Positions 1 to 64,000 of a stretch of 64,000 nucleotides of DNA are shown here, in pieces. The DNA is from a virus (Duplodnaviria; Caudoviricetes). The stretch is from IMG/VR virus record IMGVR_UViG_3300042294_003246. The stretch is one strand, 5' to 3'. Under the pieces are notes generated by a model. The model was not told the DNA's origin, did not search any database, and worked only from the letters and a program-made list of their open reading frames with translations. How positions within the stretch are numbered: position 1 is the first letter of the stretch; the number at the start of each line of letters is the position of its first letter. The position numbers and the translations under genes are program-made.

Positions 1-207
1 AATGGAAGCACAGTATATACAATTGGAACTGAAAAATACTATAACAATGGAAGAATGAAAAAAAGTGATGGAACAATGGTGAATTATTATTGTGATACAA
101 ATAATAAAATTGTTGTGGGTAATAAACCAACCGGAGGTAAATCAACATCACAAAAAACATATAGTAAACCTAAAACAACATCTAAAGCCTCAGATTATTT
201 AGACTAA
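1..207 (+). CDS. 3' end of hypothetical protein (partial)
   Basis: Open frame 1 from window start to TAA at 205-207. Confidence 0.5.
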   Translation, partial: NGSTVYTIGTEKYYNNGRMKKSDGTMVNYYCDTNNKIVVGNKPTGGKSTSQKTYSKPKTTSKASDYLD

Positions 208-211
208 TATT

Positions 212-1459
212 TTGAAAATAATTTTAACAGAACAACAATTACAAATTTTAACCGAAGCGTTAGGAGTTCCTGATGAAATCTTGGATGCCTCAGAAAAACT
301 TTATCAGGTAATTTTAGAAAATTTGAAAACAATACAAGATAAAGAAGACGAGTATAATTTTTCTGGCTCTTTAAATGTTGAAATTGGGAAAAAAAAGAAA
401 ATCAAAATTAAACACTATAATTTAACAATTACAGTTGAAGAGATAGACGATTATAAAGAAAAACCTGACATTTCTTCTATGGGAGTCCAATCAGGGTTTA
501 TGTTTGATAGAAATGTTTTACTTCAAAGAAATCAAATAAAAGAAGATTTAGATCTTTTCATAACCTTTGTTGTAAATCCAAATTGGGAACCACATGAGTT
601 GGTTGAAAAGATGGTTGAAGATCAAAATTACCAAACAGCATCTTTAGCTCACGAATTAAAACATCAATATGATAAACAAGCAAAAGAATTATCATTAGTT
701 GGAAAAAGTGCAGACTATCAAGCAATCCAACAAACAAGCACATTTGGTATTCCAGCAATCGACCGTAAATTTTTTAGATATGCTTATTTCATTTCAATGT
801 CCGAAAACTTAGTTAGACCAGTTGAAGTTGCATCACAAATGAGATCGGCAAACGTATCAAAATCAAAATTTAGAGATTTTATTGAAAATGAAAGAGTTTA
901 TAAAGAATTACTCGAAATAAAAAACTATACTTTTGATAAATTCATCGAAGAGTTGCACGAACAAATGTTCAGAGTAGATGCATTACTTGATCATATTGGT
1001 ACAGATTATTCAAATATGACTGATGATGAAAAAATTAAAGAAGCATTAGAGTTAGTGTATATGGATAGTGTAAATAAAAGAATGGATATTTTCGTAAATA
1101 TGACAAGTGAAAGTTTTGATGAATTAATTGAGATGTCAAAATTATTTGGAAATGTTCCTTCAATGTTGCAATCAAAGGTTAAGGGACTCGAAGAAACAAA
1201 TAAGGTTAGACAAAAATTTTTGAATCAAGCAGTAAAATATCAAAAAAATCCTATAAAATTTTTTGAAGATGAGATAGAAAACTTCAACTTTGTTGCAACA
1301 AAATACTTAAAAAAAATTGGAAAACTTTATGCGATGGCCAAGGATGACGAAAATATGAATGAATCTATACAAAATTGGGACTTACATCAAAAATTAATGG
1401 AAAAAAAATATGGTAAAAGAAAAATTTCAACAACTTACAAATACAAAAATTTTAAATAA
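212..1459 (+). CDS. Hypothetical protein with MKIILTE leader and HExxH zinc-metallopeptidase-like motif
   Basis: 415-aa ORF, TTG start; SLAHELKHQY. Confidence 0.7.
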   Translation: MKIILTEQQLQILTEALGVPDEILDASEKLYQVILENLKTIQDKEDEYNFSGSLNVEIGKKKKIKIKHYNLTITVEEIDDYKEKPDISSMGVQSGFMFDRNVLLQRNQIKEDLDLFITFVVNPNWEPHELVEKMVEDQNYQTASLAHELKHQYDKQAKELSLVGKSADYQAIQQTSTFGIPAIDRKFFRYAYFISMSENLVRPVEVASQMRSANVSKSKFRDFIENERVYKELLEIKNYTFDKFIEELHEQMFRVDALLDHIGTDYSNMTDDEKIKEALELVYMDSVNKRMDIFVNMTSESFDELIEMSKLFGNVPSMLQSKVKGLEETNKVRQKFLNQAVKYQKNPIKFFEDEIENFNFVATKYLKKIGKLYAMAKDDENMNESIQNWDLHQKLMEKKYGKRKISTTYKYKNFK

Positions 1460-1832
1460 ATTAATAATCTTTTTTATATCGGGTATTTTATTATCATTTA
1501 CACCTTCAGATCCAACCAAATACAAAGGAAAAGCAACATACTACGGACAACATTGGACAGGAAGACTTACAGCGTCAGGTGAAAGATTTTACGCCGATAG
1601 TTTAACCGCAGCACACAAATACTTTAAGTTTGGAACAATACTAAAAGTGACTAATTTGAATAATGACTCTGTGTGTTATGTTAAGGTTAATGATAGACTT
1701 CCAAAATCATCATCATTTCTTATTGATCTTAGTTATGGAACCGCAAAACAACTTAATTTTTTAAAAATAGGTGTTATTTACGTAACACTGGAACCCGTTG
1801 ACACGGTTTTAATCGTTAAAGTGAAAAAATAA
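1410..1832 (+). CDS. rlpA: Septal ring lytic transglycosylase RlpA family (DPBB) protein
   Basis: GKATYYG...TASGERF...LTAAH..FKFGT.LKVTN...VKVNDR...IDLS; hydrophobic N-terminus; start uncertain. Confidence 0.85.
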   Translation: MVKEKFQQLTNTKILNKLIIFFISGILLSFTPSDPTKYKGKATYYGQHWTGRLTASGERFYADSLTAAHKYFKFGTILKVTNLNNDSVCYVKVNDRLPKSSSFLIDLSYGTAKQLNFLKIGVIYVTLEPVDTVLIVKVKK

Positions 1833-1992
1833 TAAGTCAAAAGTTGGTTTTGCTCAATAGAGTTAAAGTAATATATTCTTATTACGTATTTCTTCGTATT
1901 TATTAGTAGTCTCGACCGGCCCATGGTAGATGGGGGTTTCCAATAGGATTCTTCAAGTGAGCGTTAAATTTACTTAAACAAGTTTGTACGCA

Positions 1993-4900
1993 ATGAAGAA
2001 TTTATTATTATCGATTTTTGTTTTTATTACAAGTTTTGTTTTTTCACAATCTTGCACACATACGATCAGACTGACTGATACATTTGGTGATGGTTGGAAT
2101 GGAGGTGCGGTTTCTGTATCGGTAAACGGAGTGACTGTATTGAGTAATATAACATTTACTTCAGGATTTGGCCCTGTCAATTTCAATTTTACGGCAGCAA
2201 CTGGTGCTACAATTAGAGTTTGGAGAACTTTAGCGGGAAGTTGGCCAAGTGAAATGAGGGTTCAAATAGTAAACAACACAGGAACAATTCTTTTAAATAC
2301 CATACAACCTGTTACGGGAACAGCAACGACGGGTGGTTATACATGTAATGCTATTTGTTTTATTGTAACTCCAGGTTGCACTAACGTTTCTTCATATGGG
2401 TCTGCAGTTGCTCCATCTACACCAACTACTGTTACAATTAGCTCTTGTAATTTTCAAAGTGAATACAGCACGGTTTCAGGTATTGTTGCTGGTCAAACAT
2501 ATCAATTTGGTTATAGTCTTGGAGGTTATATTACGGTTCATACAGGAACATATAACGGACCTATCGTTGCTTATGGAAATGCACCATTAAATTGGGCATC
2601 AAGTTATACTGGAACCGTTTATGTCCACTACAATACAAATTCAAGTTGTGGAACGACATCTTCATGTGGAACATCTACTGTGACTTGTGTTACTTGTTCC
2701 GCTCCAGCGGCCCCTGCAAATGATTTAGTTTGTAACGCAACACCAATTGTCTGTGGTCAGATGATATCAGGAACAACAGTAAATGCAACTAACAGTGGAA
2801 CGGGAGAAAATGGTATTTGTGGTATTTCACAAACAATGCCAGGTGTTTGGTATAGAGTTACAGGTAATGGTCAAATAATGACCGCTCATTTATGTAATAC
2901 TGCTTGGGATAGTAAAATATCTGTTTTTAGTGGAACTAGTTGTTCCGCATTAACTTGTGTAGGTGGGAATGATGATAACGGACCATTATGTGTTGGAACT
3001 TCAGCATCATATCAATGGACATCAGTTGTTGGACTTAACTATTATATTCTTGTTCATGGATATAGTTCATCAAGTGCATTTCAATTAGGATTAACATGTT
3101 CAACTCCACCACCACCAAACCCAACCTCAATTACAGCAACTTCAAATACAATATGTGTTGGTCAATCAACTACATTAACGGCAAACGGGGCAAGTGGAAC
3201 TGTATATTGGTTTACAGGAGGATGTGGTGTAGGTCAGATTGCAACAGGGAACTCAATAAGTGTAACCCCATCGACAACCACAACATATTACGCAAGAAAC
3301 TACAATGGAGTTCAGTTTAGTAACAATTGTGTGTCTACAACAGTAACGGTAAATAACAATCCGGTCGTATCAACTTCTGCAAGTTTAAGCACAATTTGTC
3401 AGGGTTCATCAACACAACTAAATTCATCTGTTACGGGAGTGTCATCTCCAGGTTCTCTTGCAGTTACAATAACAGGGGGATTATTAGATGAAACAAGTTG
3501 GACTCTAACAAATAATCTTGGAGTTATAATTGGTTCAGGAGGTCCTTATTTCACATCACCTAACGTCACAAATATTGCTTCTTCTGCTAATGGTCCTTAT
3601 GTTTTTTATATTGAAACTATGGGAAGCTGGAATGATAATGTCCCAACCTTTACTATAACTTGTAATGGGTCTACAATACTTTCAGGCTCAATTGGAGGGG
3701 GTTCACAAAATAACTATTGGGTATCAAGTTGCACAACAGCTCCGGTTGTAAATTATATTTGGTCACCATCAACAGGGTTGTCAAACCCAAATATACAAAA
3801 TCCGATAGCAAACCCATCAACTACAACAACCTATACTGTTACTGCAACTTCTAATGGTTGTAGTGGAACTTCAAGTAGAACAATAACCGTAAATCCATTA
3901 CCGAATGTAAGTGCAGGGTCTAATCAAACTGTTTGTTCAGGAACTCAAGTAACACTTAATGGTTCTGGAGCATCAACATACTCTTGGAATAACAGTGTGA
4001 CTAATGGAGTGGCTTTTACACCAACATCAACGCAAACTTATACGGTTACAGGCACAAACGCAAATGGATGTTCTAATACCTCAAGCACTACCGTCACTGT
4101 TCTATCCAATCCTTTGGCAAGCGCAGGAGGGTCTAATAATGGAACATCAACTTGTGGTATAAATCAAGTAACTTTGGGGGCTAACACACCACAAGCGGGT
4201 GAAACAGGAACATGGTCAGTTGTAAGTGGTGTTGGAGGAAGTTTTTCAAATATAAATTCACCCACATCTACGTTTATTGGAAACTATGGCTCAACATATA
4301 CTCTTCAATGGACTGTCTCAAACGGAAATTGTTCTACACCCAATAATATGTTAGTTACATTCAATCAACCAAATGCTTCGTCTTTAGGAGGTGCAATTGG
4401 AACAAACGACTTTTTATGGGGAGGGCTCACTTCTGTTGATTGGTCAACTTCAACAAACTGGTATCAAAAACAAGCTGCAGGACATTTCATTAGAATGTCA
4501 GGAGTTTCACTTCCAACAATAGCAAGTCAGGTTTTTACTTTGGACCAAGTAAATGGCGGAATTTGTATTGGAAACACAACACCAACTTTAAGTGTGAATG
4601 GAGATGCTTATGACGTTTTTATAAATTCAGGAATTACTCTTAATTTAACAAACGACAGTTTGAAAATATCACATGATATCGTAAATAATGGGACATTGAT
4701 CGCAAATACTGGAACTATAAATTTTGTTGGAAATCAAAACTCATCTTTCAATGGAAACGGAACATCACAATTATTTAACATGAAAGTTAATAAATCACAA
4801 GGGGCAACACTAACACTTGGTAACCATGTGAATGTTACTGGTAACTTAAATATGATTCAAGGAAATATTTTTACCTCAAACAACTCCTTATTAACACTAG

Positions 4901-6024
4901 GTTCAAGTAGTTCAAATATAGGTTCATTAACATATAATACAGGAACAATCGTTGGACCGTTCAAAAGATTTTTTAATAATTTATCAACAAACGGTAACGA
5001 GGGACTATTTCCCGTTGGAACTTCAAACTACAACAGATATGCAAGTTTTCAGTTCACAACTTCTCCTGGGGTGAATCAGTCTTTAACTGTTCAATATAAG
5101 AATGGAGCTCCAATTGTTAATGGCACACCTTTATATAATGGACTTCCATTTATGGCCTCAAACGCACTTATTCAAAATTATTCAATTGACGGATATTGGG
5201 AAGTTATACCGACATCAAATAACTATTCGTCTTCAATTTGTCAAACACCGTATAATCTAACTTTATTTGCAAATAACCTTAACGGAATGACAACTCCACA
5301 AATATGCAGAATTATTAAATCTCCTGGTTCAGTTCATACAAGTTGGCAACCATGCGGAAGTCATGTTGCAATACCTGCAAATGCTAATCCAATGGCATTT
5401 TTAATTACAAGCAATAATACACAAGGGTTTAGTTGGTTTAATATTGGGTCGTCTAATTCACAAATTCTTCCTGTTGAGTTATTATCATTTGATGGATCTT
5501 GTAATGATAATGTCATCACATTGGACTGGAAAACAGCAACTGAACATAATTCACATTATTTCGAAATACAAAAATCAAGGGATGGTGAAAATTGGTCTTC
5601 ACTAACAACTTTGGGATCTGCCGGTAACTCAACTCAAGAATTGTCATATACCACAAAAGATGAAAATGCAATCGACGGAAACAATTATTACAAATTAATT
5701 CAATATGATATTGACGGACAATTCAAAGAATATGGACCAATCAATGTGATTTGTAATGGAAACACAAAAGGATATTTTTCAATATTTCCAAATCCAAGTT
5801 CAGGAGATTTTCAAGTTATATTAAATAATAAAAAAATGATTGGTGAAGGACTATTTATAGTTAAGGATACTAAAGGGTCTGAAGTTTATAACCAAGACAT
5901 AAAAGTTTCAACCGGAATAAATTTGTATAATATTTCTGGTTTAAATTTAAGTCCGGGGGTTTATTATGTTAGCATAACTTCTAATGGAATAACTTCTGAA
6001 ACTATAAAACAAATAATAAAATGA
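1993..6024 (+). CDS. Large secreted Ig/PKD-repeat protein with T9SS type A C-terminal sorting domain
   Basis: Signal peptide MKNLLLSIFVFITSFVFSQ; Thr/Ser/Gly/Cys-rich Ig-like repeats; LPVELLSF Ig domain; C-terminal IFPNPSSG...GVYYV motif. ATG at 1993 preferred to TTG at 1984. Confidence 0.9.
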   Translation: MKNLLLSIFVFITSFVFSQSCTHTIRLTDTFGDGWNGGAVSVSVNGVTVLSNITFTSGFGPVNFNFTAATGATIRVWRTLAGSWPSEMRVQIVNNTGTILLNTIQPVTGTATTGGYTCNAICFIVTPGCTNVSSYGSAVAPSTPTTVTISSCNFQSEYSTVSGIVAGQTYQFGYSLGGYITVHTGTYNGPIVAYGNAPLNWASSYTGTVYVHYNTNSSCGTTSSCGTSTVTCVTCSAPAAPANDLVCNATPIVCGQMISGTTVNATNSGTGENGICGISQTMPGVWYRVTGNGQIMTAHLCNTAWDSKISVFSGTSCSALTCVGGNDDNGPLCVGTSASYQWTSVVGLNYYILVHGYSSSSAFQLGLTCSTPPPPNPTSITATSNTICVGQSTTLTANGASGTVYWFTGGCGVGQIATGNSISVTPSTTTTYYARNYNGVQFSNNCVSTTVTVNNNPVVSTSASLSTICQGSSTQLNSSVTGVSSPGSLAVTITGGLLDETSWTLTNNLGVIIGSGGPYFTSPNVTNIASSANGPYVFYIETMGSWNDNVPTFTITCNGSTILSGSIGGGSQNNYWVSSCTTAPVVNYIWSPSTGLSNPNIQNPIANPSTTTTYTVTATSNGCSGTSSRTITVNPLPNVSAGSNQTVCSGTQVTLNGSGASTYSWNNSVTNGVAFTPTSTQTYTVTGTNANGCSNTSSTTVTVLSNPLASAGGSNNGTSTCGINQVTLGANTPQAGETGTWSVVSGVGGSFSNINSPTSTFIGNYGSTYTLQWTVSNGNCSTPNNMLVTFNQPNASSLGGAIGTNDFLWGGLTSVDWSTSTNWYQKQAAGHFIRMSGVSLPTIASQVFTLDQVNGGICIGNTTPTLSVNGDAYDVFINSGITLNLTNDSLKISHDIVNNGTLIANTGTINFVGNQNSSFNGNGTSQLFNMKVNKSQGATLTLGNHVNVTGNLNMIQGNIFTSNNSLLTLGSSSSNIGSLTYNTGTIVGPFKRFFNNLSTNGNEGLFPVGTSNYNRYASFQFTTSPGVNQSLTVQYKNGAPIVNGTPLYNGLPFMASNALIQNYSIDGYWEVIPTSNNYSSSICQTPYNLTLFANNLNGMTTPQICRIIKSPGSVHTSWQPCGSHVAIPANANPMAFLITSNNTQGFSWFNIGSSNSQILPVELLSFDGSCNDNVITLDWKTATEHNSHYFEIQKSRDGENWSSLTTLGSAGNSTQELSYTTKDENAIDGNNYYKLIQYDIDGQFKEYGPINVICNGNTKGYFSIFPNPSSGDFQVILNNKKMIGEGLFIVKDTKGSEVYNQDIKVSTGINLYNISGLNLSPGVYYVSITSNGITSETIKQIIK

Positions 6025-6224
6025 TTTTAACTTTTATTTTTTTAACAATCATAATTTTATTATTTATGATATCAGACATTATAGATTTTGTAAAATATTC
6101 TATAAAAAATTTTCCTTTAACATCGACCGCAATTATTTGGTTTATTTTATTTCTTCTAACTTGTTTTTTGTTTGATCACATTATACAAATCAAGAATTTT
6201 ATTTCAACATACTTTCCGGGGTAA
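6021..6224 (+). CDS. Small membrane protein
   Basis: Two hydrophobic stretches; ATGA overlap with upstream gene. Confidence 0.5.
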   Translation: MILTFIFLTIIILLFMISDIIDFVKYSIKNFPLTSTAIIWFILFLLTCFLFDHIIQIKNFISTYFPG

Positions 6225-6248
6225 TATTTTTTTCATATATTTACCACT

Positions 6249-6851
6249 ATGAAAGCGATATTCTTGGATCATGATGGTGTAATTTGTCTCTCTAATAACT
6301 GGGCTGGACGATCAAAGAAATGGGCAAAATACCGTTCAGCAAATCCTGACAGTAGTAGGGAAAAGAAAGACGCCCCTGTATTTGTTCGATTTGACGACTT
6401 TGATAAAAAGGCAATTAAAATCCTTAATGAGATTATTGAAGAGACAGGATGTGAGATTGTTGTGAGTTCTGATTGGAGACTTCATGCAAATTTAGAAGAA
6501 CTTGGAGATTACTACATCAGTCAAGGTATTATTAAACGACCAATTGCCTTTACTGATATATTCAAAGACATCTTTCCTAAAGAATGGAACGCTTTTAGAT
6601 TTCGTGCTGATCTAGAACTAGAAAGAAGTATGGAAATTAATCATTGGTTAGATAACCACCCTGAAATAACTCATTGGGTTGCTGTTGATGATTTAAACAT
6701 GAGTTTAGAGTTTTTATCAAAATACTTTTCAGATGGCGAATCTGATAAAAATCCTGGGTTATCTAATTTTGTGTTAACACCAAGATCAAGTGAAGGTATT
6801 AAACAATCTGGAATTAAAGAAAAAATAATTAAATATTTGAAAGATGAGTGA
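6249..6851 (+). CDS. HAD-superfamily phosphatase (Swiss Army Knife RNA-repair-like HAD)
   Basis: IFLDHDGV, IVVSSDWR, WVAVDD motifs; paralogue of 18645. Confidence 0.8.
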   Translation: MKAIFLDHDGVICLSNNWAGRSKKWAKYRSANPDSSREKKDAPVFVRFDDFDKKAIKILNEIIEETGCEIVVSSDWRLHANLEELGDYYISQGIIKRPIAFTDIFKDIFPKEWNAFRFRADLELERSMEINHWLDNHPEITHWVAVDDLNMSLEFLSKYFSDGESDKNPGLSNFVLTPRSSEGIKQSGIKEKIIKYLKDE

Positions 6852-7017
6852 CAAGTTTAAAAATCTTAAAGTAGGAGATAGAATAAAAACTAAATTATCA
6901 GGAATGGCAACCGTAATTGAAGTTGGTTGTTATAACGGGACTATGGTTAAATTAAAATGTGATGATCTAAAGTGGTATTGCCCTTATTTTTATGAAACTG
7001 AATTAGAATTGATATGA
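6844..7017 (+). CDS. Small hypothetical protein (57 aa, MSDKFKNLKVGDRIK...)
   Basis: Read manually; fills gap with start/stop overlaps on both sides. Confidence 0.6.
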   Translation: MSDKFKNLKVGDRIKTKLSGMATVIEVGCYNGTMVKLKCDDLKWYCPYFYETELELI

Positions 7018-7397
7018 CTATAGAAGAAATGAATGATTACCTTGAGTCAATTGGAGGACTTGAGAATGGTATGTATTCGAACAAACCAAAAATAACCAGT
7101 TGTGATTTTTTTGATGTTCAGGTTGGTTGGTATCCATTAATTAAAAATTTGATTGATGAACTCATAACATTGGGTTGGGATAAACAAGTGATACAAGTAA
7201 AAGAAAAATTTGGAGGATTGAGATTCTACATTAATGGTGGGTCCGATGAAATATATAACAAAATTACCGAAGCGGAAAAGTTAAGTTATGAAATATGTGA
7301 ACTTTGCGGTAAAAAAGGAGAATTAAGGACAAAAATACGTTGGTTTACAACTTTATGTGATGAACATTATGAAAAAAAACATACACCACTTATTTAA
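7014..7397 (+). CDS. Conserved phage hypothetical (QVKEKFGGLRFY, CxxC)
   Basis: ORF; paralogue of 19323. Confidence 0.75.
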   Translation: MTIEEMNDYLESIGGLENGMYSNKPKITSCDFFDVQVGWYPLIKNLIDELITLGWDKQVIQVKEKFGGLRFYINGGSDEIYNKITEAEKLSYEICELCGKKGELRTKIRWFTTLCDEHYEKKHTPLI

Positions 7398-7683
7398 AAC
7401 AAATCCATCACTTTTAGATAATGTTGAAGTTCAAGAACTAATTGAATATTGTCGGGAACTTGAAGGTGTAATACTTGAAAGAAAAATTGAAGACGAATAC
7501 AACAAAGAACAACACTATAAACAAGTCTTCAAAGAAATATACCAAAGTTGTTGTGAAACTCTAAAAGATGATGAGTTGTCAGAAAGATTTAAGGAAACAC
7601 CAAAAGTTGATTTCAAAGAAACAATATTCAATTTGAAAAATTATATGCTCGAAATGTGTAGATTATATAAATTAGATTTGTAA
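7357..7683 (+). CDS. Hypothetical protein
   Basis: ORF; paralogue of 19645; likely start 7369. Confidence 0.7.
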   Translation: MMNIMKKNIHHLFKTNPSLLDNVEVQELIEYCRELEGVILERKIEDEYNKEQHYKQVFKEIYQSCCETLKDDELSERFKETPKVDFKETIFNLKNYMLEMCRLYKLDL

Positions 7684-7711
7684 AGTAAAAAAACTTTATT
7701 ATCTTTGTTTT

Positions 7712-7894
7712 ATGAAAAAACCCTGTAAAGAATGTCCTCATTTTATTCGTAATCGTCATAATGATATGATTGTGGAGTTTGGTAAAAGAACCGGGAAAAG
7801 TCACAATTGTCATATGACTGAAGGTGTGAAGGATTTATGGAATGTTAAAAATAAAAAATTAGAATGTTATGGCTCAAGAAAAGATAGAAACTAA
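7712..7894 (+). CDS. Small Cys/His-rich protein
   Basis: KPCKECPH...HNCHM; TATCTTTG promoter at 7700-7707. Confidence 0.65.
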   Translation: MKKPCKECPHFIRNRHNDMIVEFGKRTGKSHNCHMTEGVKDLWNVKNKKLECYGSRKDRN

Positions 7895-8204
7895 ATTTGG
7901 AACTTATTATGTGGAAACTGAAACAAACACAAAGAAAACTAGCGACAAGATTAAGGTATTCGTAGAGAGATTAAAAAAGATTGGCATTGAAGTTAAACTT
8001 GTGGGTAACTACCCTTGGGTTTATATTGACGAAATTTGTGGTGTTAAGGTAAAAGAAAAGTTTGAAGGAAATTGGGGATTTACTCTAATATTCTTACCGG
8101 CAAGAACCGACTCACCACCTTCAGAATTCACAGACATCACAAAGATATTCAAGTTAATTAGAAAATATAAAAATGAAAAAGTTCAGATTACCAAGGAAGA
8201 CTAA
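7869..8204 (+). CDS. Hypothetical protein
   Basis: ORF in overlapping operon. Confidence 0.65.
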   Translation: MAQEKIETKFGTYYVETETNTKKTSDKIKVFVERLKKIGIEVKLVGNYPWVYIDEICGVKVKEKFEGNWGFTLIFLPARTDSPPSEFTDITKIFKLIRKYKNEKVQITKED

Positions 8205-8394
8205 AAAGAGATTAAAAAAAGATTTCTACACTTATCCAAAAAGTGAAAGAGATACTTATTTGGTTGCTTGGCCATCAAAATACGAGGAAGATTATATTGC
8301 ATATAAAAAAGGATTGTTAATAGGTTTAAAAGAAGAATCAAAAAAAAGATTAAAAGATGAAAGAAAGAGAGATAATTTACGGAGTGTGCGATAA
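8173..8394 (+). CDS. Hypothetical basic protein
   Basis: ORF in overlapping operon. Confidence 0.6.
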   Translation: MKKFRLPRKTKKRLKKDFYTYPKSERDTYLVAWPSKYEEDYIAYKKGLLIGLKEESKKRLKDERKRDNLRSVR

Positions 8395-8578
8395 GACAGG
8401 ATCTTGTGATTCTTACTTTGGTTTTTTTAAGACCAAGGAGGATGCTGAACACGAAGTTGAGATACAAGCAAAACAACTCAAAGAAGATTTGGGTATGATG
8501 GATATTGAAATCAAATCAGACCGAGCTTTGGTTGAAGGTAAGTTAGTAATAGTTATTCACCAGTATATGTTGAGGTGA
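8357..8578 (+). CDS. Hypothetical protein
   Basis: ORF in overlapping operon. Confidence 0.6.
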   Translation: MKEREIIYGVCDKTGSCDSYFGFFKTKEDAEHEVEIQAKQLKEDLGMMDIEIKSDRALVEGKLVIVIHQYMLR

Positions 8579-8710
8579 TGAGAGAATACATTTTTGTAAT
8601 TTTCATTTTTGAATCAAAAAATTGAAATTTTTTAAAATTATATGGTCTCGGATAATTGATTGATTCGGTGATTACTATTATATTTTTTGAAATATTAAAA
8701 AGATTTTAAG

Positions 8711-9958
8711 ATGCAAAAACTATCATTTTTAGGAAACAATATTGTAGGATCTGAGATTATAAAAATTTCACAACAGATCAAAGAAGTTTCCAAATCAAAA
8801 CCTGTTGAAAATTTTAGTATCGGGGATTTCAATCCTGTAGTAAATCCGATACCCAAAAAACTCAAAAATTATATAGTTGAATCATATGAAAATGATTTGA
8901 CTAATTATCCAATGTCTTCAGGTGAATTGGATCTTAGAACATCAATAAGTAATTACTTAAGAAAAAAAAGAAAAATATCTTATGGTGAAGATGAAATTCT
9001 TGTTGGTTGCGGTGTTAGACCTTTAATTTATACCATATTCAAAAGTATTGTCGATCCTGGAGATGTCGTTATGTATCCTGTTCCGTCTTGGAACAACAAC
9101 CATTATTCTTTTTTACATAACGCAATTAAAATCCCAATAGAATGTAAACCCGAGAATTCTTTCTTTCCAACTTTTGACGATGTTAAAGATAAGTTAGTAA
9201 ACACAAGATTACTTTGTTTATGTTCACCTCAAAATCCCACAGGACGAGTTATCGATAAGGATACACTTAAGCAAATATGTGATGAAATAGTTAAAATTAA
9301 CAAAGAAAAGAGTAAAAAAACTTTTTTGTTTTTTGATCAGATTTATTCTGATTTAGTTCCTGAAGGATTATTTACACATCCTTTGGATGTTTGTCCTGAA
9401 ATTAGAGAATATTTAATTTGTGTTGACGGAATCTCAAAATCCTTGTGTGCCACAGGAGTTAGGGTGGGTTGGACATTTGGTCCAAAAAGTGTAATATCAA
9501 AAATGACTGAAATTTTTTCTCACATCGGGGCTTGGGCACCAAAACCAGAACAGATTGCCGTTGGAAAATTTTTGAATGACTACCAAGAAATTAATGATTT
9601 TATTTCTTCAAAAATAAATCAATATTCTTTTATTTCCAATCAGATTTGTGAATCTTTGGATGATTTGAAAAAATCAAGATTTAATATTGATTATCAAAAA
9701 CCAGAAGGTGGGATATACATATCAATTTATTTTGAACACGTTTCATATTTCGGTAGTGTTGAAAATTTTGTCGAATTTTTAATCAAAAGTTGTGGCGTCG
9801 GAATGGTTCCGTTTGAATATTTTGGATCAAAAGAAAATGAAGGTTGGTTTAGAATGTCTATTGGGGGGATAGACCCAAATAATATTGATAACATAAAGTC
9901 AGTTTTTAAAAAAATATGTCTAAATTCAATATCAGAAATCAATTCATGGATAGTTTAG
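8711..9958 (+). CDS. PLP-dependent aminotransferase class I/II (aspartate aminotransferase-like)
   Basis: LCSPQNPTG, FFDQIY, DGISKS..TGVRVGW (PLP lysine), WFRMS. Confidence 0.9.
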   Translation: MQKLSFLGNNIVGSEIIKISQQIKEVSKSKPVENFSIGDFNPVVNPIPKKLKNYIVESYENDLTNYPMSSGELDLRTSISNYLRKKRKISYGEDEILVGCGVRPLIYTIFKSIVDPGDVVMYPVPSWNNNHYSFLHNAIKIPIECKPENSFFPTFDDVKDKLVNTRLLCLCSPQNPTGRVIDKDTLKQICDEIVKINKEKSKKTFLFFDQIYSDLVPEGLFTHPLDVCPEIREYLICVDGISKSLCATGVRVGWTFGPKSVISKMTEIFSHIGAWAPKPEQIAVGKFLNDYQEINDFISSKINQYSFISNQICESLDDLKKSRFNIDYQKPEGGIYISIYFEHVSYFGSVENFVEFLIKSCGVGMVPFEYFGSKENEGWFRMSIGGIDPNNIDNIKSVFKKICLNSISEINSWIV

Positions 9959-9979
9959 TTTCTGAAATGCTAAAATAAA

Positions 9980-10531
9980 ATGATTAACCCAACAGGAAAA
10001 AAATTAGAGAAACTTTTATTTGGAATGTTTGACGACGCCATACAAGGTGTTGATACATATAACCATAATGGTAGTATGTGGTTGATCTTTACTGATGAAA
10101 TGAAATGGGTTGTGGAATACACTAAAGAACAAACACTATGGTATAATTACTATTTCTTCAAAAACGAAATGGAAATGATAAACTTGGATTGTGTTGATAA
10201 TAAAGACCTTATTCAAAAATGGTTTGAGTCAAGATTTTTGAATAAGAATGAGGTTAAAGAAACTGACAAATCTAATTCCAATTATCGTTTGTGTGTTAAA
10301 GACACCATTCAAAATGGTGTAAAAAACACCTGCTGGAATCGTGGAAGCAAAAACACCCGAGTTAAAGACACCATTCAAAATGGGGTAAAAAACACCCGTG
10401 GATATGTAAAACAGATTGATTCGTTGGTTAAAGACACCATTCAAAATGGGGTAAAAAACACCCAAGCCCCTTACCATTCGTTATATGAGTTAGTTAAAGA
10501 CACCATTCAAAATGGGGTGAAAGAAAAATAG
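9980..10531 (+). CDS. Hypothetical protein, conserved ~105-aa N-domain plus 22-aa VKDTIQNGVKNT repeat units
   Basis: Paralogue of 21016 and 21707. Confidence 0.8.
   Translation: MINPTGKKLEKLLFGMFDDAIQGVDTYNHNGSMWLIFTDEMKWVVEYTKEQTLWYNYYFFKNEMEMINLDCVDNKDLIQKWFESRFLNKNEVKETDKSNSNYRLCVKDTIQNGVKNTCWNRGSKNTRVKDTIQNGVKNTRGYVKQIDSLVKDTIQNGVKNTQAPYHSLYELVKDTIQNGVKEK
10295..10528. CRISPR. CRISPR-like array in frame inside ORF 9980: 4 repeats (36 nt), 3 spacers (30 nt)
   Basis: GTTAAAGACACCATTCAAAATGGGGTAAAAAACACC at 10295, 10361, 10427, 10493 (last degenerate); spacers unique, exactly 30 nt. Confidence 0.7.
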
Positions 10532-10566
10532 ATTTACAAAAAAATTATTTATATATTTGTGTTATT

Positions 10567-10980
10567 ATGAAGAAGATTTATTTAGACGATGTTAGAACGC
10601 CTGTTGATAAAGAATGGATTGTTGTTCGTTCTTACGATGAGTTCGTTGAAAAAATAAATGAGATTGGTTTGAATAATATCCAACTCATTTCGTTAGATCA
10701 CGATTTGGGTGATACCGCAATTGATGAGTGGAAAAGAAATGTTTATACAAACTACACAATTAATTACGATAACATTACCGAAAAGACCGGTATGGATTGT
10801 GTTAAATGGTTGGTTAATGAATGGATGAATGGTAAACCTGTTGTTGATGTTGTGGTTCATTCACACAACGCAATTGGAAGTGGTAATATGTGTGGTTATA
10901 TCAACAACTACAGACACATCAATCGTTTAAAACAAAATTGCATTAGACTTGAGTGGGATTATACAATAGAAAAAATATAA
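10567..10980 (+). CDS. Cyclic-phosphate processing receiver-domain protein
   Basis: IYLDDVRTP and ISLDHDLG motifs, VHSHN. Confidence 0.8.
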   Translation: MKKIYLDDVRTPVDKEWIVVRSYDEFVEKINEIGLNNIQLISLDHDLGDTAIDEWKRNVYTNYTINYDNITEKTGMDCVKWLVNEWMNGKPVVDVVVHSHNAIGSGNMCGYINNYRHINRLKQNCIRLEWDYTIEKI

Positions 10981-10983
10981 GAA

Positions 10984-11508
10984 ATGGATTTAACTAAACT
11001 AACAATGGACGAACTTATTTCTTTAAGAAATAAAATTGAAGGACTTATTCATTCATATGAGGACGGTTATATCTACATATGTTCTGTTCGTCAGTTCGGT
11101 AGTGTTTGGGAAGAAAGACCAACCAGTCTGTATTCATTAAGGGAATTGTGTGATTCTTATTACGGCGACAATGGAATTGTTGATGTTTATACCAATAATC
11201 CAAATTTGGAATTTCCTGAAATGGAGTTTTATAATTATGGTGATGTTATGTATATCAATTCAGAATATGATTACAGGGAGTGGATTAAACACACTAAGGC
11301 TAAAAATCTTATTGAAGATGTAACTGAACGACTTGATGAGTGGGACAAAAGTAAAGATAAACCATTTCAATACCGACCATCTTCCAAACCAATATGGACA
11401 AGAGAAGATGTTAGTGAATGGATTAAAGAGTTTGAAAATACCAAGTGGGATTTTGTTGAACCAAGATCTATGAAGAAAGAATATTCTGAAGAAGATAGTG
11501 ACGAATAA
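10984..11508 (+). CDS. Hypothetical protein
   Basis: 174-aa ORF. Confidence 0.7.
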   Translation: MDLTKLTMDELISLRNKIEGLIHSYEDGYIYICSVRQFGSVWEERPTSLYSLRELCDSYYGDNGIVDVYTNNPNLEFPEMEFYNYGDVMYINSEYDYREWIKHTKAKNLIEDVTERLDEWDKSKDKPFQYRPSSKPIWTREDVSEWIKEFENTKWDFVEPRSMKKEYSEEDSDE

Positions 11509-11532
11509 AAAAAATATTATTATTTTTGTAAA

Positions 11533-12660
11533 ATGGAAAATTTAAATAGTGTTGCATATGTAGGTAAAGTTGGTGTTCCAACTCAAATACCAGGTGCTGA
11601 TAATATAGAACTTGTTACGGTTAATGGTTGGATGGCCATAACCAAAAAAGGTGAATATAAAGAAGGAGACTTGGTTGTTGTTGCAACTACTGACGCTGTA
11701 ATACCACAAGAATTATCTGATAGTATGGGAGTAACTGGTTACCTTCGTAAAGGTCAACGAGTTAGAACCGTGAAACTTCGTGGAGTTTACTCTGAATGTT
11801 TAATAATACCAACTAAATACATACCCGGATATGGAGATCAATATTACGAGGGTATGGATATGATGGAAAGGTTGGGTATATTCAAATACGAACCTCCTGT
11901 TAAGATGGTTGAAATGAGTGTTGGTGGAAGAAAAATCAAATACTACCAAAATCCAAACTTCCATGTTTACTATAAGTTTCCAAATCAAAAGAATGTGCCC
12001 GATATGTTCAATGAAGAGGACGAAGTGGTTATAACAAGAAAACTTCACGGAACTAATGCTCGTTATGCGATAGTTAGGAAGAAAAAACTTTCTTTGTGGG
12101 ACCGAGTTAAAATATTCTTCGGTGATAAATGGAAGGCCTTTGATTACATCTATGGGTCTCATAATGTTGAGAAAGGATCTGACTCACAAGGGTTTTATTC
12201 TACAGATGTTTGGGATGAGGTTGCAAAAAAATACAATATCCGATCAAAACTTTGGAATCACCTAAAAGATACTTACAATCCTGAAGATTTGGAACAGGGT
12301 TTTATTATATATGGTGAAATATATGGTGCTGGCATACAAAAAAACTATGACTATGGTTTATCTGATATAAAATTTGCAGGATTTGATGTTGAGGTTGATG
12401 GAGAATACGAACCATATATGAGAGAAAAAACACACTTCGAGGTAATGGATTTACCACAAGTTGATGTGTTATATCATGGTAATTGGAATAAAGAAGAACA
12501 AGACAAATACGTCTTCAACAACTTTATTGAAGGATCTAAAGTTCCTCATGAAGGTGTTGTTGTAAAGTCAATTACCGGTGATCGTCACAAAGTGGCAAAA
12601 GTTATCAATCCTGACTATTTGATCTACGGAGAAAAAAATAATGTTGGTGACTCCCATTAA
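11533..12660 (+). CDS. RNA ligase (DRB0094/Rnl2-like family)
   Basis: N-terminal IPGADNIE...GQRVRTVKLRGVYSE OB-like region; motif I KLHGTN; IYGEIYG, FAGFDV, HEGVV, KVIN. Confidence 0.9.
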   Translation: MENLNSVAYVGKVGVPTQIPGADNIELVTVNGWMAITKKGEYKEGDLVVVATTDAVIPQELSDSMGVTGYLRKGQRVRTVKLRGVYSECLIIPTKYIPGYGDQYYEGMDMMERLGIFKYEPPVKMVEMSVGGRKIKYYQNPNFHVYYKFPNQKNVPDMFNEEDEVVITRKLHGTNARYAIVRKKKLSLWDRVKIFFGDKWKAFDYIYGSHNVEKGSDSQGFYSTDVWDEVAKKYNIRSKLWNHLKDTYNPEDLEQGFIIYGEIYGAGIQKNYDYGLSDIKFAGFDVEVDGEYEPYMREKTHFEVMDLPQVDVLYHGNWNKEEQDKYVFNNFIEGSKVPHEGVVVKSITGDRHKVAKVINPDYLIYGEKNNVGDSH

Positions 12661-12709
12661 CTTGATGGGATCACCTTTTTTACTTATCATTTAAAAAAAC
12701 AAATAAATT

Positions 12710-12976
12710 ATGCCTTACTTAAGATTACATGTAGATATTGACGAGATCTACGACGACATGGATAGAAGTGACAAAAGACAAATGGCCGAATGGTTATATG
12801 ATGATGGGACATTGGGAAAACACCCCAATCCTGATATTAGAAGACTTATAAGGGGTGAAGAAGAAACACACGGAGAAGCAGAACTTCGAGACAATCTCAC
12901 CAAACTATGGAACGGACATTTTAGACTTTCCAATGAAGACGAAGAAATTATTAAAAAAATTGCAAACAAATTGTGA
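12710..12976 (+). CDS. Hypothetical protein
   Basis: ORF. Confidence 0.65.
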   Translation: MPYLRLHVDIDEIYDDMDRSDKRQMAEWLYDDGTLGKHPNPDIRRLIRGEEETHGEAELRDNLTKLWNGHFRLSNEDEEIIKKIANKL

Positions 12977-13170
12977 TGGAAAATGAATATTTGGTTCGAT
13001 TCGCAAATGAAAGTTATTATCAAACAAGATTAAAAATTGATTCATCCAAAGTTAAAGACCCTCTCGAATTAAGAGAAGAGGTATTTTTTACTATCGATGA
13101 TGTAAGAATGTCGGTGAAAAAAGAAGATTGGAAAAAGATAATAAATAAAGAAGTTAAAAATAAAATATGA
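12973..13170 (+). CDS. Hypothetical protein
   Basis: ORF, overlaps neighbours. Confidence 0.6.
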   Translation: MMENEYLVRFANESYYQTRLKIDSSKVKDPLELREEVFFTIDDVRMSVKKEDWKKIINKEVKNKI

Positions 13171-14174
13171 TGGATAAAGAATTTGAAAAACTAATTGAAG
13201 AATTAGACAACTTAGAAATTAATGAACCCATAAGTATTATGACTAAGTATTCAGATGAACCTTCATTTGATTATAATCAAGAAGAATCTTCTATAAACAC
13301 TAACTCGGCAACTCCAACATGTTGGGGAACATTACAAGACGAAGAATTTGTTCCTGCATTTAAGTCTGTAGATAAAGTTCCTTCTGGTATTTATGAGATA
13401 GTATGGAATAGACAAGTATCTCAACACACAATAAAAAAACAACCTTTTAAAACAGATGAATTATATCAGTTACCTTCTTACGAAATTCAAGACATCCTTA
13501 AAGACATCCAAAATTTTTGGGATCGTAGAGACAAATATAGAGAGTATAACTTTGTTCATAAGCGTGGGATTCTAATGTATGGTGAACCTGGTTGTGGTAA
13601 GTCAGGTATCATCCAATTAATATCAAAACAACTAATTGAAAACGACGGGATTATTCTAAACATTAAAGATCATGACGATGTAGAATACTTTATTGACTTT
13701 ATTGCGACTTTTAGAAAGATTGAACCAAATAGACCATTAATTGTATTATTGGAAGACATTGACTCAATCGCAGGGGAAAGTAATCACTCAACAAGTAAGT
13801 TGTTGAATATATTAGACGGTGTTAAACAGATCGAAGATGTTGTATATATTGCAACAACCAACTATCCTGAGAAACTACAAGAACGTATTACAAATCGACC
13901 ATCTCGTTTTGATCGGAGATATAAAGTTGAACTTCCAAATGAAGAAATTAGAGAAGCATATATTCGTCACAAATTAAAAGATGAGGATTTGAAAAATGTA
14001 AACGTCTCTGAGTGGGTAAAAAGAACTGAAGGAATGTCTCTTTCACACTTGAAGGAAGTCGTAATTTCAACTATTGTTATGGGTAGAGAATTTGAAGAAG
14101 TTATGGATAATTTGGAAGGGTTGAAAAAAGCTCCAACAATTAAAGGATCAGGTAAAGTAGGTTTTGGGCGATGA
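13167..14174 (+). CDS. AAA+ ATPase
   Basis: Walker A GEPGCGKS, Walker B LLEDID, ATTNYPE, RPSRFDR. Confidence 0.9.
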   Translation: MMDKEFEKLIEELDNLEINEPISIMTKYSDEPSFDYNQEESSINTNSATPTCWGTLQDEEFVPAFKSVDKVPSGIYEIVWNRQVSQHTIKKQPFKTDELYQLPSYEIQDILKDIQNFWDRRDKYREYNFVHKRGILMYGEPGCGKSGIIQLISKQLIENDGIILNIKDHDDVEYFIDFIATFRKIEPNRPLIVLLEDIDSIAGESNHSTSKLLNILDGVKQIEDVVYIATTNYPEKLQERITNRPSRFDRRYKVELPNEEIREAYIRHKLKDEDLKNVNVSEWVKRTEGMSLSHLKEVVISTIVMGREFEEVMDNLEGLKKAPTIKGSGKVGFGR

Positions 14175-14479
14175 AAAGATTAATTTTGTATTCACCTTTA
14201 ATCATTATGATGTTATTTAATGTTTTTGCAAGTTTATACTCCAAAAATTTAACATCTTTTTTAATATCAATAATACTAATAGTATTTTTTTACTTTTTTT
14301 ATACAAAAAACACAAACAAATGAAAATAGAACACGACGGAGATATTTATGAAACGGTAATAACTAAACCAATTTTGGAAGGTGATTACTATTACGATTGT
14401 ATGACCCATGAAGTCAAAAAATGTAAAACCTACATTTGTTTTGATCCATGGTCACTAAAAATGGAAATAATAAAAGAAC

Positions 14480-14710
14480 ATGAAACTACAGATGAATAAA
14501 AATCGAACCATTTATTTAACCATCAAATTAATTTTGATTATGGTTTATGTAACTCTAACAAGTTGTAAATCAAGTAAATCAGGATGTGATGCTTATGGAA
14601 CAAACTACGAACTAAAAACCGATTCAACAATCGTTAAATTCCAACATTGTCATATTCCAAAGGAAAATTATTGTTATTACACAACCGATACAATTTATCT
14701 AAAAAAGTAA
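14480..14710 (+). CDS. Small putative lipoprotein
   Basis: Hydrophobic leader with lipobox LTSC followed by KSSKSGCDAYG. Confidence 0.55.
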   Translation: MKLQMNKNRTIYLTIKLILIMVYVTLTSCKSSKSGCDAYGTNYELKTDSTIVKFQHCHIPKENYCYYTTDTIYLKK

Positions 14711-14753
14711 TACAAGACTTTTTTATCTCACTTTTAATGATTACTTTTGTATC

Positions 14754-15146
14754 ATGGAAAAAATACTATACATAATTAGAGGATGCCCAAATTCTGGCAA
14801 ATCGACTTTGGCAAAACAATTGACGGCAAACGTATTCGAAGCCGATCATTATTTTTATGATAATGATGGTAATTATAATTTTGTTCCTTCAGAAATAAAA
14901 GAGGCTCATAAAGAATGTCAAGAGTTTGTTAAACATGCGATGACATCGGGTATTAAAAAAATTGCGGTGTCCAATACCTTCACACAAGAGTGGGAAATGA
15001 AACCATACTTTGAACTTGCAAAAGAACATGGATATATGGTCTTCAGTATTATAGTAGAAAATCGTCACGGAAATACCAACCAACACGGAGTTCCTGATGA
15101 TAAAATAGAACAAATGAAAAATCGATTCCAAATTAAATTAGTATGA
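14754..15146 (+). CDS. P-loop kinase (AAA_33/polynucleotide-kinase-like)
   Basis: IRGCPNSGKST, EADHYF, VSNTFT, HGVP. Confidence 0.85.
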   Translation: MEKILYIIRGCPNSGKSTLAKQLTANVFEADHYFYDNDGNYNFVPSEIKEAHKECQEFVKHAMTSGIKKIAVSNTFTQEWEMKPYFELAKEHGYMVFSIIVENRHGNTNQHGVPDDKIEQMKNRFQIKLV

Positions 15147-15796
15147 AGTTTGATGATATATTAGTAACAGGTAAAGTTTGGGTTACCTCAGATATTCACT
15201 ACAGCCACAAAAATATTTGTCGAGGTGTAACAAATTGGAGAACTCAAGACGGACAAATCCCAATCAATTCTACGAGGGATTTTCAAACAATAGACGAAAT
15301 GAATGACGTGTTGGTAAATAACATCAATTCAAAAGTCGGACAAGATGATACATTAATAATGTTGGGAGATATTGTTTTTGGTGGATTTGAAAATGTTAGG
15401 AAGTTTTTAGATCGTTTAGTTTGTGAAAATATTCATCTTGTTTTAGGAAATCACGATCACCACATACGAAACAATCGAGAAAATATTCGAGAAAGTTTCA
15501 GTAGTGTATCTGATTACTTACAAGTTAAAATCTACGGACAAAACTTTGTGATGTGTCACTATCCCTTCTCAAGTTGGAACGAATTAAATAAAGGATCAAT
15601 TCACTTACACGGACACGTTCATTTGTCTAATAAAGATAAGTGGGGTCGAGGTAAACGACTTGATGTTGGTGTTGATGGAAATAATTATCACCCATATAGT
15701 TTAAGTGAGATTGTGCATATGATGGATCGAAGATCAATTAGTTCTGAATTAGATGTTGATCACCATTTGGATGATTTAGTTGGAGTTGTTGGATAA
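15143..15796 (+). CDS. Calcineurin-like metallophosphoesterase
   Basis: SDIHYSH, LGD, LGNHD, CHYP, HGHVH, DVGVD. Confidence 0.9.
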   Translation: MKFDDILVTGKVWVTSDIHYSHKNICRGVTNWRTQDGQIPINSTRDFQTIDEMNDVLVNNINSKVGQDDTLIMLGDIVFGGFENVRKFLDRLVCENIHLVLGNHDHHIRNNRENIRESFSSVSDYLQVKIYGQNFVMCHYPFSSWNELNKGSIHLHGHVHLSNKDKWGRGKRLDVGVDGNNYHPYSLSEIVHMMDRRSISSELDVDHHLDDLVGVVG

Positions 15797-15872
15797 TTTT
15801 TTTTTCAAAAAGTTTGGTGAATTAATTTTTATCACTATCTTTGTAGTGTAATCATTTAAACACACCATCACT

Positions 15873-16601
15873 ATGTCAACTTTAACTCTCGTCCAAAATT
15901 ATCAAGGTTCTAACTCTTTCGTCCTTAAAATGAAAGATGTAATTTCTAAATATGGCAAACTAACTGTAAGTCAAGCGGCTACTGTTGAAAAGATCTTAAA
16001 TGCTCCTGTTGAAGCAAAACAGGTTGAGTTGACTGAGGACATGAAAAAAATTCAAGCCTACACTGGTGAGAATTCTTTCGTGAAAGATATCCAGTCTAAA
16101 CTTGAGAAATATGGTAAGTTGTCTGATAAACAAGTGTCAGCGGCTTTGAACCAAATTCAAAAAGAGGAAAATAAAGCGGCTACCAAGAAAATGAATATCC
16201 CCGCTGAGGGAGATACAATTCAAGTTGGTCGAAAAATCGGTCAACAAATGAAAGAGACTTATGGTCTTCAGTTTAATCCTACAATTTTGGATATCACTAA
16301 AGTTTTAGGAATTTCACCTAAAGCCGTTAAGTTCGCAGGTAAGATGACTGTGAAGAGAGCAAAAGTTTGTGTGTGTTGTGCAAAGACTTTGACTGACGAG
16401 TTTTCAATGTTGACTACGATGGGTAAGACATGTGCTAAACACATGGGTGTTGAATACATCAAAGACAAGAGTCAGGCGGATCGTTTCCGTGAGGACTACC
16501 TAAAACGAGTAGAAGAGATCGGTGTGATGGAATTTTGGGTTCCTAAGTCACAACTTAAGAACTGGGAAGGTGACACCAACTTCTTACTTGAAATTTTATA
16601 A
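15873..16601 (+). CDS. Hypothetical protein with DUF6011-like Zn motif
   Basis: CVCCAKTLTD..S....MGKTCAKH; TATCTTTG promoter at 15836-15843. Confidence 0.65.
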   Translation: MSTLTLVQNYQGSNSFVLKMKDVISKYGKLTVSQAATVEKILNAPVEAKQVELTEDMKKIQAYTGENSFVKDIQSKLEKYGKLSDKQVSAALNQIQKEENKAATKKMNIPAEGDTIQVGRKIGQQMKETYGLQFNPTILDITKVLGISPKAVKFAGKMTVKRAKVCVCCAKTLTDEFSMLTTMGKTCAKHMGVEYIKDKSQADRFREDYLKRVEEIGVMEFWVPKSQLKNWEGDTNFLLEIL

Positions 16602-16603
16602 TT

Positions 16604-16628
16604 AAATCCCCACTTTAATGTGGGGTTT
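16604..16628 (+). terminator. Intrinsic terminator
   Basis: AAATCCCCAC-TTTAAT-GTGGGGTTT hairpin after stop. Confidence 0.7.
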
Positions 16629-16642
16629 TATATTTATATCAT

Positions 16643-17161
16643 ATGAAAAGACTAATAGAAAGAGTTATTAAACAATATTTGTTTGAAATCAGAAAATTCC
16701 CAAAACAAAAAGGAACTAAGGTTTACAATGATATGATGTATAAAATAATATCAACATATCATCAATGGTTTGATAGACATGGTGACAATACTTATGATGA
16801 GAATTATGATTTGTTTTTTGAAAAAAATCTCTCAGATGATGGTTACAGAGTTGGTGTTCCTGATGAAATATTGGTTCCTATAATACAGAATAAAATAGAA
16901 AAAATTATTGAGAGTTTTAAAATTCACAATCCATGTAATAAAAGAATTATTTTTACTAAAGTAAGAAACGATAATCAAGATGAAGAATATTTTGATTTTG
17001 TTGAATTTGTGATTCAAAAAGATGATAATGAGTTAAAAATTATAAGTTCGGCATTTTCGGAGGACGGTAACTTTTTATATTTTGGAGTAAAACCAAGAAG
17101 TAAAAAAGAAAATTTAAAAGAAAATTCATGTAAAAGTGGTGAAATAGTTGTGCAGTTGTAA
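16643..17161 (+). CDS. Hypothetical protein
   Basis: ORF preceded by TATTTAT motif. Confidence 0.7.
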   Translation: MKRLIERVIKQYLFEIRKFPKQKGTKVYNDMMYKIISTYHQWFDRHGDNTYDENYDLFFEKNLSDDGYRVGVPDEILVPIIQNKIEKIIESFKIHNPCNKRIIFTKVRNDNQDEEYFDFVEFVIQKDDNELKIISSAFSEDGNFLYFGVKPRSKKENLKENSCKSGEIVVQL

Positions 17162-17169
17162 AAAATCAC

Positions 17170-17177
17170 TATCTTTG
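17170..17177 (+). promoter_or_regulatory. Bacteroidota-type -7 promoter element TATCTTTG with no ORF downstream
   Basis: Matches TAnnTTTG; same motif precedes ORFs at 7712, 15873, 30476, 55298. Confidence 0.6.
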
Positions 17178-17184
17178 TTTAAGA

Positions 17185-17400
17185 ATTGATTGTTATTGGT
17201 TCAATCATTAAAAAATACCAATCGTAGGGTGTCTGGCGTAATCCGACACAGGTTGAAAATCCCACCCCTAGGTAAAATTATCCCCATCTTAATGGTGGGG
17301 ATTTTATTTTAAGAGACCCCATCCTTAGTGGTGGGCTTTTAGGACCGTTATCCGTTAGGGTAACAATTAAAAGGGGGAATTCGCTACTCCCCCTTTTTTT
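17185..17400 (+). ncRNA. Candidate structured non-coding RNA(s)
   Basis: GC-rich stems in an ORF-free gap, promoter upstream, hairpin plus U-tract at 17369-17400. Confidence 0.35.
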
Positions 17401-17423
17401 ATTTAACAAAGTATTTATCTTAT

Positions 17424-17870
17424 ATGAAAATAATAATAACAGAAAGTCAGTATAATCTTTTATTTGAAAATAAAAAAAATCAATCTTTAATTGATATTAT
17501 TAAAGAAGAAGGTTGGGAATCTGCCGCTGAATTAGTTGGAGGTATTGAGAATCTTAAAAAATTGACAGGAATTGAAACTCCTATAGATTTTTTAAATATT
17601 TTTACTGATTTGGATGTTGTTCAGAGTGAAGAAGAACCTAATTGGACTTTATTTAGGTATGAAAAAAAAAATAATGTAATGATTTACGATAGAAAAAATA
17701 ACAATGTTTATATATATTATGATGTTATTTGGCCATTTTTAGAAGAAGGTTTTGATCTTAAAAACTCTGAAATACAACAACTTACAGAAGAGTGGTTGTC
17801 TGAGGCTTACAATTTGAGGGGAGTAACAACTTATCCATCTATAATGGGTCGGCACTCATTAGTTGTCTGA
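17424..17870 (+). CDS. MKIIITE-leader hypothetical protein ending in a CRISPR-like unit
   Basis: Paralogue of 47879. Confidence 0.75.
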   Translation: MKIIITESQYNLLFENKKNQSLIDIIKEEGWESAAELVGGIENLKKLTGIETPIDFLNIFTDLDVVQSEEEPNWTLFRYEKKNNVMIYDRKNNNVYIYYDVIWPFLEEGFDLKNSEIQQLTEEWLSEAYNLRGVTTYPSIMGRHSLVV

Positions 17871-17880
17871 GGCTTACAAT
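17795..17880. CRISPR. Mini-array: 36-nt type VI-B-like repeat, 31-nt spacer, 19-nt partial repeat
   Basis: GTTGTCTGAGGCTTACAATTTGAGGGGAGTAACAAC (17795-17830); exact copy of first 19 nt at 17862-17880. Confidence 0.65.
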
Positions 17881-18009
17881 CTATAATGAAATAGTTATAC
17901 TTTCTTTTCTATTTTATATAAACCACTATAATTTGATTATGGTTGGTATTTTATTTACATTTGCAGTATTAGTAATTGGTGTTTTAGGAAAACACAGAAA
18001 ATTTTTAAA

Positions 18010-18645
18010 ATGAAAGTTATATTCTTGGATATTGATGGAGTTATGAACTCTAATGTTTTTTATAAAGAAAGACATAGAAGACGATGGAGAAAACCTATCA
18101 CATGGTGGTATGAATTAAAGCGATTGGTTAGAAAATTGTTTAGAATTAAATCAAAAGGAGTTTCTTTGGCGGATTATAAACCACCTAAAAAGTCTTTCAC
18201 TTTTGAATATCAATTCAAGGATTTACGAGAAGAAACTTGTGATCAAAAGTGGAAATGGTTGAGCGAATGGTGTAATAAAACTAACACAAAAATTTGTGTT
18301 TCTTCGAGTTGGAAACATCACTTTCGTATTGAGGATCATATATCAACACCTTATAGATGGGAAGACGCATTTGTTAAACTTGGATTTAAACCAGGAACTT
18401 ATGTAGGAATCACTGGTAATAGAAGAACTTTACGAGGTGAAGAAATTAAAGAGTGGTTGGATCAACACCCTGAAGTTGATGATTACGCAATATTAGACGA
18501 TGATTCAGATATGTTGACAGAACAATTTTCAAAGTTCCATCACTGTGACACTTGGTTTGGTTTATCCCCAAACCACTTGTATAGAATTGGAAGACAATTT
18601 GAAAACAAAAGTAATTACGAAAGATTAACACAAACAATAAGATAA
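18010..18645 (+). CDS. HAD-superfamily (Swiss Army Knife RNA-repair-like) protein
   Basis: IFLDIDGV, VSSSW, RGEEIKEWL, YAILDDDSDM. Confidence 0.85.
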   Translation: MKVIFLDIDGVMNSNVFYKERHRRRWRKPITWWYELKRLVRKLFRIKSKGVSLADYKPPKKSFTFEYQFKDLREETCDQKWKWLSEWCNKTNTKICVSSSWKHHFRIEDHISTPYRWEDAFVKLGFKPGTYVGITGNRRTLRGEEIKEWLDQHPEVDDYAILDDDSDMLTEQFSKFHHCDTWFGLSPNHLYRIGRQFENKSNYERLTQTIR

Positions 18646-19232
18646 TGAAAGTTATATTCTTAGATCATGATAGTGTAATTTGTCTCTCTAATAATTGGGG
18701 TAGTCGTTACAAAAAACAACACAAATGGGGAGGAAGAAAATTATCCATGACCCCAAGAGAAATTCCGGTGCAATATCGTTTTGATGACTTTGATAAAGGG
18801 ACAATTAAAGTTCTAAATGAGATCATTGAAGAAACTGGATGTGAAATAGTGGTAAGTTCTGATTGGAGATTACATGCAACACTTGATGAACTTGGTGATT
18901 ACTATATTAGTCAAGGTATTATTAAACGACCAATTGCGGTGACTGACATATTTAGAGACCTTTTTCCAAAAGAATGGAATGCGTTTAGATTTCGTGCTGA
19001 GTTGGAATTAGAACGAAGTATGGAGATCGGACATTGGTTAAAGAATCATCCTGAAGTCACACATTGGGTTGCGATTGATGATCTTAATATGAGTCTTGAG
19101 TTTTTATCAAAATACTTCTTGGATAGTGAGGATAAAAACCCTGGTCTAACTAATTTTGTTTTAACACCAAGATCAAGAGAAGGTATTAAACAAAGTGGGA
19201 TTAAAGAAAAGGTTATTAATTTTTTAAAATGA
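18645..19232 (+). CDS. HAD-superfamily protein, paralogue of 6249
   Basis: IFLDHDSV (G to S), VVSSDWR, VAIDD. Confidence 0.8.
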   Translation: MKVIFLDHDSVICLSNNWGSRYKKQHKWGGRKLSMTPREIPVQYRFDDFDKGTIKVLNEIIEETGCEIVVSSDWRLHATLDELGDYYISQGIIKRPIAVTDIFRDLFPKEWNAFRFRAELELERSMEIGHWLKNHPEVTHWVAIDDLNMSLEFLSKYFLDSEDKNPGLTNFVLTPRSREGIKQSGIKEKVINFLK

Positions 19233-19322
19233 AAAGAACAATTCAAAAGATTCTTCTTTGGTGGTCGTTTAGATTTCCAAAGAAAAAACGAAAATCAATT
19301 TGGAATCTTTAAATTATATTAT

Positions 19323-19709
19323 ATGACAGATAAAGAAATGAATGAGTTTTTGGAATCCATTGGAGGATTAGAAAATGGATTTTACAATGATAGACCACCA
19401 ATTAAAGACTCCGGATTCTTTGATGTTGGTTCTGGTTGGTATTCACTAATTAAGGATCTTATAATTGATCTTATTGAGTTAGGATGGGATAAACAAACTT
19501 GTCAGGTGAAGGAAAAGTTTGGTGGATTAAGATTTTATATTAACGGGGCATCAAACGAGGTTCATAAAAGAATAAGTCGGGCGGAAAATCTAAGTTATGA
19601 AACTTGTGAGAAATGTGGCGAAAAAGGAGAATTAAGAACAAATATTGGTTGGCATACCACATTATGCGATAAACATTATGAAGAACATAAATCAAATATT
19701 CAAAGGTAA
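19323..19709 (+). CDS. Conserved phage hypothetical, paralogue of 7014
   Basis: QVKEKFGGLRFY. Confidence 0.75.
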   Translation: MTDKEMNEFLESIGGLENGFYNDRPPIKDSGFFDVGSGWYSLIKDLIIDLIELGWDKQTCQVKEKFGGLRFYINGASNEVHKRISRAENLSYETCEKCGEKGELRTNIGWHTTLCDKHYEEHKSNIQR

Positions 19710-19989
19710 TGAACATTTAATGGATTTGGCACCTATTGAGGAGTTAATCGACTATTGTGTTGAGTTGGAAGGTCAGGTGCTTGAAAAAAAAATAGATGAT
19801 ACTTATAGTAAAGAAGAAATTTATTTACAGATACTAAAAGACATCTATGATAGTTGTATCAATACTTTGACCGATGATGAGTTGGCTCAAACATTTGAAG
19901 AACTACCAAAAACAGATTTTAAACAATCTGTAATAAATTTAAAAAAATACATGGAGGCCGTATCAGAATTATACGGTATTAGATTATGA
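19645..19989 (+). CDS. Hypothetical protein, paralogue of 7357
   Basis: ELIDYCVELEG; real start probably the later MKNINQ. Confidence 0.65.
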   Translation: MVGIPHYAINIMKNINQIFKGNEHLMDLAPIEELIDYCVELEGQVLEKKIDDTYSKEEIYLQILKDIYDSCINTLTDDELAQTFEELPKTDFKQSVINLKKYMEAVSELYGIRL

Positions 19990-20303
19990 GTGAAACAACA
20001 AAACAAAAAGTAAAAATGATTATGGTCCAAGAAAAACCATATATCGTATCGTTAGAGAAAATCGAAATCGGTGATAATGTTATAGTTACAGTTGCAGGTC
20101 AACACGGATCACTTATAAAATGTGAAAACGAGACAATTTATAATTTGGTCACACAAAATAAACTTTCTTCAAATCAGGCGTATAAGGTCTTCATGGAACC
20201 AGAAAACATTAAATTTCAAGCAGATCAAATTGAAAAGATCTTGGAAAATGATGGGTTAATGGACGTTGAGTTTGAGAATGGAGTATATAAATACAGCATA
20301 TGA
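19986..20303 (+). CDS. Hypothetical protein
   Basis: ORF; its 3' end recurs as a fragment at about 29335-29408. Confidence 0.7.
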   Translation: MSETTKQKVKMIMVQEKPYIVSLEKIEIGDNVIVTVAGQHGSLIKCENETIYNLVTQNKLSSNQAYKVFMEPENIKFQADQIEKILENDGLMDVEFENGVYKYSI

Positions 20304-20409
20304 CAAACGTTTTAGAAACTTATGTTCATCTATATGGAATATTATTTGTAATCAACATAATCGGGTTTTATTTACTCTATAGATATTTTAAGAAAAGAAA
20401 AAAGAAATA

Positions 20410-20625
20410 ATGGCTTATATTGAACACAACTTCTTTCCCTTAAAAGTTTGGGTTAGAAATGAATACATGTATCAACATAAAAAAGGACTTGGTGAATTGA
20501 CACCAGGAGTTATAATCTCTGTTAGATGCATGCCAGGTCAAGCGGCACTATTTCAGGTGTTATTGGAAAATGGTGTTTTAAGAGACAAACTCCCAAGTCA
20601 TGCTTTATGGTTAAGATCAAGATAA
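20410..20625 (+). pseudogene. Truncated copy of the 29512 gene
   Basis: Matches the first ~66 aa of ORF 29512 up to KLPSHAL, then diverges and stops. Confidence 0.75.
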
Positions 20626-20696
20626 ATTTATTTTGAACGAAAAGTTTAGTATAAATACCTATTGTCTGAACTTTAAAAAAATCTTATATTTGTATT

Positions 20697-21014
20697 ATGG
20701 AAAAAGTTATTATTGAAAAAGATAAATTACGCAAATGTGTGATCTTGGAAAAAGATGGTGAATATGTATTTCGTTCAGGACATGGAGAGTTCCACGAAGA
20801 TGTTGCAAATAGATCCAAAGAACTTGAACCAGAATTAAAGGATTGGAGAATTCTTGGTGGTGGAAGAGTTAGATGGTCTGATCTTGGAATTAGAGTATAT
20901 GGACGATCAATTGATTATGGTTATATGGATAAAGAGATCGTGGAAGAACTTGTTTCAGAGTTCGCAAAAGAAAATGGTGTTGAATTTACTAACGATACAG
21001 GAATAGGATATTAA
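20697..21014 (+). CDS. Janus/Ocnus family (PHPT1-like phosphohistidine phosphatase) protein
   Basis: EFHEDV, ILGGGRV, IRVYGRSIDYG match the PHPT1 pattern EYHADI / LGGGRI / IHVYGYSMAYG as recalled. Confidence 0.65.
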   Translation: MEKVIIEKDKLRKCVILEKDGEYVFRSGHGEFHEDVANRSKELEPELKDWRILGGGRVRWSDLGIRVYGRSIDYGYMDKEIVEELVSEFAKENGVEFTNDTGIGY

Positions 21015-21015
21015 A

Positions 21016-21585
21016 ATGAAAAATCCATCAGGAAAAAAATTAGATAAGATTTTGTTCAAACTATTTGACCAAATGATTGAAGGTGTTGACCAATACAATC
21101 ATAGTGGTAGTTTATGGATCATCTTTACCAATGAACGACAATGGGTTGTTGAATATACCGAAGGAGGAACTCTATGGTATAACTACAAACTATTCAAAAA
21201 TGAAATGGAATTGGTTGGTATGGATTGCGTTGAAAATAAAGAATACATAACCAGATGGTTTGAATATAGATTTTTGAATAAACCAAAGGTTGATAAAACT
21301 TGGGACAATCCGGTAGATGTGTGGTATCAAATTGAAGACACCATTCAAAATGGGGTGAAGAACACCAAGGTTAGGTCCGCATTGCGCAGGATATCAGTTG
21401 AAGATACCATTCAAAATGGGGTGAAACACACCGGCGGAAAATTGGCTTCGCTGGCCGACCTGGTTGAAGACACCATTCAAAACGGGGTAAAGGAGACCCA
21501 AGAGTGGCGTTTGGATGCGACTCATTATATTATAGACACAATTGAAAATGGAGTGAAACAAACAAAACGAAGTTATGATGGTTAA
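21016..21585 (+). CDS. Paralogue of 9980 with in-frame repeat-spacer units
   Basis: MKNPSGKKL N-domain plus xEDTIQNGVK units. Confidence 0.8.
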   Translation: MKNPSGKKLDKILFKLFDQMIEGVDQYNHSGSLWIIFTNERQWVVEYTEGGTLWYNYKLFKNEMELVGMDCVENKEYITRWFEYRFLNKPKVDKTWDNPVDVWYQIEDTIQNGVKNTKVRSALRRISVEDTIQNGVKHTGGKLASLADLVEDTIQNGVKETQEWRLDATHYIIDTIENGVKQTKRSYDG

Positions 21586-21702
21586 AGAAAACAGAGAACG
21601 AAATATGTCGTTGAAAATGGGGTGAAACACACTACAGGAACATCAACTGACTTACGATATAAAAGGGTTGAATATACCATTCAAAACGGAGAAAAAATTA
21701 AA
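21331..21702. CRISPR. CRISPR-like array: repeats at 21331, 21397, 21463, 21529 and degenerate 21598, 21667
   Basis: 36-nt repeats; spacers 30,30,30,33,33 nt; first three spacers 47-63% GC; array continues past the ORF stop. Confidence 0.7.
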
Positions 21703-21706
21703 TAAA

Positions 21707-22897
21707 ATGAATAATCCATCAGGAAAAAAATTAGAGAAACTTGTCTTTGGGTTGTTTGACCAAATGATTGAAGGTGCAGACAAGTATATTACAGAACAAG
21801 GTTCAACTTGGTTGATCTTTACCGAAGACAAAAGATGGGTGGTTGAATTCACAAAAGATAAAACTTTGTGGTTCAACTATAACCTATTTCAAAATGAGTT
21901 AGATCTAGTCAGTAAGGACTGCACTCAAGAAAGAGATTTGATCAAGAACTGGTTTGAATCAAGATTTTTGGGTATTGATGTGGTTGAGGAAAGTTTAAGC
22001 ACTGCTGGAAAACCATTGAAGGTTAAAGATACCATTCAAAATGGGGTGAAACACACTTGGGATTTAAATGCGGATGAAATTTCTGCAGTTAAAGACACCA
22101 TTCAAAATGGGGTAAGACACACCGATTATTTTGAATATACTAATAATACCTTAGTTGAAGATACCATTCAAGAGGGGGTGAAAGAAACCAATTACAAAAT
22201 TGGTTACCGAAAAGGTGGTATTGAAATCGCAATTCAAAATGGTGTAAAAGAAACACGAACATTCAATTCACCACCAATTAAATACATTGAAGACACCATT
22301 CAAAATGGGGTGAAAGAAACAACACCTAGTGGTTATTTGGGTTCAATGGAGATGAAAGGGAAAATAGTTCATCAAATTGAATCTCCAAAACAAAATAATG
22401 AGGTTGAAGACACCATTCAAAATGGGGTAAGACACACCGAAGTAGATGGGATGAGGATAAGGAGTGGGGTTAAGGACGCCATTCAAAATGGAGTAAAGGA
22501 CACTGTGTTAGCAAAAACGGATAGATTAGTCGGTATTGAAGACACCATTCAAAGTGGTATTAAAGACGTATCTGATAGACCATTCACATTTGGATCAAGT
22601 ATTGATGATGCCATTGAAAATGGTGTTAAAGAAACTAGAGAGGTAACATTCTTGAACCAAATGTTTATTGAAGAAACAATTGAAAAAGTTACACCAGATG
22701 GTGGAGTTGAAATTCCTTCTGATATGAAAGTTGGAACTGGATTGATGAATATGGTAAAAGAATTACGTGATAATGAATGGAGAACATTTGAACATCACGA
22801 TAATTGGATTAAAAACGAACATTATCCAAATCCAACATTTGAACAACAATTTGATACAGGTAATGCTTATAAAGAAATGTTAAAAACTAAAATTTAA
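21707..22897 (+). CDS. Paralogue of 9980 with ~10 repeat units and unrelated C-terminal tail
   Basis: Start placed at ATG 21707 (MNNPSGKK) by paralogy. Confidence 0.8.
   Translation: MNNPSGKKLEKLVFGLFDQMIEGADKYITEQGSTWLIFTEDKRWVVEFTKDKTLWFNYNLFQNELDLVSKDCTQERDLIKNWFESRFLGIDVVEESLSTAGKPLKVKDTIQNGVKHTWDLNADEISAVKDTIQNGVRHTDYFEYTNNTLVEDTIQEGVKETNYKIGYRKGGIEIAIQNGVKETRTFNSPPIKYIEDTIQNGVKETTPSGYLGSMEMKGKIVHQIESPKQNNEVEDTIQNGVRHTEVDGMRIRSGVKDAIQNGVKDTVLAKTDRLVGIEDTIQSGIKDVSDRPFTFGSSIDDAIENGVKETREVTFLNQMFIEETIEKVTPDGGVEIPSDMKVGTGLMNMVKELRDNEWRTFEHHDNWIKNEHYPNPTFEQQFDTGNAYKEMLKTKI
22022..22702. CRISPR. CRISPR-like array: repeats at 22022, 22088, 22154, 22220, 22286, 22403, 22469, 22535, 22601, 22667
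   Basis: Eight 30-nt spacers and one 81-nt; repeats degenerate toward the right. Confidence 0.65.
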
Positions 22898-22901
22898 AAC
22901 T

Positions 22902-23552
22902 ATGATGAAAATTGAAGCAAAAAAAGACGGTAAAGGAAACATTGTAATATCGGAAGATTCCTTTGAAATGATACTGGCTTGTTTAGACAATCAAAAATTT
23001 GTTGGTGAACAGCCACAAAATGGTGATTCGCTTTCGGTAGGCGAAGACAACTATTGGAAAGGACAAGAAGATATTCAAAACACTATTGACCATTATAATA
23101 GAGAATGTAGAAAAATATTACATCAAAAATATGTTTTAAGAACAGAATGTGATGGTTATTTTCTTGCAAAAAAATACGAACATCAAACAGAAGATGCTGA
23201 ATGGACTGGTGAAGATGTTGGATTAGTATATGAACTATTCAAAGATACAAGAATAATTTATAATGAAACAAGAGATTTATTACCATTGGATGGCTCGGAA
23301 AAAATTATAGAGGGAACTGAACCTATTGGTAAAACGAAAGATGGTTGGATTGCAGTTAAACCTGAACCAACACCTTGGTTAATTGAAAGACCATTAAGGT
23401 ATGATTATCAATATTTGACAATTTCAGAAGACGGTAAAACAAATAGAACTTGGAAACAAGATGAAATTAACAAAATTCAAGAATTATTTAATGGTGGGGG
23501 AGAAAAAAGAAAAGAAAAAGATATTACAGACGAACCTTCAATCGAAGACTAA
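22902..23552 (+). CDS. Hypothetical protein
   Basis: 216-aa ORF ending just before the first attC. Confidence 0.7.
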   Translation: MMKIEAKKDGKGNIVISEDSFEMILACLDNQKFVGEQPQNGDSLSVGEDNYWKGQEDIQNTIDHYNRECRKILHQKYVLRTECDGYFLAKKYEHQTEDAEWTGEDVGLVYELFKDTRIIYNETRDLLPLDGSEKIIEGTEPIGKTKDGWIAVKPEPTPWLIERPLRYDYQYLTISEDGKTNRTWKQDEINKIQELFNGGGEKRKEKDITDEPSIED

Positions 23553-23564
23553 ATGTAGTATTAC

Positions 23565-23658
23565 TGCTAACGTTGAAGCATTTGTGTCAGGCGGGCATAG
23601 ATGCAACTTAATATTAACCGCAAGCTGTCCGCCCGCTTGCACAAATGCAGTGTTAGCT
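23565..23658 (+). other. attC site 1
   Basis: TGCTAAC...GCATTTGTGTCAGGCGGGC / GCCCGCTTGCACAAATGC...GTTAGCT. Confidence 0.85.
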
Positions 23659-23669
23659 GCCGTTTAATT

Positions 23670-23876
23670 ATGGAAAGAACAATTAGAACATTAAAAGAAA
23701 TGCGTGAAAAGGCTGAAAGGTCTTTTATTGAAAACTCTATCATTGTCCACAGGGCAAGTTTGGACAGTCCAATACCCGATACAAAGTCGGATTTGGAAAT
23801 GATTATTGAGTTGAACCAAGCAATATCAATTTTGCAAAATGCTACTATGGCGAAGTCTGTCGTAAATGGCAGCTAA
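23670..23876 (+). CDS. Cassette 1 ORF (hypothetical)
   Basis: ATG 23670; TAA lies in the R'' box. Confidence 0.7.
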   Translation: MERTIRTLKEMREKAERSFIENSIIVHRASLDSPIPDTKSDLEMIIELNQAISILQNATMAKSVVNGS

Positions 23877-24001
23877 CGAAAAAGGCTTTGTGCAGGTGGG
23901 GATTTGGAACACGAAAGTTTCAAATCAGTACAAAAGCCTATTAGAATTACTGCTGTTTAATTTAGCAATTCAGCCCCACTTGCACAAAACCGATGTTACC
24001 T
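23871..24001 (+). other. attC site 2
   Basis: AGCTAAC...TTTGTGCAGGTGGGG / CCCCACTTGCACAAA...GTTACCT. Confidence 0.85.
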
Positions 24002-24058
24002 GCCGTTTTTTGTCGGTAACTCACAGATTTGATTTATAAACAATTAAAATAAAGTAAA

Positions 24059-24418
24059 ATGGAAAATTTAAAAGTAGTAAAAATTGATTCAGATTCATTA
24101 GAATTTGATAATGGAATGATTTTATTTTCAGACCACGACCAACAATGCTGTGAGCATCACTATTTGTCTTTGTCAGATTTGACATTGGATGATTTTAAAG
24201 GATTGGAATTTGATTTGTCAAATGATGATTTCTTTGAAAGAATAGAAGATTATGGAATAGCCTTAAAGCCTAAAAATGGACATCCTGTTAGAATACCTGG
24301 TTATGGCTCAAACAACGGCTACTATTCATCAAATCTTGCTTTGATTATAACTAATACTGATGGTCGTGGTGTATTCAAGCAATATGATATTACTGAATGT
24401 CAAGAATGGAACGATTAG
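24059..24418 (+). CDS. Cassette 2 ORF (conserved phage hypothetical)
   Basis: HDQQCCE...GYGSNNGYYS motif. Confidence 0.75.
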   Translation: MENLKVVKIDSDSLEFDNGMILFSDHDQQCCEHHYLSLSDLTLDDFKGLEFDLSNDDFFERIEDYGIALKPKNGHPVRIPGYGSNNGYYSSNLALIITNTDGRGVFKQYDITECQEWND

Positions 24419-24437
24419 CGGTCTGTCTTAAAATGGC

Positions 24438-24569
24438 AGGTAACGGTACTTGTGTAAATTTCAGTGCCGTAAAATTAGTATAAACTTTAAATTAAAAATA
24501 AAATGAAAAATCAAGTAGAAAATTATCAACAAAGCACTGCACAGGCATTGAATTTACACAATGTTAGCA
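24438..24569 (+). other. attC site 3 (contains start codon of next ORF)
   Basis: AGGTAAC...TTGTGTAAATTTCAGTGCC / GGCATTGAATTTACACAA...GTTAGCA. Confidence 0.85.
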
Positions 24570-24736
24570 GTAGTGCCAAAGGTGGACTTCGTAAAATTAA
24601 AGATGCAGAGCAACCTTGCCTACATCCTGACCATAACCCACCGATGCACATTTATTTAACAGCAGGAACTTATGAATATACCTGCCCTTCTTGTGGCAAG
24701 GTTACGACATTTACAGTACCATTGATTACGTTTTGA
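24503..24736 (+). CDS. Cassette 3 ORF (small CxxC protein), starts inside attC3
   Basis: CLHPDHNPP...CPSCG. Confidence 0.7.
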   Translation: MKNQVENYQQSTAQALNLHNVSSSAKGGLRKIKDAEQPCLHPDHNPPMHIYLTAGTYEYTCPSCGKVTTFTVPLITF

Positions 24737-24745
24737 TGGCATTAC

Positions 24746-24830
24746 TGCTAACGGTTTCAAATATGAGAAGTAAATTTTACCTATAAAAATTTGGAAAATC
24801 AAAATTTATTTCTTATATTTGTTGTTATAA
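24746..24830 (+). other. attC site 4
   Basis: TGCTAAC...CAAATATGAGAAGTAAATTTT / AAAATTTATTTCTTATATTTG...GTTATAA. Confidence 0.85.
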
Positions 24831-24870
24831 GTATGTATTATTTTTGTTTTACCTTATAAAAAAATTAAAT

Positions 24871-25146
24871 ATGGAAAATTATATTATTAAAACCCCTGAA
24901 ATAGAGTTTAATAAAGAAGATGTATCAGATTATAAGTTCTTAGGTACATTTAAAGATGTTGATAGTGGAATACCTAAAGTAATTGTATCAAAAATAGAAG
25001 ATACATTAAAAAATTTAGATTCTAATTTGAAAGTCACACCAATGATGGTTGACCCAGAAACTTTAGATATTGTATTCGGTATATTAGAAACAAATGAAGA
25101 AAGTGTTAAGTTAAAATATCATATAAAAATCACAAAACAAAAATAA
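24871..25146 (+). CDS. Cassette 4 ORF (hypothetical)
   Basis: ATG 24871. Confidence 0.65.
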   Translation: MENYIIKTPEIEFNKEDVSDYKFLGTFKDVDSGIPKVIVSKIEDTLKNLDSNLKVTPMMVDPETLDIVFGILETNEESVKLKYHIKITKQK

Positions 25147-25152
25147 TATTAC

Positions 25153-25273
25153 TTATAACGGTTGCAAATATAAGCAGTTATTAACGAAACTTAATTAAAA
25201 GAACAAAATTAAATATTAACCAACAACATTTATTTGGAAGTAATGAAATAATTGCTTATATTTGTTGTTATAA
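25153..25273 (+). other. attC site 5
   Basis: TTATAAC...CAAATATAAGCAGTTATT / AATAATTGCTTATATTTG...GTTATAA. Confidence 0.85.
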
Positions 25274-25285
25274 AACGTTATTTAT

Positions 25286-25486
25286 ATGGAAATAAAATTT
25301 TATTGGAACGGAAGTTTTGCTGGTACTAATCACAGTATGACTATAAATAAAAAAGAGATTAGATTAGGTGGAGTTGTTTCAAACGAAGATGAAGCAAAAC
25401 TGGAAGCAATTGAAATACTCAAAAGAGATTATAATATTGACTACAATGTTGATGAAATAAAATTTGAGTGGGGTGGTCGTTTATAA
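25286..25486 (+). CDS. Cassette 5 ORF (hypothetical)
   Basis: ORF fills cassette. Confidence 0.65.
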   Translation: MEIKFYWNGSFAGTNHSMTINKKEIRLGGVVSNEDEAKLEAIEILKRDYNIDYNVDEIKFEWGGRL

Positions 25487-25490
25487 TGTT

Positions 25491-25622
25491 TTATAACGGT
25501 TGAGTATAACCGAAGGTGGGGATTAAAAGTGCTAAACCCAGACTTACCTACAAAAGTAAATTAGAAGCACAATAACTGATTTTGGGAACTACCGCCCCAC
25601 TTTTGGTTATACTTTGTTAGCG
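25491..25622 (+). other. attC site 6
   Basis: TTATAAC...GTATAACCGAAGGTGGGG / CCCCACTTTTGGTTATAC...GTTAGCG. Confidence 0.85.
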
Positions 25623-25642
25623 GTATGTAAAATTTACGTATT

Positions 25643-25828
25643 ATGAAAGAAATAGAATTGTTAATCAGAAGAGAAAATGCTTTATCTAAGCAAAATTTGT
25701 TATACCAATTATTAGGTAAATTTGGTGATGATTTACCTAAACAGATACAAGATGCTGTAAGATTGATGGCAGAAGAAGAAGGTAGAGAGTATAACAAATT
25801 AGGTACTAAGGTTGCGGAACGGTTGTAG
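25643..25828 (+). CDS. Cassette 6 ORF (hypothetical)
   Basis: ORF fills cassette. Confidence 0.65.
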   Translation: MKEIELLIRRENALSKQNLLYQLLGKFGDDLPKQIQDAVRLMAEEEGREYNKLGTKVAERL

Positions 25829-25841
25829 TAAATTTTATTAC

Positions 25842-25924
25842 CGCTAACGTTTTGCGGCTTTGTGTCAGGCTGCGAAGCGTTGGCATTGAGCGGTCGGGCA
25901 GCTTGCACAAAACCGCTGTTATAC
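25842..25924 (+). other. attC site 7
   Basis: CGCTAAC...TTTGTGTCAGGCTGC / GCAGCTTGCACAAA...GTTATAC. Confidence 0.85.
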
Positions 25925-25960
25925 GCTGGCACGGTTAATTAACAACAAAATTTAATTGAA

Positions 25961-26338
25961 ATGAATATAGATGACTTATTTAAAATCGAACCACAAGAGC
26001 CATACAAGATGAGCCAAAAAGAGTTCGTTGAAAAAACAAAATCTGTTTTAGAAAAAATCTACAATGCTTATTCAAAAGGATGGCAAAGTAGGGTTTTGAG
26101 AGATGGAGAACACCCCGAAGAAAGTGTATGTGATAAATGCACTGGTTGTGGTGTTTTCTTGGAAAATGGAGAAGAAAGAGATTGTGTTCAAGATAGAGAA
26201 CAAGGAGATTGTTTTCACAGATTTTGTGATTACGAACAGGTAGGAATGGATTTAGAAACTCATCTTGCAGATATATCCGATTTACTTTCGGTAGATGAAA
26301 TTGTCAATACGGAGCAGAATGGTAGTGCTTGCGTATAA
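25961..26338 (+). CDS. Cassette 7 ORF (Cys-rich hypothetical)
   Basis: TAA in R'' box. Confidence 0.7.
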   Translation: MNIDDLFKIEPQEPYKMSQKEFVEKTKSVLEKIYNAYSKGWQSRVLRDGEHPEESVCDKCTGCGVFLENGEERDCVQDREQGDCFHRFCDYEQVGMDLETHLADISDLLSVDEIVNTEQNGSACV

Positions 26339-26386
26339 CGTCCGATGATAAACAATCGTTTTAATGTTGTTTATCATTTGTTATGT
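26333..26386 (+). other. attC site 8 (short type)
   Basis: GTATAACGTCCGATGATAAACAATCGTTTTAATGTTGTTTATCATTTGTTATGT. Confidence 0.85.
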
Positions 26387-26495
26387 GTAGTAATTTTGTG
26401 GGTGGAAATTCTTAATTTGAACTATTTATATATAAAATCTCAGATATATTCAGTTCTGAGATTTTATATATAAACTTAAAATAAAAGACAGAACT

Positions 26496-26768
26496 ATGAA
26501 AGAGAATAGAATTAAGAGATTTAAAAACTTCTTAAAAGAAGGAAAATCATATTTAGATGGTTCTGGTGAAAGAGGATTTTCACCGATGGAAATCAAACAA
26601 CTAAATATAGGTGATAAAATAACTTTTCACTTTAATAAATCTTTAATGGACGGTGTTATAACAGATAAAGAAGAACTTCAAAACGGAGACACTTTGTTTA
26701 GTATAGAAACAGAAAAAGGAGTATTGAAGAAAAGTCATAGAAATTTAGAAGTTTATAAAATTTATTAG
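26496..26768 (+). CDS. Cassette 8 ORF (hypothetical, IKRFKNFLKE leader)
   Basis: ORF preceded by TATTTAT motif. Confidence 0.7.
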   Translation: MKENRIKRFKNFLKEGKSYLDGSGERGFSPMEIKQLNIGDKITFHFNKSLMDGVITDKEELQNGDTLFSIETEKGVLKKSHRNLEVYKIY

Positions 26769-26790
26769 TAGGTGGGTAAAAAATTATTAC

Positions 26791-26924
26791 ACATAACGGT
26801 TGGGCGGTTGGCGTTCGTTGCCGACTTTGGAACACGAAACTTTAATTTAAAAACAAAATTTGATATGGAAAACAACACTTCAATTAACCACGAAAACGGC
26901 AATGACGCTAACCGCTTGTTAGCG
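26791..26924 (+). other. attC site 9 (contains start codon of next ORF)
   Basis: ACATAAC...GCGGTTGGCGTTCGTTGCCG / CGGCAATGACGCTAACCGC...GTTAGCG. Confidence 0.85.
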
Positions 26925-27146
26925 GCTGGTGCGGATTTAATCGGAAAGTTTTACGAAATGTTAAATCTTGATGATTCCGTAATGCACCGTTTTAAAATAA
27001 AGCATGTACGCACAGAAACGACTCCTGCTATTGACCATTCCGATGGCAGTCATTCACCAAGCAAAACACATGTTTTGGTTTCGGCAGAAGGTTCAGGGTG
27101 GTTTCGTTTGTATGGCGGTAAAACTGATAGAGTGGTGGAGGAGTAG
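26865..27146 (+). CDS. Cassette 9 ORF, starts inside attC9
   Basis: ATG 26865, MENNTSINHENGNDANRLLAAG. Confidence 0.65.
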   Translation: MENNTSINHENGNDANRLLAAGADLIGKFYEMLNLDDSVMHRFKIKHVRTETTPAIDHSDGSHSPSKTHVLVSAEGSGWFRLYGGKTDRVVEE

Positions 27147-27153
27147 CACTTGC

Positions 27154-27207
27154 CGCTAACGTCCGATGATAAACAATCGTTTTAATGTTGTTTATCATTT
27201 GTTATAA
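27154..27207 (+). other. attC site 10 (short type)
   Basis: Same core as attC8. Confidence 0.85.
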
Positions 27208-27224
27208 GTTGTTTTTTATTATAT

Positions 27225-27641
27225 TTGAATATGGTAGATTTAATAGTAAAGGAAATTGATGACTTTTATATGAATGAATTCAATCTTTTAAAAGAAGAAG
27301 TTCAAAAAAACATAAAAGTTGAGATTATAGATAGTTCAAAATTTGGGGATATAGGTGGGAGATTTAATTTTTTGAAACAGATAATATATGTAAATTCAGA
27401 ACAATCTAATGAGAATATGTTTCTAACACTTCTACATGAATATGGACATTTTCTAACTTTTAGAGATTATATCTATGTATATAATGTTTGTCCTTACGAA
27501 TATGGTAGAAATGTATTAAAACGAGAATTAGGTGCGTATTATCATGGGTGGAAATTCATAAAATCTAACTCAATTGGAGTTTCAAAAAATAAATGGAGAG
27601 AACACCATATTCAAATATTAAAAGATTATGAGATATTATGA
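27225..27641 (+). CDS. Cassette 10 ORF, HExxH metallopeptidase-like (ImmA/IrrE-like)
   Basis: LTLLHEYGH and downstream E..AY motif. Confidence 0.65.
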   Translation: MNMVDLIVKEIDDFYMNEFNLLKEEVQKNIKVEIIDSSKFGDIGGRFNFLKQIIYVNSEQSNENMFLTLLHEYGHFLTFRDYIYVYNVCPYEYGRNVLKRELGAYYHGWKFIKSNSIGVSKNKWREHHIQILKDYEIL

Positions 27642-27648
27642 AAATAAC

Positions 27649-27722
27649 TTATAACGTTTTGCACATACACGCTGTGAGCGTTGTATTGAGGGCAGGGAAA
27701 TAGCGTGTATGTGCTGTTATAG
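27649..27722 (+). other. attC site 11
   Basis: TTATAAC...GCACATACACGCT / AGCGTGTATGTGC...GTTATAG. Confidence 0.85.
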
Positions 27723-27774
27723 GCTGTATTTAAAAGTTTTTAGCGAAGGAATTAACAATTAAAATAAACATAAA

Positions 27775-28332
27775 ATGAAAAAAGTAAAAGAAGCATACGA
27801 TGAAATTTTAAAAGCATTACATAAACACAGAGAAATTTGCGTTTTTGATGTAAGTGAATTGGAAAGAAAAGCCAAAACACATTTATTTGGACTTGAACTG
27901 AAAGAAGTTTACGGGCTAAATATTGACTCTAAACAAATTAAAAATATGGATTGGGTTAGGTTTGGAGAATATAGGGCGATTGGGATGTGGGGCGAAAAAC
28001 ACAGAAGAACTATAATTTGGAGCGTTGATGGAATACAGCCCGAAGATGAAATGTTATTACAAATATGCTTTCCAACTGGTGCATACATTTTTGGAGAAGA
28101 TTATGCCGTAAATTTCTTTCAAAAGTTTTGGCTTGAATTAAAATCATTTACGCCTGATTACATAGACGAAGTAAATCTCGGATTATATTGGAAATTAGAA
28201 AACGCAAAAGATGTTTTTAACTCGTTTGATTTGCTTTTAAAAAAGTACTACGAACTTAATAAAGAAGATGCGAAACAAAGGAGAATTGAAAAGATGAAAA
28301 AAGAACTTGAGCAACTTGAAAACTCTAAATAG
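27775..28332 (+). CDS. Cassette 11 ORF (hypothetical)
   Basis: 185-aa ORF. Confidence 0.75.
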   Translation: MKKVKEAYDEILKALHKHREICVFDVSELERKAKTHLFGLELKEVYGLNIDSKQIKNMDWVRFGEYRAIGMWGEKHRRTIIWSVDGIQPEDEMLLQICFPTGAYIFGEDYAVNFFQKFWLELKSFTPDYIDEVNLGLYWKLENAKDVFNSFDLLLKKYYELNKEDAKQRRIEKMKKELEQLENSK

Positions 28333-28362
28333 TGCAATGGCAAAAAAACTTTTAAATATTGC

Positions 28363-28416
28363 CTATAACGTCTGATGATAAACAATCGTTTTAATGTTGT
28401 TTATCATTTGTTATAT
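28363..28416 (+). other. attC site 12 (short type)
   Basis: Same core as attC8/10 with one C>T change. Confidence 0.85.
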
Positions 28417-28492
28417 TCAGTTATTTTTTCAATTATTTCAAAAAACCGTTTTTTTTTTATTAATATATAGATTATAAAAAAAAATTAAAACT

Positions 28493-28825
28493 ATGAGAAA
28501 ATTAAAATTTTTAAAAACATTTGAATCTCTTTTGGAAGATGATTTCTCTAAAGAAAATATATTGGACAATATTTTAAGTAAAATAGAGAAAGAATTTATG
28601 AATTCACCTATTAAATTTACAGAAATACTTAAAAGAGGAGATAATAGTATCTACATTAAATATGAAATTGACTGGGAGATGCCAGAGACTATGGAAGATT
28701 GGTGGGATTATGAGGAATTTATAGAAAAACATTTAAATAAATTATCAGATAATTTGAATATATTTGAATATAATTATGATTTAACTAGTATTAGAATATA
28801 TCCCCGTAAAAATAAAAATAATTGA
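28493..28825 (+). CDS. Cassette 12 ORF (hypothetical, LKTFESLLE leader)
   Basis: ORF fills cassette. Confidence 0.7.
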   Translation: MRKLKFLKTFESLLEDDFSKENILDNILSKIEKEFMNSPIKFTEILKRGDNSIYIKYEIDWEMPETMEDWWDYEEFIEKHLNKLSDNLNIFEYNYDLTSIRIYPRKNKNN

Positions 28826-28955
28826 ATATAACGGTCGCAGATATGCCCAGTTTGGGATTAAATAGTATAAACTTTAAATTAATATAAAATGAACAAAGAA
28901 GAACAAAATTTGAATAACGCAGAGAACCCCAAATTGGATATATCTGATGTTAGCG
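28826..28955 (+). other. attC site 13 (contains start codon of next ORF)
   Basis: ATATAAC...CAGATATGCCCAGTTTGGG / CCCAAATTGGATATATCTG...GTTAGCG. Confidence 0.85.
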
Positions 28956-29125
28956 GTAGTTATTTATGGATTCCTGTAACGGAGCGACTACCTGAAACCG
29001 AAGATTACTATGCAGTTAGATTTGAAAACGGCATTGAAGATGAAAAACCTTTTAGGATTAGACCAAAGAAAAATATCTTCGGTTTTATGACTATGGAGAA
29101 AGTTACACATTGGGCGGTTCTATAA
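28889..29125 (+). CDS. Cassette 13 ORF, DUF551-like, starts inside attC13
   Basis: WIPVTERLPE...VTHWA. Confidence 0.7.
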   Translation: MNKEEQNLNNAENPKLDISDVSGSYLWIPVTERLPETEDYYAVRFENGIEDEKPFRIRPKKNIFGFMTMEKVTHWAVL

Positions 29126-29129
29126 TTAC

Positions 29130-29184
29130 CGCTAACGTTTTGCGTGTATAAAATCGTTTTAATGTTTTATACACGCTGTTAGCA
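29130..29184 (+). other. attC site 14 (terminal)
   Basis: CGCTAAC...GCGTGTATAAAA / TTTTATACACGC...GTTAGCA. Confidence 0.85.
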
Positions 29185-29404
29185 GTAGTACGGTAATTAA
29201 CCACAAATGCTCATTCGGAGAACTGAACCTTTTTCTTTTCTTTTTTGTGGGTTGGACAAAATAAATTTGAAAAATTTAAAAATAAATAATATGAAATTAG
29301 AAACAATTGAAAATGGAGTTAAAGATGGGATTTGATAAAAAAATATTAGAAAATGATGGGTTGTTGGATGTTGAATTAGATAATGGGGTTTACAAATATA
29401 GTCT

Positions 29405-29512
29405 ATGACGTTACTTGAAACATATGTACATGTGTTTGGGATTTCTTTAACAATAATATTATTGGGAGGATATCTTACATACAGATACTTTAAGAAAAGA
29501 AAGAAAAAATAA
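29405..29512 (+). CDS. Small membrane peptide (35 aa)
   Basis: MTLLETYVHVFGISLTIILLGGYLTYRYFKKRKKK; diverged copy near 20300-20410. Confidence 0.5.
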   Translation: MTLLETYVHVFGISLTIILLGGYLTYRYFKKRKKK

Positions 29513-30144
29513 TGGCTTACATTGAACATAATTTTTATCCTTTAAAAGTTTGGGTTAGAGACGAATACTTTTATCAGGGTAAAAATGGAAAGGGTAATTT
29601 CACTCAAGGGATTATTATTTCTGTGAGATGTATGCCAGGTCAAGCGGCCTTATTTCAAGTTCTATTAGATAATGGGGTTATGAGAGATAAACTCCCGTCA
29701 CATGCACTACTAACAAAACCTGAATTACCAAATCCAGATCTTCCATTTCATTATTTACAATTATGGAATTGTTTTTCATATAATTTCACACTTCTTAAAT
29801 TAAATTTTGTTTCAGGTGGACCTGTTGAAGTTTATATGAAAGATAGAAAATTTTATTCGGGTAAATATTTTGCCACTATAAATTGGGGTTCAAATGATAT
29901 TAATACTGATATCACATTGTCCGAAGATCCAATGGAACATAAATCCCATCACATAATATTATTAGATAACGGACAAATTGCCTTACAACCTAATAATAGA
30001 ATTAAATGGTCCGAACCAAGTTTTGTGACCAAACCCTTTCCTGAAAAACCAGATTACCTCGTTTGTAATGAATTTTATAATGTGGAAGACCATGAAAAAT
30101 GGCACACAGAAGACAGTGAGAGAATGTTTTATGATAACGAATAA
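29512..30144 (+). CDS. Conserved phage hypothetical (MAYIEHNF family)
   Basis: 210-aa ORF; truncated duplicate at 20410. Confidence 0.75.
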   Translation: MAYIEHNFYPLKVWVRDEYFYQGKNGKGNFTQGIIISVRCMPGQAALFQVLLDNGVMRDKLPSHALLTKPELPNPDLPFHYLQLWNCFSYNFTLLKLNFVSGGPVEVYMKDRKFYSGKYFATINWGSNDINTDITLSEDPMEHKSHHIILLDNGQIALQPNNRIKWSEPSFVTKPFPEKPDYLVCNEFYNVEDHEKWHTEDSERMFYDNE

Positions 30145-30194
30145 TAACATATCTCATTGGGCGATCAACGCCATAATACACAAATTCATTTATT

Positions 30195-30416
30195 ATGAAA
30201 ACACTTGATTTACATGGAGTTAAACACGCTGACGTTGCCAAGTTAATGGATCAATTTATTTGGGAACAGATGAATAAAAAATCTAAGGAGATTGAAATCA
30301 TCACCGGCATAAGCCAAACGATGAAAGATGTGGTCATCAAAAATCTAAAAGATTATGAGTTCACCTATAACGAAGCGTGGAACAACCCTGGTAAGTTGAT
30401 AGTAAGTTTAGTTTAG
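30195..30416 (+). CDS. Smr/MutS2-like small domain protein
   Basis: TLDLHG...IITG...NPG. Confidence 0.65.
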   Translation: MKTLDLHGVKHADVAKLMDQFIWEQMNKKSKEIEIITGISQTMKDVVIKNLKDYEFTYNEAWNNPGKLIVSLV

Positions 30417-30433
30417 TGAAAAAAAAGTGTGAT

Positions 30434-30462
30434 CCCCCGGTTGAATAAGTCGGGGGTTTTTT
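30434..30462 (+). terminator. Intrinsic terminator
   Basis: CCCCCGG...TCGGGGG then T run. Confidence 0.7.
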
Positions 30463-30475
30463 CTATCTTTGTGTT

Positions 30476-32212
30476 ATGTTGCAAGTAGAAGGTAAAACAT
30501 TTCATAAGTTTATTGAGTTAAAGTCTTATAAAACGCAGACTTTCAAAAACTCCTGTCCTATAGAGTATGGACCTGTATATCGTAACGGGAATAATGAATG
30601 TATTATAAAAAAAACAGGTAGATTTTATTACGACGAACTCTTTTTGTCTGAAGAAGACTATGTTAAAAATTTTGGAAACATATGGGCTCAAGTAGACTTT
30701 ACAAGACAACGAGTTTTTATTGAAGAAGGGGAAGACTCAATTTCAATAAAGGCTCAGTATTACCATAAATGGAGAATAGTAGGAAAAAGATTCTTTGTGG
30801 TAAGAAAACACACAAACTACCTATCCTTCAATTTCAAAACCAAAATGTTCTACACAGGTACATTCAAAGGAAAGAATAAAACAAAGATTGGAAACTCCAT
30901 GAAGGTTGATCCAAGTTTTAGAGCTATTAGAGATTTAGAATACACTTTGAAAATTCATAATTCTGTTAGACCTGAAAGTTATTTTTATTTTTTTTTAGAA
31001 AAAATATGGGATAGACTTGGACTTGAAAACACACAAAACTTTGAGACAAAAAATCCTTTTACCCATTATAGTTTAACAAAGTATTTGATCAAAGGTGTAA
31101 AAATACCAAACAATTGGATTCAATACACCGACACATTTGTCCCAATCAAAACTCTTAGAAGTTGTGATATGAACTTAGTTGATGGGGTTATGAAAATGTT
31201 AAAATTAAAAGGGTCAAAAATTAAAAGAATTCTTAATGAAATCCCAAATGTCAATTTTGATAGACTTACAGGTCTCTACTATTTGTTAGGAATTGATAGA
31301 TTCAATAAACTACCTGATAAAATATTCGATTATCAATTCTCAAATGATAGATATGGTAACCCCATTGAAGAAAATCCTGCGGGAGGACAATATTGGTATT
31401 GTACCCATCAGGACTATTTTAAAGATTTTAAAAGAAAGTTTCCTGAGTTAACTAATAAAGAAAAAGATAGAATCCTAACCCTTGGTGAACATCTTGATGA
31501 TGCGGTATTTCATACACTTATTGAACATTTAGAGTTCAAAAAGAAACTAAATGAACTTGGTGAAGATGTTAAGTTGAAATTTCAAAATAGAAGTACCTTC
31601 AATTTAGAACACGAAGAGTTTAGTAGATTACTTACTTCATACACAAGAGGTGAGGTTGAAAGATATTATGGTGAAATTGATACTTTAGAAACACCTATTG
31701 AACACGAGGGTGAAACATATTATCCTGTACTATTGAGAAAAACACTAGATTACGAGAAAGAATCACAACACCAACATAATTGTGTAAGAACATATTGTGA
31801 AAGACCCGATTCAATAATCTTCTCAATTCGAAAAGGTTCTATAAATGGTCAAGAAAGGATTACTGTTGAATACCAATTTAGAAAAAATGAAATTCTTAAT
31901 GTTCAAGAAAGAGCAAGGTTTAATGAGTTACCAAATGAAACATTTTCTCATGTTGCAAAAATTCAGTTGGCAAATATTAATTTAGAATATAAACTTGGGA
32001 CACTTAAACTTCCAAAGTTGACTAAAAGATATCGTAATGGTAAAATAACGGAACAGTTCTCGACTTTTGAAATTGACTTTGATAATGGAACAAGAGTTAT
32101 TCCTATGACACCAAGATGGAATTATGAAACACTTGAGTTCAATTCATGGCAAAACGAAATTTTAGATATGCAACAAGTTCCTGTGAATGATTTTTGGGAT
32201 GAATTACCATAA
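30476..32212 (+). CDS. PcfJ-like domain protein
   Basis: C-terminal YEKESQHQHNCVRTY...ITVE...VQER; TATCTTTG promoter at 30464. Confidence 0.7.
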   Translation: MLQVEGKTFHKFIELKSYKTQTFKNSCPIEYGPVYRNGNNECIIKKTGRFYYDELFLSEEDYVKNFGNIWAQVDFTRQRVFIEEGEDSISIKAQYYHKWRIVGKRFFVVRKHTNYLSFNFKTKMFYTGTFKGKNKTKIGNSMKVDPSFRAIRDLEYTLKIHNSVRPESYFYFFLEKIWDRLGLENTQNFETKNPFTHYSLTKYLIKGVKIPNNWIQYTDTFVPIKTLRSCDMNLVDGVMKMLKLKGSKIKRILNEIPNVNFDRLTGLYYLLGIDRFNKLPDKIFDYQFSNDRYGNPIEENPAGGQYWYCTHQDYFKDFKRKFPELTNKEKDRILTLGEHLDDAVFHTLIEHLEFKKKLNELGEDVKLKFQNRSTFNLEHEEFSRLLTSYTRGEVERYYGEIDTLETPIEHEGETYYPVLLRKTLDYEKESQHQHNCVRTYCERPDSIIFSIRKGSINGQERITVEYQFRKNEILNVQERARFNELPNETFSHVAKIQLANINLEYKLGTLKLPKLTKRYRNGKITEQFSTFEIDFDNGTRVIPMTPRWNYETLEFNSWQNEILDMQQVPVNDFWDELP

Positions 32213-32241
32213 TTTTATTATATTTGTAAAAAACATATAAA

Positions 32242-32523
32242 ATGACAGAAAGACAACAAGAACTTTTGATTGAAATGGTTACCAAAATTGATGAAGCCAG
32301 AACTTATAATCTAATTTCAGGTGTCTTGACATTCTTGTGGTTATTTGAATTCATATACTTAATTTTTTGGGATAACAATCTCAATATAACTTTATATTTT
32401 ACTATTTGGTTGGTTTGTATGGTTGGTTGGGTTCACATGGATAGAAAGTTTAAAAAGAGTATGAAAGAATATAACGAATTAAAAGACGAATACATAACAG
32501 AATTTGGAGATGAAAACATATAA
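32242..32523 (+). CDS. Membrane protein
   Basis: Two hydrophobic helices. Confidence 0.65.
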   Translation: MTERQQELLIEMVTKIDEARTYNLISGVLTFLWLFEFIYLIFWDNNLNITLYFTIWLVCMVGWVHMDRKFKKSMKEYNELKDEYITEFGDENI

Positions 32524-33091
32524 ACAACTACCGATCCCTGAAGACACGGCTTGGGATAGATCAACATTATACGGGAGATTACATTGGAGAATTAGAGATT
32601 TTATAACCAGTTGTCATAACTTAATCAAGTGGTTTCCAACTATTTGGAACGATAGAGATTGGGATGATAGTTTTATCTTAAAGATTCTACAAAAGAAAAT
32701 TGAATTTCAAAGAAAAGAACTTGTTAATTCCAACCGACACATGAGAATTGAACTTGATAATCGTGATATGACTTTAGCTCTTAATTTACTTGAAAGAGTA
32801 AATGAAGAATACTACCAATTGGAGTGTATGGATTATTGGGATAACGATATGATATTCGACGATGTTCCTGATAAACCTGGATTTAAATCAATTGATTTTG
32901 AGGAAAAGTGGGAAAAATATGATGAATACCTTTCTAAATATCCTTCTTCAGTTCGTGCGGTTGTTAAAGAACATGGAGAACAAGATGACAAAAAGCGTTT
33001 ATGTTTATTGGTTTCCCATTATAATCATAATAAAGCAAATAAACTACTATTCAGAGTGCTTGAGGAAAGACTTGCATTTTGGTGGGATTAA
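32504..33091 (+). CDS. Conserved phage hypothetical
   Basis: WFPTIWNDRDWD...FWWD. Confidence 0.7.
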   Translation: MEMKTYKQLPIPEDTAWDRSTLYGRLHWRIRDFITSCHNLIKWFPTIWNDRDWDDSFILKILQKKIEFQRKELVNSNRHMRIELDNRDMTLALNLLERVNEEYYQLECMDYWDNDMIFDDVPDKPGFKSIDFEEKWEKYDEYLSKYPSSVRAVVKEHGEQDDKKRLCLLVSHYNHNKANKLLFRVLEERLAFWWD

Positions 33092-33279
33092 AAAATAAAA
33101 TTATGGATAAAAGAATGATTCAAGGACAGTTAATGAATGAGCATCGTTTGATATCAAACGAGATTGCCGATATCAAAGCATCAAGTTTTGAATTAACTAA
33201 AGAACAAAAACAAAGAATCTCTGAACTTGAAATTAAATTAAAAGTAATTGCTCAAAAGTTATATACACTATACCTATAG
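33079..33279 (+). CDS. Hypothetical coiled-coil protein
   Basis: ORF. Confidence 0.55.
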   Translation: MVGLKNKIMDKRMIQGQLMNEHRLISNEIADIKASSFELTKEQKQRISELEIKLKVIAQKLYTLYL

Positions 33280-33282
33280 TTT

Positions 33283-33534
33283 ATGGATGGATATTTGATA
33301 TTTTTCGAAAATCAATGGGTGGTAAAAAATTTATCCCAAAATGATAATAAAGTTTATCCAATATGGGAAGAAAACCAAGAATGGATCAATAAACCATCAA
33401 CAAAAAAAATACTTAAAGATGGTGTTGAGGTTGTATTTGACATCATAACTTCTGGTGAATATAGTGAAGAAAAACAACAAATTATTAAAACTGATTTTGC
33501 TAAAATTAAGGCAATTTATTTTGAAAGTTTATGA
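33283..33534 (+). CDS. Hypothetical protein
   Basis: ORF. Confidence 0.6.
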   Translation: MDGYLIFFENQWVVKNLSQNDNKVYPIWEENQEWINKPSTKKILKDGVEVVFDIITSGEYSEEKQQIIKTDFAKIKAIYFESL

Positions 33535-33836
33535 AATTTGATAAAAGAATTTTAGATCTTAGTAAAACGATATATCAAACTTCGGTTATGTGTCATGAGT
33601 CCAAACAAGACCCAAATAAACAAATTGATAAAATAAAAACGATGATTCGTGAGTTTATTAGACTTGAGGTTGTTCCTTATGAGCTAACAGAACAAGAAAA
33701 AACAAGTTTTATTATTGAAAATGAATTAAAGATTATTGAGGCGGTTAGGAATGGGCACAAACCATGTGATAATGATGAATTTTCGAAAACAAGGGAAAAA
33801 ATAAATAAATACAGAAAAGATTTAAAATTAATATGA
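33531..33836 (+). CDS. Hypothetical protein
   Basis: ORF. Confidence 0.6.
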   Translation: MKFDKRILDLSKTIYQTSVMCHESKQDPNKQIDKIKTMIREFIRLEVVPYELTEQEKTSFIIENELKIIEAVRNGHKPCDNDEFSKTREKINKYRKDLKLI

Positions 33837-34120
33837 GCGAAGATAGAATACCTTACCCGTTAGACGACTCTCAAGGAGGTCCTGATGGTGCATTTAAAGA
33901 TAAAAATGTAAAATCAACTTGTATTGGTTCAGAAGGATATTACCACGACGACGAGGATATGTCAATTTGGGATAATACCCTTCGAGATGGATTACAGGAG
34001 TTTGAAGTTTATGAAACCATTCAAAAAATAAGAAACTATTATAATGGTCATCATAATATTGACGGAAGACCACCTTCAAGAAAAGATTTTAATGATTACC
34101 TTGATTCGTTAGAAAAATAG
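33833..34120 (+). CDS. Hypothetical protein
   Basis: ORF. Confidence 0.6.
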   Translation: MSEDRIPYPLDDSQGGPDGAFKDKNVKSTCIGSEGYYHDDEDMSIWDNTLRDGLQEFEVYETIQKIRNYYNGHHNIDGRPPSRKDFNDYLDSLEK

Positions 34121-34135
34121 TTTTATTTTTAAACC

Positions 34136-34384
34136 ATGACAGAAAAAGAATTACATTTATTAGGATTCGATAAAGAATTTATCGACGAATACGAAGGAGA
34201 CGAAACTTATTATTACTACTACGAAATTGCCAGTGGTCTATCACTTATTTCTTGTTCAAGTGAAGATGTTGAAGACCATATGTGGTATGTTGAGGTCTTC
34301 AACACAGAACCATCAATTAGATTTACTGAGTTTGGACAACTACAAGGTCTTATTAATTTATTGACTTCTGCAATAGTAAAATGA
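34136..34384 (+). CDS. Hypothetical protein
   Basis: ORF. Confidence 0.6.
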   Translation: MTEKELHLLGFDKEFIDEYEGDETYYYYYEIASGLSLISCSSEDVEDHMWYVEVFNTEPSIRFTEFGQLQGLINLLTSAIVK

Positions 34385-34665
34385 GTAATCTAATTAAAAA
34401 TTACCCAAAGCCGGGTGAAAAATACCAACACTATAAAGGTGGTCAATACGAAGTTATTTGCATGTGTAATCACACAGATACTGACGAACCGCTAGTCATT
34501 TACAAATCACTTTCTTTTGGATCACAATATGCAAGACCATTTTCCGAGTGGAATGATCAAGTCGATACTCAAAACTACGGAGGTAAAGAACAACCAATTT
34601 TTAGATTTAAAAAAAATAGAAAAGTAATGATGAATAATTTAGTTATCAAAAAAGATAGTAATTGA
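34381..34665 (+). CDS. DUF1653 family protein
   Basis: YQHYKGGQYEV...H..T.E.LVIY....ARPFSEW. Confidence 0.8.
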   Translation: MSNLIKNYPKPGEKYQHYKGGQYEVICMCNHTDTDEPLVIYKSLSFGSQYARPFSEWNDQVDTQNYGGKEQPIFRFKKNRKVMMNNLVIKKDSN

Positions 34666-34707
34666 ATATAAAAATAAGATAGTAGATATTTATAATAAAC
34701 AAGTAAA

Positions 34708-35556
34708 ATGATTATCTATAAAATAACTAACAATCTTAATAATAAAATCTATATCGGTCAAGATAGAAATAATAACCCATCTTACTTCGGAAGTGGTAAA
34801 AAAATACAAAGAGCCATAAAAAAATATGGTAAAGAAAATTTTGTAAAAGAAATTTTAGAAGAGTGTGTTGATGAAAATCATATGAATGAAAGAGAAGTTT
34901 ACTGGATATTAAAATATAATAGTCAAGATAGAAAAATTGGTTATAATATAAGTAATGGTGGTAAAGAGGGTGACAGACAAATAGGTCAAGACATTACTAA
35001 AAACGGAATTTATAATTATTGGGTTGAAAAACACGGTCAGGAAGAAGCTGATATTAGAAAAAAACAACAAATTGAAAAAATCATAAAACATAACAAGGAA
35101 AACGGCACAGAACTAACTAAAAAAGGTCGTTATAGTTTATGGTTAGAAAAATATGGTAAAGAAGAGGCCGATAGAAGACATTTTGAATGGAGATTAAAAA
35201 TATCACAACATCAGCAATATAAATTAGAGAATGGGTGGAAGCATACTGACGAAGCCAAAGAAAAAATATCAAAGGCGGGTAAAGGTAGGAAACTATCTGA
35301 AGAAACAAAAAATAAAATGAGAAAACCTAAACCAAAAGGGTTTTCAGAAAAACTATCAAAATTGAAAAAAGGTGTGTCAACAGGATCATCAAAAAAAAGA
35401 TTACAGGTTTTACAATTTGATTTAAATGGTAATTTACTTTATACTTGGGATAGTATAACAGAAGTTGAAAAACAATTAAAAATATTCAATATATCTGCGG
35501 TATGTAAAGGAAAACAAGAAACCGCTGGTGGTTATAAATGGGAATATAAAAAATAA
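34708..35556 (+). CDS. GIY-YIG homing endonuclease with NUMOD3/NUMOD1 motifs
   Basis: IIYKITN..N.KIYIGQ; KHTDEAKEKIS; AGGYKWEY. Confidence 0.88.
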   Translation: MIIYKITNNLNNKIYIGQDRNNNPSYFGSGKKIQRAIKKYGKENFVKEILEECVDENHMNEREVYWILKYNSQDRKIGYNISNGGKEGDRQIGQDITKNGIYNYWVEKHGQEEADIRKKQQIEKIIKHNKENGTELTKKGRYSLWLEKYGKEEADRRHFEWRLKISQHQQYKLENGWKHTDEAKEKISKAGKGRKLSEETKNKMRKPKPKGFSEKLSKLKKGVSTGSSKKRLQVLQFDLNGNLLYTWDSITEVEKQLKIFNISAVCKGKQETAGGYKWEYKK

Positions 35557-35561
35557 CGAAA

Positions 35562-36656
35562 ATGAATAATTTAGACAAACAATACCAAGATTTACTTCAA
35601 GATATTTTGGATAATGGGGTAAAAAAAGAAACAAGAAATGGAGGAACCATCAGTGTTTTTGGTCGTCAGATCAGACACAACATGAGTGAAGGATTTCCTT
35701 TACTCACAACCAAGAAAATGTTTTGGAAAGGAATTGTAACTGAATTGATTTGGTTCCTACGTGGTGATACGAACATTAAATACCTTATAGATAATGATTG
35801 TCATATTTGGGACGGTGATGCTTATAAGAACTACGGTCAAAAGATTATCTCTGGAGGTTACCAAAATTTAGTTGCAATAGGATGGCCTAGTACACAAGAA
35901 GAGTTCATCAACAAAATCAAAACAGATGATGAGTTTGCTAAGAAGTGGGGAGATTTAGGTCCTGTGTATGGTAGACAATGGAGAGCGTGGGGTGGCTTTG
36001 ATAAAAAACCTTCAGGATGGAATCATGGGGCTGTTACTCATTTTTCTGAAGTGCCTAAACTTGACCAGATAAAAAATCTTATTCACGACCTTAAAACAAA
36101 TCCTGATAGCCGAAGATTGATGGTTACAGCTTGGAACCCATCGGAATTGGACCAGATGACTCTTCCACCTTGTCATTATGGATTTCAAATTTATACAAGA
36201 GAGTTCAGTTTACAGGAAAGAAAAGACATATATGATAAATCGTCTTATGTTAAAGATATTTTTCCGACAGATGAAAATGGATGGAATAGTTTATTCAATG
36301 ATTGTAGTATACCAACCAGGGCAATCTCTTTAATGTTCAATATGAGAAGCAATGATGTTCCGCTCGGGCTTCCATTTAATTTGGCTTCATATGGGTTACT
36401 TTTGATGATATTGGCAAAAGAGGTTAATATGGTACCTGAAGAATTGATTTCAAATATGGGAGATTGTCACATATATCTAAATCAAATTGATGGTGTGAAA
36501 GAACAATTAACAAGAGAACCATTTGAATTACCAACTCTTAATCAGTTCCCCACCTATGAAGGTTCAAGACCATCAATAGAATCTTATACTATTGGCGATT
36601 TCACACTTAAAAATTACAAATCACACCCAAGTATAAAAATGCCACTTTCTAACTAA
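35562..36656 (+). CDS. thyA: Thymidylate synthase
   Basis: FPLLTTKK, LGPVYGRQWR, LPPCH, RSNDVPLGLPFN, GDCHIY. Confidence 0.97.
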   Translation: MNNLDKQYQDLLQDILDNGVKKETRNGGTISVFGRQIRHNMSEGFPLLTTKKMFWKGIVTELIWFLRGDTNIKYLIDNDCHIWDGDAYKNYGQKIISGGYQNLVAIGWPSTQEEFINKIKTDDEFAKKWGDLGPVYGRQWRAWGGFDKKPSGWNHGAVTHFSEVPKLDQIKNLIHDLKTNPDSRRLMVTAWNPSELDQMTLPPCHYGFQIYTREFSLQERKDIYDKSSYVKDIFPTDENGWNSLFNDCSIPTRAISLMFNMRSNDVPLGLPFNLASYGLLLMILAKEVNMVPEELISNMGDCHIYLNQIDGVKEQLTREPFELPTLNQFPTYEGSRPSIESYTIGDFTLKNYKSHPSIKMPLSN

Positions 36657-36711
36657 CTTTTTATTATTTGAGGATATTTATATTAAAGGATAAACCTTAA
36701 AGTAAATCAAT

Positions 36712-37545
36712 ATGAAGAAATTTTTAGTTTATGAAATAAAAAACAACATTAATGGTAAATCTTATGTCGGACAATATAGTGGATTATCATTTGAAAAATA
36801 TTTTGGGAGTGGAAAGTTGATTAAGTTAGCCATAAAAAAATATGGGTTAGAAAATTTCTCTAAAACTATTTTAGAAGAGTGTTCTAATAAAGATGAGTTG
36901 AATGAAAAAGAAATTTTTTGGATTGATAAACTCAAAACAATTGCAAACGGCTATAATTTAACTGAAGGTGGCACTGGTGGAGATTTATCTGAATTTATTA
37001 AGTATGATGAGAATTGGGTTGAAAACCAAAGACTCTCAACAAAAAAGTATTGGGACAATATCAGTGATGATGAAAGAAAAAAAAGAAGTGAAAGTGTATC
37101 TGGCGAAAAAAATGGAATGTATGGTAAAGAAGGATTTTGGAAAGGTAAGAAAATACCTAAAGAAATTGTAAAAAAATCATTAGATAATAGAAGAAGTTAT
37201 GATAAAGAACAAAATCCTAATTGGAAGGGAGGTTTAACTTATGTCTATTGTGAATGTGGTAAAAGAATAGGTTACGGTCACACTCATTGTAATAAATGTA
37301 GACCAAGAAGTAATGACGATAATCCATTTTTTGGTAAACAACATTCGGAAGAAACTAAAAATAAGTTAAGTGAAATCAGAAAAGGAACTTATAATGGAGA
37401 ACAGAATATACCAATAATAATTGATGATGTTGAATACCGTTCTGCTGGTGAGGCATCCAAAATACTTAATCTACCTATGGCAACGATAAGATGGAGGGTT
37501 TTAAGTAAAAATAAAAAATTTGACAATTACAAATACAAAGATTAA
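36712..37545 (+). CDS. GIY-YIG homing endonuclease with NUMOD3 motif
   Basis: VYEIKN.INGKSYVGQ; GYNLTEGG; KQHSEETKNKLS. Confidence 0.88.
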   Translation: MKKFLVYEIKNNINGKSYVGQYSGLSFEKYFGSGKLIKLAIKKYGLENFSKTILEECSNKDELNEKEIFWIDKLKTIANGYNLTEGGTGGDLSEFIKYDENWVENQRLSTKKYWDNISDDERKKRSESVSGEKNGMYGKEGFWKGKKIPKEIVKKSLDNRRSYDKEQNPNWKGGLTYVYCECGKRIGYGHTHCNKCRPRSNDDNPFFGKQHSEETKNKLSEIRKGTYNGEQNIPIIIDDVEYRSAGEASKILNLPMATIRWRVLSKNKKFDNYKYKD

Positions 37546-37688
37546 AATTAAATTAATATGACACACCACAATGTTTGGTTTAAAAGATGGTTTAACCCCA
37601 CGCTAAGAAAGATATTCAAAGTTGAGATATGTTCTTTAATTGATGGTGAAACTGTGATTGGGTATGGAATAAGAAAATATAAAAAGTT

Positions 37689-38372
37689 ATGTTAGGATTA
37701 AGAAAGGTTGAACCTGGTAGATGGAGAAATGATTGGATGGAGTTTTACCCTGGATTCCATAAATGGAATTTAAGATACCTACCAAGTAATGGATTAAATT
37801 GGAAATTAGATTTTTGTTTTATTTGGGGTCAATTTTATATGACATTCAAAACAAACAAACCACCAAAATATAAGGATGAAAGACCAAAATATGGATTTTA
37901 TTTTTATTCGGTAGGTAGTTGGTTTCCTGATTCATTATGGATCCATAGAGGAACAAAAAAAATAAAATGTATTGATTTACCTTGGCAATATGATTGGGTA
38001 AGAACATCCAAATTTCTAAAAGATGGAACATGGGCACACCAAACCAAAAAAAATAAAATTGATTTTTATACTCCTGAATGGAAAGAAAAAATCCATAAAG
38101 AAACACATAAATACTATTACATTCACGACGATTTGTTCCAAGATACTGAGGCCACTTGTAAGTTAGAGGAAAGAGAATGGAGACCAAGAATGTTCAGGTG
38201 GACACGACTTTTTAGAAAAGTAAGACGAAGTATTGATGTTGATTTCAGTAATCCGATTGGGAAAGGTGTTGATTCATATAAAGGAGGAACTTATGGTGCG
38301 GGACACGACACTAATAAAGGTGAGACAATTAAACAATGTCTTAAAAGAATGATGAAAGAAAGAAAATTTTAA
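37689..38372 (+). CDS. Hypothetical aromatic-rich protein
   Basis: 227-aa ORF. Confidence 0.7.
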   Translation: MLGLRKVEPGRWRNDWMEFYPGFHKWNLRYLPSNGLNWKLDFCFIWGQFYMTFKTNKPPKYKDERPKYGFYFYSVGSWFPDSLWIHRGTKKIKCIDLPWQYDWVRTSKFLKDGTWAHQTKKNKIDFYTPEWKEKIHKETHKYYYIHDDLFQDTEATCKLEEREWRPRMFRWTRLFRKVRRSIDVDFSNPIGKGVDSYKGGTYGAGHDTNKGETIKQCLKRMMKERKF

Positions 38373-38388
38373 CAACAAAAAATAAATT

Positions 38389-38700
38389 ATGACAGGAAAA
38401 TACCTAATTACAACAGACAGATATTTTGTCGCACCTGACGGAAAAACTTATACCGCAGTTTGGGGTGATGTTAATATTTTAGAAGACTCCATTCTCGGAG
38501 TTAAAACGAACAGAAATAGTGCCAACTGGTATGCGATGGTTGGTAAAAATGGTAAAGAAATTACTATTGCGGGATGTCAAATATTTTACGCTATTAAGTG
38601 TGAGGAAAAACCATACACAGAAGACGTGGAAGATTGGACGGTTGATAATGGTAAGTTTGATACATACGTAAGACCAACTAAAATTTACATCGCAGAATAA
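38389..38700 (+). CDS. Hypothetical protein
   Basis: ORF. Confidence 0.7.
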   Translation: MTGKYLITTDRYFVAPDGKTYTAVWGDVNILEDSILGVKTNRNSANWYAMVGKNGKEITIAGCQIFYAIKCEEKPYTEDVEDWTVDNGKFDTYVRPTKIYIAE

Positions 38701-38727
38701 CACTCAACAATTAAAGTTTATTAAATT

Positions 38728-39276
38728 ATGAAAAAAAAAATTTCACAAGAAGAAATTCAAGAAATTGAAAGATTAACAGGGGGAAAAATTGGAACACATA
38801 CATTTGGACCAAACAACGAAAACACATTGGAAAATTCATTCTTATCGCCTGATGGAACATATATCGGTAGTATTGATGAAGCAAGATGGTATGTTAAAAA
38901 TAAAATGATGGTTGATGAAAATTATCCCCACGGAGTTGCTGCGGTTATTATCGAAGATACATATGGAACTGATAACCCTGTTATCGAAGGGATGTATGGA
39001 TACACTCACAGAGGTGGTAGTCTTTTCAAAATCGGAGATAGATTATTTGATGGGGATTATGAACCCGTTAAAGAAGATTACCCTGAAGAACAATGGAATG
39101 AATACGAAACAAAGTTCGCGGATTTATATCAAGAAGAAGATGAACTTGGTAGAAAATGGATGGATGAAGACGGAATATCTTATGTAATACCATTCAAATT
39201 AAGAGGATCAAAATTGATTGAAACAATGGAAGAAGCATTTGAAGCCGCTAAAAATATGTCAAATTATTTAAGTTAA
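38728..39276 (+). CDS. Hypothetical protein
   Basis: ORF. Confidence 0.7.
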   Translation: MKKKISQEEIQEIERLTGGKIGTHTFGPNNENTLENSFLSPDGTYIGSIDEARWYVKNKMMVDENYPHGVAAVIIEDTYGTDNPVIEGMYGYTHRGGSLFKIGDRLFDGDYEPVKEDYPEEQWNEYETKFADLYQEEDELGRKWMDEDGISYVIPFKLRGSKLIETMEEAFEAAKNMSNYLS

Positions 39277-39280
39277 TATT

Positions 39281-39718
39281 ATGAAAACAAAAGTATATTC
39301 AGCTTTCCCCGGTGTAGGGAAAACAACTTACTTCAATACAACAGATAGAAATGTATTGGATAGTGATAGTTCAAAGTTTGACAAGAAACATTTTCCTGAC
39401 AACTACATTGAACACATCGAAAGAAACGTAGAAGATCCAAAGGTTGATAAGATTCTTGTTTCATCACATAAAGATGTAAGAGATGCTCTATTAAAAAAAG
39501 GTATTCCATTCGTATTAGTTTATCCTGACAGAAGTCTAAAAGACGAATACATTCAACGATATAAAGAAAGAGGAAATAACGATTCGTTTGTTGACTTATT
39601 GGACAAAAATTGGGATAATTGGATGGACGAGATGGATCAAATGGAAGCACCTGAAGGTCAAACTTTATATAAGGTAAAATTAGGTCCGGGTCAATACTTA
39701 ACAGATGTAATAGATTAA
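39281..39718 (+). CDS. P-loop nucleotide-kinase-like protein
   Basis: SAFPGVGKT, DSDSS. Confidence 0.7.
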   Translation: MKTKVYSAFPGVGKTTYFNTTDRNVLDSDSSKFDKKHFPDNYIEHIERNVEDPKVDKILVSSHKDVRDALLKKGIPFVLVYPDRSLKDEYIQRYKERGNNDSFVDLLDKNWDNWMDEMDQMEAPEGQTLYKVKLGPGQYLTDVID

Positions 39719-39721
39719 AAA

Positions 39722-39958
39722 ATGAAAGAACAAAACGATTGGAATGATCCCATTTTATCAGATGGAGATTTTCCACAAGTAAACAAAACAAAATTCCAAG
39801 TAGGAGACAAGGCAGTAAAATTAAAAGGATATAAGTTTCCTTGCACCATCGTATCGGTATTTAAAACCGTAGAAGGAAATGTTAGAGTCGTAGGAGAAAT
39901 GGATGAACACGGACTTCTTCACATCTTCAACGAAGATCAATTAGAACGCACCAACTAA
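39722..39958 (+). CDS. Small SH3-like protein resembling the DfrB (R67) fold
   Basis: F.VGD...K..G...TIV...T..G...E.H...HIF...LER pattern. Confidence 0.4.
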   Translation: MKEQNDWNDPILSDGDFPQVNKTKFQVGDKAVKLKGYKFPCTIVSVFKTVEGNVRVVGEMDEHGLLHIFNEDQLERTN

Positions 39959-40171
39959 AATGAAAAATTTAAAAAAATATACAATCAAAGAAATTTTTAT
40001 TTCTGAGTTAGGTTATTTGATGGTGAAACTTTATAACAATGAAAAACAAGTTTTTACAACTTTAAATCTTGGTAATTGGAAAGACAATTTAAACTTTGAT
40101 TTATATAATATAAATCTTGATGAGGTGGGCAAAAAATAAAACAATCAATATTTATTATTAAAACAATAGAT

Positions 40172-41056
40172 ATGAAAGTTCTAAAATTAGGATCTAAAGG
40201 TAAAGAAGTTGAAGATTTACAAAAATATTTAAAAATTAAGGTTGATGGTGATTTTGGACCAAAAACCGAAGAGTCGGTTAAAAAATTCCAAAAAGAAAAT
40301 AAACTAACCGCCGATGGTGTTGTTGGTGAAAAAACATGGAATGCCATGGGATTTGGTATTACCACCGACCTTCAAGAAACGACATTATCAACAGAAAAAC
40401 TGATTATAGATCAAAAATTTTTAGATAAAGACGAATACCTGATAGGACCAACAAAAAAAGAATATTTGTTTTTACATCACACCGCAGGTGGAAACAACCC
40501 ATACCAAGTTATTACAATGTGGAATAACGATACAAGAGGACGAATTGGAACTGAGTTTGTTTTAGGAGGACAATCTGTTTTTAACGGAAATGAAACTTAT
40601 GATGGGACAATCGTTCAGGCATTTCCTGAAGGTTGTTATGGTTGGCACTTAGGAGATAATGGATCACAACACATGCACTCACACTCAGTTGGAATTGAGG
40701 TATGTAATTTTGGTCAAATTAAAAATGGTTTAACTTATACAGGACAAAAAGCTGACCCAAAACAAATTGTGGAACTTAAACAATCATTTAGAGGGTATAA
40801 GTTCTGGCATAGATATTCAGACAAACAAATTGAGACATTGAGATCTTTAATTTTACATATTGCAAATAGAGACAGCATCGACATTCGAAAAGGTTTAATT
40901 GAAGAAATCAAAAATAAAGGAGCTTTAGGTTTTGAATTTAATTCTGACGCATATTATGGTAGAGTAAAAGGAATGTGGACTCACACAAACACCAGAAAAG
41001 ATAAGTTCGACATGTTCCCCCAACAAGAACTTATTGATATGTTATTATCTTTGTAA
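40172..41056 (+). CDS. N-acetylmuramoyl-L-alanine amidase with N-terminal peptidoglycan-binding domain (endolysin)
   Basis: LKLGSKG..V..LQ..L...DGDFGPKT; LHHTAG, SVGIE, WTH.N.R.DK.D. Confidence 0.9.
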   Translation: MKVLKLGSKGKEVEDLQKYLKIKVDGDFGPKTEESVKKFQKENKLTADGVVGEKTWNAMGFGITTDLQETTLSTEKLIIDQKFLDKDEYLIGPTKKEYLFLHHTAGGNNPYQVITMWNNDTRGRIGTEFVLGGQSVFNGNETYDGTIVQAFPEGCYGWHLGDNGSQHMHSHSVGIEVCNFGQIKNGLTYTGQKADPKQIVELKQSFRGYKFWHRYSDKQIETLRSLILHIANRDSIDIRKGLIEEIKNKGALGFEFNSDAYYGRVKGMWTHTNTRKDKFDMFPQQELIDMLLSL

Positions 41057-41075
41057 TGTATTAAAAATATTATTT

Positions 41076-41103
41076 AAACCCCATCTCAACAGGTGGGGTT
41101 TTT
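41076..41103 (+). terminator. Intrinsic terminator
   Basis: AAACCCCATCTCAACAGGTGGGGTTTTT. Confidence 0.7.
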
Positions 41104-41179
41104 TGTTTTTACCTATTGACTATGATATTTATTTTTGTTAAAATTTATTAACAAATAAACCCTTAATAAAAGTCGAAAC

Positions 41180-41356
41180 ATGAAAAATGTATTTTTTGTA
41201 AGTTTGATGTTACTTGGGACTACACTTGGTGTTGTTTCTTGTGGTGAAAAAAAAGAAAACGAAACCACACAAGAAGCAAAATCTGAAGATTCAACAAAAA
41301 ATGTTGATACTCAAAGTGTAAAACAAGATACACTTGTGCTAGACAACCAGAAATAA
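41180..41356 (+). CDS. Small lipoprotein (58 aa)
   Basis: MKNVFFVSLMLLGTTLGVVSC lipobox; read manually. Confidence 0.65.
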   Translation: MKNVFFVSLMLLGTTLGVVSCGEKKENETTQEAKSEDSTKNVDTQSVKQDTLVLDNQK

Positions 41357-41452
41357 TAATATGTATCAATTTGGATATTATTTCTCCCCCATCCTGTAAG
41401 GTGGGGTTTTTTGTTTGACATTTGTATTTAAATTTGTTATTTTTGTTTTATT

Positions 41453-41776
41453 ATGACAGATCAAGAAATCATTAAATACGGAGAAATACAATACTTAAAG
41501 GGTAGGTTAGATGAACTATTCAAAGCTCTATCAACAATAACCAATATTGATAGAAAAAGAAGATTAGACCAACGAATTGAAAAATATTTCAACAAATTAA
41601 AAAAAGTTGATGAGGTTGCATTTCATTTATATCAAGTTGAGTTGGTAAACAGACAAAGGTCGAAAGAAAAGTCCAAGAACGAAATCAAAGACCTATTGGA
41701 ACAAATTCTAATTAATGAAAATATTACAAATGAAGATATTCTTGATAGAATTAAAAAACAAATAGATCTATACTGA
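41453..41776 (+). CDS. Hypothetical protein
   Basis: ORF. Confidence 0.65.
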   Translation: MTDQEIIKYGEIQYLKGRLDELFKALSTITNIDRKRRLDQRIEKYFNKLKKVDEVAFHLYQVELVNRQRSKEKSKNEIKDLLEQILINENITNEDILDRIKKQIDLY

Positions 41777-42009
41777 TGAAAACCAAAATACATGTGAATC
41801 AACATCACATTAGGTCTAATAAAACAAAGAATACCGATTTACCTGTTATAACAATCAAACAAGGTAGAAGAAACACATATTGTAATGAGGTTGAAATTCT
41901 CGGACCTAGTAGGATTGTTTATTGTGGAAGTGGCGATGAAAAACCACTATTAAGTTGTGGGGCAAGAGTCGTAATAGAAACTGAGAGTGAAATTAAAATA
42001 ATAAGTTGA
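41776..42009 (+). CDS. Conserved phage hypothetical
   Basis: IHVNQH.IRSN...PLLSCGARVVIET. Confidence 0.7.
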   Translation: MKTKIHVNQHHIRSNKTKNTDLPVITIKQGRRNTYCNEVEILGPSRIVYCGSGDEKPLLSCGARVVIETESEIKIIS

Positions 42010-42386
42010 TGAGCGATAAAAAACCTGATAATGTTTCTGATAACCCTGGTTTATTACCATATGGTAGTAATGTTGGTGCTCCGGCAATAAAGGTCACCAA
42101 TATGGAACATTGGAAGGAACCAAGAATTATAAATGTCAATCAACAATTTGAGGATAAATTTTTGGAACTCAAAGAGGAGTATGAAAAATTAATTGAAGAA
42201 TACAGATGGAATGAATTGGTTTACAAAGCAAATTTTAGTTTTGAACCGGTAATTGGTAAAGTTTATCACCTTTATTATTCCTCAGACGAAAAAATATTCT
42301 TATCTTTGATATCACCAAATGAATGGAATAAAAAATATATTGGGACTTTTAAATTTAATTATAATAATAAATGGACAAAACTATGA
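42006..42386 (+). CDS. DUF2452 family protein
   Basis: FEPVIGKVYHLY...FLSLISPNEW. Confidence 0.7.
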   Translation: MMSDKKPDNVSDNPGLLPYGSNVGAPAIKVTNMEHWKEPRIINVNQQFEDKFLELKEEYEKLIEEYRWNELVYKANFSFEPVIGKVYHLYYSSDEKIFLSLISPNEWNKKYIGTFKFNYNNKWTKL

Positions 42387-42577
42387 ATGCAAACAAAGAT
42401 TTTGAATTTGTGCTTAGAGTATTAAACTCAAGCGAAAACCGTGAACACATTAAAACTACAGATAAACTGTTTGAAAATTTCAAAAACAAGTGGAAACGAA
42501 ATATGGAATGTTATGAGCTTGTAGATTACATGTTCAAATATAAAGTAGAAAGAAAAAGAAATAAAAAAAATATATGA
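42371..42577 (+). CDS. Hypothetical protein
   Basis: ORF. Confidence 0.55.
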   Translation: MDKTMNANKDFEFVLRVLNSSENREHIKTTDKLFENFKNKWKRNMECYELVDYMFKYKVERKRNKKNI

Positions 42578-43266
42578 AACTTACAATAATTTCAGATACT
42601 CACAACAAACATAAACACGTTACCGGTGATTTACCGGGTGGTGACTTGTTAATTCATGCAGGAGACCTTAGTTCTATGGGTTATGAACACGAGATTCGTG
42701 AGTTCGCTAAGTGGTACAATGGGTTGGATAATTACACCAGTAAAGTTTTTATTGCTGGTAACCATGATTGGGGATTTCAAAACAATGTTGATAAAGTAAA
42801 AGAGATTGTTGGTTTCTATAATAATATAACTTATTTGGAAGATAGTTTTATGGGAATAATTGAAGGAGGGGAACCTGAAGTTAAAATTTGGGGTAGTCCT
42901 TGGCAACCTGTGTTTTATAATTGGGCATTTAATCTCCCACGAAATGGTGAGGAATTAAAGTCAAAATGGGATATGATACCTGAAGACATTGATATTCTAA
43001 TCACTCACGGTCCAGCTTGGGGGTTTTTGGATGATGTTGAAGGTCGTCGTGGACAACACTTGGGTTGTGAACTACTAACAGAACGAATTAAACAAATCAA
43101 ACCTAAAATTCATATCTGTGGACACATCCATAGTGGTTATGGACATTATTATGATGGACATACTCATTACTTCAACGCATCAGTATTGAATGAACGATAT
43201 CTTTATTCTCATTTACCTTGGAATATAGATTGGGATCCAATTACAAATGAGGTTAAGTTTTTATAA
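42574..43266 (+). CDS. Metallophosphoesterase (MPPED/239FB-like)
   Basis: ISDTH, HAGD, AGNHD, THGP, CGHIH. Confidence 0.9.
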   Translation: MKLTIISDTHNKHKHVTGDLPGGDLLIHAGDLSSMGYEHEIREFAKWYNGLDNYTSKVFIAGNHDWGFQNNVDKVKEIVGFYNNITYLEDSFMGIIEGGEPEVKIWGSPWQPVFYNWAFNLPRNGEELKSKWDMIPEDIDILITHGPAWGFLDDVEGRRGQHLGCELLTERIKQIKPKIHICGHIHSGYGHYYDGHTHYFNASVLNERYLYSHLPWNIDWDPITNEVKFL

Positions 43267-43306
43267 CTTAATCTCATTTTGATATATTTATAATAAAATA
43301 TATATT

Positions 43307-43819
43307 ATGAATAAGTTTGATTTAACCGAAAAATTGAAAGAAGAATTAAAAAAAAGAAATCTTTGGGAACAAGAAGATGATGAAGATAATGATGATAATG
43401 AGTCTGATGATAATCAAGATGACGAAGATTCAGACGAAGATTCAGAAAATCATAACGAAGATTTCTGTGAAATGGTTTGTCAGTTATTACACTCACAAAC
43501 ACAAATTCATATTTTCCATTTAGGGACCAAATCATATGCCGAACATAAAGCATTACAGGGTTATTACGAAGGTATTGATGCTTTAACTGATGGTCTAATT
43601 GAATCTTATCAGGGTAAATATGGTCTTTTAACAAATTACAAATCATATAAGAATCAATCATACAAAAACAAAAACCAAGTATTAAAATATTTTACAAGTT
43701 TATTAAATATGATTGAAGAAAAAAGAGAATCGGTTGAGGACTCTTACATCCAAAACCAAATTGATACGGTTCAAGAATTGATTTATTCAACAATGTATAA
43801 GTTGAAATTTCTTAACTAA
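43307..43819 (+). CDS. Ferritin-like DUF5856 protein with acidic N-terminal linker
   Basis: Q.HIFH..T.SYAEHKAL..YY....L.D.L.ESYQG.YG. Confidence 0.75.
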   Translation: MNKFDLTEKLKEELKKRNLWEQEDDEDNDDNESDDNQDDEDSDEDSENHNEDFCEMVCQLLHSQTQIHIFHLGTKSYAEHKALQGYYEGIDALTDGLIESYQGKYGLLTNYKSYKNQSYKNKNQVLKYFTSLLNMIEEKRESVEDSYIQNQIDTVQELIYSTMYKLKFLN

Positions 43820-44634
43820 TCTATTTCGTAAATATTATTTATTACATTCAGAGGATCTCCTTCACAATCACCTTCATAATTTCGGCATAGTTGGTCGACT
43901 TCAATCTTGTCGTCAACCTCACTGATATCAAGTAATATTGGTTCTGAATGATATATCATATTAACTTGATCATCGTTCAAGAATGTATCTACAGGTAATG
44001 ATTTAAGTTCAGGGTTCAAACCAAAAAAATCAATTTCATCTTCTGTATAGTATTCATCACTTGATTCATAGTCACCATTTCCATCACAATAATCACAATC
44101 AACTTGTCCATAACCATCACATCTATCACAGCCAAATTCACCTTTACCATCACACCAAGAACATTCAATTTCACCATTTCCTTGACAATCTGAACATGGT
44201 TCACCATCTACTTCACCAGATCCATCACAGTTTCTACATTCTTCAGTTCCATTTCCTGAACATCTATCACAATCTACATCACCACTACCATCACATGTGC
44301 TACAATATTCAGTTCCTGATCCATCACATTCATGACAAGTTATATCACGATAACCCAAATCTCTATAATGATACATTCCGATGTTTATAAGATTACCACG
44401 AACTTTAGAAAAAGAAGATTCAATATCTTTAGTTCGTGAAAAGAAGTAAACCATAAACGCGATCTCTACTTTTTCTATTCTTTTAACATTCTTCAAAAGA
44501 AGTTTCAATAGTTCATCACTATTGATATGACTCATAATTTGTTGAACATTCATATCATTATCACCATGTTCATCAACTAAATGATTATAAACTTGTTTTG
44601 TGAATACTTTATATTTTGAAGGTTGTAAGGACAT
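43816..44634 (-). CDS. Protein with DnaJ-type CxxCxGxG zinc-finger repeats
   Basis: Eight tandem CxxCxG[N/S/K/Y]G motifs; no J-domain HPD. Confidence 0.75.
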   Translation of the reverse strand: MSLQPSKYKVFTKQVYNHLVDEHGDNDMNVQQIMSHINSDELLKLLLKNVKRIEKVEIAFMVYFFSRTKDIESSFSKVRGNLINIGMYHYRDLGYRDITCHECDGSGTEYCSTCDGSGDVDCDRCSGNGTEECRNCDGSGEVDGEPCSDCQGNGEIECSWCDGKGEFGCDRCDGYGQVDCDYCDGNGDYESSDEYYTEDEIDFFGLNPELKSLPVDTFLNDDQVNMIYHSEPILLDISEVDDKIEVDQLCRNYEGDCEGDPLNVINNIYEID

Positions 44635-44656
44635 TATTTAGTTTTATAAATAAATA

Positions 44657-44956
44657 TTGTATTTTTTAGTTATGAACGAATATCCATCAATTAATAAAGA
44701 TTTATTTTTCTATTTGGTTAGACACAATAAAGTGTTTTTTCCTCCTAATTCTTTATTTAATTCTAATAAACCCCATGTTGTAGTAGAGGATAGGTTCTTT
44801 CAAATTGAGAATAATAAAAAGTATTTGAAAAGAAAGATCTATAATCTAATAGAACAAGAAAAACCAGAGTTAGTAGAGGGAAAAGAAAATATTTCAAAAA
44901 CTAATAAAACAATTAAGTATTTTTTACAAGAATCAAATAAAATTAAAAAACTATAA
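44657..44956 (+). CDS. Hypothetical protein
   Basis: ORF. Confidence 0.5.
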   Translation: MYFLVMNEYPSINKDLFFYLVRHNKVFFPPNSLFNSNKPHVVVEDRFFQIENNKKYLKRKIYNLIEQEKPELVEGKENISKTNKTIKYFLQESNKIKKL

Positions 44957-44960
44957 AATT

Positions 44961-45314
44961 ATGGCTCACCCGGTGCTTCACGCAAAATCAAATCAAAAAA
45001 AATTCGGAGGAAAATGGGAAGATTATATACATCTTCACGAATGGATGGATTCCACTAAATCGTGGTATGGACATTCATTACATAGAATGTGGAGACACCA
45101 CAGTGAAGGTATATTTGAGGCGGAATCAAAATTTGGGGTTTATTTTACAAATTCTGACGGGAAAGTGGTTTATACAAGATACTGTTTGGAAAGTCATGTC
45201 AAAGAAGATTGTGATGGAATTATACCATCGGCATCAGATTGGATGAGAATTCTAATATCAGGTGAAAGACCAACTTGGGCGACAAGATCAAAAAAGTTAG
45301 AGTTTGAAGATTAA
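44961..45314 (+). CDS. DUF6915 family protein
   Basis: MAHP..HA.S..KKFGG..EDY..LH.WMD...HR..RHH. Confidence 0.75.
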   Translation: MAHPVLHAKSNQKKFGGKWEDYIHLHEWMDSTKSWYGHSLHRMWRHHSEGIFEAESKFGVYFTNSDGKVVYTRYCLESHVKEDCDGIIPSASDWMRILISGERPTWATRSKKLEFED

Positions 45315-45337
45315 AAGTATTTATAATAAAAGTTTAG

Positions 45338-46075
45338 ATGGAACTAACAGACAAACAAAAACATGATTTAAGAAGATTTTCTTTGATACTAAATTCCTTG
45401 AACATGGAAGATGGTGTAGAATGGGTATATAGACATTATGATGACTGGGAAAGTGATTATCCTGACGGACCTTATTATAGAAATAAAAATGTAAAAGGTG
45501 AATTAGATTTTTTACCAGGATCAATAGGACCTTTGTTTGATGAAATAAAAGAAAATTTTGATACTGATCTTTTTTATAATGATTACTACGACAATTACAC
45601 AGGAGGTCTTCAGATATTTGTAAACGCCGAAAAGAAAATGTTAATTGTGAAATATTATTATTACACAATGATCACAGAGGATAGCAGAATAGAAAGATCA
45701 TTCAAAGAATTATCTGAAACGACTAATCCATGGAGAAGGGGTGAAAGAGAATTAACCAAACTTACAAATGAAGACTTTTTAAACAGAATGAAAGAAGAAT
45801 ACGGTTCTTATGTTGAATTGAAATATGATGGTAGTGGTGATAGTGGGTGGATTGATGATAATGTAGATAGTGATAAAGGAAGTAAAGTTTCAACTAATCA
45901 ACTTGAAGATATTGCGTATGAGGCTTTAGAATTGTTTCATGCGGGATGGGAAATCAATGAAGGATCAAGCGGGACAATGACATTTAATTTTGAAAATCAA
46001 ACTTTTACTGTTGAACACTATCAAAATATTGAAGATGAAGCTGAAGACTTCTATAAATCTTTTTCCTTTGCTTAA
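45338..46075 (+). CDS. DUF6878-like protein
   Basis: YDGSGDSG...GWEINEGSSG. Confidence 0.65.
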   Translation: MELTDKQKHDLRRFSLILNSLNMEDGVEWVYRHYDDWESDYPDGPYYRNKNVKGELDFLPGSIGPLFDEIKENFDTDLFYNDYYDNYTGGLQIFVNAEKKMLIVKYYYYTMITEDSRIERSFKELSETTNPWRRGERELTKLTNEDFLNRMKEEYGSYVELKYDGSGDSGWIDDNVDSDKGSKVSTNQLEDIAYEALELFHAGWEINEGSSGTMTFNFENQTFTVEHYQNIEDEAEDFYKSFSFA

Positions 46076-46939
46076 ATGAACAAGTTAATTAAAGAAGAAA
46101 TACTAAGAATAAATGAGTTAATGAATACAAAAATTCTTAACGAATCGGAATATAAAGAATGCTCAAGATTTTCAGATTCTCCACAGAAATTACTTGTTTG
46201 TAGAAAAATCGCATCACTTAAAAGTTGGTTACACAAAGACGATGGATTTGGAATGAAAAATGTTATAAATAATAAAATTGAAGATTTAAAAACCGACATT
46301 CCTCAAAACTTAAAACAACAATTTATTCAAGGGGCAAACTTATTGTATTCACTAAATAAAATAAATGAAAGACAAAGGGATTACTTTATAGATAATAAAG
46401 TTAATTCAGCTAAATTGGTATACATAAACGGTGATTGGCAATTAATTAATAAGTTAAACACAAACTATTCTGATTTGGCAGAAATGTTAACAGATATGAT
46501 TTATAAAGGTGGAGATAGGGCTAGACCAATAATTCAAAATATTATTAGAGATCCTAAAGCTGCTTTGTCATCAATACAACCCAAAATAATAGAATTAGTT
46601 GATAAGTATTTTGAGGATCCTAATGTGTTAATTGACTATACAAAAAATATAGAAAGATCAACATCTATAGGTGAAATTGCTGAAAAACAAGTTGAAGATA
46701 AGTTAATCACAAAAGGTTTTACAACCGATTACGCTGGAGGTAATGGCGATCTAATCGATATGTCTTTTGGGACAGATTTAATCATGACATCACCGGAATA
46801 CGGGACAAAAACAATCCAAGTAAAAAATTCTGAAAAGGCTTGGAATAAGTCTGATGAATATCCTTACGTTGATTGGGTTATAATTTCAAACCCTTTTACC
46901 ATTTATGATAATAAAACAAAGGAAGTTGTTGAATTATGA
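46076..46939 (+). CDS. Hypothetical protein, possible PD-(D/E)xK nuclease C-terminus
   Basis: D...GTDL...IQVK. Confidence 0.45.
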   Translation: MNKLIKEEILRINELMNTKILNESEYKECSRFSDSPQKLLVCRKIASLKSWLHKDDGFGMKNVINNKIEDLKTDIPQNLKQQFIQGANLLYSLNKINERQRDYFIDNKVNSAKLVYINGDWQLINKLNTNYSDLAEMLTDMIYKGGDRARPIIQNIIRDPKAALSSIQPKIIELVDKYFEDPNVLIDYTKNIERSTSIGEIAEKQVEDKLITKGFTTDYAGGNGDLIDMSFGTDLIMTSPEYGTKTIQVKNSEKAWNKSDEYPYVDWVIISNPFTIYDNKTKEVVEL

Positions 46940-47496
46940 AAATAATAATATCAGAACACCAATTTAATTTTCTTAACGAAAGTGATGTTAATAGAAATAT
47001 TGATGCTATCAAAAAGTATTGGAAAAGTGAATTGAAAAAAGGAAATCAAATTAGATTTAATAAAGACGAACTTGAATATTGGGGTATTATTAAAACTTCA
47101 GATGAAATACATGCTCAATTAGCATTTCAGATATTAGTTGGAGATGAGGAGTTCGCTAAAAAATTCATAAACAAATTATTAAATAAAACATTTTCAACAA
47201 AAGACTTTAGTGATAGAATTGTAGGTGGTTATGATTTTGAATGGATTATTACTCAAATGAATTATCAAGATTTTGATTTCTTTTTGTATGGTCAAACACT
47301 ACCAGGTGGAACTGTTAGTCTAATTATGATGGATGGTAGAAATCTGACTTTACAGGAAGCTTTAGAAGACGAAGATATTGGTTGGGAAATTCAAGAGGAA
47401 GTTAACAACGTTGTTCAGGACTGTATGAACGAAATAATTTTACCGGCCACAGGTTATGATGTAGAAGTTCCGGTTATTTATATTGCAGAAGAATGA
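46936..47496 (+). CDS. MKIIISE-leader hypothetical protein
   Basis: ORF. Confidence 0.7.
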   Translation: MKIIISEHQFNFLNESDVNRNIDAIKKYWKSELKKGNQIRFNKDELEYWGIIKTSDEIHAQLAFQILVGDEEFAKKFINKLLNKTFSTKDFSDRIVGGYDFEWIITQMNYQDFDFFLYGQTLPGGTVSLIMMDGRNLTLQEALEDEDIGWEIQEEVNNVVQDCMNEIILPATGYDVEVPVIYIAEE

Positions 47497-47879
47497 AAAT
47501 AATAATTTCAGAACGACAACAAAAGTTATTAACCGAGTCAAAAAAACTTGAGTCGGCACAAAATCTTATTGATCAGGCATTTGAGGAATTAAGAGAAAAC
47601 TGTGAAAAAAATTGGGTTGAACAATATGCTTGTGATCAAATGGAAACCGTTGAAGAGATTAAAGTTGTTGCATCTGAAAAAGGATCAGCGACCACAAGAG
47701 GTCAAAAAACTAATTTTTGGTTGATTGAAGTTGACATATATTATTCATCATTAGGATATACACCTTTTGAAGATTTTATTTATCAAATCCAATGGGAAGT
47801 TAGAGAAATTGTCGGATCAAGAAATATTATTATAACCATCCGAGGTACTATAAACTCAAACAAAGACCTAAACTGGTAA
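47493..47879 (+). CDS. MKIIISE-leader hypothetical protein
   Basis: ORF. Confidence 0.7.
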   Translation: MKIIISERQQKLLTESKKLESAQNLIDQAFEELRENCEKNWVEQYACDQMETVEEIKVVASEKGSATTRGQKTNFWLIEVDIYYSSLGYTPFEDFIYQIQWEVREIVGSRNIIITIRGTINSNKDLNW

Positions 47880-48322
47880 TGAAAATAATAATATCAGAAT
47901 CACAATATAATTTACTTTTAGAATCAAAGTTGAAACAAAATCTTAAACAGGAAATTAAAGATTTTGGAGTAAAAGATACTGCTGAACTTGTTAATGGTTT
48001 CGATAATTTAATGGAAATTTTAAACATAAATTCTCCGATGGATTTTTTACATTTGTTTGATGACTTGGATGTTGTTCAAAGTGAAATGGACCCTGATTGG
48101 ACTTTATTTCGATATAAACCAAAACATAATTTGATGGTTCACAATAGAAAAAATAGAACTGTTTTCATTAATTACGAAGAAATTTGGAAACCTTTATTTG
48201 ATACTGGTCTTTTCGATCCTGACATAAAGGAACTTACAAAAGAGTGGTTGTCTAGTGTCTACAACTTAAGGGGAGTCACAACCGAAAGGTTTTATCAAGC
48301 TTCTCCATGGTTAGTTGTCTAG
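47879..48322 (+). CDS. MKIIISE-leader protein, paralogue of 17424, ending in a CRISPR-like unit
   Basis: Shared FLHLF.DLDVVQSE..WTLFRY...WLS..YNLRGVTT. Confidence 0.75.
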   Translation: MKIIISESQYNLLLESKLKQNLKQEIKDFGVKDTAELVNGFDNLMEILNINSPMDFLHLFDDLDVVQSEMDPDWTLFRYKPKHNLMVHNRKNRTVFINYEEIWKPLFDTGLFDPDIKELTKEWLSSVYNLRGVTTERFYQASPWLVV

Positions 48323-48333
48323 TGTCTACAATT
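48247..48333. CRISPR. Mini-array: 36-nt repeat, 31-nt spacer, ~19-nt partial repeat
   Basis: GTTGTCTAGTGTCTACAACTTAAGGGGAGTCACAAC (48247-48282); first 18 nt recur at 48314. Confidence 0.6.
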
Positions 48334-48347
48334 TAAAAAAATAGAAT

Positions 48348-48749
48348 ATGAAAATAATAATTACAGAATCACAAGTTAGTCTTCTCAAAGAAAATTCCAT
48401 TGTGGATATGGATCTTCAACAACTATATGACAGGGCCATAAAATTAAAAAAAGTGGTTTCTAAAAATGTCCAAAGAGAGTTGGAAGATTATTCTTGGTTT
48501 GATGGATTACAGGTAAGTATTGATAGAGATTGGGGAGGACTACCTTATTATTTTTTTAACATAAAAACAAATTTGTCCCTAACAGAGGATGAATTTTATA
48601 GTCAAGAATTAGGTGATGAAATTTATGATAAAATTGGTGATGTTTTTGGTCACTTTTTTCCAGAGGTTAATAAAAATACACAATATAACTTAACTGGTGT
48701 TTGGGATGCTTCTATAACAGACAGACATGGTTATGTAACTCACATTTAG
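48348..48749 (+). CDS. MKIIITE-leader hypothetical protein
   Basis: ORF. Confidence 0.7.
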   Translation: MKIIITESQVSLLKENSIVDMDLQQLYDRAIKLKKVVSKNVQRELEDYSWFDGLQVSIDRDWGGLPYYFFNIKTNLSLTEDEFYSQELGDEIYDKIGDVFGHFFPEVNKNTQYNLTGVWDASITDRHGYVTHI

Positions 48750-48764
48750 AACTATTTATTTAAT

Positions 48765-49454
48765 ATGAAAATCATCATTTCAGAAGATCAACAAAAAGTA
48801 TTACTTGAATCAAAACAAATTGATTCAGTTCAAAATCTTGTTGATATGGCGGTTGAAGATTATGTTGAAGGTTGTTCTAGAAGACATGCATTTAGAAATC
48901 TTGAACTTGCACTTTGTAAAGGGTTCAAGAACGGAACAACAAAACTTAAAGTTTTAGAAGTAAAAAAAATACACGACCATTATGATGTAAAACTTTCTAT
49001 ACACACAGATCAAGAATGGTTTCAAAGAGCGGACTTTCAAGATTTTGAAATCACATTAATACTTAAAGTTGCAAATATAATAGGAACACACAAATATGGG
49101 TTTGATATTAAGGACATGGAATTAAATGATCGTGATGAAGAAGTGATTTCTGAAAGTCGTGAAATGAGTACTAAACTAAGACGAAGATTTAGTGAACTTG
49201 AAAAAATTGGAGAGTCAATAGAGTATCAAACTGAAATACAAGATCCATGTGATTTTGAGGATGAGAATGACTATGCTGACTATTGTATTGGACAAGGACT
49301 TTATTTTTATTACAACGATGATGAAGATGAAGACTATGAATATCCACCAGACGAAATGGTTGAGGTTAGAGATGAGGTAGAAGAATATTTAGAAGAAAAA
49401 TACCACAATTATTTAGTAGATATTTATAATGACTTAGTAGAAAACTGTAACTAA
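48765..49454 (+). CDS. MKIIISE-leader hypothetical protein, two-domain
   Basis: ORF. Confidence 0.7.
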   Translation: MKIIISEDQQKVLLESKQIDSVQNLVDMAVEDYVEGCSRRHAFRNLELALCKGFKNGTTKLKVLEVKKIHDHYDVKLSIHTDQEWFQRADFQDFEITLILKVANIIGTHKYGFDIKDMELNDRDEEVISESREMSTKLRRRFSELEKIGESIEYQTEIQDPCDFEDENDYADYCIGQGLYFYYNDDEDEDYEYPPDEMVEVRDEVEEYLEEKYHNYLVDIYNDLVENCN

Positions 49455-49759
49455 TGAAAATACTATTAACAGAAAAACAGGCCGATAGAATATTCAACGA
49501 AAAGATTGAATGCGAAAAGTGCGAACACTCTTGGAAAAAAGAAAATGATGACAAACATCCATTTCTTTGTCATGATTGTGGGTGGGACCAAAAAAAAGGT
49601 CTTTACGATAAAGAAAACTTATTTAAGTTTTGGAAAGGAAAATTATCTAAAGAACCAATTGAAGAAAAGTGGTCTGAAAAATATAAAAGATCAATCAACT
49701 GTAATAACCCAAAAGGTTTTAGTCAAAAGGCTCATTGTCAAGGGAGAAAGAAAAAATAA
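49454..49759 (+). CDS. Small Cys-rich protein
   Basis: CEKC...CHDCG; KWSEKYKRSINCNNPKGFSQKAHC. Confidence 0.7.
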   Translation: MKILLTEKQADRIFNEKIECEKCEHSWKKENDDKHPFLCHDCGWDQKKGLYDKENLFKFWKGKLSKEPIEEKWSEKYKRSINCNNPKGFSQKAHCQGRKKK

Positions 49760-49760
49760 A

Positions 49761-50546
49761 ATGGAGTTTAAACAAGTTAAAATTTCTTCTAATTTATCAG
49801 AATTTTTTTCTGATAATTTCAAAAAAAAATGGAATTTAGTTGATTATTACGATACTAATAAACCGGCAATTTTTTTTGGTTTATACACAAATACAGATAG
49901 ATTGTTTTTGCAAAATCATAAAGGAAAAAGTTTGGTAATTTGGGGAGGTTCTGACTTAGATAGACCAAAATCTTTAAGTTTAGTTAAAAACTTAGTAGAT
50001 ATTGGTTCATGCTATACTTGGGTTTATCCAGGTTTTTTTTCGGAAGTATTAAGTAAATACAAAATAAAACATAAAAAAATTTTTGTTCCTATAAAAAACT
50101 ATGACGAGTTCCAACCAATTGAATGTGGGGATAAAATTTACGTTTATAAAGGAATTTTAGGCAACAGAAAAGATTATTTTAAATGGGACGAGGTAATCCA
50201 ACCAATAATAAACCATTTTGGTAAAGATAATATTTTGTATACTCAAAACGAAACAATTGAAACTTTAAAAAATAAATTTTATAAAAATTCTTTTGTGTAT
50301 ATTAAACCAAATGAAAAAGGTGGTTGTACTACCATGTTCGAAATGGCTTATATGGGAAGAAAAACAATAGGTTTAGGGTTTGAAAACTGTGAATTTTTTT
50401 CTACCTATAAAAACACTAACAACCTAATCCAACAAATCGAAGATGAATCAAAAAAAATTGGTAAAATAAATTATAAAACTTCAGAGTCTATAAAAAATAC
50501 CTTTATTTCGGATAATTCTTGGTTATACTCTAACTATTATGAATAA
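49761..50546 (+). CDS. Putative glycosyltransferase (GT-B-like)
   Basis: WGGSD; EKGGCTTMFEM..MG nucleotide-binding-like motif; ATG 49761. Confidence 0.55.
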   Translation: MEFKQVKISSNLSEFFSDNFKKKWNLVDYYDTNKPAIFFGLYTNTDRLFLQNHKGKSLVIWGGSDLDRPKSLSLVKNLVDIGSCYTWVYPGFFSEVLSKYKIKHKKIFVPIKNYDEFQPIECGDKIYVYKGILGNRKDYFKWDEVIQPIINHFGKDNILYTQNETIETLKNKFYKNSFVYIKPNEKGGCTTMFEMAYMGRKTIGLGFENCEFFSTYKNTNNLIQQIEDESKKIGKINYKTSESIKNTFISDNSWLYSNYYE

Positions 50547-51303
50547 TGTTTTTTGTGAGGATTTCCGAGTAGGTAAAAATACTTTTATTTCACCTAAGGC
50601 AACTATAAAAGGAATAAATGGTAATGCAAAAAAAATAACAATAGGTGATAATACTTATATCGGCGACAATGTTCAAATAATAATTGATGAATTAGAAATT
50701 GGTGATTATTGTAAAATACACCATCACACAAATATTCATGGTTATTTACCTATGAAAATAGGACATAACGCATGGATTGGACAAGGTTGTATAATTGATT
50801 CTATAGGTGGAGTTACTATTGGAAACAATTGTGGTATTGGTGCCTATTCTCAATTGTGGAGTCATATTAAGTATGGGGATCCTTTAATTGGTTGTAACTA
50901 CAACGATAATAAACCTTTGACAATTGGGAATGATGTTTGGTTTGTTGGTCATTGTATTGTTTCACCAATACACGCAAAAGATAGATCAATGGCCTTGGTT
51001 GGTAGTGTAATAACAAAAGATATGGAAACAGATCAAGTTTACGCCGGAAGTCCTGCAAAAAATATAACTTCTAAAGTTAAACCACAATTTACCGACATAA
51101 CTTTACAGGAGAAATGGGATTTAATAAAAAAAATACCTAAAACTGATGATATTGAAATTGTTGAGTCAAATAGTGAAATTATTTGTAACAAAAAAAGTTA
51201 TTTTAATATAAATGAAAGAACCTACACAAAAAAAAATACAGATACTGAAATTGCCTTTATGAAAAAGTTACAATCTCAATTAATAAAATTTGTACCAAAA
51301 TAA
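50539..51303 (+). CDS. Hexapeptide-repeat (LbH) acyltransferase
   Basis: ITIGDNTYIG, IGHNAWIG, IGNDVW, YAGSPAK. Confidence 0.88.
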   Translation: MNNVFCEDFRVGKNTFISPKATIKGINGNAKKITIGDNTYIGDNVQIIIDELEIGDYCKIHHHTNIHGYLPMKIGHNAWIGQGCIIDSIGGVTIGNNCGIGAYSQLWSHIKYGDPLIGCNYNDNKPLTIGNDVWFVGHCIVSPIHAKDRSMALVGSVITKDMETDQVYAGSPAKNITSKVKPQFTDITLQEKWDLIKKIPKTDDIEIVESNSEIICNKKSYFNINERTYTKKNTDTEIAFMKKLQSQLIKFVPK

Positions 51304-51308
51304 AAAAT

Positions 51309-51944
51309 ATGCCAATAAAAGAACATAACCCATACAAAATAGTAAAAATGTTTGAAGAAGAAATTGCTTCTTACACTGGTGCTAAATATGCAATATCTGT
51401 TGATAGTTGTACAAATGCCTTATTTTTGATGTGTAAATATCATCAAGTTAAAGAAGTTACGATTCCCTCAAAAACATATTTATCTGTCCCTATGAGTATA
51501 ATTAATGCTGGTGGTGAAGTTATTTTTGATAAAAGGGAAATTACAAATCATTGGAGCGGTTTATATCAATTAAAACCATATCCAATTTATGACTCAGCAA
51601 AAAGATTAACATCAAACATGTATATTCCTGGTTCTTATATGGGTTTATCTTTCCATATAAAAAAACAACTTGGTATTGGAAAAGGAGGTATGATACTAAC
51701 GGACGATGAAGTGGCCGCAAAGTGGTTTAAAAAGGCAAGATATGAGGGTAGAAGTGAAAAGTTTTATAAAGAAGATAATATTGAAACAATTGGTTGGAAT
51801 ATGTATATGACACCACAGGAAGCTGCTCATGGACTTTGCCTTTTACAAAATTATCCCGAAAACAATATAGATTTAAATGAAATAAATGGATATAGAGATC
51901 TAACTGATTTCCATATTTTTAAAGATTGTAAAGTAATTAAATAA
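51309..51944 (+). CDS. DegT/DnrJ/EryC1/StrS sugar aminotransferase (short)
   Basis: AISVDSCTNAL, YDSA, SFHIKK...GKGGMI, GWNMYM. Confidence 0.85.
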   Translation: MPIKEHNPYKIVKMFEEEIASYTGAKYAISVDSCTNALFLMCKYHQVKEVTIPSKTYLSVPMSIINAGGEVIFDKREITNHWSGLYQLKPYPIYDSAKRLTSNMYIPGSYMGLSFHIKKQLGIGKGGMILTDDEVAAKWFKKARYEGRSEKFYKEDNIETIGWNMYMTPQEAAHGLCLLQNYPENNIDLNEINGYRDLTDFHIFKDCKVIK

Positions 51945-51945
51945 A

Positions 51946-52656
51946 ATGAAACATTCTGTAATTGTAACAGGATTCAATTGTGAGTTATATGCCGAAGAGT
52001 GTATTCGGTCAATTCTGAATCAAACATATGATAATTTTGAAATATTAATTTATAATGATGGGAGCGTTGATTCTACCAAAAAAGTTTTAGAGCAATTCAA
52101 ATCAAATAAAAATATAAAAATATATAACAATGAAACAAATATGGGTGCATTATATGGTAGGTATAACTTAAATAAATTAGCACAAGGTGAAATTGTTTCT
52201 TTTGTTGGTTTAGATGATAAATTAAGTTTAGATGCTTTGGAAATAGTTACTAATTATTATACACCAGAAATAAAAATGACATACGGCAATTGGGTTGATA
52301 TGGACACTAATGTTGTTTTTGAAGTTGAAGAATACAGTGAAGAAACTTTTGAATTAAAATTATTTAGAAAAACAAAATGGAAAGCTACTGCTTTAAACAC
52401 TTTTAGAAAAAGTTTGATTGATACGATACCTGAAACTATTTTAAAAATGGACGGTAATTTTTTTACAAATTGTACAGATTTGGCATACAGTTATCCATGT
52501 TTGGAACAGTGTTCAAAAAAAGAAGTGTCTGTAATAAAAGAACCAATTTATATTTATAGAAAAAATCACCCTAATACTACTTTAAAAAGACTAGGAAGAA
52601 CAAATAAAAATATGGTTAGAGAATATATATCTAAACAAAAAATTTTTAAAATTTAA
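51946..52656 (+). CDS. Glycosyltransferase family 2
   Basis: SVIVTGFN...SILNQT...DGSVD...LDD. Confidence 0.85.
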   Translation: MKHSVIVTGFNCELYAEECIRSILNQTYDNFEILIYNDGSVDSTKKVLEQFKSNKNIKIYNNETNMGALYGRYNLNKLAQGEIVSFVGLDDKLSLDALEIVTNYYTPEIKMTYGNWVDMDTNVVFEVEEYSEETFELKLFRKTKWKATALNTFRKSLIDTIPETILKMDGNFFTNCTDLAYSYPCLEQCSKKEVSVIKEPIYIYRKNHPNTTLKRLGRTNKNMVREYISKQKIFKI

Positions 52657-52662
52657 TTCTCT

Positions 52663-53364
52663 ATGGGAAACCAAGTATTTGACTACTGCATCATAATCAC
52701 CACTTTTGATAGACAGTTGGCACTAAAAAACCTTTTAAAAAAAATTTTACATCAAAAAGGGGATAAAAAAATTCAAATCGTAGTTTTTGATGACGGAGGT
52801 AAAGAAAATCTTATTAATTACGATGAAAATATAAAATATATAAAATTTTCAAATAATCACGGTAAAAAAAAGTTTTGGTATATAATCGATCAGACTTTTA
52901 AATATATAAGGAATATTGAATCAAAATATTATATATACTTACAAGATGACTTATTAGTGGATGATAATTTTATTTTAGACGTTACAAATTTATATGAGAA
53001 TTTAAATGACCACAAAAAAATTTCTTTGGAGTTTAGAACCGATGTAAGAACAAAAAGACCAAATTGGTCAAACTTTACACCAAACATAATTGACAATTAC
53101 ATTCAAACACAATGGGTTGAATTAGATTTTATTGCGGAAAAAAAATTCTTTGAGGTTTTAGATTTCAAAATTAACCCCATTTCAGAAAACAGATGGAACA
53201 AAGACCCAAATTTAAGTTCAGGGGTTGGATACCAATTAACAAAAAGGTTAAATGATTTAGGTTATACAATGTATCATACCAAAGTATCATTAGTTAAACA
53301 TGGTTTTGAAAAATCAAAAATGAACATTAACGAAAGAATGGTTAATGACTTAAATATTTTTTAA
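52663..53364 (+). CDS. Glycosyltransferase (GT-A fold)
   Basis: IIITTFDR, VFDDG, LQDD. Confidence 0.75.
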   Translation: MGNQVFDYCIIITTFDRQLALKNLLKKILHQKGDKKIQIVVFDDGGKENLINYDENIKYIKFSNNHGKKKFWYIIDQTFKYIRNIESKYYIYLQDDLLVDDNFILDVTNLYENLNDHKKISLEFRTDVRTKRPNWSNFTPNIIDNYIQTQWVELDFIAEKKFFEVLDFKINPISENRWNKDPNLSSGVGYQLTKRLNDLGYTMYHTKVSLVKHGFEKSKMNINERMVNDLNIF

Positions 53365-53365
53365 G

Positions 53366-54316
53366 ATGAGTAAAATTGTTGTGAATATATCATCATACAA
53401 AAGAAATGATGGTTTAGAAAAAGTAATAAATTCGGTAATTGAAGATTGTGACAAAATAAACGTTGCCTTAAATTCTTATGAAGGTGAAATACCAAAATTT
53501 CTTTTTGACAATAAGATTAATATTTTAATAACTGACAACTCAAAGGGAGATGCTTATAAGTTTTATTTTTTAAATAATACCGAAGATGCTTATTACATTA
53601 CATTAGACGATGATATAATTTACCCTAAAAATTTTATAAAAAAAATCATTCAAAAATGCGACTTTTACGAAAGAAAAAAAGTAATTACTTATCATGGAAG
53701 AAATTTTGAAAATTTCCCTATACAATCATATTACAAATCCAAATCAAAAAGATATCATTTTTTACAAGAGGTCTCGAAAGACACAAAAGTGCAATTTGGA
53801 GGAACAGGATTGATGTGTTTTCATACCAATTTACTTAAAATACCATTTGAATATTTTATATTTCCAAATATGGCCGATGTTTGGTTAGGAAAATATTGTA
53901 TGGAAAATAAAATTGAGATTATTTGTTTGAAACACCTAAAAGGTTATATACAATATATACCACAAAAAACCACAATTTATGATGTAGAATCTAAAAATGA
54001 TTTTATACAAACACAAGTTGTAAATTCTATTTTTAATAAAACGATTAACTTAGAAAATTTAAAAAACTATAATAAAAATAATTCGTTAGAACAAATTCCT
54101 AATATATCAATTCCGCAACCAACTCCACCACCACATGAACCGGTAAAAATTGAAAAAACTTTAGAAATAAATAAAAAAACAATTGATTACCAAAAAGTTA
54201 ATAGAATATTTTCAAATTTACAAAATAATACACAACAAAAACCACAGGTTAATACAAATAATCTGAAACTTAATTCAAAACAAATTTCAACATTTAATAA
54301 AAAGAAATTCAGATGA
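53366..54316 (+). CDS. Glycosyltransferase (GT-A fold)
   Basis: ITLDDDIIYP, GGTG, MADVW. Confidence 0.75.
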   Translation: MSKIVVNISSYKRNDGLEKVINSVIEDCDKINVALNSYEGEIPKFLFDNKINILITDNSKGDAYKFYFLNNTEDAYYITLDDDIIYPKNFIKKIIQKCDFYERKKVITYHGRNFENFPIQSYYKSKSKRYHFLQEVSKDTKVQFGGTGLMCFHTNLLKIPFEYFIFPNMADVWLGKYCMENKIEIICLKHLKGYIQYIPQKTTIYDVESKNDFIQTQVVNSIFNKTINLENLKNYNKNNSLEQIPNISIPQPTPPPHEPVKIEKTLEINKKTIDYQKVNRIFSNLQNNTQQKPQVNTNNLKLNSKQISTFNKKKFR

Positions 54317-55269
54317 GTTTAAGTGTTATTATACCAACTTATAAAAATGTTATTTTTTTGGATGAACTTTTTTTATCTATAGAAAATAGTAGATATGATA
54401 ATGAATTTGAAGTTTTGATTGGAATTGATAATTGTTATGAAACGATCGATTACATTTATAATAAAGAATTTCCAAAAAACTTTAAGTTTTTTTTCTTTTT
54501 GGAAAATCAAGGTCCCTATCTAATTAAAAATACTTTAGTTGAAATAAGTCAGTATAATAAAATTTTGTTCTTTGATTCTGATGATGTTATTCTGCCAAAT
54601 TTATTTGAGGAAATTGACAGTCAATTAAACATATATGATTTGATCAAACCAAAATATATTGATTTTGAGGATAAGAACAATCAACGAGAGTTCAAACAAC
54701 AAAAAAATACATTTGGTGAGGGAGTTTTTGGGATTAAAAAAGACATATTTTTAAGTATTAATGGATTTGAGGGATGGAGAGTTGCCGCAGACTCAGATCT
54801 TATGTCTCGACTATATAAAATGAATTTAAAAATATTACATACGAATCATATTCTATTTCATAGAAGATTACACAAAAATTCTTTAACAATTCATCCTGAG
54901 ACAAACTTATCATCAAAAATTAGGGCTAAATATTTTTTCATTAGTAAAAATAAACCAAAACATTTTTTAAAATTGGAGGGGCTCAAAACGAGTGAATATA
55001 AAGTTGTTGATATTGAAAATAAAGAATTTACAAAATCTTTGATTGAGTTAAAAGAAGAACACGAAATAACCGAATATGAGAAAAAAAAGTTGAAACACGA
55101 ATCTATTTCTACGATTTTTTCTAATCAACCAAAAAGAGATATTCCGAAAGAACCAAAAAAAATAAATTATGATGCCATTAACAACAACAGATCGATGTTG
55201 TATCATCCTAATTTGAACTCTGCCTTAAAAAAGGCAAAACTTGATAATTTGAAAAAAAAATTTAGATAG
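54313..55269 (+). CDS. Glycosyltransferase family 2
   Basis: SVIIPTY, FFDSDD, AADSD. Confidence 0.8.
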   Translation: MSLSVIIPTYKNVIFLDELFLSIENSRYDNEFEVLIGIDNCYETIDYIYNKEFPKNFKFFFFLENQGPYLIKNTLVEISQYNKILFFDSDDVILPNLFEEIDSQLNIYDLIKPKYIDFEDKNNQREFKQQKNTFGEGVFGIKKDIFLSINGFEGWRVAADSDLMSRLYKMNLKILHTNHILFHRRLHKNSLTIHPETNLSSKIRAKYFFISKNKPKHFLKLEGLKTSEYKVVDIENKEFTKSLIELKEEHEITEYEKKKLKHESISTIFSNQPKRDIPKEPKKINYDAINNNRSMLYHPNLNSALKKAKLDNLKKKFR

Positions 55270-55297
55270 AATAATATTTTTTCTTATCTTTGTTTTA

Positions 55298-55660
55298 ATG
55301 AAACACCCAAGAAAGGAAGGAAAGGTAATTAGTGATAAGGACATTAAGTTTGTTAAAAAACTTTTGAAAAAAAATCCTATTATTTTTGAAAGTAATATTC
55401 ATATTAAAGATGATTGCTTGGTTGAAATCACAAATATTAGAAAATATGCGAATAGTTGGTATTATGGTTCTAACGCTAAATTTGTGTATGAAGTGGATGT
55501 CAAAGTTAAAAAAAACGATTCTTCCCGTTGGTGTAACTACACAAACACTAACTATAAAAACAGAAGAATAAGATCTTGGAAAACGGAACAACTATTTCGA
55601 GAAGAGTTATGTTATTTTAACATTATGGACTTTTGTATATCAAAGATTTCCTACGAATAG
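55298..55660 (+). CDS. Hypothetical protein
   Basis: ORF; TATCTTTG at 55285. Confidence 0.65.
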   Translation: MKHPRKEGKVISDKDIKFVKKLLKKNPIIFESNIHIKDDCLVEITNIRKYANSWYYGSNAKFVYEVDVKVKKNDSSRWCNYTNTNYKNRRIRSWKTEQLFREELCYFNIMDFCISKISYE

Positions 55661-55681
55661 AATTCGTCTATATTTATAGAC

Positions 55682-56599
55682 ATGAAAGTTTCACTTACAG
55701 AAGAACAATTTCAAAGAATCCAAACTAAATTCGTTTATGAAAGTATTATAGATGACATGGTGTTCAAACTATCATTAATCATAGAGAATGATGGTAAAAC
55801 CGAACCAGACATGGAATGGGACTTTGAAAATGTTAAAAAGGATATTGATTTAGCAAAATCTTGGGTTCAAACAAAAGAAGATGCCAAAGAGTTTTTACAG
55901 ACTTTGTCTAATAAAATAAAAAACCTACCTTCTCAAATTAAAAGAAAAATTATCAAATATGTGATTTTTTCTTTAATTGGTCTTATTAGTATTGGACAAA
56001 TAAAAAATTATTTAGAACCACCACTTGAAACTGCAGTTAAACAAGAAAAAGAAATTATTAAAAATGTCGTTAAGGATTTAAGGATTAGAAAGTCATCAGA
56101 CAAATTATTAAATCATTTAAAATGGGAAGAAGGTTCAATAATCCATAAAGGTGAACCAGTATTAACGGCTTATAATCTTGGTGATGGTGCAAAAACAATT
56201 GGTTATGGTCATGCTGTGTTTCCTGATGAAGAAGAATCGTTTGAATTTCTTCCAAGATATAATAAAATCATTTCAGGTAAAACCAAAATCACAAAAGAAC
56301 AAGCAGAAACACTACTTAAAGACGATATTAAAGAGGCAGAAAGTATTATCAATAGAATACTAGATCAGTGGGAAGAACAAGGAATTACGCCACCAATAAC
56401 TCAAAGTATGTATGATGCAATGGTGTCTATGGCATACAACATGGGACCTGGTATTAGAACATCCGATTTTATCCAATATGTTAAACGAGGTGATTTGGAA
56501 GGGGCAAAAAAGGAAATACTAAACACAAGTTCTCACATGTTTAACGAATACCCTGGTTTGAAAACAAGACGAGAAAGAGAATATAAAATGTTTGGGTAA
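55682..56599 (+). CDS. GH24 lysozyme with long N-terminal extension
   Basis: WEEG...AY.LGDG..TIGYGH; QSMYDAMVSMAYNMG; GL..RR.RE. Confidence 0.85.
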   Translation: MKVSLTEEQFQRIQTKFVYESIIDDMVFKLSLIIENDGKTEPDMEWDFENVKKDIDLAKSWVQTKEDAKEFLQTLSNKIKNLPSQIKRKIIKYVIFSLIGLISIGQIKNYLEPPLETAVKQEKEIIKNVVKDLRIRKSSDKLLNHLKWEEGSIIHKGEPVLTAYNLGDGAKTIGYGHAVFPDEEESFEFLPRYNKIISGKTKITKEQAETLLKDDIKEAESIINRILDQWEEQGITPPITQSMYDAMVSMAYNMGPGIRTSDFIQYVKRGDLEGAKKEILNTSSHMFNEYPGLKTRREREYKMFG

Positions 56600-57255
56600 T
56601 GGATAACGAAAAAATATTAAAACTATTCAAACATTTTGCAGGTGATCCTTTGGACATACATGGTTTGGTTGTTACACCCGTTAAAGTAGAACCATCTGTT
56701 AGAAGAAATGGTAGAACTAACATGTATTTCAGAGTTCAAAACCCGAATGATGTTTCATATTTTTCACCAATTGTTGGGGATTATATTTATGATGAAACAG
56801 AAGACTTTGGGGATTTTGTAAATGAAAAAATTGATGTGTATTTTGTACCAAACTTTAAACAAGGAATTTATTTAAATGAAGAATTAAAATCAAGAATTCA
56901 AAAAGTGTTTAATTCCGTTAAAGAGATTAATTTTACATTAGGAACTCCTTTTATTGGTTATGAAAGATACAAATTATTTATTGAATCAGTTGGTGTATCA
57001 ACAAGTTATTGGGATAATGAAAGTTTTGGTTTATACAATAATGTGAAAGTAGTAAGAGCCGAAAAAGATGGTGAGTGGTGGGATCCTAAAGTTGTTGTAA
57101 GTGAATATCTTAATGACTTTCTACCTGACAAAGAAAGTTACTGGGAAACAGAAAATCTTTACCCCCAAATTGACAACATCTTAAACAATTATCCCCTATT
57201 TAGGGATCCATACGGCAACAATTTAGGTTACTACGATACCAAGTTTATCCAATAA
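56599..57255 (+). CDS. Hypothetical protein
   Basis: ORF. Confidence 0.7.
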   Translation: MDNEKILKLFKHFAGDPLDIHGLVVTPVKVEPSVRRNGRTNMYFRVQNPNDVSYFSPIVGDYIYDETEDFGDFVNEKIDVYFVPNFKQGIYLNEELKSRIQKVFNSVKEINFTLGTPFIGYERYKLFIESVGVSTSYWDNESFGLYNNVKVVRAEKDGEWWDPKVVVSEYLNDFLPDKESYWETENLYPQIDNILNNYPLFRDPYGNNLGYYDTKFIQ

Positions 57256-58519
57256 CTTTTTTTGATCTTTTTTTACGGTGAAAAGAAATCACAAATCTGT
57301 GAACTTCATTTTGAACTTCAGCAAGCAAAAATCCAAACTCATTTCGTGGAATATCAAATGACGACCCGTCAGTCAAGTGGATTGTTTGAGATTGGTGTTT
57401 GTCGTTTTTGGAAATAGAAATCAAATCAATACGAGATAACAAACCAAGAGATTCAAATACTTGTTTTGCAACACCCAACTGACCTTTACCACCATCAATA
57501 ACAACAAGTGAAGGTAACTCTTGTTTTTCGTTCAAAAGTCTTGTAAAACGACGAGAAAGAACTTCAGTGAATGAAGCGTAGTCATCAGGACCCTCAACAG
57601 TTTTGATGTTAAACTTACGGTAGTTTGACTTATCAGTTTTACCATTCTTGTAACGAACAAGAGCAGACACTTGACAGTCACCACTAGTGTGAGAATTGTC
57701 AAACGCCTCAATCAAAGTAGGAACATTGATAAGACCCAAAGATTCTTTAAACTGACGAGCAACATCATTATACTTTCTAACACGAAAAGGTTCAAGTTTC
57801 TTTTGAAGTGAATCAACAACAGAGATTTTAGTTTTGAACTCTTGAGCTTTCTCAAACTCCATAGAATCAGAAAAATATTTCATAGACTTTTTCAAACGAC
57901 TACGAACCTTGTCAAACTCAAAAGAAAATACTTCTTTCATCTCACTTACAATCTTCTTGTAGGAGAACTTTAGAATGTTTGAAATACAAGGTGCATTACA
58001 ACGACCAAGATGAAACTCCAAACAAGTTTTGAACTTTTCGTTTGAAATGTTTTCTTCAGTCAAGTTGTAAGAACAAGAACGAAGATTGAAGATGTCGTGA
58101 ACCATTTCATAGATCTCATAACAAGAGTTGGAACTTGTAGACTCAAGAAGGATCTGACCTGAAAAGTTAGAAGGATTACAAACTTGTAAACGAGGGAACT
58201 CCTCATCACTCAAAGTAATAAACCAACGACGAGATCTGTCGTCTTTTGCTTTGATGTTGTATTTTGGTTTCAAAGACTTGATAAGTTCGTCCTCCAACAA
58301 AAGAGCCTGTGACTCATCGTTAGTAGTCATGAACTCAACATCACGGATCTCACTCACAAGAGAAGTAGTCTTGATATCCTTGTGATTTTTTTGAAAGTAA
58401 GACTTCACTCGTTTCGGTAAAAACTTTGACTTACCCACATAGATGATCTGACCCTTCTCATTTTTGAAAAGGTAACAACCACTTGATTGGGGAATGTTTG
58501 AAAGTTTCTCTGTAATCAC
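57245..58519 (-). CDS. uvrC: Excinuclease ABC subunit C (lacks C-terminal HhH)
   Basis: GCYLFK...IYVGKSK.L..RV.SYF; PKYNI; EFEKA; IEAFDNSH; DDYAS; IDGGKGQ; RFVISFHR. GTG start at 58519 behind TATATTTG. Confidence 0.93.
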   Translation of the reverse strand: MITEKLSNIPQSSGCYLFKNEKGQIIYVGKSKFLPKRVKSYFQKNHKDIKTTSLVSEIRDVEFMTTNDESQALLLEDELIKSLKPKYNIKAKDDRSRRWFITLSDEEFPRLQVCNPSNFSGQILLESTSSNSCYEIYEMVHDIFNLRSCSYNLTEENISNEKFKTCLEFHLGRCNAPCISNILKFSYKKIVSEMKEVFSFEFDKVRSRLKKSMKYFSDSMEFEKAQEFKTKISVVDSLQKKLEPFRVRKYNDVARQFKESLGLINVPTLIEAFDNSHTSGDCQVSALVRYKNGKTDKSNYRKFNIKTVEGPDDYASFTEVLSRRFTRLLNEKQELPSLVVIDGGKGQLGVAKQVFESLGLLSRIDLISISKNDKHQSQTIHLTDGSSFDIPRNEFGFLLAEVQNEVHRFVISFHRKKRSKKVIG

Positions 58520-58608
58520 AATACAAATATAGTGAAAATCTTTCAAATAATAACATAAACATCATAAACTTTCATTGGCCCAAACCTAATTATTTTTTTG
58601 TCGTATTT

Positions 58609-59670
58609 ATGTGTATGAAACTAATATCTTTTATAGTATCTATATTTCTATTTTTCATTAGTTTATCACAAACTCAAACCGTAACTTTTAATTATACAGG
58701 TGCTGTTCAAACATGGGTTGTTCCACCTTGTGTTACTTCTATCAATGTAGTCGCCGCAGGAGCAAAAGGTGGAGGTGCTATTGGAGGAAACGGAGCAAGA
58801 ATAACCGCAACAATAGCCGTAACACCAGGTCAAACTCTGAATATATATGTTGGTGGAATGGGGACATGTGGAAATAATTCAGGAGGATGGAATGGTGGAG
58901 GAACAGGATATGCTTCTAACCCTGCGAATGTAACATATAATTCTTGTGGTGGTGGAGGTGCAACTGATATTAGAATTGGAGGAACCGCACTTGCAAATAG
59001 AGTAATTGTTGCAGGAGCGGGTGGTGGTAAAGGTGGAGGATCAAACACAAATACACCTGGTGGTGGAGCCTTATGTAATAACGGAGCAAACGGAGGAAAT
59101 ACCTTTGGTGCTGGCGGTGGAGGAGGAACACAAGTTGCAGGAGGAAATGGTGGTGCTCCTTGGGCAGGAACACCTCCTGGTGGTCAAGCAGGAACATTAG
59201 GTCAAGGTGGAAATGGTGGATTTTGGCAAACGGCATCAGGTGGCGGTGGCGGTGGCGGTCGTTATGGCGGTGGCGGTGGAGGAAATGATGGATGTTGCAC
59301 TGGTGCTAACGGTGGAGGTGGTGGCGGTGGAGGATCTTCACTTGTCCCTGTTGGAGGAACTTGTTTACCCACAAACAACACAGGACACGGATATTTAACA
59401 ATCACTTACACACCCGTTAATTTGGTGGTTAACCCAACCTCAACAAATGTCACATGTTTTGGATTATGTGATGGAACCGCAAACTCAAATGTAACAACAC
59501 CAGGGGCCACTTTTCTTTGGTCACCGGGAGGACAAACAACCCCTTCAATATCAAATCTTTGTCCTGGCACATATACCGTAACGGTAAATATAAGTGGTTG
59601 CACAGCAACAGGATCTGTAACTATAACCCAACCTAATCAAATATTGTTAGGTCCAATAAACCATAATTAA
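58609..59670 (+). CDS. Secreted glycine-rich-domain protein with SprB-like repeat
   Basis: Signal peptide; GGGGATDIR...RVIVAGAGGG; NVTCFGLCDG; ends PINHN. Confidence 0.8.
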   Translation: MCMKLISFIVSIFLFFISLSQTQTVTFNYTGAVQTWVVPPCVTSINVVAAGAKGGGAIGGNGARITATIAVTPGQTLNIYVGGMGTCGNNSGGWNGGGTGYASNPANVTYNSCGGGGATDIRIGGTALANRVIVAGAGGGKGGGSNTNTPGGGALCNNGANGGNTFGAGGGGGTQVAGGNGGAPWAGTPPGGQAGTLGQGGNGGFWQTASGGGGGGGRYGGGGGGNDGCCTGANGGGGGGGGSSLVPVGGTCLPTNNTGHGYLTITYTPVNLVVNPTSTNVTCFGLCDGTANSNVTTPGATFLWSPGGQTTPSISNLCPGTYTVTVNISGCTATGSVTITQPNQILLGPINHN

Positions 59671-59679
59671 AATAAAAAA

Positions 59680-60246
59680 ATGAAAAAATTATTTGTATTA
59701 CTATTCATGTTTTTGACTACAACACTTTTTGGTCAATTAACAACAAACAATCCCGACACAATTTGTTTTCAATCAGGAACCCTTTCTCAATACACCGTTA
59801 CTTCAGTTGGTAATGGAAACTATAACTGGACAATCCCTGCGTGTGCAACAATCCAATCAGGGCAAGGAACAAATACAATATTTGTCAATTGGTCCAATTG
59901 TCCTGCGGGTCTTATCAATAATGGTGTGTCGGTTACTTATACAAGTCCTCAAGGGTGTTTTTCACCAGCGGTTAACCTAAATGTTTTAATTTATAATGTT
60001 GTTCCAACAATAACTCAAATTGGACCATTTTGTTCAACAGATCCATGTGTTCCTTTAGTTGGAACTCCTGCGGGTGGGATTTGGTCGGGACCTGGTGTTG
60101 TTAATGGTCAATTCTGTCCTCAAACTGCGGGAGCAGGAACACACACAATATCTTATTTATATTCAAACGGAGGATGTTCATTTTCAACAACAATAAACGT
60201 AGTTGTAAACCCATTACCAACATTAACACCAATATCACATAACTAA
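59680..60246 (+). CDS. Secreted Ig/PKD-like protein
   Basis: Signal peptide; ends PISHN. Confidence 0.75.
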   Translation: MKKLFVLLFMFLTTTLFGQLTTNNPDTICFQSGTLSQYTVTSVGNGNYNWTIPACATIQSGQGTNTIFVNWSNCPAGLINNGVSVTYTSPQGCFSPAVNLNVLIYNVVPTITQIGPFCSTDPCVPLVGTPAGGIWSGPGVVNGQFCPQTAGAGTHTISYLYSNGGCSFSTTINVVVNPLPTLTPISHN

Positions 60247-60815
60247 TGAAACAATTATTGTTTTTGTTTTTATTTTTTAGTTTAACTTGTTTTTCACAAC
60301 AAGAATTTGAAATATGTGAAAGTTCAAATACCGTGACATATTCAACTTCAATTGATATGAGTGGAACTATTGAATGGTTTTTGAATGGTTTCAGTTTAGG
60401 AAACGGAAACGATATGAGTATTACATATAGTCAACCTGGTGATTATCAAATAGTGGCGGTTGGTTATAATGATTTAGGATGTCCAGGTCCACCTGTTGTG
60501 TATAATGTGAGTGTAACAAAATGTGATCCCTTAATTTATTGGGTCCCAAATTCTTTTACACCCGATAATAATGAATTTAATCAAACGTGGGGACCAGTAA
60601 TAACAAGTGGGATTTCTTTAGAAAACTTTGAACTTACGGTTTATAATAGGTGGGGAAATATTGTTTGGCAAAGTAAAAACGCAAATACAAATTGGGACGG
60701 AACATATAATGGTAGTTTTGTTCCTGATGGAACATACTCTTGGATTATGAAAATTGACTTATTAGACTCTGATGAATTGAAAGTTATTTCAGGTTTTGTT
60801 ACTATTATCAAATAA
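60246..60815 (+). CDS. Gliding-motility-associated C-terminal (T9SS type B) domain protein
   Basis: WVPNSFTPD...YNRWG..V......WDG...G...PDGTY.W. Confidence 0.88.
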   Translation: MKQLLFLFLFFSLTCFSQQEFEICESSNTVTYSTSIDMSGTIEWFLNGFSLGNGNDMSITYSQPGDYQIVAVGYNDLGCPGPPVVYNVSVTKCDPLIYWVPNSFTPDNNEFNQTWGPVITSGISLENFELTVYNRWGNIVWQSKNANTNWDGTYNGSFVPDGTYSWIMKIDLLDSDELKVISGFVTIIK

Positions 60816-60824
60816 AATTGATAT

Positions 60825-61175
60825 ATGGAAATAACTAAAATAAATTATAAAGAAGTTTATGAAAACTTCAAGGAAGTAAAACCAGATCTTTTAGATGAAT
60901 ATGCGACTTACTACGGATGTTATATCAAAGACAAGTTAGTTGGAATTGTTTCTTATGTTGAACATGATTCAGTTATTTATTTGTGCCATGCTTATGTTTT
61001 AGAAGAGTATAGAGATAGGGGAATCTACAAATTACTTTGGAACTATAGAGATTCAAAAATACATGATACAGAAAAAACAATCTATGCTCACTGTAATGTT
61101 GATAGTTTGAAATACTTTATTAACAACGGTTTCTCTATTGAGAAAGCACTTTTCAAAGTTGTTAAAAACAAATAA
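60825..61175 (+). CDS. GNAT acetyltransferase
   Basis: YVLEEYRDRGIY. Confidence 0.75.
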   Translation: MEITKINYKEVYENFKEVKPDLLDEYATYYGCYIKDKLVGIVSYVEHDSVIYLCHAYVLEEYRDRGIYKLLWNYRDSKIHDTEKTIYAHCNVDSLKYFINNGFSIEKALFKVVKNK

Positions 61176-61229
61176 AAAAGTTTCAATATTTTCTTTTTTA
61201 TGTCATTTACATTTACTATATTTTAGTAT

Positions 61230-61547
61230 ATGTTAAGACATCAAAACCCAATTCAAATTAAAGCGACAACAACAGGATTTGCTTCACCAGCAGAAACCTA
61301 TGTTGATAAAAGGTTAGATCTAAACGACTTAATTGTTAAAGATCATTATACAACATTTTATTTTAAGTATTCAGGACCAAGTGTGTTTGGAATTAACCAA
61401 GGAGATACAATTGTAATTGACCGAACTGAGGATCCAAAAGATGGGGATTTGGTAGTTTTAACAGAAAAAACACACTTCAAACTTAGAGAATACAAAGGAC
61501 AAAAAAACTTATGGGGAAAAGTAACATGGATATTAAAGAAAATGTAA
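61230..61547 (+). CDS. umuD: UmuD-like S24 family protein
   Basis: TGFASPAE..D..LDLN..IV...TF...G.S...GD...D...GD.V; adjacent to umuC-like gene. Confidence 0.75.
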   Translation: MLRHQNPIQIKATTTGFASPAETYVDKRLDLNDLIVKDHYTTFYFKYSGPSVFGINQGDTIVIDRTEDPKDGDLVVLTEKTHFKLREYKGQKNLWGKVTWILKKM

Positions 61548-62743
61548 GAAAGATTGGAATTATTGACTGTAACAACTTTTATGTTAGTTGTGAACGGTTA
61601 TTTAACCCTGAGTCAATTGGAAGACCTACCGTTGTATTATCAAACAACGACGGATGTGTGATTGCCAGATCTCAAGAAGCAAAAGATCTTGGAATTAAAA
61701 TGGGTGAACCATTTTTCAAGAGCCGTGAGTTCATGGACCAACATAGATTTTGCGTCTATTCATCAAATTATAACTTGTATGGTGATATCTCAGATCGGGT
61801 TATGAAAGTGATTGGTGAGTTTGGAAATGACATTGAAGTGTATTCTATTGATGAAGCTTTTGTTGATTTTTCAAACATTCCTCTTGAAGATCTAACAGAA
61901 ACATTATTGGGAATCAAAGAAGAAGTAAGAAAGAAAGTTGGAATCCCTGTATCTATCGGTGTTGGTCCGAACAAAACCTTAGCTAAACTAACATCTTATT
62001 TAGCTAAACAACAGCTAAACTATAATGGTGTGTGTTCATACTGGGACTTACCAAACTTTAGAAATATTTGTTATGGAATTGATGTAGATGAAGTTTGGGG
62101 TATTGGTAGAAAATGGGCAAAAAAATTAAAAAACATCGGTGTTGAATCGGTAGGTCAGTTTATTAACACAAACGAATATACTGTTAGAAAGTTGATGAAT
62201 ATCAATGGTGTAAAAACACAATTGGAGTTAACAGAGATGTATTGTTTTCCAATTCAAAAAAAATCCAAACCAAAGAAGAATATCGCTTCCACTCGTTCAT
62301 TTGGAAAAGATGTACAGGACTTTGATCAATTGGGTGAAGCGATGTATACCTACATTAAAAACGGTGTAAAAAAACTAAGTCAAAACAAATTGTTTGCAAA
62401 TAAGGCAACCATATTTGTTTCAGGAAACTATCATAAAGGAGATAAGTATCACCATTCTAAAACAATCAAACTACAAACCCCAACAAGAGATCCCGATCTT
62501 ATTTGGTCTCAGATTCATGAACAATACAAAGTTCTTTGTAATAAATCTGAAAAATATAAAAAGTGTGGAATTGTTTTTAATGAACTAACTCCCGACACAA
62601 TTATTCAAACCTCTTTATTCAATGATGAGGTCCAAGTTGTTGAAGCACCACAGAATGAAACTCATGAGTGGGAAATGAGACAAGACTATATTACTCAAAA
62701 ATATACTACATCTTGGGATGAACTCCCTTATGTTTTTGTGTAG
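61511..62743 (+). CDS. umuC: Y-family DNA polymerase (UmuC-like, C-terminal DUF4113-like)
   Basis: DCNNFYVSCE, SNNDGC, YSIDEAF, SIGVGPNKTLAK, WEMRQ...YTTSW.ELP. Confidence 0.92.
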   Translation: MGKSNMDIKENVRKIGIIDCNNFYVSCERLFNPESIGRPTVVLSNNDGCVIARSQEAKDLGIKMGEPFFKSREFMDQHRFCVYSSNYNLYGDISDRVMKVIGEFGNDIEVYSIDEAFVDFSNIPLEDLTETLLGIKEEVRKKVGIPVSIGVGPNKTLAKLTSYLAKQQLNYNGVCSYWDLPNFRNICYGIDVDEVWGIGRKWAKKLKNIGVESVGQFINTNEYTVRKLMNINGVKTQLELTEMYCFPIQKKSKPKKNIASTRSFGKDVQDFDQLGEAMYTYIKNGVKKLSQNKLFANKATIFVSGNYHKGDKYHHSKTIKLQTPTRDPDLIWSQIHEQYKVLCNKSEKYKKCGIVFNELTPDTIIQTSLFNDEVQVVEAPQNETHEWEMRQDYITQKYTTSWDELPYVFV

Positions 62744-62906
62744 AAAAGTATTTGAATGTAATTGTAAAACTTATTCGAAAAATCTTGAAGGAAAATGAAC
62801 CTAGATTACCCAAAAAATTATGAACCAAAAATCAAAATAAAAGTTGAGAGTAAAAAAACTTATAACAAAGGGAAAAAACTAGCTTATTAAATTACTAATT
62901 AAATAG

Positions 62907-63191
62907 TTACATATTTTTTAAAACCATCTCCAAAGTATATATAGACTCTTTATCTTTTTTAGTTTGGATCTTTTTAGATTTCAAATAAGATAGCGAATCC
63001 ATAATTTCTTGTTTTTTAGAAGTTGTAGGCTTTACCTCTTTGACGGAAGTTGTGTTTGAGTTCAAAACTTTTTTAACACTCGGAGTTTGTGAAGGTAAAT
63101 TTGTATTATATAACAAATTATAAATCTTCGCCGCAGTCGTAGTGTCCTTAGCAAATAAATAAATGAGAAAAAATTTAAATATCTTATACAT
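62907..63191 (-). CDS. Hypothetical protein
   Basis: ORF from MYKIFKFF. Confidence 0.5.
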   Translation of the reverse strand: MYKIFKFFLIYLFAKDTTTAAKIYNLLYNTNLPSQTPSVKKVLNSNTTSVKEVKPTTSKKQEIMDSLSYLKSKKIQTKKDKESIYTLEMVLKNM

Positions 63192-63201
63192 CCAAACAAA
63201 T

Positions 63202-63414
63202 TTAAAATAAACCAATTTCTTCAGCTTCCTCAACAGTTAGATTATCCAAACCGATTTTTAACATAGAGAAAAACTCCAAAACGGAAATATCAACACTTTT
63301 TTCTTCTTCAACTATTTCAACATAATCAGGTTCTTCATCAAACTCAAACATGCTATCTTCAAAACGTGAGTCAATAAACTCATAAATGCGGTCGGTAATT
63401 TTGTTCATCTTCAT
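63202..63414 (-). CDS. Small acidic hypothetical protein
   Basis: TATCTTTG on minus strand at 63419-63426. Confidence 0.55.
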   Translation of the reverse strand: MKMNKITDRIYEFIDSRFEDSMFEFDEEPDYVEIVEEEKSVDISVLEFFSMLKIGLDNLTVEEAEEIGLF

Positions 63415-63487
63415 ACAACAAAGATACAATTTTAAATGAAATAAATTACTTTTTTCATAAATAAATTTTCTAAAGTATTTATATGAT

Positions 63488-64000
63488 ATGAGAGATTTAA
63501 TAATTCAAGTAATAACTGAAGAATCTAAAAAACTACTTAAAGAAAGTGGTATCAGAGATATTAAAAAACTTTCCAAAAGATATCAAATGGCCAAAATCTA
63601 TTTTCATCAAGATTTAGATGGAGTTACCACGGCATTGGCAATGAAAAACTATTTGGAAAACAACGGAATCAAAGTTGTTGATGCCGAAATTATTCAATAT
63701 GGATCAAAAGAGTTTGCAATTCATAAACCTGAAGGTGAAGGTGATATAATGCCAGTCTTAGTGGATTTTGCTCACGGTAAACCGATGTTTGTAATTCACA
63801 CAGATCACCACGACACTCAAGCTGGTGTAGAACAGGGAACATCAACAAACTTCAAACCATCAAGATCGAATGTTGAAACAATTTCACAATCAATTTCACC
63901 AAGAGATATTTTTAGTCAAGACGATATCGAAACAATTTCTATGATTGACTCAGCAGATTTTGCAAAACATGATATTACTCCACAACAAGTTTTGAAATAT
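63488..64000 (+). CDS. DHH-family phosphoesterase-like protein (partial)
   Basis: YFHQDLDG, VLVDF, HTDHH; runs off window end. Confidence 0.75.
   Translation, partial: MRDLIIQVITEESKKLLKESGIRDIKKLSKRYQMAKIYFHQDLDGVTTALAMKNYLENNGIKVVDAEIIQYGSKEFAIHKPEGEGDIMPVLVDFAHGKPMFVIHTDHHDTQAGVEQGTSTNFKPSRSNVETISQSISPRDIFSQDDIETISMIDSADFAKHDITPQQVLKY

Follow-up and report, generated by a model that had tools for sequence, protein, structure and literature searches.

What are repeat-spacer units of CRISPR geometry doing inside the open reading frames of a phage, and how did they come to be there? The window, a 64,000-nt stretch of viral DNA (IMG/VR record IMGVR_UViG_3300042294_003246), belongs to a giant lake-water phage, a Bacteroidota myovirus with relatives of ~300 kb; one protein of the phage has a sorting domain for type IX secretion. 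The original prediction had placed 36-nt repeats, separated by unique spacers of 30–31 nt, in five ORFs (starting at 9980, 17424, 21016, 21707 and 47879), and all of these positions were confirmed; shuffled controls for the repeat searches gave 0 matches for either repeat type. The gene family extends to 142 viral contigs, with arrays of up to 20 units, and several paralogous array genes can be present in a single phage, with some units common to the paralogous arrays. No published description of this array family was found in the literature.

Array genes in the window

Three genes on the plus strand carry the type-1 repeat, which is 36 nt long, ends in CACC at its 3′ end and forms with each 30-nt unique spacer a unit that is in frame every time. 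Each of these genes has its first repeat 315 nt downstream of the ATG, and the period is 66 nt with a single exception, a 117-nt step. Gene A (9980..10531) encodes an N-domain of 105 residues (9980–10294), followed by four repeats (starts at 10295, 10361, 10427 and 10493) with 30-nt spacers. Gene B (21016..21705) likewise consists of an N-domain and four repeats (starts at 21331, 21397, 21463 and 21529); a frameshift relative to its orthologues leads to a stop at 21583–21585 and a truncated gene, and degenerate repeat remnants extend to about 21705. Gene C (21707..22897) comprises an N-domain, nine repeats (22022–22601, with starts at 22022, 22088, 22154, 22220, 22286, 22403, 22469, 22535 and 22601) and a tenth repeat that is split at 22686. 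The repeats at its 3′ end are degenerate with the peptide motif kept, and the gene is fused to other sequence at the last repeat; between the remainder of the gene and the orphaned second half of this last unit (29294..29332, plus strand) lies an insertion of 6.6 kb that has a 14-bp duplication.

Two further plus-strand genes carry the type-2 repeat (36 nt, ends GTTGT...ACAAC), with only one spacer at each locus in the window. In the first (17424..17880) the last 12 ORF codons are the full repeat at 17795–17830, which is followed by a 31-nt spacer (17831–17861) and a truncated repeat of 19 nt (17862–17880) that supplies the stop codon. The second (47879..48331) has a variant full repeat (48247–48282), a 31-nt spacer (48283–48313) and a truncated repeat (48314–48331) that varies together with the full repeat of the same gene. 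The type-2 period in the window is 67 nt, so that the partial repeat is read as GTT GTC TGA or TAG and provides a stop codon. Related type-2 arrays, including those of the sister strain L081, which has arrays of five and three spacers (28–31 nt) at the orthologous and duplicated loci, contain spacers of 28–32 nt, mostly 31 nt, and their periods of 64–67 nt lie outside the reading frame.

Across the family, all 903 type-1 unit spacings between 57 and 72 nt are multiples of 3 (810 are exactly 66 nt), as are all wider gaps, which reach 255 nt. In-frame stops are absent from all 219 unique type-1 spacers, compared with 27–54% in the other five frames, and old units keep the motif D-x-I-x-N-G-V-K through synonymous changes. 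Judged by their sequence, the type-1 arrays are translated, at 22 residues per unit. The predicted extension of the protein by 22 residues per event holds for type 1, with its in-frame and stop-free units; in type 2 the frame is shifted. Related arrays are present among the contigs of one metatranscriptome, and these RNA-library contigs are suggestive of transcription.

The repeats also appear to be constrained as nucleic acid. The predicted identities were reproduced: the type-1 and type-2 repeats agree at 19/36 positions, and their minus strands agree at 20/36 and 22/36 positions with a Bergeyella-type repeat quoted in the original prediction; a Weeksellaceae genome contains that repeat without a single change, in arrays whose period is 66 nt. 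ACC makes up ~86% of its codon family in the repeat versus 13% in the other genes of the window, and GGG ~75% versus 10%; these rare codons are fixed across the whole family, and are still kept where N-domain identity between phages is down to 40–50%. Codon usage thus bears out the predicted nucleic-acid constraint, which we regard as real. The folding energy of the repeat is no better than that of shuffled sequence, and no Rfam family matches the repeats; terminal pairing is possible in the type-2 repeat. Searches of Rfam, Pfam and PHROGs were uninformative both for the repeats and for the five proteins.

Origin and turnover of the spacers

The spacer search that the original prediction had proposed yielded 13 protospacers, seven from type-1 and six from type-2 spacers, all in conserved chromosomal or housekeeping genes of one Bacteroidota genus, with matches of 25/30 to 31/31, exact boundaries and unrelated flanks. 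Four of them belong to spacers in the window. In gene A, the spacer at 10331–10360 matches two genomes (G602 and G687) at 29/30 positions, and that at 10397–10426 matches at 25/30, with all five differences synonymous in the frame of the host gene. In gene B, the spacer at 21433–21462 is found at 30/30 in two metagenome contigs (L112 and L114) and one genome (G526), inside a gmhA-like gene, and that at 21367–21396 matches four genomes at 28/30, antisense in a capA-like gene. Six of the eight type-2 spacers of L081 are host-derived. Since they are exact-boundary copies of bacterial chromosomal DNA, the spacers represent captured DNA, and the source bacterium was found in the same samples as related phages. 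As a control, 25 units of a divergent relative gave no match in the same five host-like genomes.

The two type-2 spacers of the window had no match in the five host-like genomes, nor did one of them in IMG/VR, and most older spacers are without a match. When compared with the window, with 80 related loci and with one complete relative of 304 kb, the spacers had chance matches only, GenBank phages contained neither a relative nor protospacers, and none of 139 CRISPR spacers from the host genus targets this phage family. A 30/30 match within the same phage was rejected as a protospacer, being a unit common to a second array on the opposite strand. A search for a PAM had also been suggested; the flanks of the 13 protospacers hold no clear consensus. 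A 3′ G adjoins five of the six type-2 protospacers, the only hint of a PAM. Four of the seven type-1 protospacers are both sense and in frame, which by a hand-calculated binomial is not significantly above what the open-frame filter alone would give.

The arrays differ between strains in whole units. In gene C, the close strains L001–L004 have their 3′ units in common and differ in the 5′ units, and in near-identical strains generally the N-domains and 3′ units are identical while whole units have been gained or lost on the 5′ side. Type-2 orthologues differ in the sequence and number of their spacers, and those of the second type-2 gene (L106–L111) keep the flanks with wholly different spacers. 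The best-kept repeats adjoin the ORF body and decay proceeds toward the 3′ end, the mean number of mismatches to the consensus repeat rising from 3.4 in the 5′ fifth to 8.8 in the 3′ fifth of 50 arrays. The expected polarised gain was therefore recovered in the variable 5′ units and decayed 3′ repeats, but at least one gain was internal and not at the first repeat, namely that of the spacer at 21433–21462, whose unit is lacking in L001–L004. Lake samples of 2016, 2020 and 2024 contained the array allele of the window in the same form, which indicates slow turnover. With alternating repeats and spacers, protospacers and, this one internal gain aside, polarity, the phage loci share these generic features with CRISPR arrays, and on this sequence evidence they are repeat-spacer arrays in the CRISPR sense.

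Arrays as protein or as RNA

The explanation that we consider probable is that CRISPR-type arrays reside in genes of this ~300-kb Bacteroidota myovirus and receive units of host DNA, added in trans by a Cas1–Cas2-like integrase. Each new unit consists of a 30–31-bp piece of DNA, taken where traceable from the chromosome of the likely host, and a fresh 36-bp copy of the repeat; the best-kept, ORF-proximal repeats are taken as the youngest units, and old units decay at the 3′ side. Insertion would occur in infected cells, fragments of the degrading host chromosome presumably serving as the spacer substrate, and the integrase would most likely come from the minority of host strains with a class 2 adaptation module. 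In type 1, only in-frame, stop-free units persist, so that each survivor adds 22 residues to the encoded protein, 12 constant and 10 from captured DNA. In type 2, the first repeat and first spacer form the C-terminus of the encoded protein; as the 31-nt spacer shifts the frame, the next repeat acts as a stop and leaves the rest of the array untranslated.

Because the spacers are exact copies from the chromosome of the likely host, it appears that phage proteins acquire new peptide segments through a reaction that captures spacers. AlphaFold2 models the type-1 tail, with low confidence (pLDDT about 60), as hairpins that turn at Asn-Gly, and the tail may be a beta-hairpin meander with constant turns (Asn-Gly) and variable turns (encoded by the spacers) in alternation; acquisition would then diversify the phage protein. 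A more tentative suggestion, possible but short of probable, is that spacer acquisition is a protein-diversification engine, in which a CRISPR-type integrase writes random 10-residue, host-derived loops into a beta-hairpin repeat protein and type 2 is an untranslated ancestral or parallel form. As in diversity-generating retroelements, a short segment of a phage protein would be diversified by a dedicated nucleic-acid mechanism; unlike in those systems, there is here no reverse transcriptase and no template repeat, and foreign DNA is inserted rather than copied mutagenically.

The arrays could instead serve mainly as RNA, either as guides that direct a Cas effector, be it host Cas13b, host Cas9 or a phage protein not recognised as such, at host genes, or as repeat decoys that sequester the effector, the reading frame being secondary. 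The spacers do match host genes, the type-2 arrays are largely untranslated, and there is a precedent in huge-phage arrays, which are without cas1 and cas2, often without effectors, and have some spacers against host chromosomes (Al-Shayeb et al., 2020; PMC7162821). The present arrays resemble these in their jumbo-phage setting, the lack of adaptation genes and spacers that match the probable host chromosome, but they lie inside ORFs, where type 1 keeps strictly to the frame without any stop and the first repeat of type 2 encodes the C-terminus; their repeat matches no known host array, and no effector was recognised among the large ORFs of the window, which match no cas gene, or those of one complete relative (G001), where a PADLOC scan of the unassigned large ORFs found no cas13b. 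VI-B repeats are defined as 36 nt long with 5′-GUUG and CAAC-3′ ends and 30-nt spacers (bioRxiv 10.1101/092577), and in Flavobacterium columnare the VI-B arrays receive their spacers in trans from II-C Cas1–Cas2 (bioRxiv 10.1101/092577; PMC8092290). The phage arrays are alike in their 36-nt repeat, ~30-nt spacers, 66-nt unit, 20–22/36 identity to a real Weeksellaceae repeat, type-2 GTTG...CAAC ends and absence of a cas1 of their own. The differences are the CACC end of type 1, the mostly 31-nt spacers of type 2, the position of the phage arrays within coding sequence and the origin of their spacers, which derive from the host instead of from invaders.

The predicted link to Cas13b, through antisense crRNAs or decoys, found no support: a scan of 185,579 species genomes turned up no array with either repeat core, the only hits being chance matches in TerC-like genes. 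RNA anti-CRISPRs and solitary repeat units copy the host's own repeat, and the spacers of viral mini-arrays target rival viruses. The type-2 loci of the window share the layout of such mini-arrays, a repeat, one spacer and a partial repeat in a virus where no cas genes were found, but their repeat is in no host array and spacers of the family derive from host housekeeping genes. Furthermore, with six of the seven type-1 protospacers in sense orientation, RNA from the plus strand would be unable to base-pair with the mRNAs concerned. Few genomes of the host genus have an adaptation module, the repeat has no fold signal above shuffled sequence, and the strict frame constraint of type 1 needs a reason at the protein level. 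A role mainly as RNA is therefore unlikely in our view.

Source of the integrating activity

The original prediction had named host Cas1–Cas2 as the integrase, but Cas1 is present in none of the five nearest genomes and in five of 101 genomes across the genus. The arrays beside cas1 there are II-C-type with 47-nt repeats, not 36 nt, and have only the GTTGT...ACAAC ends in common with type 2; their spacers are 30 or 29 nt, compared with mostly 31 nt in type 2. These observations would suit an unrecognised phage enzyme or replication process that inserts the units, possibly involving the N-domain or another jumbo-phage protein. No PAM was found, the family is widespread, and every type-1 array is linked in cis to an N-domain with a confidently predicted fold (~100 residues, alpha/beta), for which fold searches of the PDB and the AlphaFold DB clusters gave nothing significant. 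The suggested relatedness of the N-domains of the two subfamilies proved not significant (hhalign E = 0.17, probability 0.4%). However, an alpha/beta domain of this size is an unlikely integrase, and no cas1, cas2 or reverse transcriptase was found in three complete ~300-kb relatives (RVT_1 was found in none of five related phage records), these searches for Cas1, Cas2 and reverse transcriptase yielding no integrase-like candidate. The 36 + 30 geometry and GTTG ends also fit Bacteroidota class 2 arrays, and an insertion activity of the phage's own seems doubtful.

It is less probable still that host adaptation acts off target on repeat-like phage sequence, with no gain for the phage and with purifying selection purging frame-breaking events. 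Spacers drawn from the most available DNA of the infected cell, mixed orientation, the missing PAM and slow turnover would agree with this, but synonymous escape would be easy were integration harmful, and yet the rare codons persist in phages with strongly diverged N-domains, in arrays that grow long and may occupy several paralogous genes. Finally, an ordinary protein tandem repeat with fast-diverging linkers shuffled by homologous recombination, to which the 22-residue period, the conserved peptide motif and the units common to paralogous arrays would conform, is highly improbable, given linkers that reproduce 30 bp of bacterial genes exactly and with precise limits, mutually unrelated variable parts, out-of-frame type-2 periods and polar repeat decay.

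The arrays offer concrete substrates for studying repeat choice in class 2 adaptation: the repeats are 36 bp long, the spacers come from the host, and the candidate host genus is defined. Whereas a CRISPR array is normally a non-coding memory read as RNA, this widespread family of jumbo phages from lakes maintains the same architecture, filled with captured host DNA, as sequence that codes for protein. If the captured segments act as RNA, they would be host-directed guides on a phage without a recognisable effector; if they act as peptides, they would represent a new viral route to protein diversity, and spacer acquisition as a diversification engine would, alongside diversity-generating retroelements, give phages a second natural system for the targeted hypervariation of proteins. 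Under either reading, a spacer-integrating activity is at work on phage genomes in nature.

Coding organization of the type-1 and type-2 arrays

The three type-1 genes of the window, A, B and C (starting at 9980, 21016 and 21707), share a 105-amino-acid N-terminal domain, and in each of them the units, composed of a 36-nt repeat plus 30 nt of unique sequence, begin exactly 315 nt after the ATG. The repeat encodes the peptide [V/I][E/K]DTIQNGVK[H/E/N]T. In the window and 80 loci, the unit spacing ranges from 57 to 72 nt and is 66 nt in 810 of 903 cases; all 903, like the wider gaps of as much as 255 nt, are divisible by three. An in-frame stop occurs in none of the 219 unique 30-nt spacers, compared with 27–54% containing a stop in the other five frames. 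This spacing and the stop-free frame argue that the type-1 arrays are translated, or at minimum held translatable. Synonymous sites of the repeat are fixed among phages whose N-terminal domains are only 40–50% identical, and ACC and GGG make up about 86% and about 75% of their codon families in the repeat versus 13% and 10% in 22 other genes of the window. The degenerate repeats at the 3′ end carry synonymous changes and retain the peptide motif. Fixed synonymous sites, in combination with an open frame and a conserved motif, show that the type-1 repeat is constrained both as nucleic acid (DNA or RNA) and as protein. A 66-nt tandem repeat (44190–44316), of the same period as the arrays, also lies within the minus-strand gene of a Cys-rich protein with CxxCxGxG zinc-finger repeats (43816–44634); in contrast to the arrays, it is an ordinary protein repeat.

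The type-2 genes (17424 and 47879) end in a 36-nt GTTGT...ACAAC repeat, a 31-nt unique sequence and a partial repeat copy, which agrees in each case with the repeat variant of its own gene. The 67-nt period places the partial copy in another frame, giving a stop codon. In L081, a sister strain, the type-2 locus has one array with five spacers and another with three (28, 30 and 31 nt long), with mutually identical full repeats, a truncated terminal repeat and no spacer in common with the window. Orthologues of the second type-2 gene (47879) retain the flanks and each contain a different 31-nt spacer. Since the type-2 arrays are out of frame past the first spacer, selection on protein cannot explain them. 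Both genes are members of a class of paralogous small genes (17424 and a run at 46936–49759) with the N-terminal leader MKII(I/L)(S/T)E.Q..L..E and unrelated bodies.

The original prediction aligned the two repeat types at 19/36 positions and the minus strands of the phage repeats with a Bergeyella-type repeat at 20/36 and 22/36. These counts are correct, and the Bergeyella-type repeat has an exact copy in a Weeksellaceae genome, where it forms arrays with a 66-nt period. Shuffles with the four terminal bases fixed attain identities of this kind (19–22/36) in 0.4–4% of trials, and the likeness of the phage repeats to VI-B repeats appears real but modest. The arrays might conceivably act as guide or decoy RNAs. 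Neither repeat type is present in the bacterial arrays of 185,579 species genomes, and folding of the phage repeats gave no fold signal. The suggested homology between the N-terminal domains of the two subfamilies is unsupported by HMM comparison (E = 0.17).

Unit turnover and the origin of the spacers

Four near-identical strains (L001–L004) agree with the window in N-terminal domains and 3′ units, and in the 5′ part entire repeat-spacer units distinguish them from it; the unit with spacer 21433–21462 is found in the window and in none of the four. In 50 distinct arrays, the mean number of mismatches to the consensus repeat is 3.4 in the 5′ fifth and grows steadily along the array, reaching 8.8 in the 3′ fifth. 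Relative to the same strains, gene B is shortened by a frameshift in the window (21529–21705), and their equivalent DNA runs on as more degenerate units that overlap the start of gene C. Compared with L001 and L003, gene C is interrupted in its final repeat unit by an insertion of approximately 6.6 kb (22686–29308), with a 14-bp duplication (GAAACAATTGAAAA) at each end; the gene is fused to new sequence and the second half of the repeat is orphaned at 29294. The related genome G004 (L017/L102) carries two type-1 arrays on opposite strands (9885–10528 and 13138–13679) with one identical repeat-spacer unit in both, which indicates that transfer or conversion of units between paralogous arrays takes place as well.

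A contig scan located the window-specific spacer 21433–21462 at 30/30 identity in two 12-kb JGI metagenome contigs (42–45% G+C), inside a gmhA-like gene and with flanks unlike the repeat. One of the contigs also carries a Por_Secre_tail gene, and samples with related phages also hold copies of its gmhA-like protein. Stepwise genome searches yielded three 2.5–2.7-Mb genomes that are 90–96% identical to this contig, and the arrays were compared by BLAST with these and two neighbours. The original prediction read the unique sequences as spacers, and this reading is borne out by matches restricted to exact spacer boundaries in these five genomes of the likely host genus. Four type-1 spacers of the window matched (30/30, 29/30, 28/30 and 25/30, all five differences of the last being synonymous in the frame of the host gene), as did three of strain L004 (30/30, 29/30 and 29/30). 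L081 has eight type-2 spacers, of which six matched, two of them at 31/31. A 25-unit divergent relative, serving as a specificity control, gave no match in the same genomes. Every one of the seven type-1 protospacers lies within a long chromosomal reading frame, as do the three type-2 sites with a traceable long frame, and the genes matched in several genomes (gmhA-like and capA-like) are conserved among them, which argues that DNA was transferred from bacterium to phage. Among these seven type-1 sites, four are sense in frame, two sense out of frame and one antisense, a mixture consistent with segments being captured at random and then selected for an open frame. The protospacers show no PAM, the sole hint being a 3′ G, present at five of the six type-2 protospacers.

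The phage and its predicted products

The window is phage DNA of 31% G+C that encodes an RNA ligase, a thymidylate synthase and a Y-family polymerase. Its 1346-residue protein (1984–6024) contains a CHU_C-associated Ig-like domain and also matches the C-terminal sorting domain of type IX secretion, weakly and just short of the Pfam cut-off; this suggests a host within the Bacteroidota. IMG/VR contigs hold 142 relatives of the type-1 protein, three of them 273–304-kb genomes (CheckV completeness 93–100%); one of these three codes for a T4-like portal and a tail sheath as well as for CHU_C and SprB domains of Bacteroidota type.

AlphaFold2 predicts with confidence a helix, four strands and two helices for the N-terminal domain (pLDDT about 90 over residues 6–88), a fold that matched nothing in either the PDB or the AlphaFold DB clusters. 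The tail, modelled from an alignment of 20 homologues, is predicted to form a series of β-hairpins, in which the Asn-Gly of every repeat would occupy one turn and spacer-encoded residues the other; confidence in this model is low (pLDDT about 60). One lake metatranscriptome includes related arrays among its contigs, which is no proof of transcription. Huge phages with arrays lacking cas1 and cas2 are known, some directed at host chromosomes (PMC7162821); a full-text literature search found no paper on arrays kept as coding sequence.

Candidate sources of the inserting activity

Cas1, Cas2 and reverse transcriptase were not found in three complete relatives, and the large ORFs of the window and of the complete relative G001 gave no match to a Cas effector (Pfam and PADLOC for G001). 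None of the five nearest bacterial genomes has Cas1; in the genus it is found in five of 101 genomes, beside II-C-like arrays with a 47-nt repeat, GTTGT...ACAAC ends and spacers of 30 nt (82%) or 29 nt (16%). The II-C-type arrays of L136, L137, L139 and L140, from the likely host genus, are long, with as many as 64 repeats of 47 nt; their 139 spacers gave no match to this phage family. The II-C-like arrays resemble the phage units in terminal motifs and spacer length but differ in repeat length (47 versus 36 nt) and lack the 31-nt preference of type 2. Insertion by a phage-encoded activity is a serious rival explanation. In Flavobacterium columnare, adaptation in trans is documented for systems whose repeats differ (PMC8092290). 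Given this precedent and the shared ends and spacer length, we infer an integrase and favour as its source a host class 2 adaptation module, which would insert units on the infrequent occasions when the phage meets it. Such occasional contact would fit the window allele, which is unchanged in lake samples of 2016, 2020 and 2024.

Follow-up and report, generated by a model that had tools for sequence, protein, structure and literature searches.

CRISPR arrays are known as non-coding RNA genes. Viruses carry CRISPR repeats too, as mini-arrays or as single repeat units with no cas genes alongside. These virus-borne copies are short and either non-coding or incidental; we know of none that has been reported as growing, translated and supplied with host-derived spacers. 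Conserved blocks that flank unrelated short cassettes are found in cyanobactin precursors and in the repeat-flanked variable regions of phage receptor-binding proteins. Huge phages commonly carry arrays without cas genes, some with spacers that match the host chromosome (PMC7162821). In Flavobacterium columnare, a type VI-B array that has no Cas1 of its own is filled in trans by the Cas1-Cas2 of a type II-C system, often with spacers from the host genome, and the repeats of both systems are 36 bp long (PMC8092290).

The locus considered here lies in 64,000 nucleotides of DNA from an uncultured Caudoviricetes phage (IMG/VR record IMGVR_UViG_3300042294_003246), a stretch that we refer to as the window. 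Array 1 makes up the 3′ third of a plus-strand gene for a 183-residue protein (P0001, 9980–10531), in which the motif VKDTIQNGVKNT alternates with 10-residue cassettes after an N-terminal domain of about 90 residues. This domain, alpha/beta in the AlphaFold2 model and spanning residues 1 to ~91 (9980–10252), corresponds, if the gene is viewed as an array, to the conserved "leader" side. It is followed by a 12-nt half repeat (VKET; 10253–10264), which is kept in the closest homologues, and by a first 30-nt unit (DKSNSNYRLC; 10265–10294), which is conserved in the clade of the array 1 gene and gave no host match in a BLAST query spanning the unit. Four 36-nt repeats then start at 10295, 10361, 10427 and 10493, with a period of exactly 66 nt. 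The second and third copies (10361–10396 and 10427–10462) are identical, the first (10295–10330) is 1 nt off them (GGT for GGG), and the terminal one (10493–10528) keeps its first 27 nt, is degenerate at its 3′ end and is followed by the stop codon TAG (10529–10531). The three spacers (10331–10360, 10397–10426 and 10463–10492) are each 30 nt long, have no mutual kinship and are free of stop codons in the frame of the gene.

Our re-scan of the sequence bore out the geometry described in the original prediction, which had listed the four in-frame repeats with their 30-nt spacers and 66-nt period, the identity of repeats 2 and 3, the single difference in repeat 1, the unrelated, stop-free spacers, and the half repeat exactly 30 nt 5′ of repeat 1. 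The CCATT-CAA-AATGG hairpin that it proposed does exist as an inverted repeat, but its stability is unremarkable (−5.1 kcal/mol, z = −0.8 versus shuffles; z = −0.3 for the whole array), and RNA structure of the repeat or the array reached no significance against shuffled sequence. No CRISPR repeat family in Rfam matched the array repeat, and chance matches to it were absent from 100 shuffles. The same repeat is present in two more genes of the window (21016–21585 and 21707–22897). Array 1 has the near-identical direct repeats of 23–50 bp and the unique spacers of constant length by which CRISPR arrays are recognized, and in 60 related genes 383 of the 503 inserts measure exactly 30 nt.

Because the array is plainly protein-coding, it was at first judged to be an unusual repeat protein, a judgement that the protospacer test described below reversed. 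The consensus unit of the family is 66 bp long and consists of a 36-bp repeat (12 codons, [VI][EK]DTIQNGVKxT) and a 30-bp insert (10 codons). A protein search of metagenomic sequences returned 1,820 homologues of P0001 at E ≤ 0.001, whose lengths step by 22 residues, and the N-terminal domain alone, used as the query, retrieved 290 cluster representatives, of which nearly all carry the motif tail. Across 565 repeats in 60 distinct genes, drawn from 80 IMG/VR loci, variation falls mainly at third codon positions, and second codon positions are 83–100% conserved (most of them at least 96%). Arrays of up to 26 units contain no stop codon, and the frame stays open in more than 1,800 metagenomic homologues. 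This pattern of variation indicates that the array tail is translated and that the repeat is under purifying selection at the amino acid level. An in-frame period, amino acid conservation and synonymous variation are all expected of a tandem-repeat protein, and all are found here. Kinship of whole units by descent, which would also be expected, is not: inserts are unrelated unless they are nearly identical, and they derive from bacterial genes.

The cassettes themselves are conserved as peptides in up to 60 proteins, and kindred variants have a dN/dS of ~0.26. This value and the fixation of many cassettes across phages suggest that the units are long-lived protein parts rather than a fast-turning record, although the low dN/dS may come in part from host-gene polymorphism in cassettes captured in frame. 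The original prediction had named fixed spacer peptides across divergent phages, with synonymous-only variation, as the observation that would count against spacer acquisition; the widely conserved cassettes go part of the way toward it.

AlphaFold2 models residues 1–89 with a pLDDT of ~88 and leaves the tail unstructured. A model of the tail by itself, built on 97 four-unit segments aligned in register, had a pLDDT of 40 and showed only short, low-confidence helices; as modeled, the array tail forms no solenoid and is probably disordered. No relative of the N-terminal domain was found among solved structures (best Z 4.9), and fold searches of the PDB, AFDB, BFVD, VIA-wide and ESM Atlas collections returned uncharacterised viral proteins only. 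Pfam and PHROGs searches with the three paralogues of the window gave nothing usable, phrog_3806 being a weak match only, and none of 50,697 isolated phages was matched by tblastn. The family is a large one of uncultured lake phages that probably infect Bacteroidota. Contigs of relatives that cover the family gene occur in RNA libraries (strand not shown), which is weak evidence for its transcription. In the long related contigs G001 (292 kb), G002 (273 kb), L007, L008, L033 and L074, the family gene sits 1–4 kb from a contig end, which suggests that assemblies break at this variable locus.

The origin of the inserts became apparent when 24-nt cores of the three array 1 spacers were compared with 185,579 species genomes. 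Five exact matches were obtained for spacer 1, one for spacer 3 and none for spacer 2, with ~0.004 expected per query, and all fall within ordinary bacterial genes of freshwater Flavobacteriales MAGs. The five MAGs matched by spacer 1, all freshwater, comprise two Crocinitomicaceae (Lake Mendota), one Cryomorphaceae, one Flavobacteriales and one Bacteroidota. Over its full length, spacer 1 (10331–10360) agrees with these MAGs (L129–L133) at 29 of 30 positions, with unrelated flanks. BLAST also reports it at 100% over 30 nt in G411–G413, a match offset by one base that comprises 29 spacer bases and the first base of the next repeat. It lies sense to a gene that we take to be of the LemA family, in another frame (AGIVEAKTPE in the host, CWNRGSKNTR in the phage). 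Spacer 3 (10463–10492) agrees at 30 of 30 positions with L134/G616 and at 27 of 30 (90%) with G415, and is both sense to and in frame with a 452-aa gene, giving QAPYHSLYEL in host and phage alike. Spacer 2 (10397–10426) has a weak match of 24/27 in G411 and in G560 (E ~0.008 each), presumably at one locus in both genomes. Identity ends exactly at the spacer edges, and no repeat lies beside the protospacers.

The second array gave the same result. Paralogue 2 (P0002) and its array occupy 21016–21705 on the plus strand (open reading frame 21016–21585), and within the array span 21331–21462 two GC-rich spacers (21367–21396 and 21433–21462) are copies of genes in the same host genomes. One matches a 370-aa gene at 28 of 30 positions in antisense orientation; the other lies in frame in what appears to us to be a sugar-isomerase-like gene, at 29/30 in G411 and 30/30 in G560. 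The protospacer targets of the two arrays sit on different contigs of the same MAGs. Thus, 5 of the 6 spacers in arrays 1 and 2 match one narrow bacterial clade, four at 28–30 of 30 positions and one weakly, and for those four the spacer is a copy of other DNA with identity confined to the spacer, as in a CRISPR array. The inserts of arrays 1 and 2 copy 30-bp stretches of ordinary chromosomal genes, from both strands and in no fixed frame, and these genes belong to freshwater Flavobacteriales of one narrow clade (Crocinitomicaceae/Cryomorphaceae MAGs). We presume that this clade is the phage host. Type IX secretion sorting domains (Por_Secre_tail, CHU_C) occur in phage proteins at 1984–6024 and 60246–60815, in agreement with a Bacteroidota host. 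The original prediction had named a protospacer search as one way to examine its view that spacers were captured and filtered for an open frame; the matches to Flavobacteriales genes by the cores of spacers 1 and 3, and the protospacers of 29–30/30 that end at the spacer edges, lend support to that view.

The matches are narrow in distribution. Only 3 of 201 genomes of the host family match, and ~50 spacers of two more distant relatives (L005, L072) found no match in the five MAGs. Against 401 evenly drawn Flavobacteriales genomes, a sample that missed the relevant clade and in which few candidates were scored per genome, array 1 gave chance matches in the repeats only. The three array 1 spacers had no exact match in IMG/VR, and the window and the 80 related loci contained no protospacers, scores being equal to those of the shuffled control. 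Paralogue 3 (P0003, 396 aa; 21707–22897, plus strand) has a C-terminal extension and an older array, in which the repeats are more diverged, and its spacers had no clear host match, only weak ones (E ~0.009). Paralogues 2 and 3 share the N-terminal domain and the motif with P0001; their repeats have diverged as DNA but keep their amino acids.

The composition of the inserts fits this origin. Cassettes are close to translated random DNA in amino acid composition, and their GC content, 38% with a variance near the binomial, exceeds the 31% of the phage; peptides of random character and a GC content like that of the host are what host DNA taken up in arbitrary frames would give. In-frame sense fragments would be enriched among the inserts because they cannot contain stops. 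Pairs of cassettes are either near-identical or unrelated, with nothing between, and cassettes are not derived from one another by frame shift or inversion. The repeats, for their part, use codons atypical for the genome (ACC for Thr, 0.87 versus 0.13; GGG for Gly, 0.66 versus 0.10), have a normalised codon entropy of 0.31–0.43 versus 0.68 in the N-terminal domain, and are nearly invariant at the synonymous sites of codons 1–7. Copying of the neighbouring repeat at each insertion would account for the wobble-identical repeats, the shared atypical codons and the low synonymous diversity.

Phages that are otherwise nearly identical differ by the loss, gain or exchange of units. The contig L001 is the window sequence minus one exact 66-nt unit, the one that holds spacer 2. 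In array 2, the window has one unit more than L026, and L030 has one cassette cleanly replaced. Cassettes far from the N-terminal domain are commonly shared across genes, those proximal to it are variable, and their order is conserved; this pattern, together with the degenerate terminal repeat, could reflect growth at the leader end, yet internal gains, losses and swaps occur too. Among genes with N-terminal domains more than 90% identical, the mean Jaccard index of cassette content is 0.19. The three spacers of array 1 were nevertheless found unchanged in lake metagenomes from 2016 to 2024, and over years, therefore, turnover is not fast. The Logan contigs do not resolve the gain or loss of units, since the repeat exceeds the assembly word in length. 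Acquisition had been called recent in the original prediction; the near-exact matches and wobble-identical repeats agree with this, but the same spacers across 2016–2024 do not allow it to be fast over years. One case shows what happens when an insert contains an in-frame stop. In paralogue 2, TAA (21583–21585) lies inside a longer inserted unit (45 nt), two vestigial in-frame repeat-like units follow it, and relatives L026 and L030 read through at this point; a unit of this kind truncates the protein and leaves in-frame remnants (21583–21705).

We consider it likely that array 1 is a translated CRISPR-like array of captured host DNA whose units were written in trans by a Cas1-Cas2-type activity. 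A repeat of 36 and an insert of 30 nt sum to a number divisible by three, so each new unit adds 22 codons without shifting the frame. Insertion would be of the ruler type and would duplicate the repeat next to it, in the manner of Cas1-Cas2, and new units would persist where an open frame survives. The agent is most likely to be the adaptation complex of the host, acting in trans on the phage repeat. Constant insert length, duplication of the repeat and the apparent polarity all point to integration with a Cas1-Cas2-type ruler.

The repeat itself bears some likeness to those of type VI-B systems. Its reverse complement shares G[GT]TG-N10-CATTTTG[AG]A[GT]GGT-N5-[CT]AAC with real 36+30 arrays, and this joint pattern, built from the array repeat itself and the Bergeyella zoohelcum repeat, retrieved genuine arrays from Bergeyella, Capnocytophaga, Riemerella, Chryseobacterium, Prevotella and others. 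Repeats of the array type (type 1) agree with the Bergeyella repeat at 19–21 of 36 positions, in exact register and on the minus strand. This places them in the top 0.03–0.07% of all windows; 88, 35 and 10 of 127,930 windows reach 19, 20 and 21 matches, an empirical tail of 0.7e-4 to 7e-4. The 5′ end of the reverse complement is GGTG, not GTTG, and the variable stretches are dissimilar to VI-B repeats; we read the resemblance, judged from sequence, as real but modest. A second type of repeat occurs in the window, in two small paralogous genes (17424–17870 and 47879–48322) whose 3′ ends consist of a 36-nt repeat (GTTGT...ACAAC), an insert of 31 nt and the exact first 19 nt of the repeat once more, which supply the stop codon (17795–17880 and 48247–48330). 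Its two copies co-vary between the paralogues (GAGGC versus AGTGT), and it agrees with the Bergeyella Cas13b repeat at 20–22 of 36 positions, among the best of 127,930 windows; hhalign detected no homology between the array family and this second repeat-bearing family. In one Flavobacteriales genome, G395 (L125, 1501–1546), a small open reading frame ends in ...FEDINKAIENAIQRG, and this 3′ end matches a repeat unit of L072 with 87% identity across 46 nt (E = 5e-7), the match being to the repeat and not to a spacer.

A search for the enzyme that writes the units was made in phages and hosts. No Cas1 was found in two related phage genomes that are 93–99% complete or in the five protospacer MAGs, which are incomplete, and no Cas family was found among the scanned window open reading frames of at least 110 aa. 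A CRISPR array is as a rule accompanied by cas genes of its own genome, at least Cas1-Cas2, or by a host array that shares its repeat; in the genomes searched neither was seen, and no array with this repeat was present in the five MAGs or in the 185,579 species genomes. Cas1 is encoded by 57 of 201 host-family genomes (28%), and the four arrays seen beside ten of these Cas1 genes have repeats that are unrelated to the phage repeat and look to us like Cas12a-type and long type II-type repeats. Beside the four protospacers we saw neither a PAM of the F. columnare type nor any other (n = 4, too few to define one), and the TTTANNNNN/NNNNNTAAA motif is absent from all four. In the 80 loci, no enzyme candidate consistently adjoins the family gene.

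The window is an accessory region that carries genes for RNA repair and for anti-defence. Side by side at 37689–39276 lie a homologue of Acb3, which inhibits CBASS, and one of Tad6, which inhibits Thoeris (Pfam E = 4e-31 and 4e-14). The RNA-repair set is an expanded one, with three paralogous HAD_SAK_2 phosphatases, a cREC receiver domain and an RNA ligase (6249–6851, 18010–19232 and 10567–12660), and the cREC gene is the next one after the array gene in 29 related loci. The window also encodes a UvrC-like GIY-YIG/RNase H endonuclease (57245–58546, minus strand) and a complete Y-family (UmuC/DinB-type) DNA polymerase (61511–62743, plus strand). A further 66-nt period, at 44190–44316 in the minus-strand gene 43816–44634, has no relation to the arrays and is an ordinary duplication within a Cys-rich zinc-finger protein of the DnaJ type. 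Two other ideas about the family were set aside: a diversity-generating retroelement target (no RVT_1 family was found in two near-complete relatives, and cassettes are unrelated rather than point variants) and a graspetide or a set of prohead-protease sites, for which no support was found.

An ordinary tandem-repeat protein would have arisen by duplication of units, with diverged linkers, a motif homogenised by gene conversion, and bacterial matches due to chance or unrelated transfer. Such a protein would have the third-position variation, the conserved cassettes in fixed order, the dN/dS of ~0.26 and the family-wide open frame that are seen. It would not explain why 5 of 6 spacers match one narrow clade when ~0.004 matches are expected per query, why identity stops at unit edges with arbitrary orientation and frame, or why pairs of linkers lack residual similarity, and we regard it as very improbable. 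If host-DNA capture is real, the writer could still be something other than Cas1-Cas2, an unrecognised phage or host enzyme that inserts 30-bp pieces, with a convergent likeness to CRISPR. The failure to find Cas1 in related phages and protospacer MAGs, the unrelated host repeats and lack of a matching host array, and the lack of a recognisable PAM make such a writer a live rival, and the window is rich in unannotated genes and has the Y-family polymerase and several GIY-YIG nucleases. Against it, the exact 36+30 geometry, the inserts of constant length, the duplicated repeat and the apparent polarity are the marks that Cas1-Cas2 integration leaves, filling in trans by a foreign Cas1-Cas2 is documented in the same bacterial order (PMC8092290), MAGs often come without CRISPR loci, and no candidate enzyme is a constant neighbour of the gene. 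We consider a non-Cas writer rather unlikely, though well worth keeping in view.

Other alternatives concern the product. The array could act as RNA, with minus-strand guide RNAs loading host Cas13b against host transcripts, or with plus-strand mRNA mimicking antisense array RNA, and translation merely tolerated. The register-exact likeness to VI-B repeats is on the minus strand, 3 of 4 protospacers are sense on the plus strand, which would make a minus-strand RNA antisense to host mRNAs (a three-to-one strand ratio that is not significant), the synonymous sites of repeat codons 1–7 are nearly invariant, and huge phages carry arrays without cas genes but with host-targeting spacers (PMC7162821). 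Repeat variation, however, follows the codon phase of the plus strand, frames stay open over up to 26 units, the repeat folds no better than shuffles, and the host MAGs showed no Cas13b or VI-B array; an RNA product seems to us improbable. A multi-core precursor of RiPP type, in which the N-terminal domain would be the leader, the 12-mers recognition sites and the 10-mers released peptides, would match the conserved recognition sequences that flank hypervariable cores and the predicted disorder of the tail. RiPP precursors have maturation enzymes beside them, whereas neither the scanned window open reading frames nor the conserved neighbours in 80 loci included an ATP-grasp enzyme, protease, cyclase or other maturation enzyme, and the cassettes are host DNA in random frames, so that this role is extremely unlikely.

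Returning to the translated array of captured host DNA, its pay-off may be at the level of protein (variable cassettes on a disordered tail) or of RNA (guide-like transcripts), or may be absent. Conservation of the motif and cassettes at the protein level argues that the polypeptide may matter. The near-invariant synonymous sites and the VI-B-like reverse strand leave room for a possible role at the level of RNA or DNA, for example as an integration target. One tentative possibility is that the phage family uses CRISPR-type spacer integration to diversify a protein, with heritable 10-residue cassettes placed between constant 12-residue motifs and with selection keeping open frames and useful cassettes.

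An array-like structure with host-derived spacers is here kept as an open reading frame, and thousands of phage genes conserve the amino acids of its repeat. If Cas1-Cas2 is the writer of the units, phages can offer integration targets to the adaptation machinery of the host and carry the result in their own genomes, which would matter for how adaptation picks its target. Host assignment of uncultured phages would then be possible, the spacers pointing to Crocinitomicaceae-like bacteria, and the arrays could act as natural recorders of past infections. Should the peptides matter, the array represents a new way of diversifying proteins, and if the protein-diversifying reading is true, it would be the first repeat-spacer array with a polypeptide read-out. 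Either way, the family offers a testable link between CRISPR adaptation and protein-coding sequence. In the literature searched, we found no description of a translated repeat-spacer array with host-derived spacers. The elements that appear new are in-frame, selected translation and the conserved protein context, and the closest known systems are the cas-less arrays of phages and the VI-B arrays filled in trans.

As in cassette-type hypervariable proteins, the cassettes of array 1 are shuffled by recombination between conserved blocks; unlike in those proteins, where cassettes come from mutation or silent copies, they are fixed-length copies of host DNA in any frame. The second repeat type of the window (17795–17880, 48247–48330) is closer to the virus-borne mini-array kind than array 1 is. 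With type VI-B arrays, array 1 shares the 36-bp repeat (PMC8092290) and, in the 30-bp spacer and 66-nt period, the geometry of genuine arrays in Bacteroidota. Read on the reverse strand, the phage repeat modestly resembles VI-B repeats in its central CATTTTG.A.GGT block and its ends. Also as in VI-B arrays, the bacterial lineage is the same, the locus has no cas1 or cas2 of its own and host-genome spacers are common (PMC8092290). It differs from VI-B systems in that the matched MAGs yielded neither Cas13b nor a II-C locus nor a repeat like that of the phage, and from VI-B arrays in that it sits in a phage, inside an open reading frame, in the opposite orientation to the coding strand. Like the arrays of huge phages (PMC7162821), it is phage-borne and compact, with no Cas1, Cas2 or Cas4 found in the phage sequence, and its spacers match presumed host bacteria of the same kind of habitat; unlike those non-coding arrays, it is the in-frame tail of a conserved protein gene.

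Follow-up and report, generated by a model that had tools for sequence, protein, structure and literature searches.

Is an array with the geometry of a CRISPR locus, lying inside the reading frame of a phage gene and continuing past that gene's stop codon, a protein repeat, a store of captured DNA, or both? The question is raised by a 64,000-nucleotide stretch of DNA from a virus of the Caudoviricetes (IMG/VR record IMGVR_UViG_3300042294_003246), hereafter the window, which has 31% GC, carries nearly all of its genes on one strand and includes genes of phage type (RNA ligase, AAA ATPase, thymidylate synthase, Y-family polymerase and ferredoxin). The reading we favour, with a probability of roughly 0.7, is that of a translated array which has been filled at its conserved repeats with pieces of host DNA, and in which a stop codon arose later by mutation.

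The window encodes three paralogues on the plus strand, g1 (9980-10531; 183 aa), g2 (21016-21585; 189 aa as now read from the ORF and its translation) and g3 (21707-22897; 396 aa). Each begins with a conserved N-terminal domain (N-domain) of ~91-100 residues (~91 aa in g2), followed by units of 66 nt that consist of a 36-nt core, encoding V-E-D-T-I-Q-N-G-V-K-x-T, and a unique insert of ~30 nt. As an earlier note on this DNA had pointed out, the first full core starts 315 nt past the ATG in all three paralogues (ATGs at 9980, 21016 and 21707). In g2 it is preceded by a four-codon partial core (VDKT) and a 10-residue insert-like segment (WDNPVDVWYQ) at 21289-21330 on the plus strand, a layout that the translations of g1 and g3 have in common with it; the related locus L005 has a full degenerate core where g2 of the window has VDKT. 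Four cores and three 30-nt inserts make up the array of g1, and ~11 cores that of g3, the 3' part of which is common to relatives and the 5' end variable. The sequence TAAAATG, which forms the junction to the following gene, is present in two copies, at 21012 and 21703, and the second TAA (21703-21705) abuts the ATG of g3.

Within g2, six cores occupy positions 21331-21702 of the plus strand, with unique inserts of 30 or 33 nt between them. Core 1 (21331-21366; IEDTIQNGVKNT) is followed by insert 1 (21367-21396; KVRSALRRIS), core 2 (21397-21432; VEDTIQNGVKHT) by insert 2 (21433-21462; GGKLASLADL), core 3 (21463-21498; VEDTIQNGVKET) by insert 3 (21499-21528; QEWRLDATHY, a peptide conserved in the related loci L001-L004), and core 4 (21529-21564; IIDTIENGVKQT) by insert 4, an old cassette of 33 nt (21565-21597; KRSYDG-stop-RKQR). 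We confirmed that this cassette contains an in-frame TAA at 21583-21585 and that two more degenerate units follow in a frame that stays open to 21702. They comprise degenerate core 5 (21598-21633), insert 5 (21634-21666; 33 nt, TGTSTDLRYKR) and the terminal degenerate core 6 (21667-21702; VEYTIQNGEKIK), with the putative ancestral stop, TAA 21703-21705, next to it; the stretch 21598-21702 would be the former C-terminus. The GC contents of 50, 63 and 47% given previously for the first three inserts also proved correct. Positions 21331-21530 have 47.5% GC, which places them in the top 0.6% of 200-nt windows, and their inserts use codons that are rare in the phage (CTG, 1%, twice; CGC, 1%; GGC, 4%; TCG, 5%).

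We located cores at the DNA level, blind to reading frame, in the window and 82 related loci. The spacing from core to core was a multiple of 3 in all 319 unique adjacent pairs; it was 66 nt in 261 of them and 57-198 nt in the others, including spacings of 57-72 and 117-198 nt. No in-frame stop occurs in any of 208 distinct 30-nt inserts, whereas 39-53% of them have one when read in the remaining sense frames. Over 389 distinct units, the Gly8 of the core never changes even though four Gly codons encode it, Val9 behaves likewise, and variation in the core shows a three-base periodicity in which the amino acid is kept. Because the periods are divisible by 3, the inserts are free of stops and Gly8 is kept across codons, the array is under selection at the protein level; judged by this coding pattern it is translated, and hence is a protein repeat too.

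The protein has ~1,900-2,000 homologues in lake and other metagenomes, and in IMG/VR the family is found on contigs of up to 304 kb; by both measures the array gene is not a curiosity of one genome. The phage itself turns up in lake runs dated between 2016 and 2024. AF2 modelled the N-domain with medium confidence (pLDDT 60-86) and each unit as a low-confidence beta-hairpin with its turn at N-G, suggesting that the 12-residue core probably forms a beta-hairpin turning at N-G. Pfam, PHROGs and Atlas contained no family for the array protein and gave one sub-threshold match to a dodecin-like helix; fold searches with the AF2 model returned nothing above background (best Z 5.1), and a PDB-sequence profile search with the protein found nothing convincing. 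At the DNA level, synonymous sites in codons 1-7 of the core are conserved throughout the family. The codons used there are rare in the N-domains of the same genes (Thr ACC, 78% versus 32%; His CAC, 86% versus 21%), and codon identity between cores is 0.72 at any gene divergence, versus 0.54-0.58 in the N-domains of distant pairs. This pattern points to homogenisation between cores, a putative DNA-level signal, or both.

A search for protospacers in Bacteroidota, phages and plasmids had been proposed in the earlier note. The array gave no significant match in phage and plasmid records, and in Bacteroidota the search led to G001, an incomplete 2.7-Mb metagenome-assembled genome (MAG). Insert 2 has its sole exact 30-nt match among 185,579 species genomes in a SIS-domain (GmhA/DiaA-like) gene of G001, in sense orientation and in frame, with a chance expectation of ~1e-6 by our own calculation; the G001 stretch around this match has 43% GC and no other similarity to the window. 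Insert 1 is an antisense-strand copy (28/30) of a CapA-like gene of G001, and the boundaries of the match are exactly the two core edges. The foreign origin that the note had ascribed to the inserts is thereby upheld, two of the three high-GC inserts being near-exact 30-nt copies of genes from a Bacteroidota MAG with a higher GC content (~40% on average over its loci). Related loci yielded further matches to G001, all in sense orientation: in L004, the first inserts of the gene 2 and gene 3 orthologues (28/30 each, in frame, to ORFs of 532 and 621 aa, respectively) and the sixth insert of the gene 3 orthologue (30/30, out of frame, to rpoB); in L005, the first insert (27-28/30, in frame, to an Fe/Mn-SOD-like gene). 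All six matches stop within 1 nt of the core edges.

As a control, 60 kb of the window compared with G001 gave long gene homologies of 63-74% and no other short near-exact match. Within its family of 151 genomes, G001 is alone in having both window-insert matches, and the best match to the rpoB insert is also found in G001. A metagenome scan with the host flanks recovered three bacterial contigs with the CapA-like site, and because the allele on one of them matches insert 1 at 29/30, the mismatches between insert 1 and G001 are host polymorphisms. The composition of the inserts agrees with that of the host. The 34 distinct 30-nt inserts of the window phage group have 42.9% GC and a mean host-versus-phage Markov log-odds of 1.09, as compared with 41.1% and 1.09 for stop-free host 30-mers and 32.4% and -0.71 for phage 30-mers (p = 1.4e-8); family-wide, inserts have 38% GC versus 32% for their loci. 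The inserts are thus probably copies of a Bacteroidota chromosome, probably that of the host, and we infer that G001 is close to this host.

Donors were identified for 6 of 56 distinct inserts, all host matches lying within the group formed by the window and L001-L006. For insert 3 no donor was found, and its 24-mer had no exact match in the species genomes. L012, a more distant relative, gave no insert match in the 151 family genomes, in a search of low sensitivity that scored two candidates per genome; a single hit was discarded, as it sits at an ordinary gene junction. The sequence TAAA lies within 7 nt upstream of three of the six protospacers (raw p = 8e-4, for a sequence picked after the data had been seen), but the cases are too few for it to count as a motif.

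The matched inserts are clustered at one end of the arrays. Five of the six stand first in some array, as do 8 of the 56 distinct inserts (hypergeometric p = 8e-5). Arrays of related strains have their 3' parts in common and differ by 5' additions, internal losses and one fresh duplication, and a comparison of the window with L001-L005 shows that units were added, dropped or copied. L003 lacks insert 2, and the compared part of its flanking core resembles a hybrid of cores 2 and 3 of the window, which would mean that the insert was lost via core-core recombination. We saw no GC trend along the arrays, as a sign of amelioration, across the family. Nor were identical flanking cores found, as a sign of repeat duplication: of the 36 positions, 2-7 differ between the two cores on either side of a matched insert, so that the arrays show no trace of a simple duplication of one repeat with each insertion.

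We propose that the variable segments, rather than evolving in place, are 30-nt pieces of bacterial, probably host, chromosome that would be placed exactly between two 36-nt cores. The pieces would be taken from either strand and in any frame, and would go mostly to the N-domain end of the array; selection would then retain only those that leave the frame open, and later core-core recombination would delete, duplicate and shuffle whole units among paralogues and related phages. Of this scheme, the data show the shuffling, the polarity, the exactness of the boundaries, the origin of the segments in the host and the constraint to keep them translatable. Exact junctions, a constant length, indifference to strand and frame, and polarity are hallmarks of CRISPR spacer integration; no other process known to us produces them. 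By analogy, the pieces may be inserted by a length-measuring integrase, as in CRISPR spacer acquisition, candidates for which are a type II-C Cas1-Cas2 complex or an unrecognised phage enzyme. The proposal that the array is not only a protein repeat is right in so far as the array has been filled by a process that works on DNA, respects exact boundaries and has a polarity; the strict coding constraint makes it a protein repeat as well.

Profiles of Cas1, Cas2, Cas12f/TnpB-type proteins and reverse transcriptase (RT) gave no hit in G001 or in three related jumbo phages that are 93-100% complete, and the ten largest ORFs of the window include no cas genes. Cas1 is present in 45 of the 151 genomes of the host family, in which a sampled type II-C-like array combines 30-nt spacers with a 47-nt repeat, and the repeat of a Cas12a-like array is 36 nt long and its spacers are shorter. 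In Flavobacterium columnare, II-C Cas1 loads a separate VI-B array with 36-nt repeats in trans, with many self (host) spacers (PMC8092290), which makes a host integrase acting in trans a plausible, though unproven, candidate. In its simple form the idea is weakened by the dissimilarity of the core to sampled host repeats, by its partial fit to VI-B repeats, which is better on the opposite strand, and by the non-identical flanking cores. The core 24-mer is absent from the 185,579 species genomes; a degenerate reverse-complement core pattern, modelled on a Flavobacterium repeat, had just 9 single hits in them, as by chance; and identity to the repeats of five host-family CRISPR arrays was at most 17/36. 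These results do not support the idea that the core mimics a host CRISPR repeat.

The array resembles CRISPR arrays in general in its constant repeat and spacer lengths (36-nt cores, 30-nt inserts, 66-nt period), in inserts copied from foreign DNA, with six matches of 27-30/30 and host-like composition, and in polarised growth, with matched inserts first and 3' ends common among strains. However, a CRISPR array is a non-coding source of guides, whereas the phage array is strictly coding, and CRISPR-Cas systems have cas genes alongside, of which none were found for the phage array in the ten largest window ORFs, G001 and the three relatives. Huge phages carry compact, non-coding arrays without cas1/cas2 and often without effectors, and some of these arrays have spacers directed at genes of the host (Al-Shayeb et al. 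2020, PMC7162821). The present array is like these in belonging to a large lake phage, in its compact short repeats and unique spacers, in the lack of Cas1, Cas2 and RT hits in the three near-complete related jumbo phages, and in spacers that match the probable host, among them one for a gene of transcription (rpoB in our case, sigma-70 in theirs). It differs from them in lying inside an ORF, in frame and translated, in a repeat that resembles no sampled host repeat, and in that no effector was found here. Mini-CRISPR arrays (PMC6858448) and RNA anti-CRISPRs (PMC10651486) are likewise repeat-type elements on viruses without cas genes of their own, but they are non-coding and copy the host's own repeat, whereas the core is not near-identical to any host CRISPR repeat checked; the spacers of mini-arrays, moreover, target rival viruses and not the host chromosome. 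In full-text searches of the literature, no paper turned up that describes a translated array with host DNA in it. We also rejected a diversity-generating retroelement, which would pair a reverse transcriptase with a template repeat and a variable repeat that changes at adenines, given that G001 and six related phage records have no RVT_1, that there is no template repeat, and that whole 30-nt segments are replaced.

The rival explanation that survives best is that of a working CRISPR-type guide array, perhaps VI-B-like on the opposite strand and directed against host rpoB, the SOD-like gene and gmhA, with the open frame secondary. Geometry, host-derived spacers and polarity all suit it, and the open frame could keep transcription coupled to translation. 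Five of the six matched inserts are sense to host genes, so that an antisense transcript would pair with host mRNAs; this 5:1 bias, however, is not significant once stop-free inserts have been selected. The arrays of huge phages set a precedent for targeting host transcription and translation genes without cas1/cas2 (PMC7162821). The type VI-B repeat is 36 nt long with complementary ends, 5'-GUUG and CAAC-3', a poly-U open loop and 30-nt spacers (Smargon et al., 10.1101/092577). The phage array is like Bacteroidota VI-B (Cas13b) arrays (10.1101/092577; PMC8092290) in its 36-nt repeat, 30-nt spacers and Bacteroidota lineage, and like those of F. columnare (PMC8092290) in having many host spacers without a Cas1 of its own. 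The sense core reads GUUG...CACC with a poly-A run and its reverse complement GGUG...UUUU...CAAC, so that the latter ends in CAAC and has a run of U at its centre, as a VI-B repeat does, but starts with GGUG in place of GUUG; its ends are not predicted to form a stable stem. Folding of the core is no better than that of shuffled sequence on either strand (z = -1.3 and -1.05), and a small core hairpin shows no compensatory covariation. TAAA agrees with the published VI-B PAM in neither strand nor spacing. No cas13b or other effector gene was found, an Rfam scan of the array gave no CRISPR-DR or other hit, and no sampled host repeat resembles the core. The synonymous conservation of its first seven codons, in codons rare in the N-domain, does favour a guide function, but the three-base periodicity of core variation and the divisibility by 3 of all periods, even those of 57-72 and 117-198 nt, argue against one. 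We consider this explanation unlikely.

Alternatively, the inserts might be a neutral by-product, in which a spacer integrase of the host acts off-target at the phage cores and a modular protein tolerates those inserts that are in frame and free of stops. Ectopic spacer integration inside an array is on record (PMC7999890), and F. columnare offers a parallel, in that its II-C Cas1 adds spacers in trans to a VI-B array foreign to it, many of them self spacers (PMC8092290). The occurrence of Cas1 in the host family and the 30-nt spacers of the II-C-like arrays there also fit. Non-canonical and off-target spacer integration is reportedly treated in further papers. Nevertheless, nearly all inserts of the window group are host-like and the family has ~2,000 array-bearing members, which suggests a maintained process, and the synonymous conservation of the 5' half of the core suggests a selected DNA-level signal; no Cas1 was found in G001, an incomplete MAG. 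We regard a neutral origin as decidedly unlikely.

Far less still speaks for an ordinary tandem repeat in a protein, in which segments have mutated and crossed over unequally and a structural repeat of 22 residues just happens to produce the 36+30 geometry. In-gene tandem repeats are a known class of false CRISPRs, which are without spacer diversity (PMC5294841), and strict coding constraint, the sharing of cassettes among phages as shuffled peptides, and the failure to find an Rfam CRISPR-DR hit or cas genes would all be expected of one. The array is also like the tandem-repeat cassettes of surface proteins, in that recombination takes place at conserved blocks, complete units are added, dropped or exchanged, and the entire array is translated. 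Those cassettes, however, vary from within a gene family, while here there are fixed-length, exact-junction copies of unrelated host genes. This explanation leaves unaccounted for six inserts that share 27-30 of their 30 positions with scattered genes of one genome and are bounded exactly by the core edges, one of them antisense, as well as the host-like composition of 34 inserts and the 5' clustering of the matched ones. A plain shuffled-cassette protein, with the GC-rich inserts as a chance tail, was dropped once the host match of insert 2 had been found, and the false-CRISPR class was likewise rejected: the array is in frame and translated, yet its inserts are mutually unrelated and host-derived.

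The continuation of the array past the TAA at 21583 had been taken to mean that it is not only protein. This argument finds no support, as the codon is best read as a nonsense mutation in an old cassette. Nor is it a sequencing error, the other possibility that had been raised, for it recurs in independent runs: it is present in contigs identical to the window over 21402-21742 from four independent lake runs, and three proteins from three other assemblies (P0123, P0124 and P0137) end at the same residue as g2. The old 11-residue cassette, K-(R/E)-(S/N)-Y-D-G-S-R-K-Q-R, is found in L005, L006, L044, P0121 and P0082, and has at the position of the TAA a TCA codon in the first three and Ser in the other two. 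In L003 and L004, the orthologues of g2 are 229 aa long, exactly the read-through length, with both tail units in frame. Because relatives have TCA or Ser in the cassette and orthologues have 229 aa, the TAA is a later mutation; a single C>A change, TCA>TAA, shortened g2 from 229 to 189 residues. From these comparisons, the 117 nt past the TAA are an untranslated remnant of a 229-codon gene, with no sign of an array that ignores frame. We give almost no credence to, and rejected, read-through or recoding of the TAA that would still make the full 229-residue protein: the frame does stay open for 39 codons beyond it and the tail is identical in three assemblies, but an open run of 39 codons has a ~5% chance in random AT-rich sequence (our own calculation), the identical tail reflects just recent common ancestry, relatives carry an ordinary TCA codon at the site, 56 of the 94 ORFs in the window end in TAA, more than in any other stop codon, and the window contains no tRNA, suppressor or otherwise.

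A translated array filled with host DNA could in principle be coded twice. An integrase, either the II-C Cas1-Cas2 of the host acting in trans or a phage enzyme, would write 30-nt pieces of the host, each serving both as a 10-residue loop of a beta-hairpin repeat protein and as a unit of a guide-like transcript, with the opposite strand VI-B-like and antisense to the rpoB, SOD-like and gmhA mRNAs. The array would then be a heritable, updatable record of the host, used for its takeover or for jamming its Cas13b. We offer this dual-coded system as a speculation with the odds well against it.

The locus appears to be one instance of an undescribed system. If our reading of a translated array filled with host DNA holds, spacer-type capture, so far known solely from the memory step of CRISPR immunity, has a second use in building proteins: segments of host genes, all of one length, turn into peptide loops of a phage protein, and only inserts that keep the frame open survive. 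Which enzyme writes the inserts would then become a testable question. For annotation the family carries a warning, as CRISPR finders would call its repeats CRISPR arrays and gene callers would call them repeat proteins, each being half right. The inserts may also be a molecular record that names the hosts of uncultured jumbo phages, here a freshwater lineage of Bacteroidota. If true, this would be a route to protein diversity distinct from both diversity-generating retroelements and cassette recombination.

Two genes of the phage, at 3800-5900 and 58682-59402 of the window, are homologous to genes of G001, the Bacteroidota MAG that contains the host protospacers, with 63-74% DNA identity. One, an ORF of 1,343 aa, contains Ig-like CHU_C-associated repeats, and the second is a glycine-rich ORF resembling ALK_LTK_GRD (E = 1e-98). 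This homology lends independent support to the suggestion that the host belongs to the lineage of G001. A search of window positions 23565-29184 against the same MAG returned weak matches only (25823-25865, E about 0.01). At three of the six host protospacers (host loci L084, L097 and L096), TAAA occurs on the phage sense strand at a distance of 0-3 nt upstream; against a background of 3.6%, this gives a raw p = 8e-4 for a sequence that was picked after the data had been seen. The acquisition PAM of the Flavobacterium columnare II-C/VI-B systems is likewise a TAAA motif, although its strand and spacing differ from those found here.

A further 36-nt repeat, whose ends are GTTG...CAAC, is present in another paralogous family (window 17795-17880; also ORFs 17424-17870 and 47879-48322), where it codes for the conserved C-terminus W-L-S-E/S-A/V-Y-N-L-R-G-V-T-T. 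This repeat appears to resemble the VI-B repeat more closely than does the conserved core of the array in gene g2. At 17831-17880 it is followed by a 31-nt insert and then by a partial second copy of itself, and the stop codon arises from the shift of frame. Separately, several unrelated small ORFs, starting at window positions 17424, 47493, 47879 and 48348, share the N-terminal leader M-K-I-I-I-(S/T)-E-(S/R)-Q.

Long antisense ORFs run across the arrays both in the window (21394-21630, minus strand) and in the related phage locus L004 (7334-7618, minus strand), and their translation gives H-P-I-L-N-G-V-F-N repeats. The array core is nearly palindromic at the codon level, and these ORFs are therefore probably a by-product of that symmetry.

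In a second related phage locus, L003, the unit composed of the insert DYFEYTNNTL and the core is doubled in tandem (7175-7306); this pair is a fresh duplication of the unit via unequal crossing-over. At position 21584, within the premature stop of g2, short contigs from lake sequencing runs X11-X14 have C for A (TCA, not TAA), together with 5-11 further differences. These contigs do not stem from g2; their source is other members of the family, which occur in those lakes too and contain this cassette as well.

Follow-up and report, generated by a model that had tools for sequence, protein, structure and literature searches.

A 64,000-nucleotide stretch of phage DNA (Duplodnaviria; Caudoviricetes; IMG/VR record IMGVR_UViG_3300042294_003246), here called the window, carries an array of 36-nt repeats and mostly 30-nt inserts inside an open reading frame. 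The locus raises the question of whether this is a CRISPR array, a protein built of repeats or the one turned into the other, and of where the inserts come from. A first-pass annotation had described ten repeats with eight 30-nt spacers and one 81-nt spacer, all preserving the frame, and had read them as a CRISPR array domesticated into a 22-residue solenoid with hypervariable loops. The description was confirmed, every element lying within ORF 21707-22897. The interpretation fared less uniformly, as set out below.

The array gene and its protein family

The features of the gene and of its array (array 3) are as follows, the repeats being termed cores and the inserts cassettes.

21707-22897, plus strand: gene 3 (P0001), an open ORF of 396 aa comprising an N-domain, ten 22-aa units and a 70-aa lineage-specific tail
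21707-22021, plus strand: conserved N-terminal alpha/beta domain (about 90 aa, as seen in the AF2 model) and linker
22022-22702, plus strand: array 3, with ten 36-nt cores, eight 30-nt cassettes and one 81-nt cassette
22322-22402, plus strand: the long cassette (81 nt, 27 aa), conserved, 72 of 287 family proteins having it with no more than 2 substitutions
22667-22686, plus strand: the last core, truncated, at a synteny break or recombination junction

The unit of array 3 is 66 nt, and every unit is in frame with the plus-strand ORF 21707-22897. Cores start at 22022, 22088, 22154, 22220, 22286, 22403, 22469, 22535, 22601 and 22667. Each encodes a 12-residue sequence, V-E-D-T-I-Q-N-G-V-K-x-T, which a cassette of about 10 residues completes to a 22-residue unit. 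The window contains 19 occurrences of the core motif where 0.9 would be expected, and the copies outside array 3 belong to two paralogues.

9980-10531, plus strand: gene 1, a 183-aa paralogue with four near-identical cores (array 1)
21016-21585, plus strand: gene 2 (P0002), a 189-aa paralogue with four units, ended by a stop codon inside a cassette
21586-21706, plus strand: remnant units of array 2 past the stop codon, in the same frame, comprising two core-like units homologous to units of the sister phage L001

All three paralogues share an N-terminal domain of about 105 aa, with the first core at residue 106 in each. The orthologues of gene 2 in the sister phages L001-L004 are 229 aa long. 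The stop within a cassette of gene 2, together with the remnant units that follow it, argues that the arrays change without regard to reading frame, with filtering coming later.

The window is phage DNA with almost all genes on the plus strand, and the stretch is present in more than 20 lake-water metagenomes from 2016 to 2024. Its genes include those for an RNA ligase, a UvrC-like protein, a Y-family polymerase, lysozymes and a protein with a T9SS sorting tail, as well as a thymidylate synthase gene flanked by GIY-YIG endonucleases. The array genes are located among RNA-repair genes. No contig covered the array region in the one metatranscriptome examined, which says nothing on expression.

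The array is the translated repeat domain of a protein from a very large lake-phage family that has no name. The family has about 2000 or more homologues, with at least 1900-2000 proteins reported per search; a profile of the N-domain recovers 386 clusters at 50% identity, and relatives are encoded on 138 viral contigs, including near-complete genomes of 272 and 292 kb. At least two cores are present in 116 of the 124 N-domain proteins longer than 130 aa. DNA and protein searches found the family to be absent from cultured phages, the only hit being a single chance match to a tape-measure protein, and the three paralogues gave only sub-threshold matches in Pfam, PHROGs and PADLOC. One of these candidates, Dodecin (PF07311), was rejected, as it scored 19.9 bits against a gathering cut-off of 22.5 and its match is a 16-residue stretch in one repeat.

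Across 1.16 Mb of related phage DNA, 358 of 366 core-like 36-mers are in frame within family ORFs, with no case of a different frame. Stop codons are absent from just 62% of random host 30-mers (38% carry one). The array is therefore under selection to stay open.

The AF2 model of the N-domain (pLDDT 76-93) has a topology of one helix, four strands and two helices. No relatives of it were found with VIA-align (best Z 4.5), with Foldseek against AFDB (E at least 0.06) or with a PDB profile search, and a feature search of the ESM Atlas gave no usable match. Stand-alone viral proteins of about 98 aa have the same fold (TM 0.74). The repeats were modelled at a pLDDT of only about 50, as hairpins around the N-G turn that stack in the manner of a beta-helix; this model aligns to the SufD-like beta-helix 9h78_B with a Z of 14.4 and an rmsd of 3.5 over 187 residues. 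A period of about 22 residues is typical of the coils of beta-solenoids and parallel beta-helices. The stacked hairpins and the alignment to beta-helix chains resemble such proteins, whereas the low pLDDT and the cassettes, which show neither a positional residue pattern nor an inward-facing hydrophobic periodicity, do not. Hence the proposed 22-residue solenoid is retained with low confidence, as a model in which the 12-residue cores may form beta-hairpins around the N-G turn and stack.

Bacterial origin of N-proximal cassettes in the sister arrays

Sequence matching showed that N-proximal cassettes in arrays 1 and 2 of the window, and in near-identical phages, are verbatim pieces of about 30 nt from scattered Bacteroidota genes. 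Seven such cassettes match one Bacteroidota lineage at 27-30 of 30 bases, with the ends of the matches at the cassette borders. Their matches in the candidate host genomes G536, G626, G652 or G684 have E values of 1e-5 to 4e-9 per genome, compared with a best E of 0.005 for control non-array phage DNA. The cassettes, named by their translations, are listed below.

21433-21462, plus strand: GGKLASLADL, array 2, high in GC; SIS-domain isomerase gene, sense and in frame
21367-21396, plus strand: KVRSALRRIS, array 2; PGA_cap gene, antisense, 28/30 in G536, G626 and G652
10331-10360, plus strand: CWNRGSKNTR, array 1; same bacterial lineage, 30/30
Sister phages L003 and L004: QVSWNITTDE, 30/31 match
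Sister phage L003: LHAPSMASFT, 30/34 match
Sister phage L003: YPKELSPTCR, 28/30 match
Sister phages L003 and L004: RYAVPRRWNA, 34/35 match

GGKLASLADL is found exactly (30/30) in two lake metagenome contigs, within a gene for a SIS-domain isomerase. These contigs have a GC content of 0.42-0.45 and carry Bacteroidota housekeeping genes together with a gene for a T9SS-tail protein. Among 301 genomes of the matching Bacteroidota family, the same cassette occurs at 100, 97 and 94% identity in G536, G626 and G652, respectively. For both GGKLASLADL and KVRSALRRIS the match ends coincide with the cassette ends. The 30-nt, 100% match of CWNRGSKNTR spans window positions 10332-10361 and is found in G626 and G652.

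Six of the cassettes could be mapped in G536, to genes for RpoB (rpoB), the SIS isomerase, shikimate dehydrogenase, the PGA_cap protein, a PolB-like exonuclease and an AAA_11 protein. Two of these loci are matched in sense and in frame, two in sense but out of frame and two in antisense. This mixture of strands and frames indicates that the cassettes were copied from the host as DNA and are translated in whichever frame results. Such an origin also accounts for the absence of a positional residue pattern in the cassettes and for their composition, which correlates better with random translation (r = 0.87) than with the phage proteome (r = 0.71). The suggestion that the inserts are spacer-like in origin is thus upheld, in that the N-proximal cassettes of the sister arrays are verbatim pieces of bacterial chromosome.

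All the host-matched cassettes are N-proximal. The nine cassettes of array 3 itself gave no match above the control in four candidate host genomes (best E 0.009), and a host origin for them is extrapolated from the sister arrays. The matched Bacteroidota lineage is probably the host of the phage; the candidate genomes are of MAG level, so that we infer the identity of the host.

Other sources gave no comparable matches. A search of 358 cassettes against the 1.16 Mb of related phage DNA outside the family genes returned only chance matches of 13-20 nt, and two L003 cassettes searched in viral contigs matched only themselves. No frame-shifted or inverted relations were found among cassettes, a degenerate peptide pattern had no match in metagenome contigs, and the cassettes private to L003 were absent from the best 120 protein matches to the L003 array. 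No PAM-like motif was evident in the flanks of the six protospacers.

Turnover and proposed ageing of the units

In genes 2 and 3 the N-domains of the window match those of L001 at about 100% identity, yet the arrays differ by whole units. Where a unit present in L001 or L002 is missing from the window, the window core is a chimera of the two cores that formerly flanked it, which is the mark of homologous recombination between cores. Array 3, with 10 units, has thus most plausibly arisen by deletion from arrays like the 12-17-unit ones of L001-L004. The C-proximal cassettes (the 27-aa cassette, EVDGMRIRSG, VLAKTDRLVG, SDRPFTFGSS and REVTFLNQMF) are common to all five phages. The differences between these arrays are N-proximal and internal, with the first cassette conserved in the closest strains, and the sister phages show both filled and empty sites, as would result from either insertion or deletion.

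Whole-unit duplication that copies the cassette, named in the first-pass annotation as an observation that would speak against its reading, does exist in L002 but is rare, with 5 similar within-protein pairs among 3672 cassettes. Pairwise identity between cassettes is at chance level below 5/10, with a tail running from 9/10 to 5/10. The order of cassettes across homologues is largely collinear, the minor order accounting for 30 of 1132 co-occurrences. Nucleotide-identical cores make up 3.1% of adjacent pairs compared with 0.1% of non-adjacent pairs, a 30-fold difference, and of the 18 cassettes lying between identical cores most are N-proximal singletons of unusual composition. Identical adjacent cores could also be produced by local gene conversion.

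Within array 3 the ten cores have 3, 3, 5, 10, 4, 2, 8, 9, 10 and 17 mismatches to the family consensus, and most of the residue substitutions they encode are conservative (V>I, E>K/D, K>R, T>A, Q>E). Drift toward the 3' end is a trend and not a monotonic gradient. The tenth unit has core sequence in its first 20 nt only (22667-22686), and the window is identical to L001 through 22686 and unrelated beyond; the stub is therefore a recombination junction rather than a drifted unit. Hence the left-to-right degeneration noted in the first-pass annotation stands as a trend with mostly conservative changes, but it is not monotonic and its last member is a recombination stub.

The polarity it had led one to expect across homologues is present in 123 proteins, in which core identity to the consensus drops from 0.92 (unit 1) to about 0.5 (units 9-10). 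Furthermore, singleton cassettes are commonest in the N-proximal part of the arrays (27% versus 8-10%). The proposal that new units enter at the side of the N-domain is consistent with this N-proximal novelty, but not with the conserved first cassette and the internal differences seen among the closest strains.

Cassettes change in composition along the same axis. Their GC3 declines from 0.40 to 0.33, 0.31 and 0.24 as the flanking cores degenerate, compared with 0.24 for phage genes and 0.44 for stop-free host 30-mers, and young cassettes lie above old ones in 29 of 35 genes. The amino-acid make-up of young cassettes follows that of translated random host 30-mers (r = 0.85) more closely than does that of old cassettes (r = 0.58). 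Young cassettes have a flat GC content across codon positions and a make-up like that of random translation. Raw pN/pS values are 0.40 (N-domain) and 0.30 (cassettes); for shared cassettes the value is about 0.15-0.33, although the cassette values could arise partly from independent captures from different host strains and not from constraint. With this proviso, the claim that older units come under protein-level selection is supported both by the purifying pN/pS and by the acquisition of phage codon usage. The N-proximal cores keep their codons across diverged lineages (0.81 versus 0.60 for the N-domain), which would suit a nucleotide-level requirement of the inserting process or, alternatively, continual homogenisation of cores.

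Candidate mechanisms and related systems

Our data probably reflect a translated array that grows by capturing host DNA between its cores, is reshuffled by recombination and ages distally. A host fragment of about 30 nt, fixed in length, would be inserted between two copies of the core, mostly N-proximally, to give a new unit. The matched pieces come from either strand and any frame, and only stop-free inserts would survive because the gene must stay open. Homologous recombination between cores, as seen at the chimeric cores, then deletes, duplicates and reassorts units, which is how array 3 of the window differs from its sisters. The distal units would be the older ones, with diverged cores and with cassettes that have drifted to phage codon usage under purifying selection; as the distal cores diverge, recombination among the distal units would cease. 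N-proximal insertion combined with distal freezing and drift would give the left-to-right gradient.

A more specific version is quite possible, if somewhat short of probable. The gene may be an adaptation-array-like, translated phage gene in which pieces of host DNA of about 30 nt are inserted, as if against a ruler, between duplicated 36-nt cores, either without Cas1 or through an unrecognised host activity. Such a gene would hold a heritable repertoire of peptide loops that expands by itself, and it might link CRISPR-type arrays and repeat proteins in evolution. Among the conserved neighbour genes none was a candidate for an integrase or a maturation enzyme. As to function, we would guess, with low confidence, that the protein presents a varying set of peptide loops on an invariant scaffold and serves in the conflict of phage and host as a binder or decoy.

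The best surviving rival, a sharpened form of the first-pass reading, holds that the locus is a domesticated CRISPR array which is still growing, with a core of VI-B or II-C style and a host Cas1-Cas2 that acts in trans to insert 30-nt prespacers from the degraded host chromosome; since 36 + 30 = 66 nt, or 22 codons, the frame would be kept. We regard this as unlikely. Type VI-B arrays have been described with a 36-nt repeat, a 30-nt spacer and a 66-nt period, and their direct repeat has complementary 5'-GUUG and CAAC-3' ends and a poly-U loop (Smargon et al., bioRxiv 10.1101/092577). Array 3 has this geometry, and its 36-nt cores and mutually unrelated 30-nt inserts conform to the usual pattern of direct repeats of 23-47 nt with unique spacers of similar length. 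The array resembles Bacteroidota type VI-B (Cas13b) and II-C arrays further in that its inserts are unique and, here, copied from another genome, that its repeats degenerate toward one end and that the newest inserts are flanked by identical repeats, as after repeat duplication. The retention of codons in the N-proximal cores would also fit. Moreover, the core agrees at 19 of 36 ungapped positions with a solitary VI-B-like GTTG...CAAC 36-mer at window positions 17795-17830 (P about 5e-4 by shuffling), a resemblance that is only suggestive of kinship.

Against this, array 3 is not a non-coding locus but lies in frame inside the 396-aa ORF, and is translated with a conserved N-domain. The seven matched cassettes of the sister arrays correspond to bacterial chromosomal genes and none matches phage DNA, so that the inserts come from the host chromosome and not from invaders. 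The core has the length of a VI-B direct repeat, yet only one of its ends fits the GUUG...CAAC rule: 398 of about 640 cores begin with GTTG, and CACC predominates at the opposite end. The hairpin of the core, CCATT-CAA-AATGG, does not exceed shuffled sequences in stability, and no pairing of the termini was seen in folds. A gradient and N-proximal novelty are present as in polarised growth, yet the sister phages share the first cassette and differ internally rather than at one end of the array. The lack of an evident PAM-like motif at the six protospacers is a further point against insertion by Cas1-Cas2.

The searches for CRISPR components point the same way. No cas domains were detected in window ORFs of at least 250 aa, and Cas1 (PF01867) was absent from two related phages that are 93-99% complete and from five candidate host genomes, which as MAGs may be incomplete. 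In these five genomes VI-B-like repeat arrays were not above control level. A 20-mer of the core had eight single chance matches and no array in 185,579 species genomes, and Rfam gave no CRISPR repeat family, either in the whole window at the gathering score or in the array at E values up to 10. Neither minus-strand transcription nor the analogy with type II-C arrays drawn in the first-pass annotation finds support, as the neighbouring genes all lie on the plus strand and a promoter scan gave no excess on either strand. Array 3 is no working CRISPR array. That it once was one is not supported, and its core may yet descend from a CRISPR repeat.

It is less likely still that the locus is an ordinary tandem-repeat protein, shaped only by duplication and unequal crossing-over, with fast-evolving loops, a shared pool of units and incidental bacterial matches. 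Such a protein would account for the collinear shared cassettes, the tandem duplicates, the tail of cassette identities and the chimeric cores at deletion junctions. Coding tandem repeats are also a known source of false CRISPRs, that is, repeats mistaken for arrays, a class whose definition is that the spacers lack diversity (Zhang and Ye 2017, PMC5294841). Array 3 resembles these in its repeat-spacer layout within a gene and in the lack of cas genes, but differs in that the phage inserts vary widely, are unrelated to one another and can in part be traced to foreign DNA. The reading is strongly weakened by the host matches: seven matches to housekeeping genes of one lineage, agreeing at 27-30 of 30 bases and stopping at the cassette ends, with E values far below that of the control, are not expected from it. 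Nor are the scarcity of similar cassette pairs within proteins, or the flat codon-position GC and random-translation make-up of the young cassettes.

That the locus is a functional guide-RNA array, with a transcript processed by a host Cas effector and an ORF that is incidental or secondary, we consider very improbable. Its CRISPR-like geometry, the solitary VI-B-like repeat at window position 17795 and the matches of cassettes to host genes would be in keeping with such an array. However, 98% of cores are in frame in open ORFs even though more than a third of random host 30-mers contain a stop, and the conserved N-domain is fused to the repeats in nearly all family proteins over 130 aa. The mixed strands of the protospacers give no antisense bias of the kind needed for mRNA targeting, no cas genes were found and the repeat gives no RNA structure signal. 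Finally, a cyanobactin-like multi-core peptide precursor, with the N-domain as leader, the cores as recognition or cleavage sites and the cassettes as released peptides, is scarcely credible: a conserved leader followed by conserved flanks around hypervariable 10-mers has the right layout, but no protease, cyclase or other maturation enzyme lies among the conserved neighbours, the cassettes have no positional residue pattern, and their origin in arbitrary-frame host DNA is unlike that of evolved bioactive peptides.

Host-DNA capture between cores can also be set beside other systems that diversify proteins. In the assembly of lamprey VLRs, in Borrelia vlsE and in Neisseria pilE/pilS, segmental gene conversion draws on dedicated silent cassettes of the same family. 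As in the phage array, variable segments lie between constant flanks that serve as recombination handles, and mosaic alleles are made from a pool; the phage array differs in taking its new segments from unrelated host genes in an arbitrary frame. Diversity-generating retroelements are likewise phage-encoded and diversify the variable region of a protein. Here, however, no reverse transcriptase (PF00078) was found in four related phage records, two of them 93-99% complete, and there is no template repeat, and the array varies by replacement of whole segments and not by adenine-specific mutation. We could not match this way of building a protein with inserts of host DNA to any described system.

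If growth by host-DNA capture is true, the family has a means of capturing foreign DNA of fixed length between constant repeats outside any recognisable CRISPR-Cas system, with a protein rather than a guide RNA as its product. It would be a new route to protein diversity, in which peptide segments arise de novo from foreign DNA read in an arbitrary frame. The array would also be a natural record of the host of the phage, because the cassettes point to one Bacteroidota lineage. There are thousands of such family genes, and array finders will call them orphan CRISPRs. The array might serve as a surviving intermediate in which to study the relation of repeat-spacer arrays to repeat proteins, and direct tests are feasible because many lake metagenomes of 2016 to 2024 contain the phage in abundance.

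Array cores as break points

We compared lake metagenome runs X17, X20 and X21 over positions 20700-23500 of the window, and found that the cores of the family's repeat units are the sites at which the assemblies break. Within single samples of these runs the same cores are joined to many alternative cassettes of 30-33 nt, which shows that the standing cassette diversity in lakes is large. On a larger scale, synteny between the window and its sister phage L001 is lost at 22686/22687, inside the final core of array 3, the repeat domain of gene 3. Everything 3' of this point differs from L001, including the 70-aa protein tail and the ORF at 22902-23552. Therefore the cores also serve as break points in larger genome mosaicism.

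The paralogous gene 2 is truncated at the following site.

21565-21706, plus strand: gene 2 stop and remnant units, with a TAA within a 33-nt cassette

Past the TAA there are two further core-like units with the reading frame unchanged, and both are homologous to units in the intact 229-aa orthologue of L001.

Neighbouring genes

Within 34708-37545, thymidylate synthase is bordered by GIY-YIG homing endonucleases, and in 34 of 79 related loci, L029 among them, a family gene and one such endonuclease are separated by about 57 nt. These enzymes are a possible origin of the breaks that drive array recombination. The family genes are themselves surrounded by RNA-repair genes.

10567-12660 and 18010-21014: a cREC_REC domain protein, an RNA ligase, two HAD_SAK_2 proteins and a Janus/Ocnus-like phosphatase

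Other repeats in the window

Two repeats were found elsewhere.

17795-17880: solitary 36-nt repeat GTTG...CAAC with centre TTTGAGGGG, at the end of ORF 17424-17870
44190-44316: second 66-nt tandem repeat, 1.9 copies, in minus-strand ORF 43816-44634

The 36-mer occurs once in the window, follows the end rule of type VI-B repeats, and is trailed on its 3' side by 31 nt and then a partial copy of 19 nt. It is a candidate solitary repeat unit that could interfere with host Cas13b. The minus-strand ORF encodes a Cys-rich, DnaJ/BSD2-like zinc-finger protein; its 66-nt repeat is probably an ordinary protein repeat, the shared period being coincidental.

Host signal

One phage protein bears on the host.

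1984-6024: 1346-aa protein carrying Ig-like domains, with a T9SS sorting domain at its C-terminus

This make-up points to a Bacteroidota host, which fits the origin of the cassettes in bacterial DNA.
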